Part shown: piece by piece, positions 1 through 64,000 of the stretch | Layout of the letters: each line of letters opens with the position of its first letter | Numbering within the stretch: position 1 is the first letter of the stretch | Origin: an uncultured virus (IMG/VR IMGVR_UViG_3300044645_001931) | Lineage: Duplodnaviria; Heunggongvirae; Uroviricota; Caudoviricetes | IMG/VR virus record: IMGVR_UViG_3300044645_001931 | DNA: 64,000 bases | Direction: 5' to 3' (one strand) | Notes under the pieces: generated by a model | Databases searched by the model: none | The model's input: only the letters and a program-made list of their open reading frames with translations | What the model was told of the DNA's origin: nothing | Program-made: the position numbers and the translations under genes

Positions 1-1134
1 ATCCTTAGGCTCTTCTCCATCCGCTTCTTTTTTCCTGCTACGTGTTGATGGTTTTGTTTTTACAGGACTCTTAGATGTTTGAAGTGTTTCCGCATTTTGC
101 GCTAATACTCTTTCCATGTGCTCTAATGTGTCGCCTTCAAGGTTGGGTAAGATTGAAGCAATTGCCTCTAGTGTTGCGTCATCAACACTTTGTACGCGAT
201 AGTCCTGTGATGGCTTCCATCCATTTTCTTGTGCAATATGGATTAGTGAGCCAATACCACGACCACCACCTTTACTGAAGGAGAGCCAACGCCTGTGGCA
301 TTCACCATCTTTGTACTTATCGCTTTGCTTGGACCATTCATCCCATTCATCCAGCAGCGATTCATCCAAGCTATGGAGCGACTGACCAACCATGATCCAG
401 ATGTCATAGTCATCCGTCGCTTCTGGAGGCATACCCCACATTGCTTCGGACGCAAGTTGGATATCACGATCCAACCCAACGACACTTTGGATGGCGAAGT
501 TCCCGCCGATCACACGTGATACTTCTTGGGCAGGTTTACCTTGCTTGGCATTTTTGGTGATGATGTTATTGAGGATCCATTCCGGTAGTTCGGGCAGGTT
601 GTCGGACCACTCAAATCCCAGCTCTTCACCGGTGTAGTATCCATCCGTCTCTGGATGAACACCCATCAAAACACCTTGGTGCTTTTTCCAAAGGATCTCA
701 AGCTTTTCTTTGTTTTCTTCCCCGTGCCAGGTGTACTTGTTGCGTAGGAAATGCTTGTGTTTATCGCGGTTTAATTTGTAGAGCTTTCGTTCGCGGCCGA
801 CTTTACCACTGAAGATGGTAAGGGTGGCAGGCAGCGCGTCTTGGAGGGGAAGGCCGGAGATTTGCTCAATGAGTGGGTAGACACTAGGTCCATCAACATC
901 AACCCAGACCAAGCCATAGGGATGGTTATAGGCAGGACCACCAAGTAACCCAATTGCTTGGCAGTCACCTGTTGCCAGCTCCTCTTCAATTTCACGAACA
1001 CTGAATGGTTTGTTCTGCCAGCCCTGGATGTAGGGATCTTTGTTGGGTCCAAGGGGAGTGAGGGGCCAATCAAGTGGGATGTAATCTAGTCGGATTTCGC
1101 CTGGCTTAAGAGCTTTCAAATTCTGGTTCGTCAT
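1..1134 (-). CDS. Bifunctional primase-polymerase (prim-pol) with PriCT-2-like domain, running off the window edge
   Basis: Not in the ORF track because it has no stop in the window. My translation from ATG 1134: MTNQNLKALKPGEIRLDYIPLDWPLTPLGPNKDP...LVWVDVDG (DxD), later DDYDIWIMVGQSLHSLDESLLDEWDEWSKQSDKY (PriCT-2-like). Confidence 0.85.
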   Translation of the reverse strand, partial: MTNQNLKALKPGEIRLDYIPLDWPLTPLGPNKDPYIQGWQNKPFSVREIEEELATGDCQAIGLLGGPAYNHPYGLVWVDVDGPSVYPLIEQISGLPLQDALPATLTIFSGKVGRERKLYKLNRDKHKHFLRNKYTWHGEENKEKLEILWKKHQGVLMGVHPETDGYYTGEELGFEWSDNLPELPEWILNNIITKNAKQGKPAQEVSRVIGGNFAIQSVVGLDRDIQLASEAMWGMPPEATDDYDIWIMVGQSLHSLDESLLDEWDEWSKQSDKYKDGECHRRWLSFSKGGGRGIGSLIHIAQENGWKPSQDYRVQSVDDATLEAIASILPNLEGDTLEHMERVLAQNAETLQTSKSPVKTKPSTRSRKKEADGEEPKD

Positions 1135-1316
1135 ACTTCTGTGGAGTTCTTGATTACTACTTTAAAGTCCCGGTCGGGGAAGGAGGCCTCTTTTAAGATT
1201 GTGTACGCATGAAGATGCATGAGGGTGGGCAGAACAAAACAATCCCCGTCCATCGCATTCATCATGCGACTCATGAGACTGTAAGTCCACTCACCCAAGC
1301 CGACGTGTACGTCCAT
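1131..1316 (-). CDS. Hypothetical protein
   Basis: ORF whose stop overlaps the prim-pol start (ATGA). Confidence 0.6.
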   Translation of the reverse strand: MDVHVGLGEWTYSLMSRMMNAMDGDCFVLPTLMHLHAYTILKEASFPDRDFKVVIKNSTEV

Positions 1317-1383
1317 GGGGAGGGCCTGGTTGTGTGTCTTCTTATCCTACGGCTCCCAACCCATGAAGCCCATCAAGAGATTA

Positions 1384-1590
1384 TTAAGTTAGCTGAGTCT
1401 TATTAGACTCACGTTCTTTGTATTGCGTGCGCTTATCAATTGATTCAAACTCTTTCATTACCTTGTTGTAGATCTGGACTGCATCCTCTTTTGTGACGAC
1501 CGCCCTTTCACAGGCGATCGTCCATGCCAGGCGCTTCCTGCACTCCATCTTGCCGTTCGGGTTGTATGGGGTCATTGTACCAAGGCGCAC
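1384..1590 (-). CDS. Hypothetical protein
   Basis: ORF in the minus-strand run; start uncertain. Confidence 0.55.
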   Translation of the reverse strand: MRLGTMTPYNPNGKMECRKRLAWTIACERAVVTKEDAVQIYNKVMKEFESIDKRTQYKERESNKTQLT

Positions 1591-1819
1591 GTAGTTCCAT
1601 GGCTCCGCCCAGTTTCCTGGACTCGCCCGTCTGGAGTTCCGGATCTATTTCATGTTCAATATAGATCGGCTTGTTTTGCTCCTCAAGTTCACGTGTAGCT
1701 TCCCATTGGTTCTCCCATTCAATCATGGTAAGCCGCGCCTTGAGCTTGGCTTCAAACCACGTCTTCTTCCACCACTTAATAATGGCTTCTATTACATCTT
1801 TTAAAAAAGTTTGGGACAC
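1508..1819 (-). CDS. Hypothetical protein
   Basis: 103 aa ORF in the minus-strand run. Confidence 0.6.
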   Translation of the reverse strand: MSQTFLKDVIEAIIKWWKKTWFEAKLKARLTMIEWENQWEATRELEEQNKPIYIEHEIDPELQTGESRKLGGAMELRAPWYNDPIQPERQDGVQEAPGMDDRL

Positions 1820-1847
1820 TTAAAATAAAAACAGTGATTCTAAAAGT

Positions 1848-2180
1848 ATGGCACGGCGTTCAGCTGACAAATCAAACACAAACTCTCGCGGCGGAAAGCG
1901 TTCTGCCAGTGGAGAAAAAGTTGCACGCATTCCTGGTAAAGCAAAGCCAACTCCCCGTAATAGCCCAAAGCGTTCCCCTGAAGAACGAGATGAACGTAGG
2001 AAAAGTTTAAATGCATCGCAACTAGAGCGACGCCTTGAACGCATTGACAGCAAACTGGACCGCATCAATACCCGCCAAGAACAAAAAGGAGTACCTGGGC
2101 GAGTATCTAAAAGAGAAGAGCGTTTAATGGGAAGGGCAAATATTTTCCAAGATATGTTGAACCGTATTCCTCGTTACTAA
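1848..2180 (+). CDS. Small Arg/Lys-rich basic protein
   Basis: 110 aa, very basic, on the opposite strand to its neighbours. Confidence 0.55.
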   Translation: MARRSADKSNTNSRGGKRSASGEKVARIPGKAKPTPRNSPKRSPEERDERRKSLNASQLERRLERIDSKLDRINTRQEQKGVPGRVSKREERLMGRANIFQDMLNRIPRY

Positions 2181-3031
2181 ATTAAATCCGGATCATAAAC
2201 ATTACAGTTTTCAATCTGCGTATAGTACTCCTCTACGATCTTGTACCAATCTTCCCGCAGGGAGTCTAAAAACCTGCGGGAGATCTTAAATACCTGGGTA
2301 CGAATCGGAGTCGATACAAGGATTGCCGCCTGCTGGACCTTCATGCCAAGAGTCTGCTCGATAGCAATGTCATAGGCAGCGAGCTGCTTACAAGTTTTTT
2401 TAAATTTCATGTGACCACCAAGCAGGTCTCTCCACTCTTGGGACCCCTTTTCCAAATCTTTCGGCCACTTGCGGCTGTAGGGTTTGACGCTGGTCTTTAG
2501 GTCAGCAAGCGTCAGTTTGTTATTGGCAACAGCAATAATATCAGGAGCACCAGCCCAAGCACGACCTTCTGAGTCACAGCCCCATACGCGAGCAACGTCA
2601 TCAGAACCAATAGTGAAGTTAAATTTATCCAGAACAGGGGACTCGGCCCAAAGGATCTCCTCAAATTGATCCAGAATTGGCGGCATACCTGCCCAAAAGT
2701 CCGCATATTCCTCTTTGATTTCCGGATTTTTATTTCCTTTGAGGTACTGTTCCATGCCGTAGTGGATGGCAGTACCCCTTTCGGCAGCAGCTTCTTTAAC
2801 ACCTGGGTTAGCTTTCGACCACATTTCGAGCTTCCGTTTATTTGCTTCGGAAGCTGTCTCACCAATAATAGTAGTTACGGACGGCGCAGGTCCAGTGGGT
2901 AACGGCGTTGTATAGTGACGTCTGCCGTTAAGCGTAATTCTGGCTGCGGTCCGATTGAGTGACCGCATCATCTCAGGTTGCTCGTCCTTGGCTTTAATCC
3001 AAGGATCTGATGTATCTATCTTAGCAACCAT
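2177..3031 (-). CDS. PD-(D/E)XK phage exonuclease
   Basis: PSVTTII, RGTAIH, GAPD...LADLKT and QLAAY motifs. Confidence 0.85.
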   Translation of the reverse strand: MVAKIDTSDPWIKAKDEQPEMMRSLNRTAARITLNGRRHYTTPLPTGPAPSVTTIIGETASEANKRKLEMWSKANPGVKEAAAERGTAIHYGMEQYLKGNKNPEIKEEYADFWAGMPPILDQFEEILWAESPVLDKFNFTIGSDDVARVWGCDSEGRAWAGAPDIIAVANNKLTLADLKTSVKPYSRKWPKDLEKGSQEWRDLLGGHMKFKKTCKQLAAYDIAIEQTLGMKVQQAAILVSTPIRTQVFKISRRFLDSLREDWYKIVEEYYTQIENCNVYDPDLI

Positions 3032-3082
3032 TGATGGTTTTGTATATTGCTGCTAGTTTAGCAGATGAGTCAACTACGTGTG

Positions 3083-3187
3083 ATGGACGGATTCAACTAC
3101 GCAATCGCTTCAATCCTTGGCGCCATGCTCGTCGTGATTAGCATGGACGCCTACCTGTTCTTCATGGAAGTCGCATCTCGTCAATGA
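3083..3187 (+). CDS. Small membrane peptide (34 aa)
   Basis: MDGFNYAIASILGAMLVVISMDAYLFFMEVASRQ; ATGA-coupled to hli. Confidence 0.5.
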   Translation: MDGFNYAIASILGAMLVVISMDAYLFFMEVASRQ

Positions 3188-3426
3188 ACAAATTCCTCCT
3201 TGGCATCCAGGGTTATGCGTCGTGTTTTGGCTGGCTTTTTCCTGCTCTTTGGGAGTGGATCCTAGAGATGTCACCTGACCTTCGCTTCTGGAAGTGGCAT
3301 ACAAACCTTGATGATCACCTTTGGTATGCCGAGCGTGTCAATGGTCGTCTCGCCATGCTTGCACTGACCTTCCTCTTTATCTGGTGCACAACCCATGATG
3401 TCAAACTTAACGCGCTTCTATTTTGA
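3184..3426 (+). CDS. hli: High-light-inducible protein (Hli/Scp family)
   Basis: AERVNGRLAML chlorophyll-binding helix motif (ExxNGRxAM). Confidence 0.8.
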   Translation: MNKFLLGIQGYASCFGWLFPALWEWILEMSPDLRFWKWHTNLDDHLWYAERVNGRLAMLALTFLFIWCTTHDVKLNALLF

Positions 3427-3558
3427 ATTTGATGACGAATGTCGTACCGGCTGCTTTGAAGGCTTAGCTTTTGAAGATGTTGAAACCATTGAGGCAGACG
3501 TTTACGAAATAGAGCTACAATCCAAGGAGATTCCTTACACTCGAGTCGACTTATAACA

Positions 3559-4140
3559 ATGACACGTACCTGGGACAACTACTTCAAACCCATTAAAAGC
3601 AAACTGGGTGCACGTCAGCATACCTTCCAAAAGATTTTTAAGTATCTAGATGAACGCAGTAATCCAGTCATCATTGAAACTGGTACATACCGAGAAGAAA
3701 ACAATTACACGGGTGATGGCTGCTCAACACTTCTGTTCGATAACTACATCGACATCCGTGGAGAAGGCGAATTGATTTCAATTGACATTGATCCAGGTGC
3801 TTGCGCCCTGGCTCGACTATCTACCAAACATGCCGATGTTATTGAATCAGATTCCGTAGAAGCACTTGATACCTTTACTGGTACATGCGACCTCCTCTAC
3901 TTGGATTCTTACAACATCACAGATTGGAACAATGACTGGGCACCGGCTGCCCATCATCTCAAGGAGATGTTTGCAGCACATTCTTTGCTTGCCCCTGGGA
4001 CTTTGATCGTTGTTGACGACAATATCAAAGCTCCAGATGGACGTCGTCACGGCAAAGGACGTCTTGTTTATGAACTTATGCAATCAATTGGCATTGAACC
4101 ATGGTTTGATTCCTACCAAATTGGTTGGATCTGGTACTAG
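3559..4140 (+). CDS. Class I SAM-dependent methyltransferase (Methyltransf_24-like)
   Basis: IIETGT, SIDID, DLLYLDS and IVVDDN motifs. Confidence 0.75.
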   Translation: MTRTWDNYFKPIKSKLGARQHTFQKIFKYLDERSNPVIIETGTYREENNYTGDGCSTLLFDNYIDIRGEGELISIDIDPGACALARLSTKHADVIESDSVEALDTFTGTCDLLYLDSYNITDWNNDWAPAAHHLKEMFAAHSLLAPGTLIVVDDNIKAPDGRRHGKGRLVYELMQSIGIEPWFDSYQIGWIWY

Positions 4141-4237
4141 ATATCCGTACTTTCCAAGGCTTTTGTCTTGACCCATAATATAAACAGCTCAGAAAGCTGT
4201 TATGTTTACTATAGTAAGAGGACCCCGTAGCTCCGAA

Positions 4238-4450
4238 ATGTCTCTTTCCACTCAAGTTAAGGAGTCCATTGAACAAGCGTCTAATTGCATGCGTGATGCA
4301 CTAGCGTTTGCTGCGCGTACTGAGCATCCTGTTACGATTACCACCATCTCTGACATCCTATGCCGCTTGGAATCCCTGGAGCAGGTTGATGACTTAATGC
4401 AGCAATTTGCCAAGAAGGATGACGAAAAAACGAATCACTACCGAGGCTGA
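4238..4450 (+). CDS. Hypothetical protein
   Basis: ORF MSLSTQVKESIEQA...; start uncertain. Confidence 0.55.
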   Translation: MSLSTQVKESIEQASNCMRDALAFAARTEHPVTITTISDILCRLESLEQVDDLMQQFAKKDDEKTNHYRG

Positions 4451-4572
4451 ACGCCTCGAAAAATATTTGTTTAGTCTTCCTATTCCTTGCCCAACTGACA
4501 AGGAGCTAGAGCAAGTATTATCACGTCCATGTAAGTGGGCTAAAATACTAGAAGAACGTAATAAAGATCCTG

Positions 4573-4857
4573 ATGGCGCAGGATGATAGCAAGTACTCAA
4601 AACCTGAGTTACGTGAGCGGATTAAAGATCGCGTGATGTCTGGTTCCAAGGGTGGCAAGCCTGGACAATGGTCTGCACGTAAGGCTCAGCTTGTTGCCAG
4701 TGAGTACAAGGAAGCTGGTGGTGGATACAAAGGCGGCAAAGGTAAGAAACAAAAGTCTTTAGAGAAGTGGGGCAAAGAAAAGTGGCAAACCAAAGATGAG
4801 TATGAGAAACGTAACAAGGCTAAGTCTGCTGCCAAGAAGTACAAGGAAAGCAAGTAA
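4573..4857 (+). CDS. Basic protein, N-terminal half of a DUF5872-like protein
   Basis: KGGKPGQWSARKAQLVASEYKEAGGGY motif. Confidence 0.65.
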   Translation: MAQDDSKYSKPELRERIKDRVMSGSKGGKPGQWSARKAQLVASEYKEAGGGYKGGKGKKQKSLEKWGKEKWQTKDEYEKRNKAKSAAKKYKESK

Positions 4858-5057
4858 TGGCAGACAAAGCAATTCAAAAAGGATACACTAAACGTTACTT
4901 ACCAGAGAAAGCGTGGGCTTCACTGTCTAAAGAAGAACGTGCGGAGACTGACCAAAAGAAAAGAGCTGGCAGTAGAGAAGGTAAACAATTTGTAGCTAAC
5001 ACTGAACGTGCCAAAAAAGCTGGACGTGCAGCTCGCCGTTATAAACAAGGTAAGTAA
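4857..5057 (+). CDS. Basic protein, C-terminal half of a DUF5872-like protein
   Basis: RYLPEKAWASLS...GKQFVANT; TAATG-coupled to the previous ORF. Confidence 0.6.
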   Translation: MADKAIQKGYTKRYLPEKAWASLSKEERAETDQKKRAGSREGKQFVANTERAKKAGRAARRYKQGK

Positions 5058-5087
5058 CTTTATAATCAATAAAGATACTTAACGATC

Positions 5088-5252
5088 ATGGCTAAAGCAG
5101 TTCCGCCTAAAGGCAAAGCTGTTCCTCCCAAGGGTAAAAAAGCTCCGGATAAAGGCAAAGCAGGTGGCACTGACAAGCAAGCTGCTGCCCGCGACAAGTT
5201 CAAAGCAATGATCGAAGCAAAGAAAGCCGCAGCCGCAAAGAAGAAGAAATGA
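5088..5252 (+). CDS. Lys/Ala-rich small protein (54 aa)
   Basis: MAKAVPPKGKAVPPKGKK...AAAAKKKK; TATAAT at 5061. Confidence 0.65.
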   Translation: MAKAVPPKGKAVPPKGKKAPDKGKAGGTDKQAAARDKFKAMIEAKKAAAAKKKK

Positions 5253-5359
5253 TGGTATCCTGACATACAGAGCAATATCGCTCTGGAGCCAATAGTCGAA
5301 AGCTCCTTCACGTTACGAACGTAGTGCTTAGCAACAAGTTGGGTGAGAAGGAAGCTATG

Positions 5360-5385
5360 ATCCCGGTATTACACCGGGATTTTTT
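5360..5385 (+). terminator. Rho-independent terminator
   Basis: atcccggt-attac-accgggat followed by a T run. Confidence 0.7.
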
Positions 5386-6057
5386 GTGACAACTCTTGTT
5401 GCCAACGTACCGCCAATCAAAGTATGGGTCCGCAAGGAGTATTTGTACGACCTTCAGAAAGGACATGGTGAGTACACACCTGGCTATTGGGTTACCTGTA
5501 AATCACTTACGGGTCGAGCATTGTACTTTGAAACGTACTTGACTGAGTACGGGGCCTTGTATGACAAGCTTCCTATTAGTGCGTTTCTTGCATGGGACTC
5601 AGACTATCCTGACAAACCCAAAGAACCTACACCTGACCTGGAGCTAACCGACCTTCAGTTCTGGAATGGGTTTGACCATGGGCTTACGGTCGTTGAAAAG
5701 AATTTAATCTTCAACATGGGTTTTGAAGTCCTGACACGAAGCGCAGGTGTAATGAAGGGCACATATTTATTTACCGTAGACAACTATCATCCTCATAGGA
5801 ACGAACCTGATTTTTACTTCTCGGAGTTTCCTGATGAGCACAAATCCCATAACATTGTGGCTTTGGACAACGGTCAAATTGGCGCTTATCCCAACAATCG
5901 GTGTCGCATGGTTGATCCATCATTGAGTTATCACAATCTCAAGACACCAGACTTCAAGGTATCAACACGATACTTTGATGTGGAACACGCCCCCAAGTGG
6001 GGTCGTCTTGGAGAAAACGATGAGTACTTTTGGAAAACACCTAATGAAGATGTATAA
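5386..6057 (+). CDS. Conserved hypothetical phage protein
   Basis: 223 aa ORF with well-formed globular sequence (EHKSHNIVALDNGQIGAYPNNR). Confidence 0.75.
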   Translation: MTTLVANVPPIKVWVRKEYLYDLQKGHGEYTPGYWVTCKSLTGRALYFETYLTEYGALYDKLPISAFLAWDSDYPDKPKEPTPDLELTDLQFWNGFDHGLTVVEKNLIFNMGFEVLTRSAGVMKGTYLFTVDNYHPHRNEPDFYFSEFPDEHKSHNIVALDNGQIGAYPNNRCRMVDPSLSYHNLKTPDFKVSTRYFDVEHAPKWGRLGENDEYFWKTPNEDV

Positions 6058-6062
6058 TAATT

Positions 6063-6430
6063 GAGTTCCCCCTCTCTTTCCGATGGGGCTCGGGTGACTC
6101 GTTAGGCAGATAGCCTAGAAGGAGAGCCTTTAAGTCCAGGATTTTCCTGGCCTCTCCGGGTTTACCAACCTTTGCTCTCTGTTAGTAAAGGCCCTGGAGC
6201 GACAATGATAGAGGTGCAGTCCCTGTCTGGATACGCCTGGTTAACTCACAGCCCGATTGTCGGTACGTCAGTTACACTGCATCCATCTATCCTGCATGAA
6301 ACGCCCTGAAGCAAGTAAGGCCCTGAAGCCTTGCATCATGCGCAACACCCCCTATGCTTAGCTCCTATACGTAGACCATTTTGTTGACGTCACCAAAATG
6401 GTTTTCAGGATGATGCACAAACCAGGGGGT
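6063..6430 (+). ncRNA. Candidate highly structured ncRNA(s)
   Basis: No ORF; TATAAT at 6053; many complementary segments including crossing (pseudoknot) pairings. Confidence 0.6.
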
Positions 6431-6434
6431 CACT

Positions 6435-6505
6435 CGGTCGGTAGTCTATTGGTAAGGACGGGCAGACAATGCACGAGAAAGCTGGTTCGATTCCAGCACG
6501 ACCGA
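6435..6505 (+). ncRNA. tRNA-like element with a collapsed anticodon arm
   Basis: Acceptor CGGTCG/CGACCG, D arm GTCT/GGAC, T arm GCTGG-TTCGATT-CCAGC; no 7-nt anticodon loop. Confidence 0.6.
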
Positions 6506-6594
6506 TCAGGGTGCAACAAGGAACGTTGCATTAAACAAAGGATCCCCTCGGCCGCATCGTAGATCATCGTAGGCGGACATCCTTGCCCTAACAC

Positions 6595-6666
6595 CGGGAA
6601 TTAGCGCAGCGGTAGCGCGTCTGCTTTGGGAGCAGAAAGTCGCAGGTTCGATCCCTGCATTCCCGA
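6595..6666 (+). tRNA. tRNA-Pro(UGG)
   Basis: Full cloverleaf; anticodon arm TCTGC-TT TGG GA-GCAGA; T loop TTCGATC. Confidence 0.95.
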
Positions 6667-6667
6667 T

Positions 6668-6743
6668 CACCTGGTCCGAGCTAATTGGATAAGACGGTTA
6701 CTGCCGCTGCAGGACGATGTAGGTTCGACTCCTACCCAGGTGC
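6668..6743 (+). ncRNA. tRNA-like element with an atypical D/anticodon region
   Basis: Perfect acceptor CACCTGG/CCAGGTG and T arm GTAGG-TTCGACT-CCTAC; anticodon hairpin CTGC-CGCT-GCAG has only a 4-nt loop. Confidence 0.55.
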
Positions 6744-6817
6744 TATTAAGAATCTCAATAAACCACGTTTATTGAGAAAACTGATAAATTATAGGTACAC
6801 GTGCACAAAAACTATAC

Positions 6818-7072
6818 GTGACCTGGGACACTGCTAAAAAACGTATCGATAAGAATCGACAGAAGCTTCTGGAGTACAAGAAGACTTTGGAGTGCAAGAA
6901 GTGTGGGCTGAATGATCATCGTGTCCTTGAGTTCCACCACATAGGTGACAAGGACAATAACATCTCATCCATGGTCAACCATGGTTACGCCTGGAGCAGG
7001 GTAGAGGAAGAGATCAGTAAATGTATTCCGCTATGCTGCAACTGCCATAGGCTTGAGCATTGGGCTAGTTAA
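6818..7072 (+). CDS. Small HNH-like endonuclease
   Basis: CKKCG...LEFHH...LCCNCHRLEH. Confidence 0.75.
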   Translation: MTWDTAKKRIDKNRQKLLEYKKTLECKKCGLNDHRVLEFHHIGDKDNNISSMVNHGYAWSRVEEEISKCIPLCCNCHRLEHWAS

Positions 7073-7989
7073 CGGAATTTAAATTGAACAGGATAGCCAG
7101 CACCTGGTTGAATAAAACCAAACTTATCCGCAAGGCCAAGAGCCCTATCCGCTAGTTTTCTGCTGCCTTCAGGTTCACCTACAACACCGCCAACCATAGA
7201 GCCTGGGGCAAATAAAGGTATGCCTACGTTGTAGGAATTAAAATCATATCTTTCATCAGCAGTTTGACCGTCTTGCACTTTATAACGCCCTAAAGTATTA
7301 ACCAATCCTTTATTGACAAGAGCCGCTTGTTCTTGATTTAAACCCAAGCCTTGTGCGCCAATATTCCCATAATCACTAACAACGTAATTAGATGGCGTAT
7401 ATCCTTGCTGTCTTTGTTTAATTTTTTGTTCTGTTGTTAGAACAGCTAAATCATTTCGATCTCTTAATCCTAGTTGTTTTGTATATTCATTTACTTTTTG
7501 ATCTAGTATATTTACTTGATTTAGTTGTTCTTGAGTTGCAGGTGAACCTTTGCCATACATGTTATACATTTCGTTTTGACTGTTTACTGCTCTAGAGGCA
7601 TTCATCCAATCACTAAAAGTTTTTTCAGCTGTTAATCGCAAAGGATTTACGGTTATTTGTTGTGTTAGTTCTTTGTTCAGCAAAGCTTCTGCAGCTTTGG
7701 TATCAGCAGGAATGCGTGTTAAAGGTTGCGAAGTGCCTGAAAGAAACCTTGCAAACATCCCTTCTTTGGCAGGAACAATACCTGCTTCCATTCCTTTATC
7801 TAAGAGGGGAACAGCAACTTTATCTCGTACGGTTTTATAAATTGGGGATTGTGAGATATTCCGAATATCAGGAGCAATACTAGAAGAAATAGATGCTCCT
7901 CCTGGCAACACGCCTTTAAATACATTTTTATCAAGTTGACCGTATCCTCGGCTTACTTGATTGAGTAAGTTTTGAAATACGTTAGGCAT
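7069..7989 (-). CDS. Hypothetical protein, possibly virion-internal; AT-rich
   Basis: Long ORF; likely start MPNVFQNLLNQV coupled to the Dps-like stop. Confidence 0.7.
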   Translation of the reverse strand: MPNVFQNLLNQVSRGYGQLDKNVFKGVLPGGASISSSIAPDIRNISQSPIYKTVRDKVAVPLLDKGMEAGIVPAKEGMFARFLSGTSQPLTRIPADTKAAEALLNKELTQQITVNPLRLTAEKTFSDWMNASRAVNSQNEMYNMYGKGSPATQEQLNQVNILDQKVNEYTKQLGLRDRNDLAVLTTEQKIKQRQQGYTPSNYVVSDYGNIGAQGLGLNQEQAALVNKGLVNTLGRYKVQDGQTADERYDFNSYNVGIPLFAPGSMVGGVVGEPEGSRKLADRALGLADKFGFIQPGAGYPVQFKFR

Positions 7990-8564
7990 CAGCCATTCCG
8001 CAAAGTAGCCTTGATTTGCCAAGCAGCCTTGAAGGCTTGACCACACAGCTCAGCCATGTAGTTCTGAATATCAATAGCACCCACCTTGGCAGCAATAGGC
8101 TCCAGTTTTTTGGACTTCATGCCAAGTTCTTCAAGGTTCTTGTAGTACGTGGCGAGCATCTCTGTTCCCTTGTAGCTGGTAACATGCTGGATGCCAGGAC
8201 CAGCATCAGCTAGCCCCTTGGCGCACATGGGCATCAGATAGTCCATGCTGCGGATGAACTCACCTAACGTATCGAACTGTTTCAGATGAGCTTTGTATTG
8301 GTCTTTAAGGAACCCATGCACCCCGAGGAAGTTAGGCCCCTCGTAGTTCAGGTGAATGAGATGGGCTTGTGTCTCAAGTTCCTTGAGGTAGGAGGAAAGG
8401 GAGATACATTGCTGGATGAAGGCCCCGACATCACCATTCTTTGATTTGCTTGGAGCTTTAGGTTTGGCCTGCTGCCCTGGAGTCACCCCCATTTGCGGTG
8501 GTTGTTGCGTTTGAGGCGGAGGGGTTTGCGGTGGTTGTTGCGTTTGAGGGCCAGGGGTATACAT
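7989..8564 (-). CDS. dps: Dps/ferritin-like protein with a Pro/Gln-rich N-terminus
   Basis: HLNYEGPNFLGVH...Y...FDTLGEFIR matches the Dps H..H..D..E ferroxidase pattern. Confidence 0.75.
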   Translation of the reverse strand: MYTPGPQTQQPPQTPPPQTQQPPQMGVTPGQQAKPKAPSKSKNGDVGAFIQQCISLSSYLKELETQAHLIHLNYEGPNFLGVHGFLKDQYKAHLKQFDTLGEFIRSMDYLMPMCAKGLADAGPGIQHVTSYKGTEMLATYYKNLEELGMKSKKLEPIAAKVGAIDIQNYMAELCGQAFKAAWQIKATLRNG

Positions 8565-8609
8565 AGCTTTTAATCAATAGTTCTAGTTTACCAAAAACAA
8601 ATCAACCCC

Positions 8610-9929
8610 TCAGCGAGATATTTCCTCCCAGTCCATGGAAGAAAGGACATCAGCTCCAGCAGATGCACTGCTGCATGCCAAGGTCAATTCTATTGCAGTA
8701 CTAGTAAGACCATTACGCTCTAACTGGAATGAAAACAAAGCTTCTTTCAGGATATCAATAACAGTTGAACCTTGGTTAGAACCGTTGGTAAAACCACTTG
8801 CCAACACACGTCCTGTTCCCATGGCAAAGGATGTGCCAGTGATGTTGTATTCAACGGAAGAAGTTGCTCCAGTGGTATCCCATGATCCACCTGTGGTTGT
8901 GCCACCGGCAATTACTTTCCAGTTGTAGTTTGAATTGTTAGTAATACCCATGATTGACAACGCAGTCAAAATAACAATTGCATCAAGACGAGTTGATTTA
9001 AGACGAATAGAAATAACAGGGTATTCAGTAGAGACGTTTGTTAGATCACGTGGTGATGCAATCGGAGTACCAATAGCAGACTGTGCTCCACGTAGTTCAT
9101 ATCCACCTTCCGATAGGACTGTCGAACAAACTTGCTTTAAAGTACTGTTGCTTGCCGTAGTACCTACATTAGTAATTTCATAACGCAACGGCAAAGATGC
9201 CGTTGTTATATAAGTGGATGTAATTAGATTGGCGTGATGGAATGAATGGCAGTGAATAAATGCACCATTAATTACAAACCCTGCACGTACAGTACCGAGG
9301 CCAAGCCATTCAATATCAAACCAAAGGATTTGAGCCTTGGTGAGATCAAGTGTAAAACCTGAGGGTCCATTGCCATCTAGTTTGTCAATGTTCCAGTTAG
9401 CTTGTGCTACTCGTGTTTCAGCAAGGCTTCCACTTACAGAACTACGTTCAACCAAAACTGGTCCTGTGGTACCACTGACTTCTAAGTACATGCCATTAGC
9501 AGCACCGTAGTAACCAACACGTTGCCGTAGGTTTGCCTTTGCCGCATTCATGACAAAGGTCGACATAAACAACAAGGATTTCCCTGGTTGATACGAACAG
9601 ACTTTGTTGGTTTCCCTGATGATCTCAGAACCAGATGTAGTGGTTACATTGAGATCAACAAGGCCTTGGTTTGCGTTGAATGCAAACGTACCACCAGCAC
9701 CACTGGAGGTAGACCACAAACCATTGTCGTTATAACGATGGCTTGAATCAAATAGGGTCAGAGGTGCTGATACACGTGTCCTTCCAAATGCATCTCCAGC
9801 CATTCCTGCAGGTTGCGTATAAACAGTATTACCACTTGCAGTAGTTACCTCAAGGGGTTGACCACTGCAAGTCTGTACTTTTACGACTTCATATAGAAGG
9901 GGTTCACCCGCTTCTCTATATACTGGCAT
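8610..9929 (-). CDS. Putative virion structural protein (beta-rich, Thr/Ser/Gly-rich)
   Basis: DAFGRTRVS..TLFDS, YQPGKS and IEWLGLGTVR motifs, recalled from phage structural proteins. Confidence 0.65.
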   Translation of the reverse strand: MPVYREAGEPLLYEVVKVQTCSGQPLEVTTASGNTVYTQPAGMAGDAFGRTRVSAPLTLFDSSHRYNDNGLWSTSSGAGGTFAFNANQGLVDLNVTTTSGSEIIRETNKVCSYQPGKSLLFMSTFVMNAAKANLRQRVGYYGAANGMYLEVSGTTGPVLVERSSVSGSLAETRVAQANWNIDKLDGNGPSGFTLDLTKAQILWFDIEWLGLGTVRAGFVINGAFIHCHSFHHANLITSTYITTASLPLRYEITNVGTTASNSTLKQVCSTVLSEGGYELRGAQSAIGTPIASPRDLTNVSTEYPVISIRLKSTRLDAIVILTALSIMGITNNSNYNWKVIAGGTTTGGSWDTTGATSSVEYNITGTSFAMGTGRVLASGFTNGSNQGSTVIDILKEALFSFQLERNGLTSTAIELTLACSSASAGADVLSSMDWEEISR

Positions 9930-9933
9930 TGCA

Positions 9934-10173
9934 TTAATTCTTATTTCCTTTCTTTATTATCTCACTACGCCACTTGGCGCGTAGATGTCCATAATCACGA
10001 GGTTCAGTGACAGATACATCTACAGCACCACACACACCACACGTACCTTGGTGGTAGGTGGCATAGTGATGCGGCGGTCCTACATAGGTACCACGCTTGT
10101 ACCACGTGCCATAGTTCTCACCACAGCAATGGCAGATCCACTGCGGATATTCAGAATCATTAGCACGTGACAT
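9934..10173 (-). CDS. Small Zn-finger protein
   Basis: CHCCG...CGVCG...EPRDYGHL. Confidence 0.6.
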   Translation of the reverse strand: MSRANDSEYPQWICHCCGENYGTWYKRGTYVGPPHHYATYHQGTCGVCGAVDVSVTEPRDYGHLRAKWRSEIIKKGNKN

Positions 10174-10535
10174 CAGTCTTGACCAAGGTGATGATAGCGC
10201 AGCATATCAACCAGTTCTTTGGTGCGTTGATATTCTTTTTCTGAATAGCCCATTGCTTCTACTGCTGCCTGGTAAAAAGCTTTGTAGAAGTCTTTGCCAC
10301 TCAATTCGTATTGGTATTCAGCAAGTGTGTCAGCAAAATGCTCACGTGCTTTTTCAATCCACATTGCTTTTGGATCAGTGTCAATCAAAGTCTCAACTGC
10401 GTTGGTGGTGTCGTGCATGTTTTCGCGTAAGTCTTTGGCTTCTAAAGGTTTGTCCGTTTGAGCAACAATACGGTGTTTGCGGTACCAATCTTGCCAGCTT
10501 TTAACGCTGTCTATAGGTTCTTGTGTGGTGTCCAT
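10173..10535 (-). CDS. Hypothetical protein
   Basis: ORF coupled to the downstream gene. Confidence 0.6.
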   Translation of the reverse strand: MDTTQEPIDSVKSWQDWYRKHRIVAQTDKPLEAKDLRENMHDTTNAVETLIDTDPKAMWIEKAREHFADTLAEYQYELSGKDFYKAFYQAAVEAMGYSEKEYQRTKELVDMLRYHHLGQD

Positions 10536-10599
10536 AAGTAAAAAGGGACGTACCACTAGTGTGGCACGCCCAACAACAAAAGTGTGTTCAGTGTAAACC

Positions 10600-10845
10600 T
10601 TAAGAAACAGGTTCGAGCTTGCCTTCCTCGTAAAGACGGACAGCTTCCATCATTTCAAAGTACCGATCCCGCATGATGGGGCCAGCCTCCCGAAGACAGA
10701 AGTTTTCCCATAAACCAGTGTAAAGACCAACAACACCGGGACCAGCCTTGGCACGCCCGCTGCATTGGTACATGTGCTCCATAAAATCAGCTTTGCGTTG
10801 CTCAGCGTTAACGTCCCAGCCGGCAAGGTAATCAGAATTCATCAT
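10600..10845 (-). CDS. Hypothetical protein
   Basis: MMNSDYLAGWD...GLYTGLW; start uncertain. Confidence 0.55.
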   Translation of the reverse strand: MMNSDYLAGWDVNAEQRKADFMEHMYQCSGRAKAGPGVVGLYTGLWENFCLREAGPIMRDRYFEMMEAVRLYEEGKLEPVS

Positions 10846-11041
10846 GTTGGTTGTAAGGTGCAATAGATGTGCAGTGGGAGTCCATCCCAATAACCTGATC
10901 TAACTCAAAGACAAGGTTGTGGAGTTCATCTTGAAGAGCTTCTGCAATTTCGTCGGCAGTTTTGCCGCCAAAAGAGTTGTACTCAACTTCAATGTCAACC
11001 TCAAATGAGACGGTCAACTTAGGAACGGGAACGGTTTTCAT
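10832..11041 (-). CDS. Hypothetical protein
   Basis: Acidic 69 aa ORF. Confidence 0.55.
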   Translation of the reverse strand: MKTVPVPKLTVSFEVDIEVEYNSFGGKTADEIAEALQDELHNLVFELDQVIGMDSHCTSIAPYNQHDEF

Positions 11042-11077
11042 TCCTTGGAATAAAGACTTACTTACCTTAGCAGGAAT

Positions 11078-11341
11078 TTAACTTCCCAGAAGCCTTTCTA
11101 GAGAATGCGCTTGATGCTCTTGGTAATAACCAAGACGTTTTTGAATCAGGTTGTAGTAATTGATGGCAGCATCTACCATCTCTTCTGCATCCATTGATGC
11201 GGCAAGGTTTTCATTAGAAAGCATGGCTGCTGTCAAGATGACAACACCATGCTCCATCTTGGAACCAATCGTTGCGGAAAGAGGAGTCCCATCATTGGTG
11301 AAACCAGCAATCAACTTATTAAGAACTTGATCGCCACCCAT
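11078..11341 (-). CDS. Hypothetical protein
   Basis: 87 aa ORF with AGGAG SD and TACAAT upstream. Confidence 0.7.
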   Translation of the reverse strand: MGGDQVLNKLIAGFTNDGTPLSATIGSKMEHGVVILTAAMLSNENLAASMDAEEMVDAAINYYNLIQKRLGYYQEHQAHSLERLLGS

Positions 11342-11375
11342 GAGACTCCTACAGCTTTACCTATTGTACAGGCAT

Positions 11376-11600
11376 TTACTTAGCTGACTTTTCCCGCTGG
11401 AGGTAGTACCAATATGCATTGGATGAATTTTGGTGAAACCGTTTACCAACAAGAAGCTTGAGTTTCTTTTCCTCAAGATCACTATGCTCATCAAGGTGGT
11501 AAGGAATAACCTCACCGTTTTCTTTAAGCATGTCCAGCTGCAGACCGTTCATCTCTAGTTGAAGATCAAAGTCTTTGATGGCGTGATCATGACAGCTCAT
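11376..11600 (-). CDS. Hypothetical protein (start may lie further upstream, inside the Gp157-like gene)
   Basis: C-terminal part of ORF 11376..11981. Confidence 0.5.
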   Translation of the reverse strand: MSCHDHAIKDFDLQLEMNGLQLDMLKENGEVIPYHLDEHSDLEEKKLKLLVGKRFHQNSSNAYWYYLQREKSAK

Positions 11601-11622
11601 CTTGATGCGAGCGTCATCACAA

Positions 11623-12336
11623 TCAGTCGGCGCTGGAATCTTCTGGTAGAAGCTCTCCTGGATACTCGGATGAAACCATTTCCACTCTTGGCTCTCCAAA
11701 GATGCGCTTGGATCGTACTGAGTATTCTTGGACGACTTTGACACCGTGTGGGAGCTGTCGACCTTCTTGATAGGCGCTGCGTATGGCATCGAGGTTAGGG
11801 AGGACTTTAGTGGTTGTTTTAGGTTCTGTTCTTTGGTCAAGAACTTCTCCTGACATTGATCGTAATACAACTCGCTTGGTTGTGGTGATTTCTTCTTCAA
11901 CGCAATAAAGTTCTCTTTCTGTAGTGTGCCAAAACTCCGGGTCCGATGAGACCTCGACTGTAAGTTCCTTCTTTTTAACAAGGGTGAACTGGTAATTGCG
12001 ACCGGTGATTTTGTTCGAGTCCAGTGGTAGGACCCGACGCAAATAATTTAGCAGGCCTTTGAGTGAGCGCAGTTGAGATTCGTGGTGCCGCTTGGACTGC
12101 GTAATCAAGTCACCTTCTTTCTTGATGCGTTCCAGTGCATCCTCATGGGACGCCATTGCGTAATAGATACGATCAATCTTTTCTGAGCGTAGGTTGGCAC
12201 AACTTTCAAGCTCAGCTTTCGCCAGCTCCTGGGACTCAGGAGTAAGTAAAGGCAGTGATTTTTCAAGAGCATTGTAGTGCTCGTAGAGTTTAATAACAGT
12301 TAAGTCCTTGAGTTTAGCCTGTGTGATCTGAGTCAT
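11623..12336 (-). CDS. Siphovirus Gp157-like coiled-coil protein
   Basis: EKIDRIYY...IKKEGDL..SK.....LRSLKGLL pattern and C-terminal LPHGVKVVQ. Confidence 0.6.
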   Translation of the reverse strand: MTQITQAKLKDLTVIKLYEHYNALEKSLPLLTPESQELAKAELESCANLRSEKIDRIYYAMASHEDALERIKKEGDLITQSKRHHESQLRSLKGLLNYLRRVLPLDSNKITGRNYQFTLVKKKELTVEVSSDPEFWHTTERELYCVEEEITTTKRVVLRSMSGEVLDQRTEPKTTTKVLPNLDAIRSAYQEGRQLPHGVKVVQEYSVRSKRIFGEPRVEMVSSEYPGELLPEDSSAD

Positions 12337-12339
12337 GGT

Positions 12340-12453
12340 TCAGTTGAATTGAGTTTGAAACTTGTTGAAGAGATAGGTCAGCGCTATGCCAGCCGCTGCC
12401 CAAAGCAAGTCTTTCATCACCGGAAGTACGGCGGCAAACAAAGATTCAAACAT
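12340..12453 (-). CDS. Small membrane peptide (37 aa)
   Basis: MFESLFAAVLPVMKDLLWAAAGIALTYLFNKFQTQFN, preceded by the pseudoknot and leader motif. Confidence 0.55.
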   Translation of the reverse strand: MFESLFAAVLPVMKDLLWAAAGIALTYLFNKFQTQFN

Positions 12454-12525
12454 GGTGTGGTGTTGAGATGAGTGGTCAGTTTTACGTCATGACCAGGACG
12501 GCAACACTGCAGGGTTTGTGCGTGT

Positions 12526-12912
12526 TTAGTCTACCAGGCGATCAGCAATGCCGGTGAGCCCCTTGGTGGTGACCGCAACTAACTCAGCAATGTAGTCGTT
12601 CAGTGCTTCGACCTTGGCATTGACGGATTTGATTTCTTCCATCAGCTCTTCCCTGGAGGGACTCAGACCAAAGATGTCGTTGTCTTTGATGGCCTCAGGG
12701 TTGTTGGTCTTTTGGTACCGCCGGCAATCATCGTTGGTAGTGTACACAGCTTCTTGGTACATCTCTGAGACAGTTTTGAAGTCAACATTGCCGACCCCTT
12801 CGCTGCTCAAAATGTTGCAGGTATCCAAGTAAAGCTTGGCAGCAGCACGGATGTTCTTGTGGAAGAACTCCTTGTACTGTTCAGACGAAAGTCCGTAGGT
12901 GTCAATCGACAT
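12526..12912 (-). CDS. Hypothetical protein
   Basis: MSIDTYGLSSEQY... with a coiled-coil C-terminus. Confidence 0.65.
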   Translation of the reverse strand: MSIDTYGLSSEQYKEFFHKNIRAAAKLYLDTCNILSSEGVGNVDFKTVSEMYQEAVYTTNDDCRRYQKTNNPEAIKDNDIFGLSPSREELMEEIKSVNAKVEALNDYIAELVAVTTKGLTGIADRLVD

Positions 12913-13117
12913 AGCAATCACAAGCTTCTCGGAGTGCATTAATCATAAAGGTTTCTTGGCCTTCCGGACCTAGGTCGGTCCACCATTGAAGATCGGGATC
13001 TGTTTCATCCCATTCAATATGAATGGTCATGGAACCATCGTCTTCCTCAATGCATTCAATCTGTAGCTTGTTGATCGAGTCCGGATTCAATATGCCCAAT
13101 GAGGATGTGTTCTGCAT
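12902..13117 (-). CDS. Hypothetical acidic protein
   Basis: EEDDGSMTIHIEWDETDP; start uncertain. Confidence 0.55.
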   Translation of the reverse strand: MQNTSSLGILNPDSINKLQIECIEEDDGSMTIHIEWDETDPDLQWWTDLGPEGQETFMINALREACDCYVD

Positions 13118-13286
13118 AAGTTTCACAATCAGTTTTGATTTCTGCACCTAGCTTAACAAGACCCCAGTAGGTGTCTTCATCAAGTTCAAGGTGCAGTGAG
13201 TACTTGCCGTTGGATAGCATCATTTGTTTTGGAAAAGGTTTGTTGACTAACTCTGTTGCGTACTTGCGTAGATCAGGGTCAATCAT
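13056..13286 (-). CDS. Hypothetical protein
   Basis: MIDPDLRKY..., coupled to the SWIM gene stop. Confidence 0.55.
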   Translation of the reverse strand: MIDPDLRKYATELVNKPFPKQMMLSNGKYSLHLELDEDTYWGLVKLGAEIKTDCETYAEHILIGHIESGLDQQATD

Positions 13287-14224
13287 TGTTTCTTGATAGC
13301 AGACTTGAGTTGGGGCAATGCAGTACCAGGGAATGGAACGTAGCCAGCCTCCATCATATTGAAGAACAAATCCCATGCAGCATGCTGTGTAAAGATATCC
13401 TTTGGCTTGTAGGTGCGCCAATGACTGAGCGGAGCTTGTGCCCCTGAGTTTGTATACAACAATACAAAGCGTCCATCACTGATGTGATCAGCGGGTGGTG
13501 CGTACCACCAGGCAACACACTTCTCAGGTGTGCCACTGGGGCTAGCATTCCGTGCTTCGGTGCGCTTGCACAACAGCTCACGGTACTTATTGAACCAACT
13601 CAGGTGGATGCACCAGGGTTTGAATCCTTCGATCTCGGACGCAAAGTCAGATACGTTGCTGAGCTGACGCTGATACGACCCACACGAACACCAAGGTTCA
13701 CCCACGACAGGTGTGGACTGGTCAGCTTCCATGTCGCTGTCAAAATCAATGGGCCGATTCGGAAGCCGCAATCCGTCTGGTGCAACCAAATGTCCAATAT
13801 CCGTTTGGTCGGACTGGAGGAGATGGAGGACTTTGTTGGTGTCTGATACATGTATAAATTTGTCAGCCCAATGTGCCTGGAGTTTTGCATTAGATGTCAG
13901 GTGTCCGAGTGCGTGCGAGTAGTTCCATCCTTTAAACAATACGTAAGCATTGTTGTGCCATACACTAGGGCCACGATAATTAGGACCAAGATAGGAAAAG
14001 AAATCTTTGAGACGGTGGGTGTAGTTTGTATGGGCAACCTTGATTAGTTCCCTGTTGTAAGTCTGCTCACTACCATCGCGATGCACCACAAGGCAATCGT
14101 CACCTCGCAGATAAATGCCGGAGACTTCAGTGTCATCAAAATCCTGGAACGCACGCCGGATGTTTGACCGCGTGTAGATCGCCGCTTGCGCCGCGTTGAG
14201 TTCGAGTTGGGTTTGAGTTGACAT
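13283..14224 (-). CDS. SWIM-type Zn-finger protein
   Basis: WCSCGSY...WCIHL (CxC...CxH). Confidence 0.7.
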   Translation of the reverse strand: MSTQTQLELNAAQAAIYTRSNIRRAFQDFDDTEVSGIYLRGDDCLVVHRDGSEQTYNRELIKVAHTNYTHRLKDFFSYLGPNYRGPSVWHNNAYVLFKGWNYSHALGHLTSNAKLQAHWADKFIHVSDTNKVLHLLQSDQTDIGHLVAPDGLRLPNRPIDFDSDMEADQSTPVVGEPWCSCGSYQRQLSNVSDFASEIEGFKPWCIHLSWFNKYRELLCKRTEARNASPSGTPEKCVAWWYAPPADHISDGRFVLLYTNSGAQAPLSHWRTYKPKDIFTQHAAWDLFFNMMEAGYVPFPGTALPQLKSAIKKQ

Positions 14225-14242
14225 GGTTGGTGTTGAGTTGAG

Positions 14243-14434
14243 TTAGTGCTTGCGCCAGTAGTCCTGCTGGGCCTGGTCCTCCTTGGCTTTCTGGTACGCC
14301 CCTTTAGCCATCCTATACGATCCATAGATCACGGCAGCCCAGGCTGCGGGAGATGGTAACAGTAGCGCCACAGCAGCGGTGACCAGTGCCGTGGTACCAC
14401 CCACCTTAATAGCAGCTTTCTTTTCTGGTTTCAT
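14243..14434 (-). CDS. Small membrane protein
   Basis: Hydrophobic central segment. Confidence 0.55.
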   Translation of the reverse strand: MKPEKKAAIKVGGTTALVTAAVALLLPSPAAWAAVIYGSYRMAKGAYQKAKEDQAQQDYWRKH

Positions 14435-14514
14435 GTGTTGAATCCTTAACACAAATGGAAGGTTTAAGTCAAGTCTACTGTTGCAGGTAGAATAATTTGA
14501 AACAATTAAATCCC

Positions 14515-14748
14515 ATGTTGCAGTTTGAAATGGGTCCAGAAGAAGCCTTCTGGCAAGAAAAGATGATACGTTCCATTAAAGAATGCAATTCAATGAGTGA
14601 GTTAAAAGAAATGGCGACCTTGCTTACGAAGATCGCCACGATGCGTCAAGTTGCAATCAAAGGTTTAGTAAAGGATGCCATGGACTTGATGAGCAATCAA
14701 GTTGACCGTGACATCCTGAACAGACTCAGAGACTCTGGTCCTCAATAA
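14515..14748 (+). CDS. Hypothetical protein
   Basis: TAGAAT upstream; helical 77 aa ORF. Confidence 0.55.
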   Translation: MLQFEMGPEEAFWQEKMIRSIKECNSMSELKEMATLLTKIATMRQVAIKGLVKDAMDLMSNQVDRDILNRLRDSGPQ

Positions 14749-15199
14749 GGTAAGCCCAATTGCGTGCTTCCCAATAACTGATTGCGTTTTGACTACACTG
14801 ATATAAATCAGCAATTTTTTGCTGACTCATCCCAGTTGTTCGCAACTCTTTCATTTGATTTAATTGTTCAAGCGTAAAAATCCTCCTTGGTTTTCGTCGC
14901 ATTCGATTGCGATTGATTGCATCTTGTACGTTATCTGCTTGTGTACCAGGTAACAAATGCAAAGGATTACAACATGCTGGATTATCACAAGTATGTCTAA
15001 TGACAATACACGGATTTAAGCAATAGTTGTAATGATGCTCGTAGCTCCAACGATGCGCAAGAATGGGTTTTTGATTTCGTTTAGGATAACCATAACCATC
15101 TCTGTGCCAACGTTTACCTACGTAAGGCCAGCAGGAAGAAAGACCCCCGGAGGGGTCGATCATTCCAAGCAAATCAATAGATGTATTTGCTTTTGTCAT
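14726..15199 (-). CDS. HNH homing endonuclease with C-terminal HTH
   Basis: CWPYVG..DGYG, AHRWSY, HTCDNPACCNPLHL..GTQADN; AT-rich. Confidence 0.85.
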   Translation of the reverse strand: MTKANTSIDLLGMIDPSGGLSSCWPYVGKRWHRDGYGYPKRNQKPILAHRWSYEHHYNYCLNPCIVIRHTCDNPACCNPLHLLPGTQADNVQDAINRNRMRRKPRRIFTLEQLNQMKELRTTGMSQQKIADLYQCSQNAISYWEARNWAYLIEDQSL

Positions 15200-16320
15200 T
15201 AGAGCAAACTAGCATCCTCACCAGTAAGTTCGTTACGTGCAGGCAATGCTTTTACATTAACTGCATTTGTTTCATCTGTTACATCAGTAGTACGAGAGAC
15301 AGGCAGAATCTGTACACCCTCTTTGATTCCGTAGGCACCACCAAGACGCTGCGCATCTAGACGAGAGTGTTGATTAATGTAATCCTCAAACATCTCTTGG
15401 CACTTCCAAGTTGATTCACGATCTTCATCAGGAATCGAAAGACGGCCCAATGATGCAACTGCATCTTCTTGGGAGCTGTAATCAGGAATGTCAAAGGATT
15501 CGATAGCGCAAATCTCAACGTTGTTGGCACCACGCATCTCATTAGCAAGCACAGGGATAAACACTGTGGTGGCATAAAACTTTTCGTTGAATGCTAGGGG
15601 CACTTCAGCTCCCAGTGCTTTGCTCAAACACTTAGACATTTCTTTTTCATACAGCTTGACTTTATCGGATACGTCAGTACCATTCAATCCCTTGAGGGTA
15701 AGAACCATCGGGATCTTGTGAGCACGCTTGTTGTCTTGAGTCAGAATGTACACAAGGTACTTTGTACGTACACTGTACTTACGCTTGTACATCTCGCCTT
15801 TGCTGTTGGCAAGGTCGGATGCAATCTTGTCGTTTTCAAACAAAGCTTTGGCTTCTGGATCCTCAAAGGTTCCAATCGTCTGCCTCATCCCTGTGGTTTC
15901 TTCCACCATCAGGGGAGAACGCAACAAGATTTGTACGCGTGGCTCAGTAAAGTTCAAGCCTTCTTCAACGGAAGTATTGGGTGCCATGCCAAAGGTTTGC
16001 TTGTAATCCCAGATGACAGAGCCTTTGGTAAACTCATCTTCTGTTGCAGTCCATCCACAAGTATCCAGATCGGATTTGCGGACAAACCAACCACGTACTT
16101 TAGATTTATTTAAAGGTTGGATCGTGACAATACCTTGGTAGCCAGTGATAAACTCTTTGGACTGGAACATCCGGAAGGAGTCAAGTCCACGAGATGCAAG
16201 CGCAGAAGTTTTCTTGGTGGTCATTTTGTTAGAGGTTTTCAGAGAAGGCGCAGAAGTGGTCTCGGATTCAAGTTGATCCATCCACTGATCACTCATCATG
16301 TCAAGCGGAGTTTGCGTCAT
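15199..16320 (-). CDS. DUF5895-like protein (next to SSB; possibly recombination or ssDNA related)
   Basis: PRVQILLRSPL and H.IPMVLTLKG motifs recalled from cyanobacterial DUF5895; start revised to follow the pseudoknot at 16341-16368. Confidence 0.55.
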   Translation of the reverse strand: MTQTPLDMMSDQWMDQLESETTSAPSLKTSNKMTTKKTSALASRGLDSFRMFQSKEFITGYQGIVTIQPLNKSKVRGWFVRKSDLDTCGWTATEDEFTKGSVIWDYKQTFGMAPNTSVEEGLNFTEPRVQILLRSPLMVEETTGMRQTIGTFEDPEAKALFENDKIASDLANSKGEMYKRKYSVRTKYLVYILTQDNKRAHKIPMVLTLKGLNGTDVSDKVKLYEKEMSKCLSKALGAEVPLAFNEKFYATTVFIPVLANEMRGANNVEICAIESFDIPDYSSQEDAVASLGRLSIPDEDRESTWKCQEMFEDYINQHSRLDAQRLGGAYGIKEGVQILPVSRTTDVTDETNAVNVKALPARNELTGEDASLL

Positions 16321-16373
16321 GATTTTTTCGTAGTCAGGAGTAAGCAGTTTAACGTCATGCTCAGGACGAATCA

Positions 16374-16613
16374 TCATTCTGCTTCAGGCTTGTCCCATTC
16401 CATTACGTACTGCTGAGTACGTAATGAATCGAAATATGCCTCAGAAGACTCCTTCATGCATTCAAAGATACTGCTTTCCATGTAGCCACAACCCTTGAGA
16501 AAATCCACAAGGTGATTGATTACATCGTCAGCAACAAGAGCTTTGAATTCATACAGAAGCTTAGTGTGCTCATCCTCATAGAGGAGAGTGAACTGATCAT
16601 GCGTCGGTGTCAT
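16374..16613 (-). CDS. Hypothetical protein
   Basis: FVDFLKGCGY-like motif (HLVDFLKGCGY); start uncertain. Confidence 0.55.
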   Translation of the reverse strand: MTPTHDQFTLLYEDEHTKLLYEFKALVADDVINHLVDFLKGCGYMESSIFECMKESSEAYFDSLRTQQYVMEWDKPEAE

Positions 16614-16827
16614 TGGTTTGTTCGATGTATTGTTGACGAACAAGGCAAAAAATGTTTGCGAGCATATAAGAAGCTTTAGCAATTTTTCCAATTGCTTCTG
16701 AAATATCTATATCTTCTTCCTTGGCATTTTCCATTGCATAACTTATGTTCTCCATAAAGAACTCGTAAGCAATAGCGTCTTCTAAGGAAAGAAGATCTTG
16801 TTCTTGTAAATCAAGTTGAAGAGGCAT
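16597..16827 (-). CDS. Hypothetical protein
   Basis: 76 aa ORF directly after ssb. Confidence 0.5.
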   Translation of the reverse strand: MPLQLDLQEQDLLSLEDAIAYEFFMENISYAMENAKEEDIDISEAIGKIAKASYMLANIFCLVRQQYIEQTNDTDA

Positions 16828-16830
16828 GGA

Positions 16831-17649
16831 TCAGAATGGAGGTTCGTTGTCATCAAAGTTAGGTGCGCTGCCGTACTGACCAGGGAGATCAGGCAGGCCA
16901 CCACCTGAGGCTTGGGTCCAAGGATCCACTGGTTCTTCAGCGGTCTTGCCTCCCCATAGGCTAGCAACGTTATCGGTGGATGCCACGGTTGTCTGGGATG
17001 CCACAGATTTCGATTGAGACTCACCGCTCTTAGGAGCCAGTGTCATCTGCACCAACTGAATCTTGGTGATGCTACGACGCTGCTGGGAGTCTTTGTCCGT
17101 CCATGCGTCAGTAACCAGACGACCACGGATGGTGATGCCTGTTCCTTTACGCGTAAAATTAACCAGTAGTTCAGCTTGGTTTAACTTATCTTGTGCCGTG
17201 TTAATGGCATAGAAGTTAAACAGATCAGCTTGGTTACGACCAGTGTTAACAGAGATAGTTTGATTGGCAATCATCAAGCCATCTGCTGTTGTCTTGAAGG
17301 CACGTGCATCAGTTTGATCAATGTCTTTGATGCAACGTCCAGTCAAGATGACGTCGTTGAGGACAGGGAATGCTTCAGTAACTTGAGCAATAACTCCTCC
17401 ATGGAGCGAGTACGCCTTTGATTCCAAATCAAACCGTAACTTGGCGCCGTGAATGTAGATACGGCTTCCTTTGGAAAAGTCTTTGAATCGGTCGCAGGCT
17501 TTCCCGTAAACATGGAAGGTTAGAAGTGTGGGAGCTTTGTTGCCAACAGGCGGAAGCATTACTTCCGCACAGAGATTAGATGAAGTTGCACTGGTGTATA
17601 CCTCACGAGGATTCTCGTTAAGGATGGCGCAAACGTCAACGTAATTCAT
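16831..17649 (-). CDS. ssb: Single-stranded DNA-binding protein, apparently with two OB folds
   Basis: KGSRIYIHG and RKGTGITIRGRLVTDAWTDK; acidic tail DDNEPPF. Confidence 0.8.
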   Translation of the reverse strand: MNYVDVCAILNENPREVYTSATSSNLCAEVMLPPVGNKAPTLLTFHVYGKACDRFKDFSKGSRIYIHGAKLRFDLESKAYSLHGGVIAQVTEAFPVLNDVILTGRCIKDIDQTDARAFKTTADGLMIANQTISVNTGRNQADLFNFYAINTAQDKLNQAELLVNFTRKGTGITIRGRLVTDAWTDKDSQQRRSITKIQLVQMTLAPKSGESQSKSVASQTTVASTDNVASLWGGKTAEEPVDPWTQASGGGLPDLPGQYGSAPNFDDNEPPF

Positions 17650-17703
17650 GAGATCAGATGTGAAGTGTTAAAGCAGTTTAACGTCATGCTTAGGACGTTT
17701 TAC

Positions 17704-19563
17704 TTAGTGGGTTTCAGCCCATGAGGATCCTACACGAGAGTCGCCTTCGATCTCGCATTGGAACCCAAAGAATTTCTGTGCTTGTGGGAATGCACGCATA
17801 GCTTGATCCCTGATGCGCTCAGTGTGTTGCGGTTTACAAACAATCTGCACTTCATCGTGCACCATCAAGACTTGTTCCCACTCTGCCCCATGGGGCAGAG
17901 ATAGGGCAGACTCAATGTTGTTATGAATGTTAATAACAACTTGTTTCATCAGGATTGCACCTGCTGATTGCAACAACACATTCAATCCCTTGAATGCAGA
18001 ACGACAATACAAGATACGTTTATCTAATCCAATGAGATAGCCACGATGTGCAATGTAACTGTCGATCTGTTGCTTTAGTTTCTTCAATGCTGGCACACCA
18101 GTCATGAATGAATTAATTGCAGTTCTTCCTAGTTCACGCAGAACTTCTTCATCTTTTTCATTCGGATCCACAATGCTGCCAGCCTTGAGGTGACCAGCGC
18201 CATACAACACGGCATACAGCAAACGCTTGCTGATGTCCCTGGTAGCCACACCAAAACGCTCTTGGTTATATACGTGGATATCAATCTCTGGATCTGTTAC
18301 AACACGTGCGTATTCACCGCCATCCCACAAGGCAAGATAGCCAGCAAGACAACGCAGCTCCAATGCTTTGGCATCAATACCGATCATGTCCCATCCTTGT
18401 GGCGCATGAAATAATGACCGACATTCTTTGCCGTATGGCGAATAACCCGCTGGCACCTGACCCATATTTGGGTATCGGTGAGCACAACGACCAGTGACGC
18501 AGCCGTTAGTAATAACGTCACCGTGCATACAACCGCTGTCATTATTAACCAGCTTGAGCCAAGCGTTGTTGCCATCTGCAATTTGACCAAGACGTTTCTG
18601 GATGAGCATGTATTCTGCCAGAGGCTTGGCTTCTGGATAAGGCAAAGCCTCTAACACTTCATCATTAAGGATTGGATTTCCTTTTTCAGTTGTCTTTTCT
18701 GGTTCCCATCCGTACTTAGCCTTAAGTCGATTAACAATCTGGTCACGAGATCCAGGATTGAATTCTTCATGCCGCACTTTTTCAAAGGGCACTCCTTTGA
18801 CATAGCCACGTTTTTGATTGTTGACCTTGGGAGTAAACCAAGTGCGGTGCTCAAGTGGTGGAAAAATTTCTTTTAGATGTGTTTCAAGTTCTGTTTGTTT
18901 TGCTCGGAGATCATCCACAAGATCAAGACATGCATCCACATCAAAAGGAACACCTGCTCTAATTTGTTTGTTAATGGCGAGAGCAAAGTCGTGCTCAAGC
19001 TTGAGAGCTGGTTCTGGATAGTTTTCTTTAACGATGTGCGCCCAAAGTTTTGTTGTAACTGCAACGTCTTGTTTGCAGTATTCCAACATCTCCTCAGAAT
19101 ATTCCGAGAAGTCTTTGAAGCTGATCTTGTGATCGGCCAGTCTCCATCCCCATGCCTTAAGGGATGCAGCACCTCGCTGGTTCGGTGGAACCTGCGGATA
19201 TTGTTCGATGTCAAGGTCATAGAGTTTCTCCTTGGGCCAGATCAATCGTGTGCAGATGAGTGTGTCAATGATGCGTGATTTGCAGTCAAATGAATGCAGC
19301 TTTTGCAGAACTGGTACGTCATAAAAACAAATGTTATGGCCTATCAAAACATCAGCGGTTGCCAGATGAGCAATAGCATCAGTAATGCGATCAGGCCCAT
19401 AACTAAAAGTTTGGTTGGCTGTGATGTCATAGATCACAATGCAATGGATCTTGGTAACCTTGTCATAAAGACCATCACTCTCGAGGTCAAAGACAAGGTA
19501 CCGATCATTTACGGAACCTGGATTCATCTTGAATTGAGAGTTCTTTACAGGCAAGGTCTTCAT
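17704..19563 (-). CDS. polA: Family A DNA polymerase (T7-like) with 3'-5' exonuclease
   Basis: ExoI FDLESDG, motif A DAKALELR, motif B RDISKRLLYAVLYG, motif C VHDE. Confidence 0.95.
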   Translation of the reverse strand: MKTLPVKNSQFKMNPGSVNDRYLVFDLESDGLYDKVTKIHCIVIYDITANQTFSYGPDRITDAIAHLATADVLIGHNICFYDVPVLQKLHSFDCKSRIIDTLICTRLIWPKEKLYDLDIEQYPQVPPNQRGAASLKAWGWRLADHKISFKDFSEYSEEMLEYCKQDVAVTTKLWAHIVKENYPEPALKLEHDFALAINKQIRAGVPFDVDACLDLVDDLRAKQTELETHLKEIFPPLEHRTWFTPKVNNQKRGYVKGVPFEKVRHEEFNPGSRDQIVNRLKAKYGWEPEKTTEKGNPILNDEVLEALPYPEAKPLAEYMLIQKRLGQIADGNNAWLKLVNNDSGCMHGDVITNGCVTGRCAHRYPNMGQVPAGYSPYGKECRSLFHAPQGWDMIGIDAKALELRCLAGYLALWDGGEYARVVTDPEIDIHVYNQERFGVATRDISKRLLYAVLYGAGHLKAGSIVDPNEKDEEVLRELGRTAINSFMTGVPALKKLKQQIDSYIAHRGYLIGLDKRILYCRSAFKGLNVLLQSAGAILMKQVVINIHNNIESALSLPHGAEWEQVLMVHDEVQIVCKPQHTERIRDQAMRAFPQAQKFFGFQCEIEGDSRVGSSWAETH

Positions 19564-19738
19564 CGTTTTCGTTAATCCAAGTCAAGATCTGTTGCGCCCC
19601 TGCCCGATAAGGATGGGAAAAGATCTTGTTCAAAGCTACATCAGAGTCTAGTGGAATGAGTTCAAATTGATTGGCTTCACCGTTAGCGGTGATGGCATGT
19701 GGTGTGCCCCACCGCCAACAAGCAATGACGTAACTCAT
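19505..19738 (-). CDS. Hypothetical protein
   Basis: 77 aa ORF upstream of polA. Confidence 0.6.
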   Translation of the reverse strand: MSYVIACWRWGTPHAITANGEANQFELIPLDSDVALNKIFSHPYRAGAQQILTWINENDEDLACKELSIQDESRFRK

Positions 19739-19801
19739 GGGATCAAATGAAAGACGGATGCATACTATCCGATTTCACTTGATCCGCAAGAGGCTACAGA
19801 T

Positions 19802-20563
19802 TTATTTCCTGTTCTTGGTACTGTAGCCAACAAACTTGCCTTCCTTCTTCCGTTGCGTCAAGGCTTTCATGGCATCAGACCCAGCCCTCTGGGAACCATG
19901 AACCAAGAGTGCGAACGGCTTGTCACCAAGGCAGTGGCTGTCGTCGTGATCAATGCTTAGCCCACGCTCTTGTGCTTCCTCTTCTGTGTAGACCACATAA
20001 GCAATGCGCTGGAACACCTCAGGGTACTTGGGGATCAGGTAGTCAAGAGTCCCACCTTGCGACGCAGTGAGATAGAAGTTAGGTGGGATGATGTCTTTGA
20101 GGTTCAGCCACATGCCAAGCGACTTGGTGTACGCGTAGAACTTTTGATGAGGACGACTTGCTGCAACCATGAACCAAGCCCGCATGTACTGCTCAGTCCA
20201 GAAGTCACCTGCCTCATGGACTCGGACAAGATCTTTCTCCGGTTGAACCATAAGTGAAAGATCAATTAGGTCACGAATCAACATGGCCTGATCACCACCC
20301 ATATACATAACTTCACGCAGCAGATCCCAGTTGTGCCAACGAGCTTCACGTACAGTTGGCCTGGTCTCTGCCATGGCAGCAAAGCAACGATACTCATCTG
20401 CTTCTGTGCCAGTGAACTGAGGTAGGTCCATGATCTTGCCAGTGACACGATCAGCCATGGTCTTACAGACACCAGCGTGTGGACATGCATAGCCCGCTGG
20501 GATGTTGAAGATCAGACGGTTCTTGAGCTTGCCGTTACCTGTGGAAAACTTGAGGAGTTTCAT
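19802..20563 (-). CDS. Gp88-like phage protein
   Basis: GNGKL, CPHAGVC...CFA, RVHEAGDF and YAYTKS motifs. Confidence 0.7.
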   Translation of the reverse strand: MKLLKFSTGNGKLKNRLIFNIPAGYACPHAGVCKTMADRVTGKIMDLPQFTGTEADEYRCFAAMAETRPTVREARWHNWDLLREVMYMGGDQAMLIRDLIDLSLMVQPEKDLVRVHEAGDFWTEQYMRAWFMVAASRPHQKFYAYTKSLGMWLNLKDIIPPNFYLTASQGGTLDYLIPKYPEVFQRIAYVVYTEEEAQERGLSIDHDDSHCLGDKPFALLVHGSQRAGSDAMKALTQRKKEGKFVGYSTKNRK

Positions 20564-20642
20564 GGTGTTGAGTTGAATTGATTGATAAGCGGAGCTTATG
20601 AGTAGTTTAAGGACGTGCTCAGGTCCATCTTCCCGTTCGAAA

Positions 20643-20939
20643 TTATTGCAGTTGACTACAGCCTTTAAAAGGCTCACGTGATAAACGAATTACTATCTGA
20701 TCACCTGAATCAGGAACTTCTGATGGACCCTGGTGCACCAAGATCTCCCATATGTTTCTGTTGATTTTCATAATGGAGTTGCAATAGTTTGTCATCAAGA
20801 CTTCTTTATCTTGCCCTGGTTTATAGGACAAAACTTTTTTGTGAATGCCAAGTGGTTCATCCTGATTGTCTTTCGTGTAGGAAGCAACCCAATAACTAGA
20901 TGAACGTGTGTGTTGTTTGGTGGAGCTAAATCCTTTCAT
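20643..20939 (-). CDS. Hypothetical protein
   Basis: 98 aa ORF. Confidence 0.6.
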   Translation of the reverse strand: MKGFSSTKQHTRSSSYWVASYTKDNQDEPLGIHKKVLSYKPGQDKEVLMTNYCNSIMKINRNIWEILVHQGPSEVPDSGDQIVIRLSREPFKGCSQLQ

Positions 20940-21130
20940 TAGTCTGTAAGTTGTTTTAAAAGTGCATGCATATTTTTATCTTCTGTGCATTTAGCAAGAC
21001 CAGAAAGAACAACGTAGGCTACCCAACCTGGAAACAATAACCCAATAAAACCAAGGACAAAAAGGAAAAATCTTCCTTTGATACCCATTGCTTTGTTGAA
21101 CTCTTTGCAGGTTTCTGAAATAGAGATCAT
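20939..21130 (-). CDS. Small membrane protein
   Basis: Long hydrophobic stretch; AT-rich. Confidence 0.55.
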   Translation of the reverse strand: MISISETCKEFNKAMGIKGRFFLFVLGFIGLLFPGWVAYVVLSGLAKCTEDKNMHALLKQLTD

Positions 21131-21204
21131 GGTTGTGTTACAGGATAAACAACATCATATACATCAATAGTCATATACTTTCCGTATCAATAGATACTAA
21201 AGCC

Positions 21205-21357
21205 ATGACGTTAACGTATCGTGGTTGCAAATACAACCAAGAGGATCAGGCCAAGGCAGACAAGGCATGGTGGAATTTAGCACACCGTCCATGGCTTTGC
21301 CTGACCTACCGTAACATCTGCTACTTTCCTTACGTCACTGGAGGACAAATCAAATGA
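21205..21357 (+). CDS. DUF4278-like small protein
   Basis: MTLTYRGCKY start and a second LTYR, typical of this cyanobacterial family. Confidence 0.6.
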   Translation: MTLTYRGCKYNQEDQAKADKAWWNLAHRPWLCLTYRNICYFPYVTGGQIK

Positions 21358-21582
21358 ACAAGGCACTGATCGTCTACTTGGTGGACAGACGGAAAAAGCT
21401 GGCACGCAAGGATGTGGAGTCCAAGCATGCCGTCACGGAACTGAAGAAGCAAAGTGCTGCAACCTTTTAATTAGGTTGAGGTGTTTTGATATGGAGGCAT
21501 GAGGTCTCCATTCTCATCAATGATGCCAGCTTCCATAAGAAACTGGCGTGCTTGCTCTGGTTCTTTGTATCTCTCAATCAGA

Positions 21583-22224
21583 TCATTGATCTGTTGAGAA
21601 CACAGCCTCTCCGATGATTGGGAATTCTTTGCAGAAGATTCCTTTGATTGCTTCTGCAATTTCTCTGTGTTCGAGTTGGGTTGATTCATGCGTCCTCAGT
21701 TGTAGGTAATGGATCCAAGATCTGATAGTGCCGTTCATGAAGAGACGGGTCTGTGTTGAAAGTGGCAGGATGGACCTGGCACATTCTTTTGCAACGCCGC
21801 TGCTAACCATCTCGCGGTAGAGATGTTCAGCGTCTTCATACAACTTGCTAATGCGGCGGTAATAACCACTGATTGCATCAGCAGACAAATCATCAATACT
21901 GTTTTGACGATTCTTAAAGTCTTGTCGACGCAGATGAGGAATAATAGCTGAGCCAAGTTCACTGGTATCTGCGTAACGTTGACTGAATTCTTGGAACGAG
22001 AATGAACGATGCCTAAGTATTTGCGGTGAGATTGCACGTGTTGTGTTGATTTCAACACACATGTTGGCCATCTCGTACGGTGACCAGTGCTGATGTTTAA
22101 TCAGATAACGCAACAACTTGGGTGCGGTATCCATGTTGTCTTGGTTCTTGGGTGCAGAAACGCGTGCCATGCGCGTGATCATCTCTTCTGCATTGGGCGT
22201 TGCCCAAACAAGTTGTACGTTCAT
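21583..22224 (-). CDS. thyX: Flavin-dependent thymidylate synthase
   Basis: HWSPYE, RHRSFSFQEFSQRY, GVAKECARSILP and HESTQLEHR. Confidence 0.95.
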   Translation of the reverse strand: MNVQLVWATPNAEEMITRMARVSAPKNQDNMDTAPKLLRYLIKHQHWSPYEMANMCVEINTTRAISPQILRHRSFSFQEFSQRYADTSELGSAIIPHLRRQDFKNRQNSIDDLSADAISGYYRRISKLYEDAEHLYREMVSSGVAKECARSILPLSTQTRLFMNGTIRSWIHYLQLRTHESTQLEHREIAEAIKGIFCKEFPIIGEAVFSTDQ

Positions 22225-22430
22225 GAGCACTTAAGGAAGTAATGCCAGCGAGATGTGGGATCAGTGTAACGGATTACTGAACAACCTTCGTACTGATCAA
22301 TGACTTCAAACTTAGAGTTGTTCTTAGGTTCATCAGGTGACAAAAAAATTGCAGCGATTAAACCAGTAGCTGCAAAGGCAAGGATTGTTGCAGAGCAACC
22401 ACGAAGAAATTGAATTTGATTTTCAGTCAT
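22221..22430 (-). CDS. Small membrane-anchored protein
   Basis: N-terminal hydrophobic helix. Confidence 0.55.
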   Translation of the reverse strand: MTENQIQFLRGCSATILAFAATGLIAAIFLSPDEPKNNSKFEVIDQYEGCSVIRYTDPTSRWHYFLKCS

Positions 22431-22431
22431 G

Positions 22432-22731
22432 TCATTCACCAGGAACAAGGACTTCTTTGGTCAGACGTTCTAGCGCTGACACAGGACAGATGCGTGCAGT
22501 GGCATGTTCAGTTGGGCTAGGTAAATGATCCCAACGAACAAGCAAGAACTTTTGGGTAGCACCACGTGAGTTGTTCTTGTAGTTGATGCCAACCACTTCA
22601 CCGTACCGCTGGCTCCTGTACTGAGAGATGCGTTCTCTTGTTTGTTGGTTGTTTGTGTAGATCCCATGGGGTTTGGGACGTTCAGCAACACGGTCACCAA
22701 TCTTGTAATCAAACTGTCGCTTGGTTGTCAT
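22432..22731 (-). CDS. Hypothetical protein (SH3-like pattern)
   Basis: YKIGDRV...GEVVG...LVRWD. Confidence 0.6.
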   Translation of the reverse strand: MTTKRQFDYKIGDRVAERPKPHGIYTNNQQTRERISQYRSQRYGEVVGINYKNNSRGATQKFLLVRWDHLPSPTEHATARICPVSALERLTKEVLVPGE

Positions 22732-23063
22732 TTGATGTTGGTGTAAGTTTTGTAGTTGACAATACGTGAGATTGTACTGCGAGCAGTGTCATAGCGGATT
22801 GCTATCTGACCATTGCTCAATCCTTTCTGATGTAGATGACGAATCATCAATACATCATTGTCAGTTAAGAAGGAGTTTCCATTCCTGGTACCAATAGGTT
22901 TGTAAGCTTTCAATGGAATTGGTTTAGCAACTTCGTACCGTTCAACAGTACGGTACTTGCAACCACAATCAAGACAACGACAATAACGTTTGGTTACATC
23001 AGATCCCAGATGTTCAGTACAAGTAACGCGTGTGTTACTACTGTTGCATTGTCTACAGTTCAT
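22728..23063 (-). CDS. NrdR/Ogr-like Zn ribbon fused to an HTH
   Basis: MNCRQC...RYCRCLDCGCKYRTVE plus GLSNGQIAIRYDTARSTISRI. Confidence 0.65.
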   Translation of the reverse strand: MNCRQCNSSNTRVTCTEHLGSDVTKRYCRCLDCGCKYRTVERYEVAKPIPLKAYKPIGTRNGNSFLTDNDVLMIRHLHQKGLSNGQIAIRYDTARSTISRIVNYKTYTNIK

Positions 23064-23355
23064 CTTCGGTAAGGTTCAATGAATGAAGTAGTTCAAGACA
23101 ATTGACTTCGCCCATGATCTTAAATGCATCTGCAATCAGTTCATGCGATAACGCAGGAAGTTCGTAGTAGTCGTACAAGATTTCTTCTGCACGATCAAAG
23201 TCATCATAAGAACCAGTCAGATGTTGGATCACGGAGCCAGGCATGTTATCAACCAAGGCTGTAACAATTGCTTGTCTCACTTGAGTCCAAGCATGCTCTG
23301 GTATCAATGCAACGGTCTTGTCGACAAGGTCGAGATCAATGGAGTCGTGTGTCAT
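23053..23355 (-). CDS. Hypothetical protein
   Basis: 100 aa acidic ORF. Confidence 0.6.
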   Translation of the reverse strand: MTHDSIDLDLVDKTVALIPEHAWTQVRQAIVTALVDNMPGSVIQHLTGSYDDFDRAEEILYDYYELPALSHELIADAFKIMGEVNCLELLHSLNLTEDEL

Positions 23356-23402
23356 AGAGAAAGACCCCCGCTTGCGCAGGGGCCGAACATTCCGCTAGTA
23401 CC

Positions 23403-23765
23403 TTAGGCAGGATTTGCGTCGGTGTCAATGAACTTGTCATAGAGACCAGCATCTTTAAGGCGCTCAAGCATCCCACACATCATGGTGGCATGGGCTTGCG
23501 TGGTCTCCATGAAGTGCCGTGCTCGTTCTGCTGAGATCACATGGACGTTGCCATTGGGTTCGACGTACTTCCATGAGCCATCGGGCTGTGGCTCACCCTG
23601 GAGCGCAAGCTTCTCAGAGTTACGGACGTACCGCATTTCAAGGTTGTGGTAGTCACGCAGACCTTCGTTGTCGGTCCAGGTAGCACCAATGTTGTAACGC
23701 TTGTCCTCATCTGCATAAGCATGGAACTCAGGGATGATGGACTTAAAAGCAGCAAAGAATTGCAT
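23403..23765 (-). CDS. Hypothetical early protein
   Basis: 120 aa ORF preceded by the hairpin motif and CAACTCAAC leader. Confidence 0.7.
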   Translation of the reverse strand: MQFFAAFKSIIPEFHAYADEDKRYNIGATWTDNEGLRDYHNLEMRYVRNSEKLALQGEPQPDGSWKYVEPNGNVHVISAERARHFMETTQAHATMMCGMLERLKDAGLYDKFIDTDANPA

Positions 23766-23834
23766 GATGTTGAGTTGGAGGTAAGTTGTTAGCCAGGGAC
23801 TTACACTTTAGAGATGCCCAGGTTAATCAAATTT

Positions 23835-24032
23835 TTAAGGCTTTTCAGTTTGAGCAGCAAGCTTAGATAATTTAGAGTCTATGTCATATAAATTAGAGTT
23901 AATCTCTTTCAGTTCAATTGTTATAGCGCTAAGTGAACTTGCAACATCATTTAATACTGCCAGTTCGCATGCAATCATTTTAGCGCTAGCACGAATGCAA
24001 TCACGCAAAAACATTCCTTGATCTTGATTCAT
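23835..24032 (-). CDS. Hypothetical coiled-coil protein; AT-rich
   Basis: 65 aa ORF directly after tRNA-Leu. Confidence 0.5.
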   Translation of the reverse strand: MNQDQGMFLRDCIRASAKMIACELAVLNDVASSLSAITIELKEINSNLYDIDSKLSKLAAQTEKP

Positions 24033-24059
24033 TTTAGTTAAGTAAAAAGTTTAATGGGT

Positions 24060-24135
24060 TGGTAGCCGACCTCGGATTTGAACCGAGACTTGACGGAGCT
24101 TAAATCCGTTGCCTCTGCCGTTGGGCTAGTCGGCC
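24060..24135 (-). tRNA. tRNA-Leu(UAA) with a short variable loop and encoded CCA
   Basis: GGCCGAC...ACGGA-TT TAA GC-TCCGT-CAAGT-CTCGG-TTCAAAT-CCGAG-GTCGGCT-A-CCA. Confidence 0.85.
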
Positions 24136-24335
24136 TCACTTGGACTTACGTCAATTGAATCTGACTGCCAAGTGTGGTCTTGAGGTAGGACTTCCATTCC
24201 GTAAGTCCAGCTATCGTAGTCATCCTCATTACGAGGATCTTCTTCAATCAGGATGTACTGTGGTGAGTTGTCTGTGATGTATTCACCAATGTTGGCCATG
24301 GCCATGGCAAGGAGCTGATCATCGGTGTAGTCCAT
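24126..24335 (-). CDS. Hypothetical acidic protein
   Basis: 69 aa ORF whose end overlaps the tRNA 5' end. Confidence 0.55.
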   Translation of the reverse strand: MDYTDDQLLAMAMANIGEYITDNSPQYILIEEDPRNEDDYDSWTYGMEVLPQDHTWQSDSIDVSPSEAD

Positions 24336-24384
24336 AGGTAAAGAGGCATCCCATTTACGAGGATAGGATGCCCCTGCTGTGGCT

Positions 24385-26100
24385 TCAGCTCTTAGAGCTT
24401 AGCTCATCATTCCGAGATTGCAAGGCCAGCTTGAATGCATTGGAATATCTCTCCTTTTGATCCTCGTCCAATCGCTGGTTGCCAACGCCAGCAATCTGTA
24501 TCACATTCATAACACCCATTGATACATCCAGTTGGATTGTAAAGGTTGGCTTACCATCAATCATGCAGAGCACAATAAAGTGCTTGCGTTTCTTGATGTT
24601 CTCTGCATACTGGGACGCAGAGCCAACACAGTTACGGACAGCTTGCCCCCATTGTGCTAGCTGATGGGTATCAATGGGTTGGAGGAATGTCCAGTCACTG
24701 TCACCCATGTTGACCTTGACAGGTGTAGGGAATAAATCCTGGTGCAGCGATTCTTTCTTGTTAGCTATCTTCCATGCTTCTGCTTGCACATAGTCATGGA
24801 AGTCAGGCATGCGCCAACGCTTAGGTGCTTCGATAGTCTTGTCGTTCTCAAAGATACGCATCATCATTGAGAACGTGTCATTCATCTCATACCATGCATG
24901 GATAATAAAGTCGTGATCAGATAGCGAAGAGATCCGGCGATGCTCTTCATTTGATTTCTCAACATGCTTGCGCATCATATTGAGGAATGATGTAACAGAC
25001 ATGTGCTCACGCAACCAAGTAAGCAAGGTATCGTTGGTACGTAGGTGATTGAGATTAACGACACGCAGTTCTTCAAAGTATGTACGGTAGTGATCAAGTG
25101 GGCAATCAGGCCACACATGATTAATGAAGTAGATAGAGTTTGTCGTTTGTTCAAACTCTTTGTAGCCATACTTGACTGCCTTACGCTGATTGTTCTCAGG
25201 GTTATTGTATTCAGCTACAGATTTGTCAAGCATAAGTTGAAGTTGCTTCTTGATAGAAGGTGCAGTAATAATGTGTTCAATATTCTGTATGGTTATGTAG
25301 GTTGTCGATACATAATTATTCTTAGCTGTCCATGCATTAGCAAGGCTGACCATACCATCAACCGTTAACTTAAACGCTGAACGATCTTCAATGCAGTTTG
25401 TTAATGCAGATGGAAACTCAAGTGCATCAAGAAGACTCTTGCATTTAATGCGCTCAAACATAGAACGACAATCGTCCCATGTTGGAATTGTTTCCATCAA
25501 GGTTTTCTCAAAGCTATTGATTGCGTCATTCATATCACGTGACTTCTGGTAGTAACTAGCTATACCCATGGCACGCCAGTTGCGTGCATCATTACCAGCG
25601 ATAACATCTTCTTTGGTTATAGTACGTGAATATGTAAAGGTTTGTGCGCCACGTCCAATGTTGTGTTCGGTGCACTGATCTTTAGTATTCCAGATGTGAC
25701 GAGGAACTACCTTAGCTGCAGCCGCAGTGTTCTTAAATGCATAGGCATAGCCATAAAGGTAGTCCTCTCCCTTGGCAGGTAACCATGCTGCGTACCAGCA
25801 TTGCTCGAAGTGATAGAGAACTGCAATGGTAATCGTACGTGCTTGTGGTGTAGCAATATCAACAACCTTGGTAAAGCGGTGATAACGCTCAGATACACCT
25901 GATGCATTGATGCGATCAATCGCATCTTGTTGATAGCCAGCACGTACCACATTCTCAGGGATAAGATGTGGAATATTACCCAGTGGATACTTAGCTTTCT
26001 TCGTAGTCTTCTTAGGTTCCTGCTCTTTGACCAAAGCCTTGAGCTTTGGATCGTAGGCAAGCAGTTCTTGTTGCAGGTTGGAGGGGAGTTGGAAGTACAT
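24385..26100 (-). CDS. PcfJ-like domain protein
   Basis: C-terminal FHD...LAQWGQAVRNCVGS...FTIQL...IQIAGVGN. Confidence 0.75.
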   Translation of the reverse strand: MYFQLPSNLQQELLAYDPKLKALVKEQEPKKTTKKAKYPLGNIPHLIPENVVRAGYQQDAIDRINASGVSERYHRFTKVVDIATPQARTITIAVLYHFEQCWYAAWLPAKGEDYLYGYAYAFKNTAAAAKVVPRHIWNTKDQCTEHNIGRGAQTFTYSRTITKEDVIAGNDARNWRAMGIASYYQKSRDMNDAINSFEKTLMETIPTWDDCRSMFERIKCKSLLDALEFPSALTNCIEDRSAFKLTVDGMVSLANAWTAKNNYVSTTYITIQNIEHIITAPSIKKQLQLMLDKSVAEYNNPENNQRKAVKYGYKEFEQTTNSIYFINHVWPDCPLDHYRTYFEELRVVNLNHLRTNDTLLTWLREHMSVTSFLNMMRKHVEKSNEEHRRISSLSDHDFIIHAWYEMNDTFSMMMRIFENDKTIEAPKRWRMPDFHDYVQAEAWKIANKKESLHQDLFPTPVKVNMGDSDWTFLQPIDTHQLAQWGQAVRNCVGSASQYAENIKKRKHFIVLCMIDGKPTFTIQLDVSMGVMNVIQIAGVGNQRLDEDQKERYSNAFKLALQSRNDELSSKS

Positions 26101-26158
26101 AATGAAGTTGGAGTTGAGTTGAGTATAGGTAGTTTAACGTCATGCCCAGGACGGTTGA

Positions 26159-26410
26159 TTAGCGGATCTCTTTTAACTGACGCAAGAGTTCTTCGTCAGT
26201 CTCATCACCTTCCCATGGACCAATGCGTTGGTCGCAGCAATAAGTACCGTACTTCACGTCATCATCGTTAATGATATTGTGAAGACTGACACTGCGTCCA
26301 TTAGCAAAGACTGGCATGCGTTTAGCAAAGCCAGTTGCCAAATACACTCGACCCTTGGGACCACGCAGTACAAAGTACCAGCGTTTGAATTCAATTGAGA
26401 AGCCAATCAT
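26159..26410 (-). CDS. Hypothetical protein
   Basis: Coupled ORF. Confidence 0.55.
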   Translation of the reverse strand: MIGFSIEFKRWYFVLRGPKGRVYLATGFAKRMPVFANGRSVSLHNIINDDDVKYGTYCCDQRIGPWEGDETDEELLRQLKEIR

Positions 26411-26658
26411 TCGTAATCACTCAGATCGAGTAGTTGCCAGAGAGGATCGAGTTGATCAAGATAGCTGCAGAAGCCATCTTCGTCAAGAGGAATCGGTTCC
26501 TCTGGATCCAACTCAATAGTTGTTGTGCACAATGCAGGAGCCCACTCTTCAGGGTCGAAGCGAGTCGCCCGATAGAGCAGGCGCATGTCGTCAACAACTG
26601 CTGTAACTGTGACATGAGTTTGTGTGAAGTAAGTATCTTCGATTGCAAGGACTGTCAT
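26407..26658 (-). CDS. Hypothetical protein
   Basis: VTAVVDDMRL..RAT.FDPEEWAPALC. Confidence 0.6.
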   Translation of the reverse strand: MTVLAIEDTYFTQTHVTVTAVVDDMRLLYRATRFDPEEWAPALCTTTIELDPEEPIPLDEDGFCSYLDQLDPLWQLLDLSDYE

Positions 26659-26843
26659 CAGTTGTCCTCCACGTAGGAATGGTGGGTGGTTTTGATGAGG
26701 CGGTACTTCATCCACAGACGTGCTGTGTCGTACTCGCCATTGAATCGTGTTTCATCTAAAACATTTGCACTTGCTCTGCGCTTTGCGCAGTCAGCAAGAT
26801 TGATGCGATCAAACATGTTGAGATAGTCGACGTAAGCAGACAT
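26658..26843 (-). CDS. Hypothetical protein
   Basis: Start MSAYVDY follows the leader motif. Confidence 0.55.
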   Translation of the reverse strand: MSAYVDYLNMFDRINLADCAKRRASANVLDETRFNGEYDTARLWMKYRLIKTTHHSYVEDN

Positions 26844-26903
26844 GAGTTGAGTTGAATTGGTGGACAAGACCTGGGACTTACACCGTAAGGATGCCCAGGA
26901 TCT

Positions 26904-27101
26904 TTAGATTAACTTAATGTTTGGGATGCTCAAGCCTGTGCCAGGGATACTGACTGATCCTTTGACGCCATTGGGACTGGCGTTGACAGTCAGTTGGAAT
27001 GGTCCAAGCTTGATCTGTTTACTTACTGACTTGATACCATGTTCAGTGATGTTCACACCATGAATGGTGCGATCAAAACTAATGGGAGATTTCTTGGTCA
27101 C
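26904..27101 (-). CDS. DUF4236-like small protein
   Basis: GVKGSVSIPGTGLS motif. Confidence 0.55.
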   Translation of the reverse strand: MTKKSPISFDRTIHGVNITEHGIKSVSKQIKLGPFQLTVNASPNGVKGSVSIPGTGLSIPNIKLI

Positions 27102-27441
27102 TTGATAATTTTCCGTGGATTTTTAAATGACATTCTTTGCATAGAGGTTCTACCCATAGTGGGTAGTCATAGTTGGGGTGATGGTATTCTTCTGCATGTT
27201 TATCACAATCTGTGCATAAAAATACAGAAGGACGAGGCCAAGTGCCTCGTCTGATCCTAGCTCCAATCCTGTCGCTTGCTCTATATCTTTTAGAGGCTTC
27301 AGGATCTTTACGTTTGTGATCAGGATTAGCACTCTTCCACAATCGTTTCTGCTCTCTTAATCTTTCACGATTTTCGATCGCATATTTACGATTGTATTCT
27401 TTGTGATAAGCTTTACGCTTATCAAGATCTTTGTGTGGCAT
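27079..27441 (-). CDS. HNH-like endonuclease; AT-rich
   Basis: CTDC...EYHHPNYDYPL.VEPLCKECHLKIH. Confidence 0.7.
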   Translation of the reverse strand: MPHKDLDKRKAYHKEYNRKYAIENRERLREQKRLWKSANPDHKRKDPEASKRYRASDRIGARIRRGTWPRPSVFLCTDCDKHAEEYHHPNYDYPLWVEPLCKECHLKIHGKLSSDQEISH

Positions 27442-27650
27442 TACTTCAAATCTTCAGGAGTCAATAGTTCAGCATCTTCAGGAGAAAGATTAGTCATAAT
27501 GAATTTTTCACCTGAGGGGGATATAAAGCCCCCGATGAAACCAATACCATGTTTCTCAGCTGATTCTTTCATCTTGGCTACAAGCTGCATAGCTTGAAGA
27601 CGTTGGATGTCAATTGAATCAGGAATGCGAGGAGTGTTTGAGTTTGTCAT
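27441..27650 (-). CDS. Hypothetical protein
   Basis: 69 aa ORF with the leader motif. Confidence 0.6.
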   Translation of the reverse strand: MTNSNTPRIPDSIDIQRLQAMQLVAKMKESAEKHGIGFIGGFISPSGEKFIMTNLSPEDAELLTPEDLK

Positions 27651-27823
27651 GTGAGTTGAATTGATGTGTGGTCTAGAAGACTGTGTAAGTCTACCAGGGT
27701 ATGCAAGTACTGAAGCATGTATTAAGAGATGTAATGCATAGGAAGTACTTATGTATATAGAAGGGTCCCCCCTGGTTCTCCTTGGGGGAGTGTGAGGGGG
27801 GAATACATGTGTACTACCTGATG

Positions 27824-28111
27824 TTATCGATGCATTTCCTGGTGTTCTTTCCAGGCAGCTGCATGCATTTCTGCTGCAGTGATGGGTGGTTCACCAGGTT
27901 CGTTAGGTGTTGGATCGTAGTCGATCTCATCTTCTAGCATGCCGATTACCTCATCGATAACGTCACGCATGTGTGGATCGAGATGCTCGTCCATCTGATG
28001 ACGCTTATCTTCGCGAGCACAGATAGCTTTGAGTGCATCAACTACTAGTTGCAGTTGATGATACTCATTCTTGGTCCAGTCAATTGCTGGATACTTCTTA
28101 GCTTGTTCCAT
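27824..28111 (-). CDS. Hypothetical early protein
   Basis: 95 aa ORF preceded by the pseudoknot and leader. Confidence 0.65.
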   Translation of the reverse strand: MEQAKKYPAIDWTKNEYHQLQLVVDALKAICAREDKRHQMDEHLDPHMRDVIDEVIGMLEDEIDYDPTPNEPGEPPITAAEMHAAAWKEHQEMHR

Positions 28112-28167
28112 GGTTGAGTTGATGGTGAGTAGGATGGACTGAGCAGTTTAAGGACATACTTAGGTCC

Positions 28168-28395
28168 ATGTTATTAGCTGGTAGATATGCAATGAATAAC
28201 AGTTCTTTCCTTCAAGGGTGGCAACAAGAATACATGAAGGCTCATGGTTCTATGCCACCACAAGATAAAGTAATGGACTTCTTAACATCTGTTGTACGGA
28301 ATGAAAGCATTCCGATGCAAAACAAACAAGCAGAGCTTAGGTTGTTAGATCAGATGCAAAGGTTTACACCTGATGTACGTAATGTAGTCGGATAA
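28168..28395 (+). CDS. Hypothetical protein, antisense to the early arm
   Basis: 75 aa ORF MLLAGRY... Confidence 0.5.
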   Translation: MLLAGRYAMNNSSFLQGWQQEYMKAHGSMPPQDKVMDFLTSVVRNESIPMQNKQAELRLLDQMQRFTPDVRNVVG

Positions 28396-28516
28396 AAACC
28401 TGGGACTTATGCATCGTACTTACGTAGGTGCTGCCCAGGATTGAGGCTATGACTGAAGTATTGGCATGTATTCGCTATTTGCGAATAGCGAACAATACTA
28501 CGGCACTGTTATAACG

Positions 28517-28759
28517 TCATGCGCTCTTAGGTGAAAGCATGATCCATGCAGTGTAGTTAGCACTGCTTCTGTCTACACGTATCAATCCGTATTCTTCCAG
28601 TCGCACCAAGGCCTGGAGATATTGCTCAAGCCTTGAGTTTTGCGATGGAAGCTTAGGTACGAAGCATGGTGTATTCCCATACTTCTTCCTGTGATTGAGG
28701 TAGTACGCATAGAGATTGCGTTGGTTGATACTGAGTGCAGGTGTTACAGTTGCTTGCAT
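28517..28759 (-). CDS. Putative winged-helix protein
   Basis: LSINQRNLYAY...YLQALVRLEEYGLIRVDR. Confidence 0.55.
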   Translation of the reverse strand: MQATVTPALSINQRNLYAYYLNHRKKYGNTPCFVPKLPSQNSRLEQYLQALVRLEEYGLIRVDRSSANYTAWIMLSPKSA

Positions 28760-28762
28760 TGA

Positions 28763-29131
28763 TCAGCAGTAGTACGGACGGGATTCAGGATAAGCCTTAG
28801 CTAGTTCGTTGGAGAAACTGATGTCGATGTTGGATCGAGTTGTCGTATCTCCAAGAGAACGTTGGTCTTCGATCTCGTACTTCTCGAAGTACTTGACGTA
28901 GACCTGGACCGCTTGCTTCTTGGAGAAGATGCAGTGGCTGACAAGCGGGTCTCCTTGGGTGTAGTACCAACCTCCTTCTTCGGGTCCGCCGTACCTGAGG
29001 TAGGTTTCGTGGACCGTGACGACCGTTGGGTCTTTGTGCTCGAAGTACTTGTGCACGTTGTAGGCATTGATTGCGAAGCGTGCTTTGTAGGACTTGGGGT
29101 AGAACTTCTTGAGTTCTGAGATGTAAGACAT
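28763..29131 (-). CDS. Hypothetical phage protein
   Basis: YGGPEEGGWYY...YPESRPYYC motif. Confidence 0.7.
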   Translation of the reverse strand: MSYISELKKFYPKSYKARFAINAYNVHKYFEHKDPTVVTVHETYLRYGGPEEGGWYYTQGDPLVSHCIFSKKQAVQVYVKYFEKYEIEDQRSLGDTTTRSNIDISFSNELAKAYPESRPYYC

Positions 29132-29218
29132 GATGCAAACTCCGTGATGATGATTGAAATGATTGCAATCAGGATGACGATGATGTCACCGTCATCCCAT
29201 GCTTGACGCAGTGTGTAC

Positions 29219-29365
29219 TTAGGCTTGGTCATCGTAGGTCTCCAGTTCAGGTGGGTTGAGTTCGTATTCTTCACGCATGGCTTGCTCCTGCTGGTATGCA
29301 AGATCAGCCATTGCGTCAAGATAGTCAGCGTTGCGCTGCTCGTCAATGAAGTTAGGGTCTCTCAT
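29219..29365 (-). CDS. Small acidic protein (48 aa)
   Basis: MRDPNFIDEQRNADYLDAMADLAY...; follows the pseudoknot variant and leader. Confidence 0.55.
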   Translation of the reverse strand: MRDPNFIDEQRNADYLDAMADLAYQQEQAMREEYELNPPELETYDDQA

Positions 29366-29418
29366 GGTTTGAGTTGAGATTGTGTCTGCGTTTATAGGAT
29401 GCGCAGCCCCCTGGTATT

Positions 29419-30069
29419 ATGAATACAACACACGTGTTGTATATGCCAATACCAATGCAGTTAGTCGGTAAAGGATTTGTGCCGCCTGGTTATGGGTCCA
29501 GGGATTTCAAGGATGAAATTAATCCTGGCATAAATCTCAGGCAAACAAATCCTTTGGGATGGCAAGAGATAAATAAAGATAACATTGGTGCTGCGTTCCA
29601 AGGATTATTAAATACTGTGACAGCTAATCCTGCACAGTACACTCCCGGATATGATCCAATGCTTGATCAAGGTGGTCATCATCCTGGCGCCAAGCAATTG
29701 ATTGGTGCTTTCACAGGACAAGGCATTAACTTGACAGATGACACCGGAAGTGTGCAGTTAACTCCTGGTGGATTAAACATACAGTCAAACAAAGGTTGGT
29801 CTGCTGGATTTAATCCGACAGGTGGGAATATAAATGTTGGACCTGTAGGAATACAAGGTACATGGGCAGGAGATAAAAGCATTCAAGCCACAGTAAATCT
29901 TGGTAGACCCAAAGAATTTTCAGGTGGCTTTATGACTCCTCCCATGATGCAAGAGTTCTTGAATCCTGTTCAAGAACCAGTAGTGCAAACAGGTCCTTCA
30001 GCAGGTAGGCAGTTAATGCTGGAGCAAACAGATGAGTACTTACGTCGTAACCCATATGGTTACCGTTGA
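29419..30069 (+). CDS. Hypothetical Gly-rich protein, antisense to the early arm
   Basis: 216 aa ORF ending RRNPYGYR. Confidence 0.65.
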   Translation: MNTTHVLYMPIPMQLVGKGFVPPGYGSRDFKDEINPGINLRQTNPLGWQEINKDNIGAAFQGLLNTVTANPAQYTPGYDPMLDQGGHHPGAKQLIGAFTGQGINLTDDTGSVQLTPGGLNIQSNKGWSAGFNPTGGNINVGPVGIQGTWAGDKSIQATVNLGRPKEFSGGFMTPPMMQEFLNPVQEPVVQTGPSAGRQLMLEQTDEYLRRNPYGYR

Positions 30070-30317
30070 ATAAAGTACTGAGGCAATTGAATACGTGCAC
30101 AGTAATAGACATGTGATGTACTGGTGCATGCGTAGTCTTGGTTAGATCCATCCCAGATGAAACGTTGTCCATCTGAGAATGTAATATAGCCAGTACCAAG
30201 GTACTGTTGAATGCACACTGTCGTGGTGCATATGAAGTTGAGCATGGGTTGAGCTGAGTAAATGGACAGTAAACCCTGGGACTTACACACCGTGCTTACG
30301 TCGGTGCTGCCCAGGGA

Positions 30318-30542
30318 TCAGAAGGTATTAGCCACCTTTGTTGCTAAGGAATCAACAAAGGTTGAACCATCTTCTTGGAATGCGAGCATGTATTGTTCAC
30401 GCTCGTCTTCATCCATCAGTGCACCCAAGGTGTGGTGTGCATGATAGAAGGCTAGTGCGTTGACGATTGCATACTTCTCATCAACGGTGATGATGAGGTG
30501 ATACCGCTTGTTGTCTTCAGTCTGATCCATGAGTGCGCCCAT
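30318..30542 (-). CDS. Hypothetical protein
   Basis: Leader motif upstream. Confidence 0.6.
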   Translation of the reverse strand: MGALMDQTEDNKRYHLIITVDEKYAIVNALAFYHAHHTLGALMDEDEREQYMLAFQEDGSTFVDSLATKVANTF

Positions 30543-30627
30543 GTTGAGTTGAGGTAGGTGAATAGTTGAGCATGGGACTTACACCACTCTTGCGAATGGT
30601 TCTCAATAGTGGATGCCCATGTGTTGG

Positions 30628-30984
30628 TCACTTCATGTAGAGGTATGAGCCAGCGCAATCAGCATCTTGGATGCAGGTGGCAAACGATACCTCGTCCATG
30701 AGGTTATAACGTACGTGCTTAGCTGGTGCCTTCCAGCTTGCTGGTTTAAAGACACAGCCAGTCTGGCGATGTATGAATGCATGTACGCAGGCACCAGTGT
30801 TGCCATTCAACGTTGAGCGTTTGACGTCACGTTGGATGAGCTTGTAGTACTTGACGCCTTTGACCATGTCAAATGCAATGCCGCCATCTCCGTACTGCTT
30901 AGCGTACTGTGCAAGCAGCTTGTCGATCAGGCATTGGATGCGTGCCTCAAGTACTTCGGTGTGTTCTTTGAGTTGTGTGGTCAT
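30628..30984 (-). CDS. Conserved phage protein
   Basis: VHAFI...TG.VFKPASWKAPAKHVRYNL motif, recalled from T4-like cyanophages. Confidence 0.7.
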   Translation of the reverse strand: MTTQLKEHTEVLEARIQCLIDKLLAQYAKQYGDGGIAFDMVKGVKYYKLIQRDVKRSTLNGNTGACVHAFIHRQTGCVFKPASWKAPAKHVRYNLMDEVSFATCIQDADCAGSYLYMK

Positions 30985-31198
30985 GTCAGCGAGTGATTGT
31001 AGGTTGTGCTTTGGTGGACTGTGGATTGATGTTGGTAAAATCCACACCCACTAGTGCCATGCCACTGATGGTGGCAAGGAGGAGTGCGAGGAGGGCAATA
31101 GCAATTGATCCAAGACGATTCTCAGGATAAGACTCATAAGAATCAAGGATCACATACTTGCCTTTGCCCATTGAGTAGATGGTCTTCATGGTGTTAGA

Positions 31199-31471
31199 TC
31201 AGATGGTTGCAAGGATGTAGCGACAAGCAATATAGTCTTGGTCAGGAAGTGAAACGTAGGTACCTTGTTCGTGTGAGCCATAGGTATCTATCCACTGACC
31301 ATCGATCAGTACATCGAGACATTCAAGGTATGCGTCGATGTACTCACGTGCTTGTTCCGTTGTTGCTACCCACTGGAGATAGCAAACATCCTTCTTGCAT
31401 TCGATGTAATAGTGATCGATCTTGAACAAGCTGATTGCATTGTCAATCTCGTCTCTGCCGATAGTGAGCAT
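31199..31471 (-). CDS. Hypothetical protein
   Basis: 90 aa ORF. Confidence 0.55.
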   Translation of the reverse strand: MLTIGRDEIDNAISLFKIDHYYIECKKDVCYLQWVATTEQAREYIDAYLECLDVLIDGQWIDTYGSHEQGTYVSLPDQDYIACRYILATI

Positions 31472-31546
31472 CGTGTGGTGTGCGATGGATTGGTGTCCAG
31501 GATATAGAGTCCTGGTGGGAAGGGCCGAAGCCCCTCCGATCAGGAG

Positions 31547-31786
31547 TCAGTCCTCATGCCTGCGTTCCCAACGAAGCAGATCCCTGTTGAGATCTACCTT
31601 GTGTTGGAGTAGCACGCAGAATGGGACTAGGTCTTGGAACTGGGCTAACCCATCTTGCCATTGGAAGAAGAGTTGTAGTGCAGCTTGACGCTGTTCTTCA
31701 ATCTCTTGGTCAATGGCAGGGGAGTCTCTGCGAGCCAATAGACGTGCGTCTTGGGTCAGCAGTTGTTCAACAGCTTTAGGAGTCAT
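31547..31786 (-). CDS. Hypothetical protein
   Basis: MTPKAVEQLL... Confidence 0.55.
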   Translation of the reverse strand: MTPKAVEQLLTQDARLLARRDSPAIDQEIEEQRQAALQLFFQWQDGLAQFQDLVPFCVLLQHKVDLNRDLLRWERRHED

Positions 31787-31886
31787 GGTCTCCAGTTGGT
31801 GTCGTGTGGTGTAATGCAGGGAGAACCCTGCAGAAAACCCACCGTCGATACGAATTCGTATCAAGACGGAAGGTTAAGTGCAGGGT

Positions 31887-32102
31887 TCAGTTCATGTACT
31901 TACTGTTGATGCAGAAGTACGTGTCACCAAGGAAAGACTTGGTGTAGATCAGGTTATGTCCTGGTTGGTTGTGGCACGTGGCCTTGTAGTGTCTGTTGAG
32001 AACTTTCTGTGCTCCAACAGATAGGAGTAAGCCAAGACCAGTCCCACAAAGGATAGCAACACAGGCGTCTGAGAAGTAGTTACGTTGGTAGTTGCGTTGC
32101 AT
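31887..32102 (-). CDS. Small membrane-anchored protein
   Basis: Hydrophobic helix and a Cys pair. Confidence 0.55.
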   Translation of the reverse strand: MQRNYQRNYFSDACVAILCGTGLGLLLSVGAQKVLNRHYKATCHNQPGHNLIYTKSFLGDTYFCINSKYMN

Positions 32103-32105
32103 GAA

Positions 32106-32294
32106 TCAGTTACCTTGCTTAGGTTGGATAATGAATGCCATGTCGTTCGGCATGATGAGTGCCGCCGCCCGAGTACGATACTCGTTCAGCTTCTCCGTCA
32201 TGCCTGCCTTAGTAGGTACCTTGACATTCTCAACTGCTGCCGCAGTATTGACAAGGATTGACGCAAGGTTCTTGCGGATGTTCAGTGCAGTCAT
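32106..32294 (-). CDS. Hypothetical protein
   Basis: 62 aa ORF. Confidence 0.55.
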   Translation of the reverse strand: MTALNIRKNLASILVNTAAAVENVKVPTKAGMTEKLNEYRTRAAALIMPNDMAFIIQPKQGN

Positions 32295-32362
32295 TGTGTC
32301 GTGTGGTATAGGAGCAGGAATTGAATCCTGCAGTAAAGGGCCGAAGCCCCTTAGAGCAGGAA

Positions 32363-32611
32363 TCAGAAGATAGTCCCAGCCATTGTGTCGAGATGGAGTT
32401 GGCTGATGTGCTGATAGTAATCAGACATAGCAGCTAGTAACTCCTTGGTACCGCAAGGGATACCTCCACCAAGTGTCTGGGAGTAACGCTCGATCCAGTC
32501 AGGATCTCCCTTGTAGTCATCTACCTGCACTTGGTAGTGAAGCATGGTTGATTCTCCTCCATGCCAGGTGATGCGCTCGGTTGCACCTTCGTAGGGGTAG
32601 TAGCACAGCAT
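32363..32611 (-). CDS. Hypothetical protein
   Basis: Start MLCYYPY after the leader motif. Confidence 0.55.
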   Translation of the reverse strand: MLCYYPYEGATERITWHGGESTMLHYQVQVDDYKGDPDWIERYSQTLGGGIPCGTKELLAAMSDYYQHISQLHLDTMAGTIF

Positions 32612-32692
32612 AGTGTTGAGTTGAGTAAATGCCACTGAGTTGTGGCAATACTGAACCAGGGAATTGCACCCTGGAACGCCGCTTAGACGGAC

Positions 32693-32872
32693 TCAGATGT
32701 CGTAACCGTTGGTGATGCACCAGTTACGGTGGAGTGTGTCATGCTCCTTAGGCCAGTCATGGTTAATGCATTGGTGAGCAGTTGCCTTATCTGTGAAGTA
32801 GATAACGGCTTGCCCACCAATACCCATGATGGAAGCAGCGATGATCACGTAGGTTGCAATGCGTTGAGTCAT
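32693..32872 (-). CDS. Small membrane-anchored protein (59 aa)
   Basis: MTQRIATYVIIAASIMGIGG...QCINHDWP...WCITNGYDI. Confidence 0.55.
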   Translation of the reverse strand: MTQRIATYVIIAASIMGIGGQAVIYFTDKATAHQCINHDWPKEHDTLHRNWCITNGYDI

Positions 32873-32986
32873 GGTGTTGTGTAATGTGTAAACGTTGCTA
32901 CGTTTAACGTCCAGCTCGACGAAAGATCCTGGTAACTGTTCTGTAAGACCAACAGGCGGCTGTAGCCTAAATGGGGTCGCGCACGA

Positions 32987-33023
32987 GGTATAAATACCTA
33001 GTCGTGGGTATAAATACCTAGTG
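32987..33023. repeat. Tandem direct repeat GGTATAAATACCTAGT (x2)
   Basis: Two exact 16-nt copies 21 nt apart, each a small inverted repeat (GGTAT..ATACC). Confidence 0.8.
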
Positions 33024-33114
33024 AATTGACAAGGATTGTACGGTAATTAGGTGGGGATTAAGTTGATTGAGGGCTGTAGTAAACCCTGGCTCTCACCAGG
33101 GTAAAGTACAAACG

Positions 33115-33381
33115 TCAAAGGCAACTGCCTTCGATAACTAATCCGTGATCTTCGGGACGGCGTGTGATCCACACCTTCCACATCACGTCGTTATCCATGT
33201 AAACTTCGCACTCATACAGTTCCTCTAACAGGAACTTAATCACTTGGCTAGCTGTCCAGCCACTGGCTCGCAGCACGCCAGACTTCATGACAACCTTCTT
33301 GCCTGCTCGCAGCGCAAACGCTGCATCGACAAGTCGGCTAGTCATCTCATCTGTGCTAATCGTCGTCATTACTGTCGTCAT
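33115..33381 (-). CDS. First gene of the early arm, hypothetical
   Basis: 88 aa ORF preceded by the pseudoknot variant. Confidence 0.55.
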   Translation of the reverse strand: MTTVMTTISTDEMTSRLVDAAFALRAGKKVVMKSGVLRASGWTASQVIKFLLEELYECEVYMDNDVMWKVWITRRPEDHGLVIEGSCL

Positions 33382-33618
33382 GGTACCGAATCGTGTGGTT
33401 TGCCTGCGTTTCTACGGATGCGCAGCCCCCGATACTTATTCAACCCACCCCACCTTTCTTTTTTTCTATACGCAATTCATCACGCGTGGGGTGTTGGAGA
33501 AGCGTCAGTAAATTTTTTCTCCTTTTTTGGTCCCTATAGGGCCGGCCTTATGTATCAATACGTACATAACACCTAAAATGTGTAGCGGTATCAAGGGTTT
33601 TGCCCAAAAATACAAACA

Positions 33619-33646
33619 AAAATGCCGGGGTTTTAGTGCCCCGGCA
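33619..33646 (-). terminator. Rho-independent terminator
   Basis: tgccgggg/ccccggca hairpin with a T run on the minus strand, after ORF 33680. Confidence 0.65.
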
Positions 33647-33679
33647 GTGTAGTTAAATAATCTTAGGTGTTTTTACTTA

Positions 33680-33880
33680 TCAGCCTTTAGCTTTTTTGGC
33701 GGCAACCGCCGCTTCAAAATAAGATTCGGGATCAGGGCGTTGATTTACTAGCTCTTTGCGTGCGCCAGAGACAAATCCCTGTACATCAAGGGAGTCTGCA
33801 CCGCTTTCCGCCAATTTTTTGGCTTCGTTTTCAATTGCTTCAAGTGCAATAATGCGCTCGGCCCTGTTCTTGGGGTTCAT
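33680..33880 (-). CDS. Hypothetical protein
   Basis: 66 aa ORF with its own terminator. Confidence 0.6.
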   Translation of the reverse strand: MNPKNRAERIIALEAIENEAKKLAESGADSLDVQGFVSGARKELVNQRPDPESYFEAAVAAKKAKG

Positions 33881-33992
33881 CTTGGTACTTACGACCCAAT
33901 TCCTTTTGTCTTCATACTACTTTACTGCAATCTTTCGCATTTCATGGCCTAAAATACAAATAACAAGCAAACAATAGGTAATAGTTAGTCCC

Positions 33993-36900
33993 ATGGCCCT
34001 GTCTCCCGCCGACTTTGCCGCATACAGCCGTGCCACTGGGACCCCATACCCCGAAGATCCGGAAGAAAGGGCAGAGTTAGCGCCAGATGTCCTTGAATTC
34101 CGCCGTAATCAGCTTCGTGCGCCACAAGAGGAGTCAAATCTACCCGGCATCTTGGGCGCTGTAGCTGCAGGCTTAGGTGTTTTGGGCGCTGGTACGTATG
34201 GAGCTATGCAATTAGCTGGCCGTCGTTCTCCTCAAACAAAACAAACAGGGTTAGGTGTTAAGCAAGCTGATCTTTCTACTGTTGCTACCACTCCTCCACT
34301 GCGTGCAACTCCTTCCCCTTCAAAAGTTGCCATTACTCAACCGGAAGCTGCTGTTAAATCTTCAACGGTCGATCTTTCTAAATATACTGAAGTTCCTTTT
34401 TCCGATGTAACGGCTGCTTCTCGCGCACAACCAAGGACAGAAGAGTTTGATGTTCCACCTGCCGAAATAAACGCACAATCTTTTGCCAAAGCAGCAGTCG
34501 ATGATCTAGTTAATATTCAACAAAAAACTACATCTGCGATTGCAGAAAATGCACTTGACTCCCTGGAGAGCGGCTCGGATCAACTTGACTCCAAACTTGA
34601 ATCCGTAGTCCAACGTGACGTAGATTCCGTTCGCTATAGCAAGCCCATTGTCGCCGTTGAGAAATACACAGGAGCCGTAGAGGAACTAACGCCCCGTCAA
34701 GAACGCCTTATGGCGCAGATGGGTGCACTTGGTGCTCCAAGAGCTGACTTAAATCCTGACCAAAGTCCCGTGCTTCCAGCGAAAGCCATGGATCGCTTTA
34801 TGGCTCTGGATTTATCTGGTGGTGTACCAGAGCATCAACAAGCTGCTCTTGGTAATTTCTTGCGTCAACAAGAAGCTCGTAATACTCCTCTTTCAGGTTT
34901 TAATTTGTCTGGTGCACGTGGAGATCTTCCTGGTGTTTCTGCAATGTCTCCGCAAGAACGCAGGACATTCGGCAAACAAATTGGATTAGATCTTCGTCCA
35001 TCCAAGGCTCAAGAATCCGCTGGTTTCTTTGGTGCAGATGTTGACATGAGTGATTTTGAAGGCCCTGTTCAAGGGCCTGCCATGAAACCCTACGTATCAC
35101 CTCAACGTACTGAGCCCGTAACCATAACCAGCCTTGATCGCGCAGATCGGATTTCAGCAGCAGCTAACTTTACACCTGGTTCCTACGAACATCAACTACT
35201 GTTAAACCCAACAGTACCAACCGAAAAGATTCGCGGTTTACTTGGCAGTACCTTACGTGTTGATGCTGGACGTGTTGGCACCAACTTAACGCATGAAATT
35301 ACCCCTGGCGCCAGGGCAAGCATGACTGAGGTACCTGGATGGAAAGATGAACAGGCTGCTCGTCGTGCGCAGATGGGTCAAGAGGTTGTTTATGACGAAT
35401 ACGCAGGAGATACACCATACGTTCAAACAGTGTCTTGGGATGACTATGAAGGTGCTACAGATTTAGGTGAGGGTGAAGGCCCTGGTGGCTTGACGCTTAG
35501 CCGTACGTTTGATGAGCGCACTGGTAAGAGCCGCACCGATCTCCCTGGACAGTACCAACTTGCAGTTGGTGGTTCCCAGTCTCCGAGAGGCATTCGTCCA
35601 CTTAACCGCAGTAACGAAGAGCTTTACACGCGTCAAGAACGTATTGATCGTGTAATGCCCACACGTAGCACGGAAGAAGGCGATACTTCCCGTGGCTTTA
35701 GGATTGACGCGAATACAGGTCGGTTAGTTTTTGAAGGCGCTTCAGAACGTGATCCGATGGGTCGCTTGCGTCCTACCGATCCAACCATAATGATTGAAGG
35801 TGACTACGAAGATAAATTGGTCACCAAATTAGTTGGTGGTTACCAAGGTGTAACGGGTGAGCCAAGCAAAATGGTATCTATGCAGCCTACATCTGCTTAT
35901 TACGAAAAAGATGTAGTTGGAAAGGCTGACCCACGCATTGAAACAGGTTCAGACGGTAGGCTTTATGTACGTAGCAGTCAATCAACAATTACAGGCGAAG
36001 AGCCTTTGGTTGCTTTAGTTGGTAAACGCACGGCCAACCCTGATGGCACAAAAGGACCTTACGTATTCCTTGAAAAACAAGGCTTGCGTCAAGTTCAATT
36101 ACCCTTAAATATGCTTACCGAAATCATACAAGACGCAAAAGACTCTTATCTTAATAATCCTTCAACTAAAAAAGAATTCCTTGGGCGCCGCTATCCAGAG
36201 TTATTAGAGCAGGGAATGGCAGAAGGAAAATTATTGAGTGATATGGGTAGTGCCATTTCATACAATGATTTTCTTATTGAGTCATTAGATAAAGGCTTGC
36301 AAGCACGTGGCTATAAACTACCAGTTCTTCAACCAGCTAAAAAAGGTTACTACCCCAAAGCTGCTCATGAGTTTATTAGTCAGTATGGCCAAGTGACCAA
36401 AGAAAGCCCTGTTTTTGGCTATCCGGCCATGCTTGGGCCAAATGGAGGTATCCTTTATGAGAATACAAAGTATGGCAAGGTACCTAAAGTTGATAAGAGC
36501 AGTGAACCACGTCCCATACCTGGTCTTTTAGACGTACGTGGTACTGGCGGTGTAGACGCAATGTCTATTGCTGATGACTATGAAGGTGCTGTTGCTTTCC
36601 ACTCGCCGCGTATTCAAAGCGCTCCTCAAGTAGTACGGGATCGCCGCACTAATGAAGTTCTTACTGCCACACAATCCGCTCAAAGCGCCCAAGGTTTACT
36701 TTCCACTGGGGAAACCGTACCTCAATTATTACCTCTTTCGCGCCCTCAATTCACTAATTATCCAAATGTTGCTATGCGTACCGTTAGATTACCAGGCGGT
36801 GAAGGCACTTATGTAGCTACGGAATTCCTTCCTCCTACCTTATATGAAATTAAAGTTGATCCTGAAACCGGTAGGCGCTATCCAACAACTAACATTATTA

Positions 36901-37379
36901 GCCAAGAGCGTACTGTTGAGCGTGCTCCTCAAGTACCAAATCAATCAACGGCCGCTAGCCTTGGTACAACAGGCCAAAAATTTGTTGACTTGCGTCGTTC
37001 GATGGAAACAGCACGCACTGGTTATACGGCACCTTATATCAGCAATATTGGCGGCGGATTTATTGCAAACACAAAAAGACCTTTTAGCAGTAACGCTTTT
37101 TATGCAGATGGTCCTGTCGGAGGTACGTTACCTCTTGGGGGCTACGTTCAAACAGGCGAACCATATCTCACCCGTTTTGGTTACTTGAATCCAAACGAAC
37201 GTGGTGTGGGTGCTTCCCGTAATTTAAACCTGGAGATGGGTCCCCGAGCTGCGTCCGTAAGACCCACTCCTGGACCAGAGTCTTCCGGAGCTGGGAACAT
37301 CTCAACTTATGATATTAATCAAGTAATGAAACAAGCAATGGCACAGGCGGGACGCCGCCGTGGTTCACGGAAAGGTTGA
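33993..37379 (+). CDS. Large hypothetical protein (1128 aa), possibly internal virion/ejection protein
   Basis: First gene of the virion arm; N-terminal hydrophobic GA-rich helix; largely low-complexity. Confidence 0.75.
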   Translation: MALSPADFAAYSRATGTPYPEDPEERAELAPDVLEFRRNQLRAPQEESNLPGILGAVAAGLGVLGAGTYGAMQLAGRRSPQTKQTGLGVKQADLSTVATTPPLRATPSPSKVAITQPEAAVKSSTVDLSKYTEVPFSDVTAASRAQPRTEEFDVPPAEINAQSFAKAAVDDLVNIQQKTTSAIAENALDSLESGSDQLDSKLESVVQRDVDSVRYSKPIVAVEKYTGAVEELTPRQERLMAQMGALGAPRADLNPDQSPVLPAKAMDRFMALDLSGGVPEHQQAALGNFLRQQEARNTPLSGFNLSGARGDLPGVSAMSPQERRTFGKQIGLDLRPSKAQESAGFFGADVDMSDFEGPVQGPAMKPYVSPQRTEPVTITSLDRADRISAAANFTPGSYEHQLLLNPTVPTEKIRGLLGSTLRVDAGRVGTNLTHEITPGARASMTEVPGWKDEQAARRAQMGQEVVYDEYAGDTPYVQTVSWDDYEGATDLGEGEGPGGLTLSRTFDERTGKSRTDLPGQYQLAVGGSQSPRGIRPLNRSNEELYTRQERIDRVMPTRSTEEGDTSRGFRIDANTGRLVFEGASERDPMGRLRPTDPTIMIEGDYEDKLVTKLVGGYQGVTGEPSKMVSMQPTSAYYEKDVVGKADPRIETGSDGRLYVRSSQSTITGEEPLVALVGKRTANPDGTKGPYVFLEKQGLRQVQLPLNMLTEIIQDAKDSYLNNPSTKKEFLGRRYPELLEQGMAEGKLLSDMGSAISYNDFLIESLDKGLQARGYKLPVLQPAKKGYYPKAAHEFISQYGQVTKESPVFGYPAMLGPNGGILYENTKYGKVPKVDKSSEPRPIPGLLDVRGTGGVDAMSIADDYEGAVAFHSPRIQSAPQVVRDRRTNEVLTATQSAQSAQGLLSTGETVPQLLPLSRPQFTNYPNVAMRTVRLPGGEGTYVATEFLPPTLYEIKVDPETGRRYPTTNIISQERTVERAPQVPNQSTAASLGTTGQKFVDLRRSMETARTGYTAPYISNIGGGFIANTKRPFSSNAFYADGPVGGTLPLGGYVQTGEPYLTRFGYLNPNERGVGASRNLNLEMGPRAASVRPTPGPESSGAGNISTYDINQVMKQAMAQAGRRRGSRKG

Positions 37380-37381
37380 TC

Positions 37382-37597
37382 ATGGCTGAAAAGAAAAAGA
37401 AAGACAAGAAGTGGATTCAAGGCATGGAGATGAAGGAGGGTGCCTTCACTGCTAAAGCCAAACGCAAAGGCATTACCACTGCTCAACTGCAGGAAAATGT
37501 CCTTTCTAATCCAGATGATTACGATGACAAAACCGTTAAGCAAGCACGCTTGCGTCAAACGTTGGTAGGATTAAAAAAGAAAAAAGATAAGAAGTAA
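37382..37597 (+). CDS. Small basic protein
   Basis: KWIQG...GAFTAKAK...KQARLRQTL. Confidence 0.65.
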   Translation: MAEKKKKDKKWIQGMEMKEGAFTAKAKRKGITTAQLQENVLSNPDDYDDKTVKQARLRQTLVGLKKKKDKK

Positions 37598-38172
37598 TGG
37601 CAAAAGATCATCGCCTAGCACTAGATCGTTATATTGACTTCACCAAGGATCCTTTCCTGGTAAAGCGTAAAGTTGACTTTGATGATTCGTTTTCATCGAA
37701 GCCATCCACAGGTAAAGCACCATGGATGCCAAGCCGCTTTACAGAAGATGACCTATTGCGTCGTGTACAAACACGTAAATTACAACTGAATCCAGGCCTT
37801 AACTTCGTTGGTGATTCACCAGAAGAATATGAAGTGTTTGCCAATATTGGTCGCTTCACACGTAAAGAAGGTTACAACTTTGAAGAAGGCAGGCCCAATA
37901 CTGCGTTACGTCCAGAAGATCAGCCAGGGTTTTCTCCCATCTGGGTCGAAGCCTACCGCATTAGCCCAACCGTCAAGCCAGAAAAGCGTGCTTCCAACCC
38001 AATGCCACGTGTTAATAACCCAGATCCCAAGGGTTACATGATGGCAGCAGCAGAGCAACGTGCATTGAAAGAAGCAGAAGGTGATAAGTCTGTTGCTCAG
38101 TTAATATCAAGTAAACCGGAAGACAAAACTGAGGTGTTTAAACGTAATAATGAAGACGTTAAGAAGGCTTAA
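37597..38172 (+). CDS. Hypothetical protein
   Basis: 191 aa coupled ORF. Confidence 0.7.
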   Translation: MAKDHRLALDRYIDFTKDPFLVKRKVDFDDSFSSKPSTGKAPWMPSRFTEDDLLRRVQTRKLQLNPGLNFVGDSPEEYEVFANIGRFTRKEGYNFEEGRPNTALRPEDQPGFSPIWVEAYRISPTVKPEKRASNPMPRVNNPDPKGYMMAAAEQRALKEAEGDKSVAQLISSKPEDKTEVFKRNNEDVKKA

Positions 38173-38206
38173 ATCAGGCCATCTATAATAAAAGAAAAAC
38201 AATACC

Positions 38207-38755
38207 ATGGCGTCTGCGGCAGGTTTTGCACAACTATTAAAAGATGTCGCTAAACCGGCCCTTATGAGTGGCGGGCTTGCCACCGGACTGTCTTTACTTA
38301 GTGGTGCCACTCCCCTGCAAGCACTTGCTTCTGGTGCTGTAGACGTTGGAGCAGACGTTCTTGCTTTAGGTGGTTTGCGTGCGCTCCGGCCTAATGCGTA
38401 TAAACCTATTAGGACAAGAAATTTAGATACAGGAGAAGAAACAGTTGTACAAGGCACTCACCGCTTTGAGACGCCACTTAACATCGCTGCTTCTATTGGC
38501 GCTGGCTATGTAACCTCTCCACTTATCTATGGAACGGGACAACCACAGCAGATTGCACAACAAGTTGAACAACGTGCGTTAGTTAATCACCTGCAAACAC
38601 CTCAGCTTTTATCTGAAGGTACCAACTTCCAAATGGCTGGCTTACCAGATCCACAGGATTTCCAACAGTTGTTAAATCAACGTGGTGGTTGGCAGCAGTA
38701 CTTGAGTCCTGAAGATCAAGCGTTGATTCGGCAAACGCTAGGAGGTGCAGCGTGA
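38207..38755 (+). CDS. Putative virion protein (G/A-rich hydrophobic)
   Basis: ORF with TATAAT upstream. Confidence 0.7.
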   Translation: MASAAGFAQLLKDVAKPALMSGGLATGLSLLSGATPLQALASGAVDVGADVLALGGLRALRPNAYKPIRTRNLDTGEETVVQGTHRFETPLNIAASIGAGYVTSPLIYGTGQPQQIAQQVEQRALVNHLQTPQLLSEGTNFQMAGLPDPQDFQQLLNQRGGWQQYLSPEDQALIRQTLGGAA

Positions 38756-39717
38756 TGGGCTTTCAACAACTTCTCAATCAAGTAGGTGAGGTAAAGCAAA
38801 AGTTAGCTACAGGTGCAAGCAAAAGTGCTGAAGCCAGTCGGCTTGCATACCTTCAAGGGGAACGTAATCCAACGATCCTTAAAGAAGCACCTGGCATCAA
38901 AAACATCACTCGACAGCAGTACCATCAAAACTTAGAAAAATTAGGTGTTTCTTTTAAAGAGACACCTGTTGAGGCAACCGCTGCTTTTGCCACCCGTCTG
39001 ATGACGGACCTTACTAATGACGGCACACGTGGCATCTATTGGCGTTACAACCACCCACTAGCCATTCTTGAGGCAGGCGCCAAGACTGCCCTTGGAGAGA
39101 AAGCATACGAAGCCCTGGGGCCTACAAAAACAGGTCTTATCACCGCCAGTATTGCCGTCCCCGTTACAGCCGTTGCCGGTGCCTACAACATCTTGAATCC
39201 TGGTGAGATGTTCAGGCCAAAGGGTTTTGCCCAGGCTTATGCAGCGGAAGGATCAGAGGATCGCAGGGAAACAACGCAACCTGTTCCTGAACTGTTTGAG
39301 CGTTTCTTCCTTGGCCGTACTGGACGCCCCCTTGCTTACGAAGAAGCACAAAAAGATATTCCTTCCTTAACACCTGAACGTTACGGTAATTATCTACGTA
39401 ATTACTATCAGGACAAAGGATTTCTTGGCATTATTAAAGCAACACCTGAAAATCTTGAGGGGGTACCAGAGGCTCGCATGCTTGGTTATCCAATCACTAT
39501 CCCATCTGTTACTGCGGCTGTTGGTGGTATTGCCGGTGCTGCAACTGCGATACGTACTGCTCCCAAGTTGGGAGGTTCCTTCAGGCGTGGTTTAGGTGGT
39601 GCCGCGTTAGGTACGGGTGCCGGTCTTATTGCTGGTAATTTAGCTAATGCTGCACTTGCCGCAAAAGCAACCGAGCAAAAATTACCGACCGTTGGTCAGT
39701 ATGAAATAATGCAGTGA
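38752..39717 (+). CDS. Putative virion protein with glycine-zipper-like helices
   Basis: GLGGAALGTGAGLIAG. Confidence 0.7.
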   Translation: MMGFQQLLNQVGEVKQKLATGASKSAEASRLAYLQGERNPTILKEAPGIKNITRQQYHQNLEKLGVSFKETPVEATAAFATRLMTDLTNDGTRGIYWRYNHPLAILEAGAKTALGEKAYEALGPTKTGLITASIAVPVTAVAGAYNILNPGEMFRPKGFAQAYAAEGSEDRRETTQPVPELFERFFLGRTGRPLAYEEAQKDIPSLTPERYGNYLRNYYQDKGFLGIIKATPENLEGVPEARMLGYPITIPSVTAAVGGIAGAATAIRTAPKLGGSFRRGLGGAALGTGAGLIAGNLANAALAAKATEQKLPTVGQYEIMQ

Positions 39718-39751
39718 TAGAATTTATTCAATAGAGAACCTCATAAAAGTA

Positions 39752-40597
39752 ATGTTTGCGGATCCCTGGACCACACCATCAGTACCTCCTTCTAGTCCGT
39801 TACAGTTTGCTGGTGGCGCTCAACCAGCTCCTCCAGGGCGAGGTGCACAACTACTTGAACGCACCAAAGCAGGTGCAAAACAGGGTGCAGATGCCGCACA
39901 ACAATTTCTTGGACGTTACGGTAAATACGCTTTACCGGCCGGAGCTCTTGCTGTTGGTGTAATGCCAGCAGTTGGTGAGACTCTCCAAGAAATTGAAGCA
40001 GGCCGTCCCCTTGGTGCTTTAGGAGCGCTTGCACCTGCTGCTTTATCCGCAGGTGGTGCGGCCATGCTTGGTCGTACGGGACAGGCAATGATTGGTAAAG
40101 GCGGTGTTGTTGGTAGCGCTATCGGCCTGGGCCTTATGGGTCTGGGCGCCATTCTCCCTGGCATCACTTCATCGGCCGCTTCTTCGGCGTATCAATCAGC
40201 AACAGGCAAGCCCACTAAGGGTAAAGAGGGTGAGTTCAGCACCCAGATGGCGATCAATAAACAGCTTGCTGAACTTGGTACTACACAATACCGTGACAAC
40301 ATGGGTGTGTATACCAGTAGTCTTACAGATCTGAGCAAAGCATATTCCGATCAAGAATATCTCAACCTCCAACGTAATATTCCTTTAATCAACAAACTCA
40401 AGAACGCTGACCTGGTTCGGCAACAAGCGTTGATGAATACACAAAATCAAGGTTACATGCAGCAAGGCGTGTTAGCAACGGCCGGTTCCCTGGCTCTTGG
40501 TGCACAACAGAATGTTGCGCAGCTTACCAATACTGCACTGCAAACTAATCCGTACGCCGGCGCAATTATGCAGGCTCCTCAGATTCGTTTTGGGTGA
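39752..40597 (+). CDS. Putative virion/ejection protein
   Basis: Several GA-rich hydrophobic segments and a Gln-rich tail. Confidence 0.7.
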   Translation: MFADPWTTPSVPPSSPLQFAGGAQPAPPGRGAQLLERTKAGAKQGADAAQQFLGRYGKYALPAGALAVGVMPAVGETLQEIEAGRPLGALGALAPAALSAGGAAMLGRTGQAMIGKGGVVGSAIGLGLMGLGAILPGITSSAASSAYQSATGKPTKGKEGEFSTQMAINKQLAELGTTQYRDNMGVYTSSLTDLSKAYSDQEYLNLQRNIPLINKLKNADLVRQQALMNTQNQGYMQQGVLATAGSLALGAQQNVAQLTNTALQTNPYAGAIMQAPQIRFG

Positions 40598-40603
40598 TTA
40601 CCA

Positions 40604-41050
40604 ATGACTTCTTTCGCACAAGGACAGCCTTTTAGCAGTGGTCCAGTATGGGATCAAATGCGTTTTGGTAGTGAGCAAGGAGCTGCTATGCCAATCGCTG
40701 GCAGCTACATGGATCAATTACGCAGCTTTATGACATCAATTCCATCTGACATTTCTAAGGATGATCGCACTCTTTATGGTTTGTTAGGGGCTCAACATCT
40801 TGGCGCTGCTGAAACAGCAAAACAAAACAAAGAAACGATGCGTGAGTTTTTAACTTACCAACAACAGGCTTCTGAAAGAGCAAACGAAATGGGCATCAAG
40901 AACCAAATCATTGGTTCATTCCTTAACGCACCTCTTGCTCTTAATCTTAGCAATCGCAATAAGTACCTGCCTGAACAAATTGCAGCAGCAAATGCTACAA
41001 GACCAATTCCTTCTTATGGCTCAGCTAATTACTACGGCTTCGTCCGTTAA
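40604..41050 (+). CDS. Hypothetical protein
   Basis: 148 aa ORF. Confidence 0.65.
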   Translation: MTSFAQGQPFSSGPVWDQMRFGSEQGAAMPIAGSYMDQLRSFMTSIPSDISKDDRTLYGLLGAQHLGAAETAKQNKETMREFLTYQQQASERANEMGIKNQIIGSFLNAPLALNLSNRNKYLPEQIAAANATRPIPSYGSANYYGFVR

Positions 41051-41074
41051 AATAAACTTAGATAATAAAGTGCA

Positions 41075-41476
41075 ATGGCAGGTCCTTTAGGAGCATTAGG
41101 TGCAGCTGGCTTTTTAGGTGGCGGTGGAGGTGCTGCTGCAGGAGCTGGTGCGGGTATGGCTGCCTTAGGTCCCTGGATGCTGGGGGCAACTGCTTTACAG
41201 GGTGGCTTCCAAGCTATTGGCAGCGCCATGGAGCAGAAATCGGCAGATAAGGCAATTGAAGAAGCGAATAAAAATCTTATCCGTACAACTGGTATTCAAT
41301 CATGGATGCAAGATCGCGAGCAAGGAAAACAGATGGCTGCTTTGCGAGAAGGCTATGGTTTTATGAATAGCCCTGTCTTCCAGCAGGTTAAAGATAAAGA
41401 ATTTGGCCAGGAATACGCTTTGGCCGGTAAATACTTCAATCCATATGTGTTTGGTCAGATTGATAGACTTACCTAA
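41075..41476 (+). CDS. Putative DNA-pilot/ejection-like protein
   Basis: GA-rich hydrophobic N-terminus followed by a coiled coil. Confidence 0.6.
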   Translation: MAGPLGALGAAGFLGGGGGAAAGAGAGMAALGPWMLGATALQGGFQAIGSAMEQKSADKAIEEANKNLIRTTGIQSWMQDREQGKQMAALREGYGFMNSPVFQQVKDKEFGQEYALAGKYFNPYVFGQIDRLT

Positions 41477-41518
41477 ATCTTTTATCTTACAATAGGCTTA
41501 AGGTAATTTCTATCAGAT

Positions 41519-42073
41519 ATGGCTTTTGGTATTAAGCCAGGAGAAGCTCATCATACATCTGTTTCGATGTTTGAAGACTACCCTGCACAACTTGCACGTC
41601 TCTCTGGTAAAGAGCGTAAAGGCATCAAGAAAACTGCGCAGGCTCTTTTTGAGACCAGCCCCAGTGATGCAATTAGTTACTTAGCGGGACAAAGAGGCTA
41701 TACCAATTTTAGGCCAGACTTGCTAATGGGCAAGTTGATGTCTAAGCCGATTGATTACGATCGGTTTAAACTCACTGGTGCTAGTGCTTTCCAAGATCTT
41801 CTTGGACGTTCTATGTCTGATACCGAGTGGCAGCAGACTTCTGAACTGGCTAAAACTATGGGCATTAAAGACCCAAATGCGTTTGAAGCTTTTCTTTCTA
41901 AACGTATAGCATCTACTCCCGAAGGACAGGCTAAGATTAAAACAGAGTCTGATATTGCATGGGAGTCTCAGTACGGAACAATGCCGCGTGATGCACAAGG
42001 AAACTTAATGCGTGGCATGGTGCGCTATAACCCAGGACAAGTTAAAAGTATGGTCCAATCAATGATTGGTTGA
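41519..42073 (+). CDS. Hypothetical protein
   Basis: 184 aa ORF. Confidence 0.7.
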   Translation: MAFGIKPGEAHHTSVSMFEDYPAQLARLSGKERKGIKKTAQALFETSPSDAISYLAGQRGYTNFRPDLLMGKLMSKPIDYDRFKLTGASAFQDLLGRSMSDTEWQQTSELAKTMGIKDPNAFEAFLSKRIASTPEGQAKIKTESDIAWESQYGTMPRDAQGNLMRGMVRYNPGQVKSMVQSMIG

Positions 42074-42101
42074 TTGTACACTAAATAAAAACGTAATAGT
42101 C

Positions 42102-42851
42102 ATGTCTAAAAACAAAGGTGGCGGCGGCGGTGGCGGCAATAAACCTTCAGGAGGAGGTGGTGGTGGTGGCGGCAATAAACCTTCAGGAGGAGGTGGTGGT
42201 GGCGGCAATAAACCTTCCGGTGGTGGTGGTGGCGGCGGCGGACAGCCCTCAGGTGGAGGCGGTGGCGGCAATAAACCTTCCGGTGGTGGTGGCCAGTCTT
42301 CCGGTGGTGGAGTTAAAGTAGCTGGCGTCAATGTTGGCAAAGCATTTAACGCTGCAGATATTGCAGCGATTCAGGCCGCCAAACCTAATATTTCTGTTGC
42401 CGCTATTCAACAAAAAGCAAAAGCTGCTGATGTAAAGATCAAACCAGGTGCAACATCTGTATTTCGTGCAGAGGCACAGAAATTTGCGGATGCAGCTAAA
42501 GAAGAGGAGAAACAACGAACTCAAGGAATTCTAGAAGAACTAGGTGTGTTACCTGGGATAGGGGAAGGTGATGCTTTTCTTCCAGGGGAAGAGATTGTTC
42601 CCTTTGCTAATTTTGATCTTGCAAGGGAAGGTGCAAATTTAGAAATCCAACGCCAAATAGCAAGCCTCCGAGAGGCTGGTGCTACTGAACGTACAAAATA
42701 CGAAGTAGATAATCGTATTCCCTTGGTCCAAGCAGAGTCAAAAGGTAAGATTGATCTTCAAGCGATTGTAAACGCTGGCTATAAAAACATTGCCAACATT
42801 GAACGTGGCACTGAAATGGTTAGGAATATCACTAGCATGTTCAATTTCTAA
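42102..42851 (+). CDS. Protein with an N-terminal (NKPS-Gly5-8) repeat
   Basis: ORF containing a tandem Gly-rich repeat. Confidence 0.75.
   Translation: MSKNKGGGGGGGNKPSGGGGGGGGNKPSGGGGGGGNKPSGGGGGGGGQPSGGGGGGNKPSGGGGQSSGGGVKVAGVNVGKAFNAADIAAIQAAKPNISVAAIQQKAKAADVKIKPGATSVFRAEAQKFADAAKEEEKQRTQGILEELGVLPGIGEGDAFLPGEEIVPFANFDLAREGANLEIQRQIASLREAGATERTKYEVDNRIPLVQAESKGKIDLQAIVNAGYKNIANIERGTEMVRNITSMFNF
42111..42311 (+). repeat. Coding tandem repeat aataaaccttc(a/c)gg(ggn)n
   Basis: About six imperfect units. Confidence 0.85.
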
Positions 42852-42893
42852 ATTGAATATACTAAAATACTTGTAGAGTTATCTCTCGAATAG

Positions 42894-43169
42894 ATGTCTT
42901 ATTCTTCTACCAGCACCCCTGCCCGTAATACTCGGACCAAAGCTCAGCTCATGGCTGAAGGCATGTCTGACGCCGAAGCACAGGAGCTTGTAAACGCAAA
43001 TGCTTCTCGCCGGTACGGCGGCGGTATGTCGGCTGCGGAGCTGCAGGATTTTGAATCCCTCATCGGCCGTCTTGAAGGTTCCAAGATGCGTCAAGCGGCC
43101 CAAGGCAACCGTGCACGTCAACGTGATGTGTTCGCTGGTGGCCTTGCCAGCATGATGGGTAACTTCTAA
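42894..43169 (+). CDS. Hypothetical protein
   Basis: 91 aa ORF with TAAAAT upstream. Confidence 0.65.
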   Translation: MSYSSTSTPARNTRTKAQLMAEGMSDAEAQELVNANASRRYGGGMSAAELQDFESLIGRLEGSKMRQAAQGNRARQRDVFAGGLASMMGNF

Positions 43170-43170
43170 G

Positions 43171-43341
43171 ATGCAAGACTCTTCTGCCGATACTTCCGCA
43201 GAACTGGGTCGTTATCGCCAGGCGGCAGATGTTGCGTACAAATACGCCAAAAGCCGCCTTAACAAAGAGCAACCTTCAGATAAACTGAATAAAGAAGAAA
43301 CTGATGTCAAAGAAGACATCAAGGAAACGGAACGGTCATGA
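43171..43341 (+). CDS. Hypothetical protein (56 aa)
   Basis: MQDSSADTSAELGRYRQAADVAYKYAK..., filling the gap between coupled ORFs. Confidence 0.55.
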   Translation: MQDSSADTSAELGRYRQAADVAYKYAKSRLNKEQPSDKLNKEETDVKEDIKETERS

Positions 43342-43622
43342 ACGACGAAGATTTTTATTACGACGATGATAAGGATTTAAATTCTTATGATCTGTTGTTT
43401 GATGAGGACAAAGCGCGTAAAGCTGCGTCTGCCGTTAAAATCTTCCAAGACGTTTCCGTTGGTTCTTCCAAAGAGAAGATGAAGGAAGCTGGTGCACAAG
43501 AACGAGCCTCTATTGGAACATCAGGTGAAGAGCAAAGAAAGTCTGCAGCCCAAGCTCAGGAGTTTGGTGAAAGCGACGAGGCAAGGGACTACGCTCAGTC
43601 CCAAAGAGCATATCGATATTGA
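43338..43622 (+). CDS. Hypothetical acidic protein
   Basis: 94 aa ORF. Confidence 0.6.
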   Translation: MNDEDFYYDDDKDLNSYDLLFDEDKARKAASAVKIFQDVSVGSSKEKMKEAGAQERASIGTSGEEQRKSAAQAQEFGESDEARDYAQSQRAYRY

Positions 43623-44109
43623 GATCTTCGACCAGTGGGTCGATAATTTAGACGCACCAACGGAGCAAGCATATAGAGCATTCTGTTCGGAAAACTTCTC
43701 CGTAATCGAATGCTATCTATATGCTCGTTTCTTGCGTTATAACGGATGCATCACTGGCTGTGATCTCTGGCTCCAACACAACTATCCAAAGCCTGATCAC
43801 CGCAAGGTTTTGATCAATGAAATTGAAGCTATGCAGGAGGACATCCGCAAGCTTCGAGAAGACATTGATAATGGTGTTGTCAAGCGTGATTCTGGCGTTG
43901 CAAGGATCGCTAGCATGCAAAAAGAACTCCGTGGCACCATCGCCCAGATTGATCTGTTCACGGGCAACAAAGATCGCAAGGGCTTACTAATGGCTGGTGC
44001 TGACCGCGCCATACGTGAGTTACTGACCATCTTCAAAGATGACCCGATTGAAGTCCCACTGGAAGAAGCATCGATGAGTGTATGGTCTCACATGCAAATG
44101 GAAGAATAA
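43492..44109 (+). CDS. Hypothetical protein, candidate small terminase (start uncertain)
   Basis: Helical/coiled-coil protein shortly upstream of TerL. Confidence 0.45.
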   Translation: MHKNEPLLEHQVKSKESLQPKLRSLVKATRQGTTLSPKEHIDIEIFDQWVDNLDAPTEQAYRAFCSENFSVIECYLYARFLRYNGCITGCDLWLQHNYPKPDHRKVLINEIEAMQEDIRKLREDIDNGVVKRDSGVARIASMQKELRGTIAQIDLFTGNKDRKGLLMAGADRAIRELLTIFKDDPIEVPLEEASMSVWSHMQMEE

Positions 44110-44127
44110 ATAAATTAGACTAGACCT

Positions 44128-44325
44128 ATGCAAAAGCCACCTGCACAACCTCCTGTTTTCGGCGAAGATATTGCCGGACGTTTATTTGAAGTTGCTCGTC
44201 AACTCCAAAAAAATCGTGAGTCAGGAGCAGGTGTTCGTCGCCCAACTCCCCTTGCGCAGAATGTTGCACAGGGCCAAGATGTCATGAATGCATTAATGCA
44301 GAAGAAACAGAATGAGCAAAAATAA
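44128..44325 (+). CDS. Hypothetical protein
   Basis: 65 aa ORF. Confidence 0.55.
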   Translation: MQKPPAQPPVFGEDIAGRLFEVARQLQKNRESGAGVRRPTPLAQNVAQGQDVMNALMQKKQNEQK

Positions 44326-44476
44326 AATGCCGCCTGAACTCCTGGAGCACTTCAAGAAAAAAGAAGCCAAGAACGAAGACGGAAGTGAGATGTCGGATAA
44401 AGAGAAAAGAAAAGCAGCCCTAGATAAAGCCCGTAAATACCAAGCAAACAAAAGAAACAAAGACGATAACAAATAG
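44312..44476 (+). CDS. Small Lys-rich protein
   Basis: MSKNKMPPELLEHFKKK... Confidence 0.55.
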   Translation: MSKNKMPPELLEHFKKKEAKNEDGSEMSDKEKRKAALDKARKYQANKRNKDDNK

Positions 44477-44511
44477 GGTAGTATTCAGTAATACACTGAA
44501 CGATACCTACC

Positions 44512-46038
44512 GTGCCTGCATACCAGCATCTTGCCTACCGTCGTAACGCACAAGCTGCTGCACGCAAGCAACAAATTCGTATTCCACGAAACCTTGAATC
44601 TCTTCAGAAAGCAAGGGAAGATTTTGGTTTCTTTTGTGAGTACGTAGCTGATAAACCTCCGGCTCAACATCACAAGGAGTGGCATCGTCATTTTGTAACT
44701 GATCAGGACAGCACTTGTCTTTTGAAGATTGCTGGTCCTAACGTTGATCTCTTGGCGCCCAGGGGCTCCGCCAAGAGCACGGTCCTCGGTCTGTTCACTG
44801 CCTGGGCCATTGGTATCCACACGCAAGCCAAGAAGCCGCTACAGATCCTTTACTTGTCTTACACGGTTGATATCGCACGTTCTAAGTCGGCAACCATTAA
44901 ACGCATCATCGAAAGCAAACGATACCAAGAGGTTTTCCCAACCGTACGTCTTCTCAAGAACGTCACCAGTAATGAGTACTGGTCCATCGACCACAAGTTT
45001 GCGGGCATTGACACCACGGGTGAAGAACAATTCACGCTCTGCGCAGCAGGCCTTAAAGGTTCGGTGACCTCCAAGCGTTCACACCTTGTGATCATTGATG
45101 ACGCCATTAAATCTGCGGCTGATATCTCTAACCCTGACATCCGTAAACAGATGCAGGACAACTGGAATGCGGTGATTGCACCCACCATGTTTGAAGGAGC
45201 ACGGGCTATCTGCCTTGGTACCCGCTTCAGACATGATGATATTCATTCCACAACATTTAATACACAAAACAACTGGTTGCAAATTGTGTTGTCCGCAATC
45301 TTGCAAGATCCTAAGTCTGGGGATGAACAATCGTATTGGCCAGAGATGTGGTCATTGGATTACTTGAAGGAAAAGAAACGACAAGCGCCTATTGCTTTTT
45401 CGTTCCAGTACATGAATCAAGTCATCAGGCAAAATGAATTGTCGTTGGCTCCAGAGCTGATTGTTAAAGCGGAGATTGCAACAGAGTTCGACACGCTTGC
45501 TGTGGGGGTTGACCTTTCTGCTGGTACAAAAGAAAGAAATGACTATACTGTCATGGTACTTGGTGGACGTATCGGAGATCAGATTCACGTTATTGATTAC
45601 CGCCGCTTGCGTGTCATGGGCAACCTAGAAAAACTAGATGCTCTTAAAGAATTGCTTAATGATTGGTCGATACTTGGCTGCGATGAAAGCGGTAATTATT
45701 TCCCGACCTACTCCACGTGTGACATCTACTCAGAAGCCGTGCAGTACCAGGCTTCTCTTGAAGCCGACTTTAAGCGTGTGTGTCTAAACAACGAAAGTCT
45801 TTACAACTTGAATTGGCATCCCGTTAAAGGATTCCGTGCTGATAAGCTGGCACGCTTCCGTGGTTGCATGGGGCTTTTTGAGGACCGTAAGATCATCTTC
45901 AATCGCTATCGCAACTTTACCGCGATGTTTGAAGAGCTGACTAACTTTGGTGTTAGTAGTCATGACGACTGTGTCGACGCTCTTGTTTGGATGATTAACG
46001 GTCTTATGAAAAAAGGCAAACTCCAACTTGATTACTAA
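44512..46038 (+). CDS. terL: Terminase large subunit
   Basis: Walker A APRGSAKST, Walker B LVIIDD, GTRF, nuclease GVDLS and HDDCVDA. Confidence 0.95.
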   Translation: MPAYQHLAYRRNAQAAARKQQIRIPRNLESLQKAREDFGFFCEYVADKPPAQHHKEWHRHFVTDQDSTCLLKIAGPNVDLLAPRGSAKSTVLGLFTAWAIGIHTQAKKPLQILYLSYTVDIARSKSATIKRIIESKRYQEVFPTVRLLKNVTSNEYWSIDHKFAGIDTTGEEQFTLCAAGLKGSVTSKRSHLVIIDDAIKSAADISNPDIRKQMQDNWNAVIAPTMFEGARAICLGTRFRHDDIHSTTFNTQNNWLQIVLSAILQDPKSGDEQSYWPEMWSLDYLKEKKRQAPIAFSFQYMNQVIRQNELSLAPELIVKAEIATEFDTLAVGVDLSAGTKERNDYTVMVLGGRIGDQIHVIDYRRLRVMGNLEKLDALKELLNDWSILGCDESGNYFPTYSTCDIYSEAVQYQASLEADFKRVCLNNESLYNLNWHPVKGFRADKLARFRGCMGLFEDRKIIFNRYRNFTAMFEELTNFGVSSHDDCVDALVWMINGLMKKGKLQLDY

Positions 46039-46063
46039 ACCTTAGAATTAGAAAAAAGCGAAT

Positions 46064-46366
46064 TTGGTCGTGGGGCCTGAATACATTGCTATCGGTTTGA
46101 CGGCCGTTGTGTCCGCTATTACTGGTGGCAGTTGGGTCGCAGGTAAGATTCTTGGCAGGCAAAACGACCAGATCCAACAAGCTTTTAATTACATCGGTTC
46201 GCAAAAGCGAAGGATTGACGTCTTGGAAGACGATTTAAAACGTATGCCTTTAGAGTACGTTCTCAAGGTTGACTTCCTAAGAGAGATCCAACAAATGCAT
46301 GATAACTTCAATCAAATCAATGCAAAACTTGATAAGCTAGTTGAGAAATTACTTGAATCCAAATGA
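46064..46366 (+). CDS. Membrane-anchored coiled-coil protein
   Basis: N-terminal TM helix; MPLEYVLKVDF...INAKLDKL. Confidence 0.65.
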   Translation: MVVGPEYIAIGLTAVVSAITGGSWVAGKILGRQNDQIQQAFNYIGSQKRRIDVLEDDLKRMPLEYVLKVDFLREIQQMHDNFNQINAKLDKLVEKLLESK

Positions 46367-46545
46367 GTTACATCCTCGAGGTCCAGGAGGACGAGAACGG
46401 AGATCAGTACATTGTTCTTCCCGATGAGGTGATGGAAGAGTTGTGCTGGCAAGAAGGCGACGTACTTAATTGGGATGTACGTGGCACTGGTATCATCATC
46501 TCCAAGGTCAATGATGCGGCTGGCTACGAGGTTATAGAAGAGTAG
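46363..46545 (+). CDS. AbrB/MazE-like small DNA-binding protein
   Basis: NGDQYIVLPDEVMEELCWQEGDVL. Confidence 0.6.
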   Translation: MSYILEVQEDENGDQYIVLPDEVMEELCWQEGDVLNWDVRGTGIIISKVNDAAGYEVIEE

Positions 46546-46614
46546 AATAAACGGATCAGAGAGCAACATTAGCCAACAAAACTGCTAGTATTTAGATAAA
46601 AGACAAGGTGAATA

Positions 46615-48891
46615 ATGGCTGACGCTAAAGCCCGACTCCACGAAATCATCAATGCTTACCTGGATAAAAACAGTGACATTGTTGTAGATACGGGTATTGT
46701 TGCGTCCCATATTGCACAGATGAAACTCTTTGGTATTCGCCAAGGAGTTGAGTTCTTTCCAGGGCAAGATAACTTTGGCGCTCAGCGCAAAGACTTTATC
46801 GACAGGGTACTCAAGTACAACAAGATGGATACCCGTTTGGATTCCATCTGGGAATACTTTTTGTGTGATGGTAAAGGACTTTTTTACATTCGTCCTACCA
46901 AGCAGAGCTATAGACTTTATTACTTTCGTGAACATGAATATCGTGCCTATTACAACGTTGACGGTGAGCTTGACGAAGTCGTAATCATCTACAGCTACAA
47001 GGTGCGCCGTGGCAACGGCTTTGGCGATCAAATCAACACAGTCAATATCACTGGATCGCAAAGCACATACAATCCCGGTGCTAAGCGTTATATCCGATTG
47101 TCAATTAAACCAAAAGAGATTGAAGAGACGCACTCCGATTCGGAGCTGAATTTTGACATGCCAACCTATGCGTTAACAGGTAATACCAAAACGCTTAAAA
47201 ATAGTCTTGGCTTTATTCCTTGCGTTGAGATCATCAACAACACTCAAGGCTTTTCAAATGAAGGCTCTGGTGAGTTTGATGCAGTCGCTAATCACATTTG
47301 CACGCATGATGAATTGATGCGCACCATGCGCAAGAACATCACTTTCTTTGGTAACCCAACACTGCTTTCGTCACGTCCCAAGACAGACCTGATGGAAGCA
47401 GGTGGGGACATGAGCGTTCAGCGACCTTCTATTGCAGCAAACTCTGGCTTCACGAGTCCTGCTGCCTTGAGTCGCTCTACGTTCAAAGCAGATCCTGTCA
47501 GCCGTGGTGCTGATGGTCAGATCCGTGTACCAAGAGTCATCGCAAACCTGGAACCAAACGACCGTGTTGGTTACATTGTCCCCGATGCAATTACAGGTGA
47601 CCAAAACGCATTTGCGCGTCAGTATCGAGAAGAGATCCGTACAGCACTTGGTGGTGTTGATGAACTGTCTATCTCTGCAGGCGTGACTGCAACTGAGTAC
47701 AAATCATTGTTTGGTCGTGTAGCTGCTACATCCAAGAAGAAAGCAAATGCTATTTACACACATGGCATCTGTCGTTGTCTTGAGTTGATTATTTACCAGG
47801 AAGAACAACTCTTCAAGACGACGCTTGCGATGGCAGCAGGATTAGAAAAGCCCGTGGATCTACCTGACGGTGCTTCCCCAGAAGAAGAGATGGCATATGA
47901 AGAAGCAATGAAGCAATACAATGACCAACTCAAACAACTTATGATGGCTTGTGTGGAGACCCAACAGATTCCACCCAAGGTTATTGGTCTTATTCCGGAC
48001 GGTGATTTAACTATTTTGTGGCGTTGGATGGGTCCTGTTTATGAGGACTCCACCCAAGACATCCTCAACAACTCCATCGTGGTACGAAACCTCCAGGAGT
48101 TAGGTGTTGATAGCATTGAAGCACTGAAATACCTCTTCCCGTCTAAGACGGATGAGGAAAGGGCCGAGATGTTATCTGGGTTCCCTTTCAGGATGGTGAA
48201 CGAATTACAGGGTGCATACTCTCAATTCGCTCGCTTAGTGGGGGGAATGATGCAGACTCCCCACCCGCAAGCACCGGATCTTCCGATGGCTGCGGATCCA
48301 AGATTGGATTTAACTCCATATCTGTATCGAACATTAGAAGCTCTACAAAAGGAGATGAGTTATGCAGGACGCTACCGTCCAATCGATCCCACAGACGAGC
48401 CAAGCACCAGTGGCGGTGGCTCCAAGCAGCTACGTGGTACCAGCCCAGGCTCCAGTACCCCAAGCTCCAGTGGCGTATCAGGTGGGTACCAGCTACCCCC
48501 AAGCGGTGCCTCAGGCGGCCCCCAATTACCAATCAGCCCCTACTCAGTACGCCCCCCAATACCAAGCGGAAGCGAACAGCAATCCGTGGGAATCGGCGTT
48601 CAACAAGGTGGTGAATCTGCTGAGCAGTCCAGTTCAATCCCCGTTCCAGGGTCAACCATCACAGATTCCGACCCAGTACGCACCGGCCAACTACGGTCAG
48701 CAGTACAGCAACCCAGCTACGCAACAATCGGCTCCGCAGACCTGGTCACCCAACCAGGCTTACTCGCCCAGCTCTTCCCAAATTTCCTCGACAATTTACT
48801 CAACACTCGACGGCCTCAACCCGACGAGCGAGGTGCAAAACGCGATCGCGGATTACCTGCAACTAAGCCCGGAAAGCAGAAACGTAATTAA
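46615..48891 (+). CDS. Portal protein
   Basis: Position between TerL and scaffold/capsid, and size; tail overlaps the next gene. Confidence 0.75.
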   Translation: MADAKARLHEIINAYLDKNSDIVVDTGIVASHIAQMKLFGIRQGVEFFPGQDNFGAQRKDFIDRVLKYNKMDTRLDSIWEYFLCDGKGLFYIRPTKQSYRLYYFREHEYRAYYNVDGELDEVVIIYSYKVRRGNGFGDQINTVNITGSQSTYNPGAKRYIRLSIKPKEIEETHSDSELNFDMPTYALTGNTKTLKNSLGFIPCVEIINNTQGFSNEGSGEFDAVANHICTHDELMRTMRKNITFFGNPTLLSSRPKTDLMEAGGDMSVQRPSIAANSGFTSPAALSRSTFKADPVSRGADGQIRVPRVIANLEPNDRVGYIVPDAITGDQNAFARQYREEIRTALGGVDELSISAGVTATEYKSLFGRVAATSKKKANAIYTHGICRCLELIIYQEEQLFKTTLAMAAGLEKPVDLPDGASPEEEMAYEEAMKQYNDQLKQLMMACVETQQIPPKVIGLIPDGDLTILWRWMGPVYEDSTQDILNNSIVVRNLQELGVDSIEALKYLFPSKTDEERAEMLSGFPFRMVNELQGAYSQFARLVGGMMQTPHPQAPDLPMAADPRLDLTPYLYRTLEALQKEMSYAGRYRPIDPTDEPSTSGGGSKQLRGTSPGSSTPSSSGVSGGYQLPPSGASGGPQLPISPYSVRPPIPSGSEQQSVGIGVQQGGESAEQSSSIPVPGSTITDSDPVRTGQLRSAVQQPSYATIGSADLVTQPGLLAQLFPNFLDNLLNTRRPQPDERGAKRDRGLPATKPGKQKRN

Positions 48892-49351
48892 TGCTTACGG
48901 TTGGGACGCACCTGCTGTTCTCAATAACTATGGCCTCCAACTGGAAGCCATGCTTGACAGTGCTGTTGCCTGGGGCAGCAAAGCACAAGAGGTCCTTCAT
49001 CGTTATGCCGATTTCTCTGTTGCCGAGCACCAAGAGAACCTGGCTTACAACGAAATCCTGACCAATCCTGATGTACTCAGCGATTACACGCTGAAGTTCT
49101 TTGGTCCTGAAGGTCCGTACCCTGTGTATGAGGATGAGTCCCAACTGGAAACCCGTGGTTATCCTACGGAATCGATCCAGAACTATATGGGCCAATTCCC
49201 TGCACCCCCTGCTGCTTCCGCTCCTCAGCAACCTGAGAACTTCTGGGGCAGCTTCAAGCAACAAATGGATGTGAATCCGGAGAATGCCTGGCGTCTTCTG
49301 AACCAAGCTCAGCCTCAAGTTGTTGCAAACAAACTGTTTGTGATGGAGTGA
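48362..49351 (+). CDS. Putative capsid scaffolding protein
   Basis: P/Q/A-rich low-complexity protein upstream of the capsid gene. Confidence 0.65.
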   Translation: MQDATVQSIPQTSQAPVAVAPSSYVVPAQAPVPQAPVAYQVGTSYPQAVPQAAPNYQSAPTQYAPQYQAEANSNPWESAFNKVVNLLSSPVQSPFQGQPSQIPTQYAPANYGQQYSNPATQQSAPQTWSPNQAYSPSSSQISSTIYSTLDGLNPTSEVQNAIADYLQLSPESRNVINAYGWDAPAVLNNYGLQLEAMLDSAVAWGSKAQEVLHRYADFSVAEHQENLAYNEILTNPDVLSDYTLKFFGPEGPYPVYEDESQLETRGYPTESIQNYMGQFPAPPAASAPQQPENFWGSFKQQMDVNPENAWRLLNQAQPQVVANKLFVME

Positions 49352-49355
49352 TGCC

Positions 49356-49898
49356 ATGCGTGGCGCTCTTAAATACGGTGTACCTGCTGCCGCTGCTTTA
49401 GGCGTTGGTGGGTACGCCCTTTCTCAAGGTGAAGATCCCGGATCTGCTGCTCTTGCTGCAGGCGCAGGTCTTCTTGGCGGCGCTGCAGGTTTGAAAGGCA
49501 CTCATAATATTGCTTTAGCCGGTAAGTATGGCGGACAACTTTCACAGCAAGCGCAAGGTTTACTCGGTAGAGCGGAAGATCGTTTGTCTCGTGCAAGTTA
49601 TGGCGCAAAGAACGACTTGGTCTCTGATGCCTTGTTGAATCTTTCCGGTGCTGCCGGAAATGTTGCTGACAGGATTACACCGCGTAACATCGGAAAAGCA
49701 ATGGCAGCGGGCGCAGTTCCTGCCGCAGCACTTACCGCTGGTCTCGGCGGCGTTGCTCTTGGCGCCATCCCTGGTTCCATGGGTGTACCAGGATTCCAGC
49801 AAGGCATGGCTATTGATCCAGAAGACCCACGCGTTCCAAGCAACACACCAGGGGCTATGTACAGCGTGAGTCCGTATGCATCTACGCAGTACGTTTAA
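49356..49898 (+). CDS. GA-rich hydrophobic virion protein
   Basis: 180 aa ORF between scaffold and capsid. Confidence 0.65.
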   Translation: MRGALKYGVPAAAALGVGGYALSQGEDPGSAALAAGAGLLGGAAGLKGTHNIALAGKYGGQLSQQAQGLLGRAEDRLSRASYGAKNDLVSDALLNLSGAAGNVADRITPRNIGKAMAAGAVPAAALTAGLGGVALGAIPGSMGVPGFQQGMAIDPEDPRVPSNTPGAMYSVSPYASTQYV

Positions 49899-50001
49899 TA
49901 TTAAATTACGGACTGCTAAAATTTGTGTTAGATAAGACATATTCATGTCTGAATCTTTCACCCGATAAAACACTTCCTGCGACACTGGAGGATAAAACAA
50001 A

Positions 50002-51165
50002 GTGTTCATTGATAACGACTTTCCAAAGATTTTGGGTGCGGAACTTTACCGTCCCCACCCTGCGTATATCGCAGAAATGGCAGTCGAGCCTGTAGTTGTT
50101 CACGACTTCACTCGTCAGCCTGGTCAAACTGTTCAGCTTGATCGCTATAAGTTCTGGGGTACCCCTGGTACTAAGGACAGCCGTGAGCGTATTGCCGACC
50201 AAACCATCGGTACCGCTAACAGCCGTAACATCACCAAGGAGAAAGTCCTGGTGGTGCTTAAGGAATACACTGGTCCTGCCGACCCGGGTGATCCGACTCA
50301 GCCTTCGACCTTCAAGATTGCTCGTGAAACCCTGATCACGGCCCAGCGCCTGCTTCTGGATTCGGGCAACCTGAATATGTTCCACCAGTCGATCGGTAGC
50401 CTGACGCTGCTTGACGACTATCGCCGTTGGCGTGACCGCGTCTTTATTGACGAACTGTCGAAAGCAGAAGCCAATGGCGCTGCTTCTACTACCCAAGGTG
50501 GTTACTACTTCGCTGGTAACAAGATCAAAGATTCCTCTGGTCGTGTCAGCTACACCACCACCGAATACGGTAATGAAGTTCAGCAGTTCCAGGTGCGTAC
50601 TGACCTGCTGACCATTGTTAAGGATTTGCGCAAGCGTAACGTTCCGACCTTCGCTGATGGTCTGTATCGTTGCATCTGCGATCCTACCTTCATGATGCAC
50701 CTGCGTCGTGATCCTGACTTCCGTGAGATTGCGCGTTACTCCGGTAACCCTGGCCAAGGCATGTACATGGGTAACCCCATGATGCCTAACAACGCCAGCT
50801 TCTACATGGGTCCTCAGGCCGGCCAAGGCTACTTCCTGGCTGGTGAACCTGTAATGCCTACTGGCGTTCAGTTTGAAGGCGTGAAGTTCTTCGAGTCGAC
50901 CAACTTCCCGACCAAGAGTGTGAGTGCCTCCTTCGATGGTGGTTCCACCTATGCCTCCAGGGAAGCTGCTCAAGGCTTCTTCTTCGGTCCTCAGTCTGTT
51001 GGTGTTGGTATCGGCGGCCCGAACGCTCAAGTGCTCATCAACAACAACGATGACTTCAGCCGTTTCATCATCCTGATTTGGCAACTGTACGCTGGTTTCG
51101 AGATCCTCAACAAGGACTTCGTGACCACTGCTTACAGCTTTGTGCAAGATGACGGCACTGTTTGA
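50002..51165 (+). CDS. Major capsid protein
   Basis: 387 aa; strong codon bias; GGAGG SD; PGQTVQLDRY and GVQFEGVKFFEST resemble N4-gp56-like HK97-fold capsids. Confidence 0.85.
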   Translation: MFIDNDFPKILGAELYRPHPAYIAEMAVEPVVVHDFTRQPGQTVQLDRYKFWGTPGTKDSRERIADQTIGTANSRNITKEKVLVVLKEYTGPADPGDPTQPSTFKIARETLITAQRLLLDSGNLNMFHQSIGSLTLLDDYRRWRDRVFIDELSKAEANGAASTTQGGYYFAGNKIKDSSGRVSYTTTEYGNEVQQFQVRTDLLTIVKDLRKRNVPTFADGLYRCICDPTFMMHLRRDPDFREIARYSGNPGQGMYMGNPMMPNNASFYMGPQAGQGYFLAGEPVMPTGVQFEGVKFFESTNFPTKSVSASFDGGSTYASREAAQGFFFGPQSVGVGIGGPNAQVLINNNDDFSRFIILIWQLYAGFEILNKDFVTTAYSFVQDDGTV

Positions 51166-51201
51166 TAACTAACGTATAAAACACAACATAGGAAAAGATA
51201 A

Positions 51202-52005
51202 ATGACCTATTTGTCCGCTAAAAAAATCTTCCCAGGTAACTGGGCAGAACCTCTGAACGGCTGGTACAAAAACATCGACAACAATGGCGATGGTACCAAT
51301 GAAGGCTCTAAGGGCGGCCCCACTTCCGTGCTGGCTCTCCCTGGCTACCGTTACTTCCAGCAGCGCGGTTACGTGCCTGTTACCGCAACTTCCGGTAGCG
51401 GTCCTGTGGCTGCAGCCGATGTGATCGTTCCTTCGCCTTACCGCCAGGACGATACTCGCCCCGACATCACCGGCATGGTGATTTCTGGTAGCAGCACCCT
51501 GCCTGCTTATGTGTACCGCTCCACCATCTCCGTTGCTTCTGGTTGGGGTGATGGTCGTGTTTCCTCTGGTGTTTATGCAGCCACTGGTAACGTGATCTCC
51601 TTCGGTCGCAGCAATGGTGGTAGCCCCACCGCTGCCTCCGGTATTGGCGAAGGTGTGATCCAGGCCAACCTAACTTCCACCGTGTCTGGTACCCAGGCTG
51701 GCGAGATCTACTTCGCTGCTGGTTCCGCTGCTTACAGCACCAATCCGTTCCTGATTGCATCCGGCGCAGCCGGTGTGACCGCCGGTAACGTGAACTATGC
51801 TGCTACCGCTGCCACCACCCTGAAGGTGTTTGCAAAAGAAACCGCGAATAGCACTGCTACTTCTGGTGGCTTCTACATCTCCAGCGGTGATGCAAGCGGT
51901 GGTCGCGTTGGTTACCTCGTTGTTGAGTGCTGCTACATCCAACCTGATGAAGCACCTGGCTACGAAGATATCGATGGCTACCTCTTGGGCCGCACTGTTA
52001 GCTGA
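51202..52005 (+). CDS. Putative capsid decoration or abundant structural protein
   Basis: Directly follows the capsid gene with the same codon bias; S/T/G/A-rich. Confidence 0.65.
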   Translation: MTYLSAKKIFPGNWAEPLNGWYKNIDNNGDGTNEGSKGGPTSVLALPGYRYFQQRGYVPVTATSGSGPVAAADVIVPSPYRQDDTRPDITGMVISGSSTLPAYVYRSTISVASGWGDGRVSSGVYAATGNVISFGRSNGGSPTAASGIGEGVIQANLTSTVSGTQAGEIYFAAGSAAYSTNPFLIASGAAGVTAGNVNYAATAATTLKVFAKETANSTATSGGFYISSGDASGGRVGYLVVECCYIQPDEAPGYEDIDGYLLGRTVS

Positions 52006-52040
52006 TTAGGTTAAACTAAGACCAGTAAGTAACTGGTCTT

Positions 52041-52469
52041 ATGTCAACCACTGCAGCAATGCTTTATCAGCACAAAAAAACAGGTGCAAGAGTCAAGATT
52101 GTAAGCGAATGGGATAACGGCGACTGGTACATGGTCGAAGATCAGGACGGTCGCCTTTATACCGCTTACAGAACTGAACTTACACCTGATGAGGCTGCTA
52201 CCAAAACGGTAAAGACGCTTCAAGTAAAAGATAAAGCTGCTCAGGAAGAGCCACGTACTTTCCCCCCGGACAACCGTTTAAATATCAATTCAGCTACCGC
52301 TCAAATGATCGCTGATCATATTAAGGGTATTGGATTGAAAACAGCCCGAGAGATTAAAGATCTTCAGATGTCCTTATCGGGTGAAAGGTTCAACAATCTC
52401 GAACAGTTAAAACAAATCAAGCGAGTTGACTGGGATGCGGTGATTGCTGCGGACCTGATCAGGGTTTGA
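52041..52469 (+). CDS. Helix-hairpin-helix domain protein
   Basis: LNINSATA...IKGIGLKTA.EI...F.NLEQLKQI (ComEA-like). Confidence 0.75.
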   Translation: MSTTAAMLYQHKKTGARVKIVSEWDNGDWYMVEDQDGRLYTAYRTELTPDEAATKTVKTLQVKDKAAQEEPRTFPPDNRLNINSATAQMIADHIKGIGLKTAREIKDLQMSLSGERFNNLEQLKQIKRVDWDAVIAADLIRV

Positions 52470-52489
52470 TTACTCATCTCCAAACTATG

Positions 52490-52512
52490 CCCCTGGGAAA
52501 CCAGGGGTTTTT
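52490..52512 (+). terminator. Rho-independent terminator
   Basis: cccctgg-gaaa-ccagggg followed by TTTTT. Confidence 0.8.
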
Positions 52513-52529
52513 ACTTTTAGAATGTAGAT

Positions 52530-53195
52530 ATGGCAAAGATCACGCGACTAGGGCAGCTTGGATCTACTGGAATTTCTTCCGGTCCACATTTGCATGGCTA
52601 TGTATTAAACCTTCAGACCAATCAATACGAAGACCCTGGCATCCATCGCAGTAAATTTTTAGGTGTTAGGGTCGGACCAAATCGAGTCCCTAAGTATATT
52701 GCCGATGAAAAAGGTGGGTTGCAACTAAATCCAGCAGCCGGCCTTACAATGACTTCTGGTTTTGGCCCCAGAAATACAGGCATTGCTGGTGCTAGCACAT
52801 ACCACAGGGGTAGAGATTATGCTGGTGCAGAAGGGACTGAGATTTTTGTAGAAGGAGATGTTAAATTTAAACCTCGTCCCAATGAAGGTGGTTACGGTAA
52901 TTTAGCCACCTGGACAACAGGAGATGGAAAATATGAGCTTGGCTACGGCCACATGAAGACGCTAGGAGAAGCTTCTGATCTTACGGGTGGAAAGGTACAA
53001 GATCCCTCCGGTGCTGGCACAGATCCTAAAGAGTTTTTAATGGGTTACTTACTTGGCACTGGTTTTGCAGGTGAACCGAAAGAAAGCGGTGCGACCAAAA
53101 TGAAACGTCAACTTGTCCAGCAGTTATTACAACCCGCTCAAACAATCAATCCCATGGAGTTACTAGCCAGCCTTCCTAATCCATACGCCGTTTAA
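52530..53195 (+). CDS. M23-family peptidase, circularly permuted
   Basis: GSTGISSGPHLH at the N-terminus; HRGRD, GYGN and YGH later. Confidence 0.75.
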   Translation: MAKITRLGQLGSTGISSGPHLHGYVLNLQTNQYEDPGIHRSKFLGVRVGPNRVPKYIADEKGGLQLNPAAGLTMTSGFGPRNTGIAGASTYHRGRDYAGAEGTEIFVEGDVKFKPRPNEGGYGNLATWTTGDGKYELGYGHMKTLGEASDLTGGKVQDPSGAGTDPKEFLMGYLLGTGFAGEPKESGATKMKRQLVQQLLQPAQTINPMELLASLPNPYAV

Positions 53196-53234
53196 TTCAC
53201 TGCATTTATAATTGAGAACATACGGAAATAAGCT

Positions 53235-53696
53235 GTGCAGCTCAGCGATTTTGACAAGAGTAGAGTCAGGTATCACCTAGGCTACTTCACGGTTTCCGTG
53301 CCGGCGGGTGACTATGCCCGACTTGAAGAAGCTATGAACACCGTTCCGGATTCATACTTCTATGACAAAATTGCTATCCAAATTGGACGTTGCGACACTG
53401 CTGAAAAGAGGACTGAAGTTGCTACTTCACCCTCTACGCGCATCGAAAACATTGTTGGTGACGTTGATCGTACGATCAGATCCAGTAATGCCAAAGAGGC
53501 GCTTAAGGTTTGGGATGAGATTTATCTCTACGAAACCAACCGTTTAGCCGGTATCCTTTACGTTCCCAACTATAAGGATCCGTTCCAGGCCAGATATCGT
53601 TACGAACGCTCTGGTGCTGAATTCATCCAGGCTTTACCTGGCCCTGCCGATACGGCTGTGGGATCACGCATTTATTTACATGAGGTTTGGCGGTGA
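53235..53696 (+). CDS. Putative head-completion protein
   Basis: 153 aa; DKSRVRYHLGY; position in the virion module. Confidence 0.55.
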   Translation: MQLSDFDKSRVRYHLGYFTVSVPAGDYARLEEAMNTVPDSYFYDKIAIQIGRCDTAEKRTEVATSPSTRIENIVGDVDRTIRSSNAKEALKVWDEIYLYETNRLAGILYVPNYKDPFQARYRYERSGAEFIQALPGPADTAVGSRIYLHEVWR

Positions 53697-54547
53697 TGAT
53701 TGGACCTGTTGTTTCTAATATTGGGCGCATTGCTCCATGGGCACTTAGCGGATTGAGTATACTCCCTAACATTCCGGGAGCAGTAAATGCTGCCGGTAAA
53801 TTTTTTAATCAGCCTGCAGCTCCTTACAATCCAGGTGGTGGGGGCATGGGAGGCCGTCGCGGTACTTCCGGTAGAGCTACATCTACTAAACCTACCGGAA
53901 GCTTGCGTGATTACGGCACAGGTTACAAAGAAGAAGAGCTTCGTGCAGGGGCTGCAGCAGAAAGTTTTCGCTCAGGTGCAGGTTTTCCTGGCCAACAAGC
54001 TGCGGCTGAACGTGCATACCAATCCGAGGCATCTCGTGTTGCTCAGCTTACTGCTCAAGATCCTGAGCTTCAGCGTTACGAAGCGGCACGTCTAAAAGCT
54101 GTTGCCCCCGGTGCTACGCCTGAACAGGTTCAGTCGGCAGAAGATATCGGCATGCAGATGTGGGCAAAAGCCAATCCCACCCTTGCTGCCAAAGTCAAAG
54201 CCGGACAGTCTGGCTACGAAGCAATTCAAGGCACTCTTGCCGGTAACATGGCGCGTGCAGGACAAGGCTTTGGTATTACCGAACAACTTGTGCCAACACC
54301 GCAAGGCTTCCCGACACAAGTTCCTGGTTTACCGACAGGCACTGGTTACTCCACAGGCTTTGGTGTAACCTCTAACCTTGCCCCTGGAGCACAGACGCCA
54401 CCTCCTTACTCCACGATTAAACCAACATCTGAATTGTCAGGTTTAGGCGCAGCTCCCCTTGGTACAGCTACAACATCTGTATTTGGTCAGCCTAACGTGA
54501 TGGATGCTGCTAAGTTTGAAGAGCTTCTTAAGTTAGTTAAGAAATAA
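53693..54547 (+). CDS. Hypothetical virion protein
   Basis: Low-complexity A/G/P-rich ORF. Confidence 0.65.
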   Translation: MMIGPVVSNIGRIAPWALSGLSILPNIPGAVNAAGKFFNQPAAPYNPGGGGMGGRRGTSGRATSTKPTGSLRDYGTGYKEEELRAGAAAESFRSGAGFPGQQAAAERAYQSEASRVAQLTAQDPELQRYEAARLKAVAPGATPEQVQSAEDIGMQMWAKANPTLAAKVKAGQSGYEAIQGTLAGNMARAGQGFGITEQLVPTPQGFPTQVPGLPTGTGYSTGFGVTSNLAPGAQTPPPYSTIKPTSELSGLGAAPLGTATTSVFGQPNVMDAAKFEELLKLVKK

Positions 54548-54632
54548 AACTTTGGCATTGCTTAGCATGTAAGCCCAGCCTACTGGACACGAATCTTTGA
54601 TTCACGGGGGCCAGTGTTGTTGCTTTAGACCA

Positions 54633-54749
54633 ATGATCCTCTGCCCTAATTTTGTTAAACGCCTCACGACCAAGCTCAGTCTTGTTGTTGCATTACAAGC
54701 TGTTTTTATCCCTGGTCTTAGAGCAAGTTCAAATTGGGTAGGAGCATAA
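54633..54749 (+). CDS. Small peptide resembling a signal sequence (38 aa)
   Basis: MILCPNFVKRLTTKLSLVVALQAVFIPGLRASSNWVGA. Confidence 0.4.
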   Translation: MILCPNFVKRLTTKLSLVVALQAVFIPGLRASSNWVGA

Positions 54750-54753
54750 CACC

Positions 54754-55458
54754 ATGGCAGATCGTTCCTTTTACGAAAAGTTTAGACAAACGCCGGAAGC
54801 GCAAGGTCTTTTGCGCATGTTGCGTTTTGCGGAAGGAACAGAACGTGGTGGTCAAGACTCATATCGAGTCATGTTTGGTGGATCGCTTGCGCCAGATCTC
54901 AAGCAACACCCAGACAAAGTAATGAAAGGAAGAAGTACCGCTGCCGGTGCTTATCAATTCCTTACACCAACCTGGCAACAACAACAGAAGAAACTTGGCT
55001 TAGGCTCTTTTGGTCCGGTTGAGCAAGACATTGCTGCACTTGATCTTGCACGCCAACGTACCATGGGTCTTGGCGGCCTTTCTTATTTACAGAAACAAGG
55101 TTTAACACCTGAGTTTGTTGCTGCTCTTGCACCTGAGTGGGCGTCACTTCCTACGAAAGAAGGCAAGAGTTATTACGGTCAACCCGTTAAAAGTTATTCT
55201 GAATTACAGAAAACCTATCAACAAGGAAGGCAACCTCTCTCCGGCGAACAAGCACAAGGAGCAGCTACTGGGCAGGAAACATCTTCTGCCGGTTTCCTCC
55301 AAGGCTTCTTATCGGCAATGGAGGGCAGTAAACCAACAGATAAATCTCTTGGTGAATTGTTTAAAGAACAGTTGGTAGGGGAGCTTTTGTTGACGCCTGC
55401 ACAACCTCTCGCCATGAATCCATTTCAAATGTTGCTTAACATGAATCCATATGGTTAA
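54754..55458 (+). CDS. Lambda-R-like muramidase/lytic transglycosylase (GH104)
   Basis: LRFAEGT, Y.VMFGG, HP, STAAGAYQFL..TW, QD.AA and EWASLP. Confidence 0.85.
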   Translation: MADRSFYEKFRQTPEAQGLLRMLRFAEGTERGGQDSYRVMFGGSLAPDLKQHPDKVMKGRSTAAGAYQFLTPTWQQQQKKLGLGSFGPVEQDIAALDLARQRTMGLGGLSYLQKQGLTPEFVAALAPEWASLPTKEGKSYYGQPVKSYSELQKTYQQGRQPLSGEQAQGAATGQETSSAGFLQGFLSAMEGSKPTDKSLGELFKEQLVGELLLTPAQPLAMNPFQMLLNMNPYG

Positions 55459-55524
55459 ACCACGTTAGAATTGACGAATCAGTAAAAGCGCAGTAGAACA
55501 TTGAGCTCGACCGCGCTTTTTATT

Positions 55525-56115
55525 TTATTTAGGTTTTACGTGAGTTCCTCCCTTGCCGTCATGACGTTCTTTTGAGAACGCTTTATCAAGGGGCCATTCG
55601 TTGCTAAGCCGTTTTTGCATTGCCTGTGGTGTAATACCAACTTCTTTCGCCCAGTCTGCAATACACATTGTTTTACCCTCGAAGGTGTAAAGCCGTGTTG
55701 CACGTTTCCCTCCTCGATTACGCGTTTGTTCTTTTCTTGTAGCCCAACGACAGTTTTCTTTGCAATAGTTTTTGTTATTGTTGATTCTTTCTAATTCCGT
55801 TTTGGGATCTGGTTTCTCGCCCATGTCCGCTAGAAATACCGTGAAGTCTTCCCAAGCCGGATCATAGCTAATGCCACGTCCACCATAGCGTTCGTAATGA
55901 GTTGTACCAATACAATTGCAGCGGCTTTTCATTGCACACCATGAACCGTATTCTGGTGTTTTATCTCTGTTTCCACCATGTTTAAAAGAAGCGCAGTTCT
56001 TTGAGCAATAGACATACCCCCTATCTCGCAAACGCTTTCGATGCCAAGCTGCGGTATTTCCTTGGCGTTCGTAAAACTTACCACAACAAGCACACTGAAA
56101 AGTTGTTTGTGCCAT
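55525..56115 (-). CDS. HNH homing endonuclease
   Basis: W.AMKSRC, YGGRGI, ERINNNKNYCKENCRWAT..EQTRN. Confidence 0.85.
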   Translation of the reverse strand: MAQTTFQCACCGKFYERQGNTAAWHRKRLRDRGYVYCSKNCASFKHGGNRDKTPEYGSWCAMKSRCNCIGTTHYERYGGRGISYDPAWEDFTVFLADMGEKPDPKTELERINNNKNYCKENCRWATRKEQTRNRGGKRATRLYTFEGKTMCIADWAKEVGITPQAMQKRLSNEWPLDKAFSKERHDGKGGTHVKPK

Positions 56116-56164
56116 TAGAATAAGAGAAGTTTTTGGAGGCCCCTGTCAAACTAGCGTAGACAGG

Positions 56165-56956
56165 GTGTTTAGTCAAATATCTAGTACTAGCACGAACAAG
56201 CAACCCCTGCTTATTGACCGGCCGTTATTTGATTCGGTTCGGGTAACGACTCAGACTGTTGGTAGTTCTACTGCCAATACTCTCTTTGTGCAGGGCGGAC
56301 AAGCTCCATCGATTTTGGTGGATATGGACGCTGCTCTGCAAGAAGATAACAATAGTGGCGGCGTTGTTGATTCCATTACCATCAGTCGTAATGACTTCTA
56401 TCGTGGCCCAGATTACACCGTTAATGCGTCGACTTCTGGTACTGTTATATCTCTTGTCAGTGGTCAGCTTGTGTTTGTTGCTGCCACTGGGGTCTTAGCT
56501 ACTGCTCCCGGCAGTGGTTACGGTTATTACACTTACACGGGAGCAACAACTCTTACGGGCGTTAATACCGCATTAGTTTATTCGGGCGGAACCGCCAGTG
56601 GTTTTTCGTACAACGGTGTTGCCTATGGTTATCAGCCAGCGGTAACTATCGTGTTCTACCAGACTCGTGGTACGACCGTACCTATCCCAGCTTCTGGTGA
56701 TTACAAAGTACTCTTTGCCAAGACTCTTCCAGCTAACAGTGGCACTGTCGACTGCTCCGACCTGATGCCGCAACTTGCAGCTCCCGTTGCGCAAGCTGGT
56801 AACACCACTGGCTTAGGTTCCACTGCTCCTCTACGCAACAAAGGCATCTACCTGGAACGAGGCGACCGTATTTACGTTGGTGTGTTCCCTGACGGACCCA
56901 ATAGCTCTGGTTACATCCCAGGTGCTCACGTCACTGCTCAAGGCGGATTCTTCTGA
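56165..56956 (+). CDS. Putative structural (tail-like) protein
   Basis: S/T/G-rich beta-type ORF; GIYLERGDRIYVG. Confidence 0.65.
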   Translation: MFSQISSTSTNKQPLLIDRPLFDSVRVTTQTVGSSTANTLFVQGGQAPSILVDMDAALQEDNNSGGVVDSITISRNDFYRGPDYTVNASTSGTVISLVSGQLVFVAATGVLATAPGSGYGYYTYTGATTLTGVNTALVYSGGTASGFSYNGVAYGYQPAVTIVFYQTRGTTVPIPASGDYKVLFAKTLPANSGTVDCSDLMPQLAAPVAQAGNTTGLGSTAPLRNKGIYLERGDRIYVGVFPDGPNSSGYIPGAHVTAQGGFF

Positions 56957-56958
56957 TC

Positions 56959-58509
56959 ATGGCCAAAAAGAGTGGAAGCTCTTTTGGTAACTTCAACCGG
57001 TCTGAAGTCTTTGACCCGAGGCCGGTTAAACCGATCACGACTGAGTTCTCTAAAGGTTCAGTACCTGATTCCATCTACACGATTAACAGAGAATCGGCTT
57101 GGGCTCGTTGGCGTAGAGGCTACGAGCTTGCAACTGCAACGACACACAATAACGACTACACATACCAATTTCGTTACGACATTCCTAACGCCACAACAAG
57201 TGGGAATCCATCGCCTGTAGTCTCAGGTGCTTTTGTCGGTTACCCGACGACCAATAAAGACCTTGGCATGCACTGGGCCATCTGGCGTTACGCAGGCTCT
57301 GTTCGGTGCGATAAATTAACTGATCCTGTCAGCACCCAAAAACTATTCATTGAATCAGTAACAGAAGACGCTAATAACTGGTATGTGAAGCTAGCGGGTA
57401 CCTGGAGCTCAACCAACCCACTTCCTTCGCCTTTTTATATTCCAGTTCCAGGGGAACCCGACGGCTTAAAACCTGCAAACACAGAGATCTTTGAAGACCG
57501 TATTATTACGGTTGATGGCGACATCATAAACAAAGACACCATTAATCCTGCAACACAGACTAGATACGGCTACGTTCAAGCAGTTGTAATTGCAATTAAC
57601 CAAGAAACTGGAATACTGACATTTAAAAAAGCAGGTTCAGTGCAAGTAACGCCGGATGGTGTATTTGTTACGCCTTCTCCAATAGGGTTTACACCTGGGC
57701 GATTCCTTATCACAGGATCAAGATACTCCTGTACGTGTCAAGACTTCACGCGCAGAGATTATTCCTTTTTGTCTACCGCTGGTGAAAGCAACAAAAAACA
57801 ATTTCCGCGCACTGGTGTTTCCAGTATTAAACCTGGGCGTTTTGAATTAACCAAACGAGATGGCATCCTTGATAACAACGCAATGACACGCAACGATCAA
57901 AACAGATCTCTTGAAGTTATTTCGCCGGAAGGATTTGAACTTGGTTATCAAGTCACAAATGATTCAGTAGGAAGCTTCAACTCAGCAAGAGATAACCCTG
58001 GAGTCTACAGAGAGTTTGGTTCCACTTACACCAGGAGCACAAGTGACATTGCCGTCGCAGGTTCTAGGTCAGAAGGAATTCCAGGCTTTAACGATTATTC
58101 GTCTGTAACGCAGCTCACCGATACGGATTCCATTGAACAAATCACAATTACAGCAGTGGATGATAGTTGGACGCCATTGTTAGATGAATTGCGATACTGC
58201 AAACATATCTACGCACTTAAGTTTAAAGATCGATTGTTTCCACCAGAGCCTTCTGATTTTCCTGTTGGCATTGGAAGCATGGCAGCTTGGGAACAAGCCC
58301 TTGTAGCAAAATCAGAAAAAGAACAACAAAGCTTGCGTGAATTCAATGAAACAAAAAGAGCGTTGTCAAAGATGGATGTACCGCCTTACAACTGTCAATC
58401 ACCAATGATCTTTCCTATGCTGCAACGTTTGTTTAATTTTGCAACTGATCGCATTGAAATCCAAAACTTCACAATGTTTGATAAAAATGGCCTACCTTAC
58501 ACGCCATAA
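56959..58509 (+). CDS. Large protein with a split SWIM-like Zn motif
   Basis: YSCTCQDF ... YCKHIYAL, separated by ~150 aa. Confidence 0.65.
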   Translation: MAKKSGSSFGNFNRSEVFDPRPVKPITTEFSKGSVPDSIYTINRESAWARWRRGYELATATTHNNDYTYQFRYDIPNATTSGNPSPVVSGAFVGYPTTNKDLGMHWAIWRYAGSVRCDKLTDPVSTQKLFIESVTEDANNWYVKLAGTWSSTNPLPSPFYIPVPGEPDGLKPANTEIFEDRIITVDGDIINKDTINPATQTRYGYVQAVVIAINQETGILTFKKAGSVQVTPDGVFVTPSPIGFTPGRFLITGSRYSCTCQDFTRRDYSFLSTAGESNKKQFPRTGVSSIKPGRFELTKRDGILDNNAMTRNDQNRSLEVISPEGFELGYQVTNDSVGSFNSARDNPGVYREFGSTYTRSTSDIAVAGSRSEGIPGFNDYSSVTQLTDTDSIEQITITAVDDSWTPLLDELRYCKHIYALKFKDRLFPPEPSDFPVGIGSMAAWEQALVAKSEKEQQSLREFNETKRALSKMDVPPYNCQSPMIFPMLQRLFNFATDRIEIQNFTMFDKNGLPYTP

Positions 58510-58533
58510 AAAAGCTCTGCAAAATGCAGAGCC
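58507..58533 (-). terminator. Rho-independent terminator
   Basis: gctctgca/tgcagagc hairpin with a T run on the minus strand. Confidence 0.65.
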
Positions 58534-58554
58534 TTCACACATCGTTTGATGTGG

Positions 58555-58773
58555 TTATGCGGCAACAGGCATCATGCCGTTCTTTGTAAGTTGCCGTCTG
58601 ACTGCAGATACATTCCAACGGTAGCTATCCCTGGACCGGGTCTCCGGGAATGCGGCGTAGTGTGGACCCAGCTTCAGGGTGCCGTCGTCGCGGTACTTGA
58701 AGAGTGTCTTGCGGTCGATTCCAAGGAGTTCTTCAAGTTGCTGAGCAGAGACCCAGCCAGGGTGCTTAGCCAT
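58555..58773 (-). CDS. Excisionase/AlpA-like HTH protein
   Basis: WVSAQQLEELLGIDRKTLFKYR...GPHY...YRWNV. Confidence 0.7.
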   Translation of the reverse strand: MAKHPGWVSAQQLEELLGIDRKTLFKYRDDGTLKLGPHYAAFPETRSRDSYRWNVSAVRRQLTKNGMMPVAA

Positions 58774-58909
58774 TGGTTTGGCAGTCGTTACTCATACAAC
58801 TTACCGCAAGTCAAGCCGTCGTCAACGGTCTTAAGAAAAGTTTTATCTCTTTGCTGTGACCATGAAACTGTATGGGGAAATTAGAATGAATTAACGGCAA
58901 TCGAAGAGC

Positions 58910-59266
58910 ATGTTTTGCAGCCAGCACGAGCCCCTCGCCCTGCTAGTTGAATTAACACCAAAGCTTGCCAAGAAACGTTTTAGAGAAAGTATATATCAAG
59001 CCTGGGATCATAAGTGTGGTTATTGCGGCGAGGCTGCCACGAGCCTTGATCACATTATTCCACGTTTTAAATCTGGTTGTTCTAATCGTCATAACTTAGT
59101 TCCAGCTTGTAAAAAATGCAATGCAAACAAAGCATCAAGCGATATGGAGACTTGGTACAAACAACAAGAGTACTTTTCAGAAGATAAGCTGGATAGAATT
59201 AAAGCCTGGATGGATTTGTCCTATCCCAAGGTCATTGACCTAAGAGATTTTAAAGAAGCGTCATGA
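58910..59266 (+). CDS. HNH endonuclease
   Basis: CGYCG...SLDHIIP...NLVPACKKCNANK. Confidence 0.85.
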   Translation: MFCSQHEPLALLVELTPKLAKKRFRESIYQAWDHKCGYCGEAATSLDHIIPRFKSGCSNRHNLVPACKKCNANKASSDMETWYKQQEYFSEDKLDRIKAWMDLSYPKVIDLRDFKEAS

Positions 59267-61485
59267 TTCGTTTTAATGTTGTTAATGGTTCTTTGCGGCC
59301 TGTACTACCAAGTGACGCAACCGCTGACGTAGTAGAAGCAGCAGATACAATTGCGCAACGTTTAAACGCTATCCAAGGCCCTGGTGAAAACTACAAAAGT
59401 TTGATGGAGTCGCTTGATCAAGCGCTTCAAAAAAATAACAGCAACGCAAGAGATTCAATTGATGACGTAACCGTAAAAGAAATTGAAGACTTTTACGTCA
59501 AGGCAACAGGATTGAAGCCCTGGGATTCCAGTAAACAAGGGGTTGATATAAATAAGTTTGATGCAAAGTTTTATTCGAGACAGGTACCTGATTCAGTTGC
59601 AAAGTGGAATGAAGCCTCGAAAGCTGTTTCTTTTGCCGGCACAAAAATTCCAGACATTGATGTAACAAAAAAGTATTCGGATCTTGATTCTTTCCTTCAC
59701 GCCGATTACACCTTTGTTGGCGCACCGAGCGGTAAATTAGGCAAGCCAAGAACCTTGGAGCAATACCAAGAAACCCTTCGTGCTCCTACAAATCAAGAAC
59801 GTCAAGTACTCAGAGAGACGCTTCTGGGCACATCAAAAGATAAACCTCAGTCATTAGCTGAGCTTGCAACACAAGACATTGTTGACAAGCAAGGGGAACA
59901 AGTCTTTGGCGCTTTGTCAGCAGACGCCTTGAAGCAGACAATGGATGAATATGCAAAAGCACTGAAAGATCAGCAGATGTCTGATCTTTTTCAGGGCATG
60001 GGTGTGCCCAATATTAATAACATGAAACAGGACATCAAGAATGCGATTCTTGGTGACATGGGTGCCGGGGGATTTCTTGGGTTTGGTTCCAAGACTGATC
60101 TTGATAAAGGCCTTTCAAAAAGCCTAGACAAGAGTCTTGGAATTGGCTTATCTGTTCAATACAATTGGCAAAAGTGGTTTGACGAGACTCTCTCCAAGCG
60201 ATATGAAGAGATGTCGCAGATCACGACACCGGGAGAAGCAAAAGAAGCATATGAAGTTGACAAGGCATTTGCACAGTCTTTTGTGCAGGACTATTTAAAG
60301 CCTCGTTTTGATAACTCAAAGTCCATTTCTGAATTCATCAGCTATATGGACGTCAAAGAAGATGAGCAAAACGTTTTGCAAACGCAGTTAGCATCTAGTG
60401 CACTTAAGGATTTTTCAAAGCAACAAGCACAAGCATTTATCAATCAGTTAGGCGGTCAAACCCTTCAAAGAGAATTTGATCCTAACTTTTATTGGAATCC
60501 AGAGTTACTGAGTGGTACTGATGTTACAAACAAGAAGCCACTTTACGAACAGCAAAAACAATCGGTCCAGAGCGCGTGGGACGCACGCAATAGTGATGCC
60601 GCAGTAAAAGATGGTAAGCCATGGTCACAACTTGCTTATGAATATGGCATTGATCTAGAGAATAAAAATGACTTTGCCCGTTTACATTACTCAGTAATTG
60701 GTAAGGACAAATACTATGATCCGGTTGCCGATACCTATACCAGGCAAGATCTTGCCAACTTTATCCAGGGGGATCTGGCTAAAGCTTTGCAAAATAAAAA
60801 AACAGAGTTTGGCAATCCTGTATTTCTTGATTTTGTTACAGCAGAACAAAAAGCAAAAGAATTTGTTGATGCTTTAAATGTTGCAGATCTACCTGCGGAC
60901 TTAAAAAAACAACTCAATAATTTAGGTATCGATGAAAATACAGATCCAACGGAAGACGTAAAAGAAGGTTTGATGGGTATCTTGCGCACCAACCAGGCTA
61001 TTGATATTCGAGAACGTATTAAAGAACTGAATGAACAACGGATCAAGCCCACGCAAGAAAAACTAGGTTTTGGTTATATCCAGAGAGAGGGAGACGAGAA
61101 AGTTGAAGCACCTACAGGTGGCAGTGCCCTGTTTAATATCTTTCAGAAAGCAGGTTATAGCGGAAGTGAATCAGAGTTTTACACAGATTTCTTCCCTGAT
61201 GCAACTGAAGAAGATAAAAATCTTTCGGCATCGGATGTAGGTAAAGCAAGTACTGCGAAAGGAGCGCAGAACCTCCTGGGGTTTAGCATGCCAGATTTTT
61301 CAGATCCTTTTGCTGCTATTGGCTCTCTTGATAAAATGATGGCAGATGATTCAACAAAGAAAAAAGAAACATATACGCCCACACGTTCACGTTTCTTTGA
61401 TTACTTCCCAGATGAAGAAGATGAAGGTGCGCCTTCCTATTTTAATATGGGATCAGGCGGTGGCTTTGGATCTCTCTTTGGTTAG
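59263..61485 (+). CDS. Large hypothetical protein (740 aa)
   Basis: Long ORF with two FD..FY motifs. Confidence 0.75.
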   Translation: MIRFNVVNGSLRPVLPSDATADVVEAADTIAQRLNAIQGPGENYKSLMESLDQALQKNNSNARDSIDDVTVKEIEDFYVKATGLKPWDSSKQGVDINKFDAKFYSRQVPDSVAKWNEASKAVSFAGTKIPDIDVTKKYSDLDSFLHADYTFVGAPSGKLGKPRTLEQYQETLRAPTNQERQVLRETLLGTSKDKPQSLAELATQDIVDKQGEQVFGALSADALKQTMDEYAKALKDQQMSDLFQGMGVPNINNMKQDIKNAILGDMGAGGFLGFGSKTDLDKGLSKSLDKSLGIGLSVQYNWQKWFDETLSKRYEEMSQITTPGEAKEAYEVDKAFAQSFVQDYLKPRFDNSKSISEFISYMDVKEDEQNVLQTQLASSALKDFSKQQAQAFINQLGGQTLQREFDPNFYWNPELLSGTDVTNKKPLYEQQKQSVQSAWDARNSDAAVKDGKPWSQLAYEYGIDLENKNDFARLHYSVIGKDKYYDPVADTYTRQDLANFIQGDLAKALQNKKTEFGNPVFLDFVTAEQKAKEFVDALNVADLPADLKKQLNNLGIDENTDPTEDVKEGLMGILRTNQAIDIRERIKELNEQRIKPTQEKLGFGYIQREGDEKVEAPTGGSALFNIFQKAGYSGSESEFYTDFFPDATEEDKNLSASDVGKASTAKGAQNLLGFSMPDFSDPFAAIGSLDKMMADDSTKKKETYTPTRSRFFDYFPDEEDEGAPSYFNMGSGGGFGSLFG

Positions 61486-61490
61486 TACAT

Positions 61491-61763
61491 ATGGCAGATA
61501 AACGCAAGAAAGCTGCTTCTGCAGCAAAGATACATAAGGACTCAATGGAGTGCAATAAACCAAGACGTGATATACAGGGAGGTAAAAAATCCGTTGTAAA
61601 AGCTTGCGAAAACGGACAAGAAAAAATTGTGCGTTTTGGCGATGCCAATATGGAAATTAAACGCGATAATCCAGAGAGGCGTAAAAATTTTCGTGCAAGA
61701 CACAATTGTGATGAAAAGAAAAGCAAGTTAACCGCTGGCTACTGGTCATGCAAAGCCTGGTAG
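61491..61763 (+). CDS. Conserved small basic phage protein
   Basis: VRFGD.NM...ERRKNFRARHNC...AGYWSCKAW. Confidence 0.7.
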   Translation: MADKRKKAASAAKIHKDSMECNKPRRDIQGGKKSVVKACENGQEKIVRFGDANMEIKRDNPERRKNFRARHNCDEKKSKLTAGYWSCKAW

Positions 61764-61799
61764 CTTGCGTTAAAATCTTACTGTTGCTACCACAACACC

Positions 61800-61922
61800 A
61801 TGGCAAAACCCAAATCAACCACAGTCCGACTTGAGTCCAAACCGAAGCGCACCAGACAAGGGCAGGGCAGAAACTCCTTGCCTAGCCACGGCCGTAAAAA
61901 GATGAGAGGCCAAGGTAAATAA
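61800..61922 (+). CDS. Small basic peptide (40 aa)
   Basis: MAKPKS...KPKRTRQGQGRNS...KKMRGQGK. Confidence 0.6.
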   Translation: MAKPKSTTVRLESKPKRTRQGQGRNSLPSHGRKKMRGQGK

Positions 61923-61958
61923 AAATTATGTATATTGGGGATAACAATAGTTATCTCC

Positions 61959-62618
61959 ATGTCGGATTTTTCGCGTGCTATTAACCTAATTCGTAAATAC
62001 GAAGGGTTTAACGAAAAGGCATACGCAGATCCGCACACTGGCGCAGAGCCATACACCATCGGGTTTGGAACCCAGTTCTATCCCGATGGTTCCCCCGTCA
62101 AGCAAGGTCAGCGTTGCAGCCAGGAGAAAGCTCTTGCGTACCTCTTCCATGAGGTCAGCGTCATTGAGTCCCAGCTCCAGCGGCAGAACCTTGGTCTTGA
62201 CGACAACATGCGCCAGGCTCTAGTCTCGTTCATTCATTCCGTTGGTTGGGAGTCCTTCTTGTACAGCCACATCATTGATCATGTGGAAGCAGAGGATTTT
62301 GCTAGTGCCACCACGGAAATGAGCCGCTGGATCTTTGACCAAAACCATAAGGTTGTTGGTGGTCTCCTGGAACGCAGGAGAGAAGAGATGGGTCTTTTCC
62401 TTCGTGACGTAGACACCAGCCCTTGGGCATCAACAGAAGTCTTGTTGACCGCCTTCCGTAATTACAGTGCTGCTCCCCACGAAGTACGCGCAATCCGTGC
62501 TCTGGAGGAACGTATCAATCCTTACATCCTGTCTGAGTTTGCCAACAGTTTTCGTATTGATGACGACCGATGGCAGGACTTTGCCGATGAGTCCGTCGAT
62601 CTGATATTTAACGGCTAG
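61959..62618 (+). CDS. GH24 (T4-type) lysozyme/endolysin
   Basis: IRKYEG...Y.D....YTIGFG and GLLERRREE. Confidence 0.85.
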   Translation: MSDFSRAINLIRKYEGFNEKAYADPHTGAEPYTIGFGTQFYPDGSPVKQGQRCSQEKALAYLFHEVSVIESQLQRQNLGLDDNMRQALVSFIHSVGWESFLYSHIIDHVEAEDFASATTEMSRWIFDQNHKVVGGLLERRREEMGLFLRDVDTSPWASTEVLLTAFRNYSAAPHEVRAIRALEERINPYILSEFANSFRIDDDRWQDFADESVDLIFNG

Positions 62619-62642
62619 CATTAGAATAATTGCAACTAGCAA

Positions 62643-62948
62643 ATGCAGAGTGGAATGGAGCGTTCGGTCGAGCCACGGGAGTTTGAACTTCCTCTTGAGC
62701 TTCAATTTGCCATGCGCAAAGCTGAACTCCAGTCCGAGGAAATGACTTGGGAAGAGTTGCGTTTTGCTTTGTTGAGTCTCTACCACCAACGTTTGATGGA
62801 GTGGCATGCCATCAAAGACATCATGGCGTCAGAAAACATTGAGATCGACTGGGATCATCCAACCGACCTCGAATTAGCAGAACTCGCCGCTGCCTGTGGA
62901 TATCGCGACGACGACGAGGATGATGACGATGAACTTCAGCCCTTCTGA
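62643..62948 (+). CDS. Hypothetical acidic protein
   Basis: TAGAAT upstream; ELPLELQFAMRKAE. Confidence 0.65.
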   Translation: MQSGMERSVEPREFELPLELQFAMRKAELQSEEMTWEELRFALLSLYHQRLMEWHAIKDIMASENIEIDWDHPTDLELAELAAACGYRDDDEDDDDELQPF

Positions 62949-63427
62949 GCTTCGTCAAGTTGAATGAGGCGGTCCAGATACCACTGAGCTTTCTTCAGTG
63001 ATTCTGTTCCGCCTTTGTGGCGTTCACGCCAGGTGTACTTTAAATTGTTTCCCTTACAGTAACCACGGAATTCTTCGGCGGTTAAAGCTGCTTCAATGGC
63101 TTCAATGCATTCAATGCCGCCATCTGTGTAGTGAGCGGGGTGATTCACCACATCTTCTTGGGCCACAGGAGGCTTTTCTTTGGTGGCCCAGGGCACTGGG
63201 CAAACACCTCCAGGGCAGTCACTTACTTCATCTACCGGAGCAAACCACGACGTTTTGCTGACAGCATCCGTTCCTTCTCGTCCGGTTCCTCCAGTTCCAA
63301 CACCAGCGTCCTTGGTTTCGGAGATGCTCCCATCGCCAAACCCTGCTCCATTGAGGGGATATAGCCCGTCATTCCAGGCCGTTGTCCCTCGAGATTCAAC
63401 GGATTCCTTTCTAGCCCCTGCTCGCAT
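62936..63427 (-). CDS. DUF3310 (T7 gp1.7-like) protein; start uncertain
   Basis: DVVNHPAHYT..GIECIEAI...GN.LKYTWR..HKGG.ESLKKAQWYLDRLI. Confidence 0.8.
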   Translation of the reverse strand: MRAGARKESVESRGTTAWNDGLYPLNGAGFGDGSISETKDAGVGTGGTGREGTDAVSKTSWFAPVDEVSDCPGGVCPVPWATKEKPPVAQEDVVNHPAHYTDGGIECIEAIEAALTAEEFRGYCKGNNLKYTWRERHKGGTESLKKAQWYLDRLIQLDEAQKG

Positions 63428-63576
63428 GCTACTAGACCGCGATTGTACATGTCATACAATGGTACATCATTTTGCTCGTTATCGAGAGGTGCGCCAAAAT
63501 CTTCTTCATCAAGACAACGACATTTAACTTCGTCTTGTACAAAGGCGTCTAAGAAACCTGCAGCGGAATTCATCAC
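63232..63576 (-). CDS. Hypothetical protein
   Basis: 114 aa ORF. Confidence 0.6.
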   Translation of the reverse strand: MMNSAAGFLDAFVQDEVKCRCLDEEDFGAPLDNEQNDVPLYDMYNRGLVACEQGLERNPLNLEGQRPGMTGYIPSMEQGLAMGASPKPRTLVLELEEPDEKERMLSAKRRGLLR

Positions 63577-63611
63577 GGCTTTAATCGATTTAGTCCTTTT
63601 ACAATGATAAG

Positions 63612-63938
63612 ATGGCTAACCGATTTAGACCTACTTACGATCCAGGCGTCGACTCTGGTACTTCTGGAGCTGAGGTATCAGATCTTAATCCGGAACAGGC
63701 ATATGACACTGACTTGCGACGTATTGATGGAGATGCCCGTGGCTCTACTGCATCCGTTAATCGTCAGCAAGGTCGTGTAGCTAAATTCATGCGTGCCGCA
63801 AAAACCGCTGGTGAATACCAAAAACGCAACTTAGTGCGTGAACCAACCAGTGCAACGGCAGGTGATTCGGGTGGGCGTGCCGGATCTATTGGCTACGCCC
63901 GTAAACCGAAAGAGCAGTTTGGTAAAGCCTTTGGTTAA
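63612..63938 (+). CDS. Hypothetical protein
   Basis: 108 aa ORF with TACAAT upstream. Confidence 0.65.
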   Translation: MANRFRPTYDPGVDSGTSGAEVSDLNPEQAYDTDLRRIDGDARGSTASVNRQQGRVAKFMRAAKTAGEYQKRNLVREPTSATAGDSGGRAGSIGYARKPKEQFGKAFG

Positions 63939-64000
63939 ACCTGAGAAAAGACCACGTTGTTTGGTTGGTCTTGGTACTTACCCTTCCGATCTTGGTACGT

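Follow-up and report, generated by a model that had tools for sequence, protein, structure and literature searches.

The tRNA cluster of an uncultured tailed phage is headed by a non-coding gap (6058-6433), and this locus raises the question of whether the gap encodes one large structured RNA, several small ones, or an RNA already known. An earlier note, made from the sequence alone, had described 6063-6430 as a multi-domain pseudoknotted RNA and had left two options, a possibly new large structured RNA or an array of small ones. The window analysed here is the whole stretch of 64,000 nucleotides of the IMG/VR record IMGVR_UViG_3300044645_001931 (Caudoviricetes). By ORF annotation it is a tailed phage, with a family A DNA polymerase, a terminase, ThyX, a lysozyme and virion proteins, and its closest cultured relatives at the DNA level are Synechococcus phages. 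The RNA features and the promoter-like site described below are all on the + strand.

Genomic setting

The gap lies between an ORF of 223 amino acids (5386..6057, PHROG 3704) and the tRNA cluster. It has no ORF of 30 or more amino acids starting with ATG, in keeping with the earlier note, which had seen no ORF, and only two TTG frames, of 45 and 34 amino acids. Neither ARAGORN nor the Rfam tRNA model finds a tRNA cloverleaf within 6063-6430. Rfam covariance models have no match in this stretch, whether at gathering scores over the whole window or at E<=10 or E<=5 over sub-stretches, and the covariance search that had been proposed as a check returned no full-length family match on 6063-6430. 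The models of GOLLD, ROOL, manA and wcaG matched nothing in the window, either at their gathering scores or with the limit relaxed to E<=10. When phage records were searched with 5900-6900, the matches were limited to the tRNAs, the upstream ORF and M8, a module downstream of the gap. Folding energy does not discriminate, with z scores for the stretch of -2.35 on the + strand and -2.44 on the - strand.

A promoter-like site, TTGGAA-17-TATAAT (6030..6058), overlaps the stop codon of the ORF 5386..6057 and agrees with the consensus at 10 of 12 positions; it includes the TATAAT at 6053 that had been noticed before. The match alone is weak, as the promoter scan gave two overlapping sites against 2.6 expected in shuffled sequences. 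A TAnnnT hexamer resembling a -10 element is kept at the position of this TATAAT in the aligned relatives, and in three metagenome loci (L395, L404 and L420) M2, the second module of the gap, directly follows such a hexamer.

A chain of independent modules

The stretch 6063-6430 is a chain of six self-contained modules (M1 to M6), mutually unlike and spaced 1-7 nt apart, rather than one pseudoknotted RNA of 370 nt. This was seen in a synteny sample anchored on the upstream ORF, for which 599 of 600 candidate stretches were confirmed and the best 80 used. The whole 376 nt is intact in none of these best 80 of 599 loci; the matches split into separate blocks with sharp borders, which coincide with the module limits. 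Using nhmmer, M1 was found in 21 of the best 80 loci, M2 in 15, M4 in seven, M5 in one, M6 in nine and M8 in 11, and M3 was absent from all 80. The combinations vary among the syntenic loci, with modules occurring singly, reordered or nested. Scans with module cores gave 59 viral and 80 metagenome loci for M2 (139 in all) and nine viral loci for M5, and in those loci the modules were found in tRNA arrays of very different contigs, up to 190 kb. The M2 core is nested within the M4 loop in three loci (L025, L135 and L189), and apical hairpins have been exchanged in M4, M6 and M8. A self-search of the 64-kb window revealed no second copy of any module. Most copies of M2, M5 and M6 were retrieved through exact core patterns, which makes their cores invariant by construction; only the columns outside the exact cores are unbiased, and the compensatory pairs of M2 fall mostly in those columns.

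A single multi-domain pseudoknotted RNA, about 370 nt long and resembling GOLLD or ROOL, is the least probable of all the readings considered here. The short distances between modules and the RNA contigs that bridge neighbours would suit it, and the loop of M1 is complementary over nine positions to the 3' strand of M2 (6118-6126), both segments being near-invariant. Yet M1 and M2 are also found apart, with M2 lacking M1 in at least 61 loci, no syntenic locus among the best 80 of 599 keeps the unit, and RNA and DNA variants cleanly without M3 or M5 exist. The complementary segments named in the earlier note are all present in the sequence, but the pseudoknots built from them lack conservation. 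One of its crossing helices, 6200-6206/6256-6262, lacks the 5' arm in most relatives: this arm occurs only in the window and, shortened, in L235/L236, and the 3' arm is invariant everywhere. The other stands as a long helix (6207-6220/6276-6291) with three compensatory pairs. The segment 6152-6157, suggested as an alternative partner of 6118-6126, pairs with 6193-6199 instead. The large-RNA reading falls because the modules occur independently and the proposed pseudoknots are not conserved, and of the two options first given it is the array that stands. The search across related phage contigs recovered modules with covariation, and the whole unit in 0 of 80 syntenic loci. In our judgement it is very probable that the stretch consists of independent small RNAs in a chain and that M6 arose from the abiF motif.

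Folds of the modules

M1 (6063..6091) is a leader hairpin with a 4-bp CCCC/GGGG core (6068-6071/6085-6088) and a pyrimidine-rich 13-nt loop that is invariant among relatives. In an alignment of 29 sequences (A5), 88.7% of the cells are paired and three pairs have changed on both sides; the covariation score is 0.193 against 0.064 in shuffled alignments, none of 500 reaching 0.193. The 5' hairpin described earlier is borne out in this core, which pairs in 29 of 29 sequences with a C-G to G-C swap in six, and not in its outer two pairs, the GAG/CUC arms being unpaired in 11 of the 29.

M2 (6092..6129) is a 38-nt hairpin of three tiers: an outer 4-bp stem, a CUC/GAG middle and an inner 6-bp stem closed by an AGAUA loop. 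Among 41 distinct sequences (alignment A1), 96.4% of 533 cells are paired and six of 13 pairs show changes on both sides, with a covariation score of 0.357; shuffled alignments give 0.129, and none of 500 attains the observed value. When the partner was slid by 1-3 columns as a control, at most 52% of the cells remained paired. The unpaired AGAUA loop and an AAG bulge are strongly conserved, and Rfam has no match to M2 at E<=5.

The predicted fold of M3 (6132..6199) consists of two hairpins, hp1 (6136-6150) and hp2, with an outer helix 6154-6160/6193-6199 and an inner one 6169-6175/6185-6191. The one full relative found, L235/L236, keeps the helices through G-U to G-C changes and does not keep the gggtttaccaac/gttagtaaaggccc stem of the earlier note, the two nested helices being what is kept. 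Shorter two-hairpin look-alikes occur in L018/L106, L025/L189, L135, L161 and L026. Support for the M3 fold, which comes from two sequences, is weak.

M4 (6207..6291) has the long basal helix 6207-6220/6276-6291 and a 45-nt apical insert. Its scaffold exists in four apical states: no insert, a 22-nt hairpin, a nested M2 core, or the 45-nt insert of the window. The three compensatory pairs lie in the upper stem and distinguish two haplotype classes only, and the lower stem, at the base, has uncompensated changes.

M5 (6293..6342), seen in the earlier note as a gcatga/tcatgc domain, comprises P1 (6293-6299/6336-6342) and P2 (6315-6321/6328-6334) with a CCUGAA loop; the 8-mer that includes this loop recurs in the 5' internal loop of the module. 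The alignment of seven distinct sequences (A6) upholds the domain, with 99.0% of the cells paired and three compensatory pairs. Its covariation score of 0.201 compares with 0.144 in shuffles and is reached by 15 of 500 (10-17 of 500 over all shuffle controls), so that support for the predicted fold is moderate.

Outside 6063-6430 and within the same array, M8 (6508..6589) is a three-way-junction RNA that is not in Rfam. In its alignment of 24 sequences (A3), 99.6% of 528 cells are paired, nine of 22 pairs have changed on both sides, and the covariation score is 0.342 against 0.198 in shuffles (0 of 500). It exists in five apical states and has a strongly conserved 17-nt apical loop. M2, M8 and the canonical abiF motif occur among the cultured Synechococcus phages S-CREM1, DSL-LC02, DSL-LC03 and S-SZBM1, and M8 is unannotated in S-CREM1 and DSL-LC03. 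The covariation of M2 and M8 is enough for filing them as new RNA families; both are well supported and absent from Rfam 15. M2, M3, M4, M5 and M8 belong to no Rfam family, and we found no description of them in the literature on phage tRNA arrays or manA. At least five conserved small RNA folds of this cluster are in no catalogue.

M6 and the abiF motif

As judged from its sequence, M6 (6347..6430) is an expanded derivative of the abiF motif (RF03085). The earlier note had listed it as an accccct/agggggt domain, which the alignment confirms, and had found no tmRNA or RNase P consensus in the stretch; Rfam returned no match, and yet this last domain can be traced to abiF through intermediates. 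M6 has the abiF fold, defined by a P1 of 6-7 bp, a 3-bp P2 and a 6-nt 3' bulge CAAAYC: its P1 is 6347-6353/6424-6430, its P2 has 3 bp and its bulge reads CAAACC. Aligned with canonical relatives (A2, 18 sequences), 96.8% of the cells are paired and five pairs have changed on both sides; P1 is 94.4% paired with two compensatory pairs, P2 is 100% paired with a U-A to A-U swap, and the 3' bulge is invariant in 18 of 18. The covariation score is 0.074 against 0.035 in shuffles, and none of 500 reaches 0.074.

Searched directly, M6 has no match to RF03085 at E<=10 in stretches of 1001 or 97 nt and stays below the gathering score of 37 bits. Related arrays of S-CREM1, L208 and L218 contain canonical RF03085 matches of 50.7-53.7 bits, and in L025 there is an intermediate of short form, at 26.7 bits (E 0.0019). 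The canonical phage copies and M6 have P1, P2, the bulge and the 5' and 3' flanks in common and differ only in the terminal loop. In M6 this loop is replaced by an extension helix that has a 34-nt hairpin and carries a 28-nt near-palindrome (6375-6402), and the conserved 11-nt abiF loop CUCUCAACGAU is reduced to its first two and last three letters. The extension helix exists in a short form (+12 nt) and a long one (+46 nt), the latter being that of the window. A 15-letter M6 pattern matched 117 stretches, of which about 16 are real by nhmmer and the rest mostly chance. In the viral M5 scan, M5 is directly followed by an abiF-type module in eight of eight true matches, canonical in L382 and L383 and expanded in the other six; since both forms come directly after M5, they fill the same slot. 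The intermediates in related arrays, the shared flanks and this common slot after M5 together argue for the descent of M6 from abiF. The expanded derivative together with M5, its obligate partner, is new.

In bacteria, the abiF loop with P2 is letter-perfect in at least 123 stretches, mostly of Bacteroidales, and there is no cyanobacterium among the 80 of these loci that were listed. The bacterial copies end in a U-run, and an Abi_2 ORF of 277-304 amino acids lies downstream of the motif in nine of 13 sampled loci. The motif RF03085 (AbiFr, or RCd22) and Abi_2 form a HEPN type III toxin-antitoxin and abortive-infection system; M6 has the same P1, P2 and 3' bulge, and differs in having an extension helix for the loop and, 4 nt behind it, a tRNA-like element instead of a U-run and Abi_2. 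No Abi_2 was found among the 75 ORFs of the window or in the nearest virus record, and M6 is thus not placed before an Abi_2 gene. In published work, the abiF-motif RNA is described as an antitoxin that binds AbiF, a HEPN RNase, and obstructs the active site of this enzyme (10.1101/2025.04.15.648962; PMC12737573; PMC13064643), and a hairpin of phage sk1 is described in a review as an inhibitor of AbiF (PMC13064643).

tRNA elements and module borders

Downstream of M6, a CACU spacer (6431-6434) leads into a tRNA-like element (6435..6507), which ARAGORN calls tRNA-Cys(ACA) and the Rfam tRNA model scores weakly, at 33.8 bits, handling the unaligned anticodon arm as a local insertion. M8 follows, then a tRNA-Pro(UGG) (6595..6666) called by ARAGORN (Rfam, 70.7 bits) and M10 (6667..6745), which resembles a tRNA in its standard acceptor and T arms but has a stem with a 4-nt loop in place of the anticodon loop. 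M10 is called by neither ARAGORN nor Rfam and is found in ten of the best 80 of 599 syntenic loci. Two elements of the window, M10 and that at 6435..6507, thus look like tRNAs but lack a normal anticodon arm. An HNH endonuclease gene (6818..7072) lies 70 nt past the end of the array.

Modules lie close to tRNA borders in many loci. In 61 of the 139 M2 loci the neighbour of M2 is a tRNA 3' end, with the outer stem starting -2 to +4 nt from it; in 63, M1 comes before M2. In 14 of 25 distinct 3' flanks of abiF-type modules, a called tRNA begins after 3-4 nt, with CAC or CACU as the spacer; the other 11 have no called tRNA within 10 nt, and several of these contain tRNA look-alikes missed by ARAGORN. 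The placement of an abiF-type module 3-4 nt before a tRNA instead of a terminator is also new. The abutment of modules on tRNA borders suggests that the enzymes of tRNA maturation may set the ends of the module RNAs. The earlier remark that structured phage RNAs tend to sit beside tRNAs holds for this family of arrays, as related ones also carry manA and wcaG (found in L257 and L208).

Strand and expression

The RNA is read from the + strand. G-U pairs make up 52 of 533 cells in M2 and 20 of 528 in M8, and would be A-C mismatches on the opposite strand; in the 139 M2 loci, 316 of 316 ARAGORN tRNAs (161/161 and 155/155) are on the strand of M2. The strand follows from this asymmetry and from the common orientation of the tRNAs.

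Contigs from four metatranscriptome runs of three studies align to 6025-6788. One is identical to the window over 6094-6244, others bridge M4-M5-M6 or M6, the tRNA-like element and M8, and some skip exactly 6129-6206 (M3), 6291-6341 (M5) or 6435-6507 (the tRNA-like element), which are module borders. These contigs are consistent with transcription and are no proof of it, as they reveal neither strand nor ends and the libraries may hold DNA. In two metatranscriptome runs the modules were covered and the flanking ORF parts of 5300-7300 were not, which we do not count as evidence.

Alternative explanations

The modules could be passive punctuation, that is spacers that prevent misfolding of the tRNAs, steer or slow RNases E, P and Z and protect the 5' end, with no action in trans and with the abiF-like fold being merely a stable hairpin put to renewed use. 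It suits this reading that all copies are located within tRNA arrays or immediately after a promoter, on the tRNA strand, that modules abut tRNA ends with M1 at the predicted 5' end, and that the abiF loop is gone from M6. A spacer, however, has no need of the conserved unpaired residues in M2 (AGAUA and AAG), in the 17-nt loop of M8 and in the CAAACC bulge of M6; in many related arrays, moreover, the tRNAs are separated by just 1-5 nt and by no module, and M5 is always coupled to an abiF-type module. We regard passive punctuation as rather unlikely, though it is the chief rival reading. The modules could also be riboswitch-like sensors controlling in cis the read-through into the tRNAs or the HNH gene, a role that has been proposed for the manA and wcaG motifs. 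The same type of array contains manA and wcaG, which are cis-regulatory entries in Rfam (described in PMC2864571), and the bacterial abiF RNA is reported to act also in cis, through a terminator (10.1101/2025.04.15.648962). The modules of the window have no terminator-like site within or after them on the + strand, though, and the element downstream varies by locus, which is unfit for a fixed regulatory target; a role as sensors is highly improbable.

The cassette behaviour itself could instead be explained at the DNA level, by palindromic mobile insertions or by recombination or homing sites that are spread by HNH and have no RNA function. Modules insert into one another's loops, the HNH gene stands just past the array, and L017, L199 and L215 have the near-perfect 28-nt palindrome 6375-6402 by itself. 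What weighs against this explanation is that the G-U pairs favour one strand and pairing survives changes on both sides, that orientation is strictly that of the tRNAs (316/316), and that the 64-kb window has no other copy of a module, while contigs from RNA libraries cover the stretch. Mobility and RNA function can also coexist, and an explanation by DNA elements devoid of RNA function is very unlikely.

Comparison with known systems

Non-tRNA small RNAs within a phage tRNA cluster are known from phage T4, whose stable RNAs species 1 and 2 (rnaC and rnaD) come from the same precursors as the tRNAs. They are single species of 119-139 nt and, to our knowledge, their function is still without explanation; set beside them by description, the window has exchangeable cassettes of 30-90 nt instead. 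The release of RNAs punctuated by tRNAs is known from MALAT1-mascRNA, where RNase P makes the 3' end, from the tRNA-miRNA units of gammaherpesvirus 68 and from mitochondrial punctuation. The two anticodon-less look-alikes of the window are likewise placed beside non-coding RNAs; those systems are eukaryotic or organellar, in contrast to the window, where processing is a proposal.

The nearest published array is that of the cyanophage S-CREM1, in which wcaG, manA and a 37-nt abiF sRNA are annotated (PMC9964418; OP535465). That a cyanophage tRNA array can contain abiF, manA and wcaG has thus been published before (PMC9964418), and Rfam confirms all three in S-CREM1. In both phages, which are of the Synechococcus type, small structured RNAs are interspersed among tRNAs along a single strand, and S-CREM1 carries unannotated copies of M8 and of the tRNA-like element. 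The window differs in having neither manA nor wcaG and in belonging to an unrelated genome of about 60-90 kb with a family A polymerase.

The mechanism proposed below for M5-M6 is the same as that of pseudo-ToxI of phage PhiTE, described as a toxin-less phage copy of a type III antitoxin that suppresses abortive infection (PMC3475682). In that report the system is of the ToxN family, its RNA is a tandem repeat and its role was established by genetics, whereas the role of M5-M6 is deduced. M1-M6 are not tandem direct repeats of one 34-50-nt unit, as in ToxI, and no toxin gene follows them.

Proposed mechanism

Starting from the mosaic make-up, the folds, the strand and the abiF descent observed here, the best overall explanation, which on balance we consider probable, is that the stretch forms the 5' portion of a tRNA transcription unit of the phage and is made up of processed small-RNA cassettes, with M5-M6 as a candidate decoy of AbiF. 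The unit would be transcribed on the + strand from the promoter-like site 6030-6058, in the order M1-M6, tRNA-like element, M8, tRNA-Pro and second tRNA look-alike, and the cassettes are exchangeable parts, shuffled in tRNA arrays by freshwater and estuarine phages of the Synechococcus type. Host enzymes that mature tRNAs would also excise the cassettes, with an RNase Z cut behind the upstream tRNA setting the 5' end of M2-type modules and an RNase P cut before the next tRNA or tRNA-like element setting the 3' end of abiF-type modules. Discrete small RNAs would then be available early in infection, and among them M5-M6 may imitate the antitoxin of the host, so that an abortive-infection toxin of the AbiF type stays off.

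Because the phage carries an antitoxin-type RNA without the toxin, a decoy is the most likely role for M5-M6, and by analogy we put it forward tentatively, as one possibility, that M5-M6 acts on AbiF. M6 has lost the terminal loop that is letter-perfect in at least 123 bacterial copies, and so may no longer bind AbiF. None of the 139 M2 loci is a bacterial, toxin-linked copy, and the decoy role therefore cannot be extended to M2. A broader proposal, which we think unlikely, is that the tRNA operon of the phage serves to deliver a mixture of RNA decoys against host defences, with tRNAs and anticodon-less look-alikes as cutting marks for RNases P and Z. Cleavage by these enzymes would set free orphan mimics of antitoxins along with other hairpins that bind proteins, M5-M6 being directed against AbiF-type HEPN toxins and M2, M4 and M8 against other RNA-regulated defences, and phages would swap the cassettes as host defences change.

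Phage tRNA clusters are usually read as devices for codon usage or against tRNases, and the cluster described here adds small RNAs to their contents. AbiF is itself the proposed ancestor of Cas13. If the decoy role of M5-M6 is true, it would be the second natural case of antitoxin mimicry by a phage RNA, and it would explain what some of the non-tRNA RNAs in phage tRNA clusters, long a puzzle, are for.

Other elements of the tRNA array

The same tRNA array holds a further RNA module (M8, window 6508-6589), a three-way junction flanked by a tRNA-like element on one side and tRNA-Pro on the other, for which Rfam has no entry. M8 is 99.6% paired and has nine compensatory pairs, the best covariation among all modules. 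Its apical loop of 17 nt is conserved, with CGUAG repeated within it, and five different kinds of apical inserts were identified. Copies are present in the phages S-CREM1 and DSL-LC03, without annotation in either.

Several elements resemble tRNAs to differing degrees. A tRNA look-alike (window 6667-6745), called by neither ARAGORN nor Rfam, has perfect acceptor and T arms, but its anticodon loop is replaced by a short stem capped by 4 nt. Ten of the 80 syntenic loci (the set anchored on the upstream ORF) keep this element, and the versions in two related loci, L025 and L037, have long inserts. Whether the "tRNA-Cys(ACA)" (window 6435-6507) can decode is doubtful: it scores 33.8 bits, its anticodon arm does not align, and the expected U33 position is occupied by G. 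Its homologue in S-CREM1 (L257, about 2421-2494) is not annotated. In some relatives a degenerate tRNA-Pro(UGG)-like element stands in place of tRNA-Pro (L001, about 3930-3997; L018, about 3985-4052); the anticodon arm is intact, the D region and T loop are aberrant, and ARAGORN makes no call.

The array is closed by an A/T-rich hairpin of 11 bp (window 6753-6777). This is followed by a gene for an HNH endonuclease of 84 aa (window 6818-7072; PHROG 2255), which is likely to drive cassette exchange; a second HNH gene is located at 58910-59263.

Elements elsewhere in the window

Three small ORFs of 94, 66 and 54 aa lie side by side (window 4573-5252). Lys, Ala and Gly are in great excess, with KGK and KKA repeats, and the products look like basic nucleic-acid-binding proteins. 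A Pfam scan of the 94-aa ORF (4573-4854) gave no match. On the minus strand, an element of about 45 nt occurs in four copies (window 23737-23806, 26814-26883, 30219-30288 and 30515-30584), starting with GTGTAAGTCCC and stopping directly before an ATG. It probably represents a promoter or leader motif of the phage, and phage S-EIVl carries it as well (L258, about 1530). The two-hairpin module M3 opens with a related sequence, TAAGTCC.

Possibly mobile and mixed RNA elements in related arrays

The apex of the abiF-derived module M6 holds a near-perfect palindrome of 28 nt (window 6375-6402; centre TGACGTCA). In other arrays it is found by itself between tRNA-Leu genes (L017, 6432-6466; L199, 591-628; L215, 1173-1210), which suggests a mobile hairpin. 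The Rfam motifs manA and wcaG have been filed as cis-regulators. Between the tRNAs of related arrays (S-CREM1, L257, 2200-3100; L208, 260-360 and 1190-1226), wcaG, manA and abiF occur in combinations with M8 and the 38-nt hairpin M2; therefore manA and wcaG may belong to the same class as the tRNA-punctuated small RNAs.

Follow-up and report, generated by a model that had tools for sequence, protein, structure and literature searches.

A 28-nt RNA pseudoknot at gene junctions of a cyanophage recurs in unrelated phages and may act as a transcript boundary

In the genome fragment of an uncultured cyanophage (IMG/VR record IMGVR_UViG_3300044645_001931; its 64,000 nt are referred to as the window), a 28-nt motif stands six times on the minus strand, each time ahead of a different gene. 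Is it a DNA site or a structured RNA, and what would a phage gain from repeating it between its genes?

Six copies and their fold

All six copies have the sequences and coordinates given in a preliminary description of this DNA (Table 1). A covariance model that takes structure into account, run without filters, scores them at 31.3-46.4 bits, with the next match at 9.8 bits. A degenerate pattern allowing up to 3 mismatches finds no seventh copy in the window; shuffled sequences yield 0.01 expected matches, and six were reached in 0/100 shuffles. The downstream genes were likewise recognised as described before: a 37-aa ORF with Sipho_Gp157 behind it, and after these DUF5895, SSB, GP88, PcfJ-like and a 95-aa ORF. 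Between each copy and the next ATG are 19-35 nt, and copies 1-5 come after an upstream stop codon. No ORF precedes copy 6 on its own strand; this copy adjoins a conserved plus-strand ORF at the latter's ATG (28168). The GP88-family gene behind copy 4 heads a unit whose last gene is DNA polymerase.

Table 1. Pseudoknot copies in the window, their leaders and adjoining genes.
Feature	Position	Strand	Stop to knot (nt)	Knot to ATG (nt)	Remarks
Copy 1	12473..12500	-	25	19	Stem 1 CGUC/GACG, loop C-UGGUCA-U, linker UAAAAC, tail UGACCA; 6/6 loop-tail pairs; 43.2 bits
Leader of copy 1	12454..12472	-			19 nt, G-free; ends at ATG of 37-aa ORF (12340-12453)
Sipho_Gp157-like gene	11623-12336	-			Downstream of the 37-aa ORF
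Copy 2	16341..16368	-	5	20	After TGA of ORF 16374-16691; 46.4 bits
Leader of copy 2	16321..16340	-			20 nt; ends at ATG (16320) of DUF5895 gene (15199-16320)
Copy 3	17670..17697	-	6	20	After TAA of DNA polymerase A gene (17704-19563); 44.7 bits
Leader of copy 3	17650..17669	-			20 nt; ends at ATG of ssb (16831-17649)
Copy 4	20599..20626	-	16	35	Stem 1 swapped to GGAC/GUCC; C.A kept in stem 2; 32.4 bits
ORF upstream of copy 4	20643-20939	-			Its stop codon precedes the knot
Leader of copy 4	20564..20598	-			35 nt; ends at ATG of GP88-family gene (19802-20563)
Copy 5	26126..26153	-	5	25	After TAA of ORF 26159-26410; 43.1 bits
Leader of copy 5	26101..26125	-			25 nt, G-free (CAACUCAAC type); ends at ATG of PcfJ-like gene (24385-26100)
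Copy 6	28140..28167	-		28	GGAC/GUCC; first of the series; 31.3 bits
Leader of copy 6	28112..28139	-			28 nt; ends at ATG of 95-aa ORF (27824-28111)

Judged by comparative sequence analysis, the element is a self-folding H-type pseudoknot of 28 nt that forms in RNA. It has a 4-bp stem 1 (NNNC/GNNN) and a one-base loop 1 (C), and its hairpin loop pairs with the tail as a 6-bp stem 2. One further base forms the junction, and an A-rich loop, UUAAAC, passes across stem 1. The fold would be cooperative, either helix by itself being weak (-2.9 to -4.7 kcal/mol for one, -0.7 to -5.4 kcal/mol for the other).

We examined covariation in 63 distinct copies from relatives, chosen by a sequence-only matrix. 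Their paired cells amount to 93.8%, a value that 0/500 shuffles reach (79.3% paired in shuffles); both sides vary in 8 of the 10 pairs, and slid controls are only 19-47% paired. The loop-tail covariation first seen in the window extends to a larger alignment. In a wide database scan that put no constraint on the outer pairs of stem 1 or on most of the tail, stem 1 is fully paired (4/4) in 134 of 150 instances and stem 2 (6/6) in 100. Stem 1 occurs as CGUC, GGAC, CGAC, CAAC, UAUC, GCUC and other variants, each with the matching complement, which bears out its covariation as well. The loop 1 C and the UUAAAC linker are near-invariant across distant hosts, although the scan's invariant bases were fixed in part by its own search pattern.

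The sense strand is the one that folds, since G.U exceeds A.C by 115 to 20 in 157 distinct motifs. Of the loci with long flanking ORFs, 69 have them on the knot's strand and 5 on the other. With both helices covarying and this G.U excess, the preliminary reading of the motif as a sense-strand H-type pseudoknot, not an operator in duplex DNA, holds.

Distribution and comparison with catalogued RNAs

The knot is an uncatalogued portable module common to very different phages and some bacteria. It is found in Staphylococcus, Lactobacillus, Mycobacterium, Bacillus, Vibrio and crAss-like phages and in T4-like cyanophages, with hosts in Firmicutes, Actinobacteria, Proteobacteria, Cyanobacteria and Bacteroidota. 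Five isolates carry 1-2 copies per genome, and large genomes hold few (1 in 234 kb; 1-2 in 174 kb); the S-EIV1-like lineage has 6-8. Genes after the knot are unrelated: SSB, Dps-like, HNH and two unrelated scaffold families (PF06810 in locus L392, DUF4355 in Staphylococcus phage B166), besides tRNAs. In bacterial genomes it comes after a Cys/Sec mini-ORF and ahead of Rrf2 and YHS genes, in one genome in tandem. Its initial characterisation as an element of this phage's early and replication genes is not supported, given its occurrence before scaffold genes and tRNAs, in bacterial leaders and in unrelated phages.

With cmscan, no Rfam family reaches threshold for the window copies or the examined relative loci. 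GP20-b (RF03003) scores at best 19.2, 17.8 and 14.2 bits (loci L236, L238 and L146) against a gathering score of 36.2, and GP20-a (RF02991) 19.4 bits, in L146 only, against 47.2; neither model matches the six window copies or phage B166 at E<=10. The GP20 RNAs, which are described as having no assigned function (PMC10690425), are candidate cis-regulatory phage RNAs ahead of scaffold (GP20) genes. In their consensus the parts run in the knot's order: a short GUC../G.C stem, then a hairpin loop that pairs past a UAAAA/UUAAA linker. The knot too precedes a scaffold gene in L392 and in B166, whose DUF4355 is another scaffold family, but not at the six window copies. The GP20 models have an extra second hairpin and a longer loop 1, whereas the 28-nt knot forms a unit by itself and is found ahead of many other genes and of tRNAs. 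By score the copies do not belong to GP20-a or GP20-b: matches arise in three loci only, and all fall under the gathering scores.

In pistol ribozymes the loop of a hairpin takes part in a 6-bp pseudoknot, and a UUAAA-type linker comes next. The resemblance pointed out earlier holds for this scaffold of hairpin, UUAAA and pseudoknot and goes no further: the pistol model is silent at E<=10 in the window and the examined loci, the knot has neither P2/P3 helices nor a G-U cleavage site, and the pseudoknot 3' strand follows directly after UUAAAC, with unconserved leader beyond it. A pistol ribozyme is rejected on these grounds. Among aptamers built as H-type pseudoknots, preQ1-I riboswitches are the smallest; their A-rich tail lies in the stem 1 groove. 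Our knot differs in its 6-bp stem 2, its 1-nt junction loop and a stem 2 free of any Shine-Dalgarno sequence. It is not a preQ1-I member: RF00522 gives no match at E<=10 (window and examined loci), no queuosine genes lie downstream and the ATG is 19-35 nt off.

Spacing between stop codon, knot and start codon

Where an upstream ORF exists, the spacer from stop codon to knot measures 5-9 nt in 60 of 111 instances (mode 5, n=32), or in 36 of 61 when counted by flank cluster; it is 3-4 nt in 3/111 and never below 3 nt. On the other side, the distance from knot to ATG has a sharp onset at 19 nt and falls within 15-34 nt in 67/113. The ribosome's helicase site lies near +11 and its initiation footprint reaches about -20. 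Because of these two distances, the observed spacings are the closest sites where a structure escapes unwinding.

The six window leaders total 147 nt, with C 57, A 48, T 36 and G 6, compared with 21.7% G across the gene block; the leader of copy 3, before ssb, has 1 G in 20 nt. Cyanophage leaders are G-poor and lack a Shine-Dalgarno sequence. At two junctions in the window, a second, different and stable hairpin module (-11 to -17 kcal/mol) fills the same slot, in the order stop, 2-4 nt, module, CA-rich leader of 26-29 nt, ATG. Three unrelated tRNAs begin exactly 4 nt 3' of a knot.

A possible boundary element and its alternatives

From the fold, strand, placement and portability of the knot we infer, tentatively, that it may be a self-contained boundary or barrier, which would divide a polycistronic RNA so that its parts are decayed and translated separately. 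Carried within polycistronic phage transcripts as a portable module, it occupies the shortest gap permitting folding, just clear of the terminating ribosome 5' and the initiating ribosome 3'. There it would physically block machinery travelling along the RNA: 5'-3' decay by RNase J and scanning RNase E from upstream, 3'-5' exonucleases from downstream, and likewise post-termination ribosomes. The cistrons on either side of it, or a neighbouring mRNA and tRNA, would become independent units of decay and translation. Both the geometry and the interchangeable second hairpin module point to such a structural barrier rather than to a ligand sensor.

The xrRNAs known from flaviviruses and plant viruses are described as compact, protein-free pseudoknotted folds that can stop 5'-3' exonucleases, bacterial RNase J1 among them, as a general mechanical block (PMC5760640). 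By analogy, their mode of action would be that proposed for the knot. They are ~70 nt long with a ring round the 5' end, whereas no ring can be inferred for the 28-nt knot, and our literature searches found no xrRNA-like element described for phages. It is conceivable, though doubtful, that the knot is a minimal, triplex-braced prokaryotic counterpart of viral xrRNAs and frameshift-type roadblocks, factor-free and segmenting operon RNA in phages of at least five phyla and in some bacteria. Such a counterpart would stall whatever translocates on RNA, be it RNase J, scanning RNase E, 3' exonucleases or post-termination ribosomes, and the fixed 5-nt stop distance would mean that the knot touches the terminating ribosome.

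Intercistronic structures such as T7 RNase III sites and the puf and mal operon hairpins serve as stabilisers or processing sites. They too lie between co-transcribed genes and give transcript segments different stabilities; they are plain hairpins or long duplexes of one operon each, unlike the knot, a conserved pseudoknot with fixed unpaired bases common to several phyla.

Several points speak against a barrier. A simple hairpin would do, and the conserved loop 1 C and UUAAAC linker are left unexplained unless a triplex-stabilised fold requires them. At some Firmicutes loci an intrinsic-terminator-like hairpin and T run lie immediately 5' of the knot, which would there be transcribed only by read-through. 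At the bacterial mini-ORFs the stop codon falls 4 nt 5' of the knot or within it, so that a terminating ribosome must open it. tRNAs require no stabiliser, yet the knot precedes them. Finally, near-stop/far-start (11 cases) and far-stop/near-start (6 cases) placements both occur, hence placement does not single out the neighbour that benefits.

The knot could instead be a translational operator or enhancer that docks a protein (the phage SSB or a RegA-like repressor) or the 30S subunit, and so sets initiation on the unstructured leader or represses it; we consider this unlikely. The precedent is gene 32 of T4 and T2, where an H-type pseudoknot is reported 5' of an unstructured leader in unusually stable mRNAs (PMC3014915). 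The order of pseudoknot, unstructured leader and AUG is the same here, most directly at copy 3, which heads ssb and is followed by an unstructured 20-nt leader. The G-poor leaders without Shine-Dalgarno sequences would suit such control, the knot ends where an initiating ribosome would have its 5' edge (from 19 nt), and the 6-8 copies in each genome of the S-EIV1-like lineage resemble a regulon. The T4 knot, however, lies 67 nt 5' of its AUG, compared with 19-35 nt here, and it nucleates gp32 on the UUAA(A) repeats, rich in A+U, of a single gene; these repeats are missing from our C/A-rich leaders, and six different genes as well as unrelated phages carry the knot. It never overlaps the ribosome-binding site, it stands before tRNAs, and the same knot with its unpaired bases recurs in phages and bacteria that have no obvious RNA-binding protein in common.

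Improbable, too, is a transcriptional role, as part of a promoter (UAAACU as the -10, with a start ~7 nt later) or as a nascent-RNA signal for put-like antitermination or pausing. The knot does stand at the start of units, 19-35 nt before an ATG or 4 nt before tRNAs and sometimes immediately 3' of a terminator-like hairpin; copy 6 begins the series beside a divergent gene, and four Staphylococcus phage records annotate a 'promoter' at the site, solely from a BPROM prediction. But two-helix covariation and a G.U excess serve nothing in duplex promoter DNA, and no conserved -35-like or extended -10 sequence can be read upstream. Across positions 11000-30000, sigma-70-like sites number 17 against 30.4 in shuffles; a sigma-70-type promoter (-35/-10 hexamers, 16-18 nt spacing) is rejected, as no copy has such a site. 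Single copies in the large genomes also argue against transcription, as do the many copies that begin 5 nt past a stop codon within tight operons.

The chances are slimmer that the knot divides polycistronic RNA by being cut, whether it is cleaved by or directs a universal endonuclease (RNase P-like, recognising a coaxial 10-11-bp stack) or cleaves itself. Patchy cross-phylum spread at few copies per genome recalls small ribozymes, as do the scaffold in common with pistol and the strongly conserved unpaired bases, and the fixed 4-nt spacing to tRNAs would fit processing. Against this, Rfam ribozyme families give no match at E<=10, no equivalent of P2/P3 or of a cleavage site is present where the tail directly follows the linker, bases just outside the 28 nt are not conserved in relatives' copies or the wide scan, and part of the invariance stems from the scan pattern.

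A very small riboswitch, binding a ligand at the stem junction (C5, base 12, C22) as preQ1-I binds preQ1, is the least probable, and very improbable: the topology, A-rich third loop, conserved junction bases, bacterial tandem (an arrangement known from some small riboswitches) and downstream Rrf2 and YHS genes would all fit, but the genes behind the knot (scaffold, SSB, tRNA, PcfJ, GP88) have no common metabolic theme, the preQ1 model does not match, no terminator follows as an expression platform, the ribosome-binding site lies unpaired 19 nt or more away, and a different hairpin fills the same slot.

Fold and strand of the pseudoknot

The window carries six minus-strand copies of a 28-nt element (Table), whose letters, quoted in the preliminary description, were identical on re-reading. 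A scan of the 64 kb with a degenerate pattern, allowing up to three mismatches, returned these six alone (0.01 expected), and an unfiltered covariance model scored them at 31.3-46.4 bits, with the runner-up place at 9.8 bits. The six-copy observation is confirmed. The window belongs to an S-EIV1-like cyanophage: it shares 76% nucleotide identity in the polymerase/ssb region with Synechococcus phage S-EIVl, the sole match in a megablast of isolates. S-EIVl has seven copies, with the stem-1 forms AGUC/GACU, UGUC/GACA and GGUC/GACC; G001, the record nearest to the window, has one further copy.

Covariation was examined in 80 loci around DNA polymerase relatives, scanned with a sequence-only matrix blind to pairing. 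They yielded 124 copies, 63 of them distinct, all on the gene strand save two weak matches. Applied to the 63 distinct copies, the structure ((((.[[[[[[.))))......]]]]]] is paired in 93.8% of cells; column shuffles give 79.3%, and none of 500 shuffles was as high. Both-sided changes occur in 8 of the 10 pairs, and sliding the partners by 1-3 columns drops pairing to 19-47%. The matrix's seed set was chosen for pairing, which biases the column make-up, but the shuffled and slid controls retain that make-up. Pair 9-25, for instance, is G-C in 44 copies, U-A in 10, A-U in 6, G-U in 3 and never unpaired; pair 8-26 is G-C in 33 and A-U in 29.

An independent scan of viral contigs used an exact pattern that left free stem-1 positions 1, 2, 15 and 16, loop position 9 and tail positions 24-28. 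Among the matches listed, stem 1 is complete (4/4) in 134 of 150 and stem 2 (6/6) in 100 of 150, and more stem-1 forms appear: GCUC/GAGU, UCUC/GAGA, UAUC/GAUA, AAUC/GAUU and CUUC/GAAG. As G.U pairs far exceed A.C (115 versus 20 in 157 distinct motifs), the strand that folds is the sense one, which is what RNA would show; the sequence alone is also compatible with single-stranded DNA of the sense strand. The original proposal of a covarying pseudoknot rather than a DNA operator is thus borne out, and we regard the pseudoknot as strongly supported. An NtcA-like or other palindromic site on duplex DNA was rejected, since GUC..GAC and GAC..GUC coexist in one genome, which leaves no dyad for a protein. 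In isolation, stem 1 is calculated at -2.9 to -4.7 and stem 2 at -0.7 to -5.4 kcal/mol; neither helix alone is predicted to be a stable hairpin.

Table. Features in the window and in compared sequences (spacers in nt).
Feature	Position	Strand	Stop-to-knot	Knot-to-ATG	Downstream gene or remark
Knot copy 1	12473-12500	-	25	19	37-aa ORF, then Sipho_Gp157-like gene
Knot copy 2	16341-16368	-	5	20	DUF5895 gene
Knot copy 3	17670-17697	-	6	20	SSB gene
Knot copy 4	20599-20626	-	16	35	GP88 gene, head of unit ending with DNA polymerase A
Knot copy 5	26126-26153	-	5	25	PcfJ-like gene
Knot copy 6	28140-28167	-		28	95-aa ORF
Hairpin upstream of copy 1	12501-12525	-			AACCCUGCAGGGUU
Hairpin upstream of copy 4	20627-20645	-			UUCCCGAACGGGAA
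Second module	26870-26899	-
Second module	28399-28439	-
Second module	30275-30315	-
Second module, relative L001	41438-41476
Second module, relative L009	360-398
Second module, relative L009	685-714
Second module, relative L009	1490-1519
75-aa ORF	28168-28395	+
tRNA gene	6595-6666	+			70.7 bits
tRNA gene	24063-24135	-			54.1 bits
HNH endonuclease gene	14726-15199	-			helix-turn-helix tail
DNA polymerase match, L025	3930-6566				2637 nt
DNA polymerase match, L029	10001-12637				2637 nt
Scaffold-gene knot site, phage B166	L352 1503-1539 = KP893289.1 21047-21083
Bacterial mini-ORF and knot, L511	1300-1430
Bacterial mini-ORF and knot, L513	1430-1556

Placement between genes and a second module in the same slot

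All knots in the window lie within the minus-strand replication-gene block. Each precedes an ATG, as the preliminary description had it, and copies 1-5 follow the stop codon of an upstream ORF. Copy 6 is without an upstream ORF on its strand and touches the ATG of a plus-strand ORF inside the minus-strand block, whose 75-aa protein is conserved (75-100% identity) in the compared loci L002, L004 and L008-L010. The leaders that follow the knots are poor in G, with 6 in 147 nt where the gene block has 21.7%. Copies 1 and 4, the two with long stop-to-knot spacers, each have an extra short hairpin just upstream, between stop codon and pseudoknot; these hairpins recur at orthologous sites in L005-L028, in many relatives. 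In assembled contigs from four RNA libraries (small word shares), which show neither ends nor strand and may include DNA, X3 record 16 (12342-12574) spans copy 1, and copy 3 is spanned by an X8 contig; uncovered stretches are uninformative.

The same arrangement was measured more widely by re-fetching the viral matches with 2-kb flanks. Among the matches listed this gave 149 non-redundant instances, of which 133 are structure-valid and 16 were dropped for having fewer than three of the four pairs in stem 1 or fewer than five of the six in stem 2. In 69 loci most long ORFs within 1 kb share the strand of the knot and in 5 most are on the opposite one, the rest being short-flanked. Where an upstream ORF is present (111 instances), the stop-to-knot spacer is most often 5 nt (32 instances); another 28 have 6-9 nt and 3 have 3-4 nt, and no knot lies at 0-2 nt or overlaps the stop. 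When flank-similarity clusters are counted instead (72, of which 61 with an ORF), 36 of the 61 have a spacer of 5-9 nt and 2 have one of 3-4 nt. Downstream, with the start scored as the first ATG opening an ORF of at least 50 aa (n=113), the distance sets in abruptly at 19 nt (5, 12, 6 and 11 instances at 19, 20, 21 and 22 nt) and peaks again at 28 nt (14 instances), while a start closer than 19 nt occurs in just 5 of the 113. Of the full-flank loci, 22 have both neighbours close to the knot, 11 the stop only, 6 the start only and 9 neither.

The helicase site of the ribosome lies about 11 nt from the P-site codon, and the 5' edge of its initiation footprint near -20. By these distances, 5 nt after a stop and 19 nt before an AUG would be the closest positions at which the knot is not unwound, and we infer selection for a knot that stays folded within translated polycistronic RNA. 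Frameshifting or read-through was discarded for copies 2, 3 and 5: no in-frame slippery heptamer precedes them, and their downstream ORFs are out of frame or behind in-frame stops.

A second structured module, CCUGGGCA-(variable inner hairpin)-(U/C)(G/A)UAAGUCCCAGG, has three minus-strand copies in the window, with none expected by chance, and matched no Rfam family. Its folding energy is -11.4 to -16.9 kcal/mol in these three and -11 to -18 overall. Two of them occupy the same slot: a stop codon lies 4 or 2 nt upstream, an ATG follows after 26 or 29 nt, and the leader in between is the CA-rich one also seen behind the pseudoknot. After the third comes a terminator-like T run. The module's GGGCA...GUAAG letters may echo the promoter of a T7-like cyanophage RNA polymerase.

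Distribution among phages and bacteria

The knot was first described as belonging to the early genes of this phage, which is too narrow: it is common to many phages and stands before other genes and tRNAs. The viral-contig pattern scan matched at least 144 stretches, among them contigs of 111-183 kb as well as many contigs with ordinary Shine-Dalgarno sequences. With 31 nt of one copy as query and a permissive E limit of 10, BLAST against isolate phages returned 165 records (85 Staphylococcus, 27 Vibrio, 9 Lactobacillus, 5 Streptococcus and others). The covariance model confirms the knot in all five isolates checked: Staphylococcus phage B166 (29.8 bits), T4-like cyanophage S-H35 (38.7), Mycobacterium phage Labelle (40.2), Bacillus phage Edson (30.7, with a linker 2 nt longer) and crAss-like cr7_1, whose two knots, one with CAAC/GUUG, score 37.9 and 30.2 bits. 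These five have 1-2 knots per genome, whereas the S-EIV1-like lineage has 6-8. The distant marine phage L069 has just one, with CAUC/GAUG as its stem, and the next ORF begins 190 nt further on.

Downstream genes are diverse. They include unrelated scaffold families (PF06810 in L392, DUF4355 in B166), ferritin-like, HNH-AP2, SH3, LysM and DUF4192 proteins, and likewise the SSB, PcfJ, GP88 and DUF5895 genes of the cyanophages. In several unrelated contigs the knot precedes tRNA genes; ARAGORN places tRNA-Asn, tRNA-Gly and tRNA-Ser exactly 4 nt past structure-valid knots, and a tRNA-Arg 10 nt past another. Queries with 221-nt flanks matched through their tRNA part alone or not at all.

In bacterial genome contigs (596 Gb scanned), we estimate that hundreds of matches would arise by chance, and most of those found probably did; we used only the 37 of 124 loci with good pairing (stem 1 4/4, stem 2 at least 5/6). 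In five MAG genomes (G002-G006; loci L508-L516) the knot recurs, single or, as in G004, in tandem pairs, behind a conserved mini-ORF (...AHCKEGC...) with its own Shine-Dalgarno sequence. It lies 4 nt behind the mini-ORF's stop codon or across it, and Rrf2 regulators or YHS-domain genes follow. The region looks like an uncatalogued leader-peptide control region. A SECIS reading seems unlikely, TGA replacing the first Cys codon in only one of eight mini-ORFs (L516).

Known RNA families, possible roles and other features of the gene block

No catalogued Rfam family reaches threshold for the knot, in the window and 43 short loci searched at gathering cut-offs and at E<=10. Only GP20-a and GP20-b show a sub-threshold likeness, at three loci (GP20-b 19.2, 17.8 and 14.2 bits against a gathering score of 36.2; GP20-a 19.4 against 47.2), in alignments that begin at the knot's first base. 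The printed GP20 consensus has, like the knot, a short GUC/G.C stem, a loop strand, a UAAAA linker and a partner strand. Given these scores and the shared layout, we regard the knot as an uncatalogued element related to the GP20 kind, or as its core, and not as a member. PMC10690425 describes GP20-a and GP20-b as candidate cis-regulatory RNAs that precede phage GP20 genes and have no known function; its 10,006 unnamed candidates may include the knot. GP20-a and GP20-b go undiscussed in the main text of the original report (PMC5737381). Among the S-EIV1 papers that a literature search listed, none was on the motif. Overall, the knot is an RNA module of wide distribution, uncatalogued and akin to the GP20 candidates in its layout.

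Our best explanation, offered tentatively, is that the knot is a portable boundary or barrier element. It would fold by itself, remain folded between terminating and initiating ribosomes, and halt 5'-3' decay or scanning arriving from upstream, 3'-5' trimming arriving from downstream, and sliding post-termination ribosomes. Flanking cistrons would thereby decay and be translated separately; an mRNA/tRNA pair would likewise be uncoupled, the tRNA being released by RNase P 4 nt downstream. Host independence, fixed geometry, the interchangeable hairpin module and downstream genes that are arbitrary and often highly expressed all fit a barrier. It is physically plausible, since a folded viral RNA stops bacterial RNase J1 purely mechanically (PMC5760640); our literature searches returned no report of such an element in phages. 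A barrier fits poorly with the copies directly behind terminator-like hairpins and with the bacterial copies, which a terminating ribosome must open. Nor does it explain the constancy of C5 and UUAAAC, unless these brace a minor-groove triplex, as unpaired bases do in compact H-type knots.

Recognition by a protein or by the ribosome, as an operator, is rather unlikely. The T4 gene 32 operator also joins a knot to an unstructured leader, but its distance to the AUG is greater, its repeats are A+U-rich and it acts for a single gene (PMC3014915). A signal at the level of transcription is improbable. The scaffold-gene knot site is labelled 'promoter' in four Staphylococcus phage records; that label has BPROM prediction as its sole basis and may mistake an RNA element for a promoter. 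We give a little less credence still to a processing signal or ribozyme: the pistol likeness proposed at the outset is one of topology alone, and no ribozyme family of Rfam matches at E<=10. A riboswitch is very unlikely, the likeness to preQ1-I being again topological and two unlike modules in one slot arguing more for structure than for the binding of a particular ligand.

Small pseudoknotted RNAs with fixed unpaired bases and cross-phylum spread usually serve demanding tasks. This one, at 28 nt and outside Rfam, turns up in phage contigs by the hundred, and its carriers include well-studied Staphylococcus, Lactobacillus and mycobacterial phages. A host-independent barrier would explain unequal outputs of neighbours on one transcript (scaffold versus portal; SSB versus polymerase) and offer a compact part for operon engineering; a binder of ligand, protein or ribosome would rank with the smallest known of its kind. 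With so exact a geometry (a stop codon, 5 nt, the knot, at least 19 nt, then the AUG), the question is open to test by simple reporters.

Other features of the region were also noted. Of two tRNA genes in the window, the minus-strand one lies within the replication-gene block, between pseudoknot units. The HNH endonuclease gene directly after the DUF5895 gene is likely a mobile insertion in the replication module. In two relatives, L025 and L029, the DNA polymerase match is longer than the usual ~1857 nt, and the ~780-nt insertion would be an intein, an intron or a homing-endonuclease gene.

Follow-up and report, generated by a model that had tools for sequence, protein, structure and literature searches.

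Two-helix RNA hairpins between early genes of a freshwater cyanophage belong to a structured RNA family found mainly in phages

Within the window, a 64-kb stretch of freshwater cyanophage DNA, five two-helix RNA hairpins were found between early genes, all of them on the minus strand. The hairpin is a real structured RNA family, found mainly in phages. Many phages that are not related to one another share the module, so it is probably an RNA element, absent from catalogues so far, by which the boundaries between genes are marked on phage mRNAs. Our best explanation places the five sites in a large family of small hairpins that act in cis as RNA, and has them transcribed together with the small early-type ORFs of a leftward (minus-strand) operon. 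As had been proposed in a sequence-only reading of this DNA, the hairpin was compared with Rfam, where no family matched it, and a covariance model was used to search the window and its relatives.

The outer helix of the hairpin (P1) is 5-10 bp long and its inner end reads N-G-G/C-C-N'. An asymmetric loop follows, in which a 5' C-N (mostly CA) lies opposite a 3' R-U-A-A-G-Y, and beyond it an inner helix (P2) of any length, with a closing pair that is often non-standard (U.U, G.U or A-U) and frequently with a GNRA or UUCG tetraloop. The five sites that the sequence-only reading had named were all recovered at their coordinates on the minus strand. Copy 5 (30571-30621; 39.8 bits; fold -17.8 kcal/mol, z -2.08) combines a P1 of CAUGGG/CCCAUG and a CA / GUAAGU loop with a long P2 of about 14 bp, and copy 4 (30274-30316; 40.8 bits; -21.9 kcal/mol, z -2.75) has a P1 of CCCUGGG/CCCAGGG, holds GUAAG within its P2 apical loop and runs into UUUACU. 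Copy 3 (28399-28439; 37.4 bits; z -1.86) carries the 3' loop variant AUAAGU and is followed by UUUUUAUCC and then by the convergent plus-strand ORF 28168-28395. The minimal form is seen in copy 2 (26870-26899; 47.9 bits; -15.8 kcal/mol, z -3.07), where a P1 of 6-10 bp supports a 3-bp P2 with a UUAC loop. Copy 1 (23793-23822; 40.7 bits, as a seed member of the model) is weak or degenerate, having a U-U mismatch in P1 (CCUGGG/CCCUGG), only 1-2 pairs in P2 and a weak fold of -5.4 kcal/mol (z +0.70), while the z values of the other four lie between -1.86 and -3.07. Because all five copies were included in the seed of the covariance model, their scores of 37-48 bits are partly a matter of construction. 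The core had been described as invariant, which is true of GGGCA in all five copies and not entirely of the 3' side, where four copies have GUAAGUCCC and the 28399 copy has AUAAGUCCC. Both the covariation of the outer stem (CCUGGG/CCCAGG in three copies, with the compensatory CAUGGG/CCCAUG in the 30571 copy) and the variable length of the apical arm were borne out.

The recurrence of this arrangement exceeds chance expectation. In the window TAAGTCCC occurs five times, each occurrence being one of the hairpin sites on the minus strand, against 1.28 expected, and five were reached in 2 of 100 shuffles. When joined to the 5' half as GGGCA-N5-45-TAAGTCCC, the five occurrences compare with a mean of 0.064 in 500 dinucleotide-preserving shuffles, none of which reached five. 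Searching the entire window with the covariance model, its filters switched off, gave no further strong copy; the next best match (24135-24176, minus strand; 16.5 bits, E 0.013) abuts the 5' end of the tRNA-Leu(UAA) at 24060-24135 and may be a decayed copy of the hairpin. An orphan 5' half, CCUGGGCA, at 26143-26149 on the minus strand, has no 3' partner and runs straight into a GACGTTAAAC motif.

The sequence-only reading had made conservation in related phages a test of its proposal, and conservation proved strong and reached well beyond the relatives. Both stems (at least two extra P1 pairs plus at least two P2 pairs) accompanied 96 of 141 exact core matches in viral contigs vs 4 of 117 in bacterial and archaeal genome contigs. 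In a model search of 24 records matches were obtained in 20, and the 55-85 kb relatives carry 2-7 copies each, all on one strand and within 4-8 kb; the isolate Synechococcus phage S-EIVl has two (KJ410740, 41435-41479 and 40725-40788). The covariation score on 59 sequences, in which the stem filter used for choosing them itself selects for 4 of the 10 pairs counted, was 0.332, compared with 0.091 for shuffles (0 of 500 reached 0.332), and did not exceed 0.100 when the partners were slid by 1-3 columns. When the outermost G-C of GGG/CCC was swapped and the filter applied to the other pairs, A..T passed in 31 of 123 cases and T..A in 20 of 123, whereas the mismatched controls A..A and T..T passed in 1 of 115 and 2 of 121. 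Hits of an unconstrained model showed the same compensation, with a loop that varied only within C-N and R-UAAG-Y. A loop under selection between two compensating stems is the pattern expected of a specific recognition or processing site, suggesting that the hairpin is a conserved element acting at the RNA level.

The position of the hairpin relative to genes is equally regular. Among 97 distinct filter-passing hairpins, an upstream ORF of at least 45 codons stops no more than 45 nt before the hairpin in 85 (median gap 4 nt), and an ATG-started ORF lies downstream in 78 (median 29 nt). The close spacing noticed earlier for four window copies was reproduced: copy 5 begins 6 nt past the stop codon in which ORF 30628-30984 ends, with 28 nt left between the hairpin and the ATG at 30542, and the corresponding distances are 1 and 28 nt for copy 4 (ATG at 30245), 4 and 26 nt for copy 2 (ATG at 26843) and 12 and 27 nt for copy 1 (ATG at 23765). 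Copy 3 lies 77 nt past the stop at 28517. For the copy-4 type of hairpin, the same upstream gene is kept next to three different downstream genes (in the window, in L091/L229 and in L165), a comparison that links the hairpin to the upstream gene. Elsewhere in the window operon plain GC hairpins fill the same intergenic position.

The reading that we prefer, tentatively and short of calling it probable, is that of an element between cistrons that serves mRNA processing or stability and has a specific recognition loop, a form of punctuation. The hairpin would fold once the terminating ribosome has cleared the adjacent stop codon and would cap the 3' end of the upstream cistron, either blocking 3' exonucleases or delimiting an endonucleolytic cut comparable to those at RNase III sites between T7 early genes; it would also set that cistron apart from the unstructured AC-rich leader that takes up the ribosomes of the next gene. 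In the invariant loop we see a proposed recognition or folding module for a conserved putative partner, and since a simple stabiliser needs no invariant loop, only such a partner would explain it. The analysis establishes the structure of the hairpin, its conservation, its position and its strand, whereas action as RNA, a role in 3' capping or processing, and the partner itself are inferred. Counting against this reading, copy 1 hardly folds, the hairpin of an AT-rich group (see below) points to downstream translation, and in the RNA libraries, which yielded only low-depth contigs without ends, one contig (26802-26953) runs uncut through copy 2.

The T7 early RNase III signals (R0.3 to R1.3) are recurrent intercistronic hairpins with an asymmetric internal loop, present in several copies and without a U tail, and each remains on the 3' side of the upstream message. 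The phage family resembles them in placing such hairpins between early cistrons several times per genome, mostly with no U tail in the window, and would leave the hairpin on the same side. It differs in sequence and in a loop that stays constant among phages whose hosts are unrelated, something that RNase III recognition does not demand. RNase III is usually said to need roughly two helical turns, and many members of the family are much shorter, the shortest being a P1 plus a 3-bp P2, which counts against processing of the RNase III type. Cleavage might instead be autonomous, the hairpin processing polycistronic mRNA with no help from the host; its occurrence in phages whose hosts differ greatly would then be accounted for. 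That the element works in such hosts is indicated by flanks that range from 19% to 68% G+C. The small invariant core and the intergenic position, which is like that of other small ribozymes in phage DNA, fit a self-cleaving RNA as well. Nevertheless, no Rfam ribozyme family was matched, the minimal form consists of two helices and about 10 conserved bases, and the copy crossed by the RNA-library contig was uncut, so that we regard self-cleavage as very improbable.

A transcription terminator or attenuator, at which RNA polymerase partially stops or pauses between early genes and of which the loop might be the target of an antitermination factor, would account for the GC-rich base of P1. The sequence-only reading had granted a U tail at most to the 28399 copy. 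This copy does have UUUUU, between convergent ORFs, and three copies are devoid of a U run as had been said; copy 4 is followed by UUUACU, which also follows other intergenic hairpins of the window operon, and UUUA or UUUU follows P1 in many relatives. Against this, a U run is lacking in three of the five copies of the window, the 10 nt that follow P1 average 3.6 T with at least 6 T in just 15 of the 97 hairpins, the RNA-library contig crosses copy 2, and termination does not require an invariant internal loop. A terminator scan flagged none of the five copies, its 3-8 nt loop limit being unable to represent a two-helix hairpin. Termination is an unlikely general function, and copy 3 might still serve as a terminator.

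Regulation of the downstream gene was also considered, in the form of a translational operator or ligand-sensing switch in which a repressor of phage or host origin, or else a small molecule, binds the loop and controls initiation. In size the invariant core is comparable to a small aptamer, and in an AT-rich group of loci (L379-L384) the P2 apical loop has 9-13 nt of complementarity to the sequence immediately before the ATG, 35-45 nt downstream, with changes on both sides of this complementarity between members. Such pairing with the ribosome-binding region points to a role in downstream translation, and in this group the hairpin moves together with the gene that follows it, which probably encodes a homing endonuclease. 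RBS-sequestering structures are described in PMC2988022 for the homing endonuclease genes of T4 and offer a precedent; these differ in being simple local hairpins that do not have the core conserved here. When the window copies were folded, by contrast, neither the leader nor the start codon paired with the hairpin. Furthermore, what lies downstream varies widely (numerous small ORFs unrelated to each other, a major head protein of PHROG 1005, and tRNAs), and five to seven copies per operon would be unusual for an operator. Nor is the hairpin tied to translation of the next gene, since in two IMG/VR loci, L253 and L156, a tRNA gene begins about 8 nt after a full hairpin. An operator or switch seems to us improbable.

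The core might alternatively mimic helix 37 (h37) of 16S rRNA, with an extra arm in the loop, and bind uS2 alone or with bS1 upstream of leaders lacking a Shine-Dalgarno sequence, thereby favouring phage translation or titrating uS2. In the Rfam SSU consensus (RF00177, about positions 1074-1089) h37 is a 4-bp hairpin with a 6-nt loop, and as in the phage motif the GG/CC closing pairs and the UAAGU loop are conserved while the outer pairs covary. The 12-mer GGG-UUAAGU-CCC was inside a 16S gene in three of four loci checked with Rfam, which were drawn from four of the five genomes holding it. According to the review PMC10931766, uS2 contacts h35-h37, bS1 binding needs uS2, and the two form a complex off the ribosome. 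In the cyanophage group, moreover, the hairpins sit 19-32 nt before ATGs with AC-rich leaders devoid of a Shine-Dalgarno sequence. The topology differs, however, since the 16S hexaloop is closed, whereas the phage hairpin inserts C-N plus a helix in place of the 5' loop U. Also against a uS2 mimic, some copies stand before tRNA genes or before genes that have a GGAG site, and the 9-11 nt in common could reflect an RNA fold that recurs, GGG-UGUAAGU-CCC being found in a class of group II introns too. We treat mimicry of h37 as a lead and consider it unlikely.

Being short and portable, the hairpin marks points of cassette exchange. An insertion of about 900 bp follows copy 4 relative to L091, another follows copy 3 when L061 is the comparison, 27952 is joined to 28395 at the 3' edge of copy 3 in a DNA-run variant, and loose contig ends lie at both edges of copy 4. 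The sequence-only reading had proposed a protein-binding or processing site interchangeable with a second element. The shared slot has one direct example, the gene at 29365, which has a GGGGCUGCGCAUCC element upstream where its homologues in L091, L146, L229 and S-EIVl have the hairpin. In the window this exchange is explained by an inserted cassette rather than by one element taking the place of the other; what stands of the proposal is the conserved RNA-level element with its selected loop and compensating stems.

REP elements are small imperfect palindromes just past stop codons that may stabilise the upstream mRNA. The hairpins share this form and place and, as proposed, would share the role; REPs, however, are chromosomal and number in the hundreds, while in bacterial genome contigs the phage motif does not rise above chance (4 of 117). 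Another comparison is with the promoter-early stem-loop (PeSL) cassettes of T4-like phages, with which PMC2839356 reportedly deals too. In PMC4122927 a PeSL couples a terminator to an early promoter, and its cassettes are likewise short conserved intergenic hairpins that flank variable early genes at indels or gene swaps between close relatives. Unlike these, the window hairpins had no sigma-70-type promoter next to them in a promoter/terminator scan, the 26-28 nt gap to the ATG is too small for one, and PeSLs are not defined by an invariant internal loop. The coincidence of cassette boundaries with hairpins would suit a DNA-level repeat, a recombination adaptor or selfish palindrome like PeSL or REP devoid of RNA function. 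This we consider highly unlikely, given an orientation that always follows the flanking genes, G.U pairs among the compensatory changes, frequent RNA-type tetraloops, a variable P2 length that a protein binding duplex DNA would not tolerate, and the rarity of the motif in bacterial chromosomes.

A leader motif, CAACUCAAC, lies between the hairpin and the start codon at 30543-30551 on the minus strand, with further sites at 28113-28121, 26846-26854 and 23769-23777. It has eight exact copies, all on the minus strand, vs 0.87 expected, and each ends 0-13 nt before an ATG.

The window is phage DNA, with its genes on two arms. The plus-strand arm holds terminase, portal, head and lysis genes, and the minus-strand arm, running leftwards from about 33,900, begins with many small ORFs followed by thymidylate synthase, DNA polymerase, SSB and nuclease genes. 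The ORFs are mechanical calls, and we infer from position that the small minus-strand ones are early genes. The sequence-only reading had described five hairpins on the minus strand of this arm, and all of them were found in place: copy 1 at 23793-23822, copy 2 at 26870-26899, copy 3 at 28399-28439, copy 4 at 30274-30316 and copy 5 at 30571-30621. Each consists of an outer stem with a GGG/CCC element (P1) and an apical helix (P2), separated by an asymmetric internal loop. Every one of the five occurrences of TAAGTCCC in the 64-kb window belongs to a hairpin, and the pattern GGGCA-N5-45-TAAGTCCC occurs five times, as compared to a mean of 0.064 in 500 dinucleotide-preserving shuffles, none of which reached five. 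The two-helix fold of copies 2-5 gave z values of -1.86 to -3.07; copy 1, whose P1 is interrupted by a U-U mismatch and whose P2 is almost absent, folded no better than shuffles (z +0.70). The intercistronic spacing was also borne out, as four copies lie 1-12 nt past a stop codon and 26-28 nt from the next ATG, while copy 3 begins only 77 nt past the preceding stop codon, with UUUUU after it and then an opposite-strand ORF.

Conservation was examined by exact-pattern scans of IMG/VR and by scans of further collections, for all of which the counts are among the matches listed. A stem filter demanding two or more additional pairs in P1, and two or more pairs in P2, was passed by 96 of the 141 viral-contig matches listed for GGGCA-N5-35-GTGTAAGTCCC. 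Among the listed matches in bacterial and archaeal genome contigs it was passed by 4 of 117, which is about chance; a chromosomal repeat was rejected on this count, and the hairpin differs in the same respect from REP elements, which are present in many copies in bacterial chromosomes. In 59 aligned hairpins the covariation score was 0.332, compared with 0.091 in shuffles (0 of 500 reached 0.332) and with at most 0.100 when the partners were slid by 1-3 columns. Since the stem filter had itself selected four of the ten pairs counted in this score, a pair-independent compensation test was added, where the outermost GGG/CCC pair was changed and the filter applied to the remaining pairs only. Among the matches listed, compensatory changes passed in 31 of 123 (A..T) and 20 of 123 (T..A) cases, as against 1 of 115 (A..A) and 2 of 121 (T..T) for the mismatched controls, and the same compensation was seen in model matches free of any typed pattern.

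The internal loop had been called an invariant asymmetric core. Its variation is confined to C-N on the 5' side, where N is A or in some cases C or G, and to R-UAAG-Y on the 3' side. At its shortest, P2 is 3 bp capped by a tetraloop, and at its longest about 15 bp, the commonest short loops being GCAA, GUAA and UUCG. The hairpin is always oriented as its flanking ORFs are, which points to a function as RNA. Judged from these sequence comparisons, the hairpin is a conserved structured RNA.

No Rfam family matched the hairpin. At the gathering threshold, Rfam 15 returned two tRNA matches for the whole window; in E-value mode the segment 23000-34000 gave tRNA and three matches at E 0.66-3, and twenty related loci gave tRNAs, one sub-threshold group I intron and otherwise chance-level matches only. 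Searching literature text for the core (GTAAGTCCC / GUAAGUCC) brought up no phage or RNA-motif title among the matches listed. Fremin et al. (2023) predicted 10,006 viral structured RNAs (PMC10690425), and the hairpin core is absent from the six supplementary files of that work that the search covered; it may still be listed in three others. Judged by the consensus of each, the variation in the loop appears to fit neither a K-turn, a loop E, a T-loop, a tetraloop receptor, an S8 site nor an anticodon-loop mimic. With its compact invariant core, clear covariation, lack of an Rfam match and flanks that span 19%-68% G+C among filter-passing loci, the hairpin is well defined as a candidate new RNA family.

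Matches were found in 20 of 24 IMG/VR records by model search, and filter-passing hairpins amount to at least 164 loci and at least 116 distinct sequences. Conservation in related phages could thus be confirmed: relatives of the window of 55-85 kb carry 2-7 copies, on a single strand and within 4-8 kb. The DNA runs holding the window stretch are mostly lake-water metagenomes, and 5-6% of the sampled words were also present in two RNA libraries, in contigs of low depth that display no transcript ends and thus do not bear on processing. Among cultured phages, only the Synechococcus isolate S-EIVl is similar (74.5% identity over 264 nt). The model search located two copies in it, both in spacers that carry no annotation and are flanked by small hypothetical genes, although a 42-nt hairpin used as a BLAST query against cultured phages gave only chance matches of 17-18 nt. 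The presence of these two copies in a cultured phage makes the question open to bench testing.

Among the matches listed, an upstream ORF ends no more than 45 nt away in 85 of 97 distinct hairpins, with a median gap of 4 nt, and an ATG-started ORF follows in 78 of 97 at a median of 29 nt (modes at about 22-30 and 35-51 nt). The genes that follow are of many kinds, and this is where the hairpin departs from riboswitches and translational operators, which have a constant gene class and an expression platform; here 82 distinct downstream ORF starts were counted among the matches listed. Pairing with the start region was seen only in an AT-rich group (L379-L384), IMG/VR fragments of large AT-rich phages that are 3-8% complete by CheckV. 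In this group the hairpin stands before a conserved gene (PHROG 15526), the apical loop of P2 is complementary to the ribosome-binding and start region of that gene, and both sides of the pairing change. As the upstream genes differ between contigs, the hairpin and the PHROG 15526 gene appear to move together. The gene possibly encodes a GIY-YIG homing endonuclease, as suggested by Pfam matches of 17-19 bits, below the cut-off of 27, and by a PHROG match to homing endonucleases that is itself weak (E 6.8e-5).

Another group has the hairpin in the spacer that separates a structural gene from a major head protein gene (PHROG 1005, E 2e-16). In L163, one locus of the related set, a group I intron match (RF00028; minus strand, 398-44) scored 45.4 bits, below the threshold of 50, and the intron starts directly behind codon three of the major head protein gene downstream. 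A link between hairpin and intron was rejected, because the five sister loci scanned alongside lack the intron and because in L163 it interrupts the downstream head gene. Two loci have a tRNA gene no more than about 8 nt past the hairpin, and in the window a model match of 16.5 bits abuts tRNA-Leu.

Exchange of the neighbouring genes was also evident among close relatives. The copy-4 type of hairpin keeps its upstream gene in the relatives of the window, with three different genes downstream, and compared with two related loci (L091 and L061) the window carries about 900 bp of inserted sequence behind copy 4, with a further insertion behind copy 3. In a variant from the DNA runs, 27952 is joined to 28395, where copy 3 has its edge, and loose contig ends fall at 30268 and 30315, both edges of copy 4. 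Directly downstream of copies 4 and 3 are the opposite-strand ORFs 29419-30069 (plus, 216 aa) and 28168-28395 (plus, 75 aa), both within segments absent from relatives; they look like inserted cassettes, and neither had a family match in PHROG and Pfam searches, of which three covered the 75-aa ORF and two the 216-aa ORF. In evolutionary behaviour the hairpin comes closest to the promoter-early stem-loop (PeSL) cassettes (PMC4122927). Like the PeSL, copies 3 and 4 are found at indel or gene-swap boundaries between close relatives; unlike the PeSL, whose stem-loop is joined to an early promoter, the hairpin has no adjacent promoter. None of 14 promoter-like sites in the scan abuts a hairpin, and 14 is below the shuffle mean of 18.1. 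A sigma-70 promoter within or after the hairpin was rejected, as the distance from one candidate hexamer to the other changes with the length of P2, and the scan gave no adjacent match. The window contains several HNH genes. In one RNA-library contig, 67 other letters stand in place of the endonuclease gene at 27079-27441 (minus, PHROG 2340; joint 27105>27516), which fits a mobile endonuclease gene.

A canonical intrinsic terminator has a GC-rich stem that runs at once into a U tract. The family as a whole does not look like one, the 10 nt after P1 containing a mean of 3.6 T in 97 hairpins among the matches listed. None of the five window copies was flagged by a terminator scan whose loop limit cannot represent this fold. 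It had been claimed that U tails were lacking except possibly after the copy at 28399; this stands for copies 1, 2 and 5, and copy 3 does carry a U5 tract, but copy 4 is followed by UUUACU.

We tentatively favor the view, possible though short of probable, that the hairpin is an intercistronic punctuation element. It is suggested by how closely the hairpin is tied to the stop codon before it, by the tRNA-adjacent cases, by the slot that the hairpin has in common with plain hairpins, and by its portability. As such an element it would either cap the 3' end of the upstream cistron or form the border of a processing step, and it would also insulate the downstream leader on which ribosomes load. 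RNase III sites are located between the early genes of T7, and to these a punctuation role would be functionally closest. RNase III signals of the T7 type are likewise hairpins that lie between cistrons and contain an asymmetric internal loop. They usually require about two helical turns of duplex; in the phage hairpin the duplex is about 20 bp in copy 5 and 9-13 bp in copy 2, and P2 is 3 bp in many relatives.

That the loop is invariant implies some specific partner or fold, and it is here that a second explanation deserves mention. Helix 37 (h37) of 16S rRNA has the same GG/CC closing pairs and UAAGU loop as the phage hairpin, and its outer pairs vary as those of the hairpin do. According to a review, the ribosomal protein uS2 contacts h35-h37 and is needed for the binding of bS1 (PMC10931766). 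The hairpin might then be a functional copy of h37 with an arm in its loop, displaying a piece of the uS2 region just upstream of unstructured leaders that have no Shine-Dalgarno sequence, and capturing uS2 and bS1. By drawing these proteins, or 30S subunits lacking them, the messenger would win the competition for initiation; alternatively, uS2 would be titrated. We consider this mimicry improbable. The topology differs, because h37 is a closed hexaloop while the phage hairpin has a helix and C-N inserted 5' of UAAG. Furthermore, genome-contig loci such as L285, L294, L311, L322, L338 and L357 have what looks like the 5' region of a bacterial group II intron, starting with the GTGYG signature, and this region contains GGGCA..GGG-TGTAAGT-CCC. 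In this recurrent look-alike GG/CC pairs close the same UAAGU loop, but in a plain hairpin and so in a different fold. As the UAAGU loop is also found in this group II intron class, the likeness to h37 may reflect a recurrent fold rather than mimicry. In a wider version of the proposal, GG-[..]UAAGU-CC would be a recurrent module of the ribosome, of one class of group II introns and of phage messengers.

Phage early operons hold many unannotated intergenic signals, and to our knowledge few phage intergenic signals are understood outside T7, lambda and T4. If the hairpin is a processing or stability signal, as the punctuation reading would have it, it would aid in reading the transcript architecture of uncultured phages and would make a portable component for designing operons. 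Should it mimic the 16S hairpin that contacts uS2, it would be a new viral route to engage the host ribosome.

Other signals were found in the minus-strand arm. The remaining intergenic spacers have plain GC-rich hairpins, often followed by UUUACU. Those between 31500 and 33140 (minus) include GGGGCUUCGGCCC, CCCUGG..CCAGGG and CUGCAGGG..CCCUGCA, several then running into UUUACU, and a classical terminator lies at 33623-33646. Apart from these signals, the 1128-aa ORF at 33993-37379 had no PHROG match at E <= 1e-5, no Pfam match at E <= 0.01 and no usable Atlas match. Among the repeated motifs, the sequence CAACTCAAC has eight exact copies in the window against 0.87 expected, all on the minus strand (14232-14240, 20567-20575, 23769-23777, 26113-26121, 26846-26854, 28113-28121, 30543-30551 and 32615-32623), and every copy ends 0-13 nt 5' of an ATG; it seems to be an AC-rich, G-poor leader in place of a Shine-Dalgarno sequence. 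GACGTTAAAC has four exact copies, all on this same strand (16347-16356, 17676-17685, 26132-26141 and 32902-32911). The copies at 26132 and 17676 are within a common GCATGACGTTAAACT, 30-45 nt before the ATGs of a 571-aa PcfJ-like gene and the SSB gene, and GACGTTAAAC/GCATGACGTTAAACT may be a promoter-like signal. The element that the sequence-only reading called a pseudoknot, GGGGCTGCGCATCC followed by ..AACGCAG, is present in two minus-strand copies (29397-29410 and 33416-33429), one before the first early ORF and the other before the gene at 29365. That gene has the GGGGCTGCGCATCC element upstream in the window, and its homologues in relatives and in S-EIVl have the hairpin upstream.
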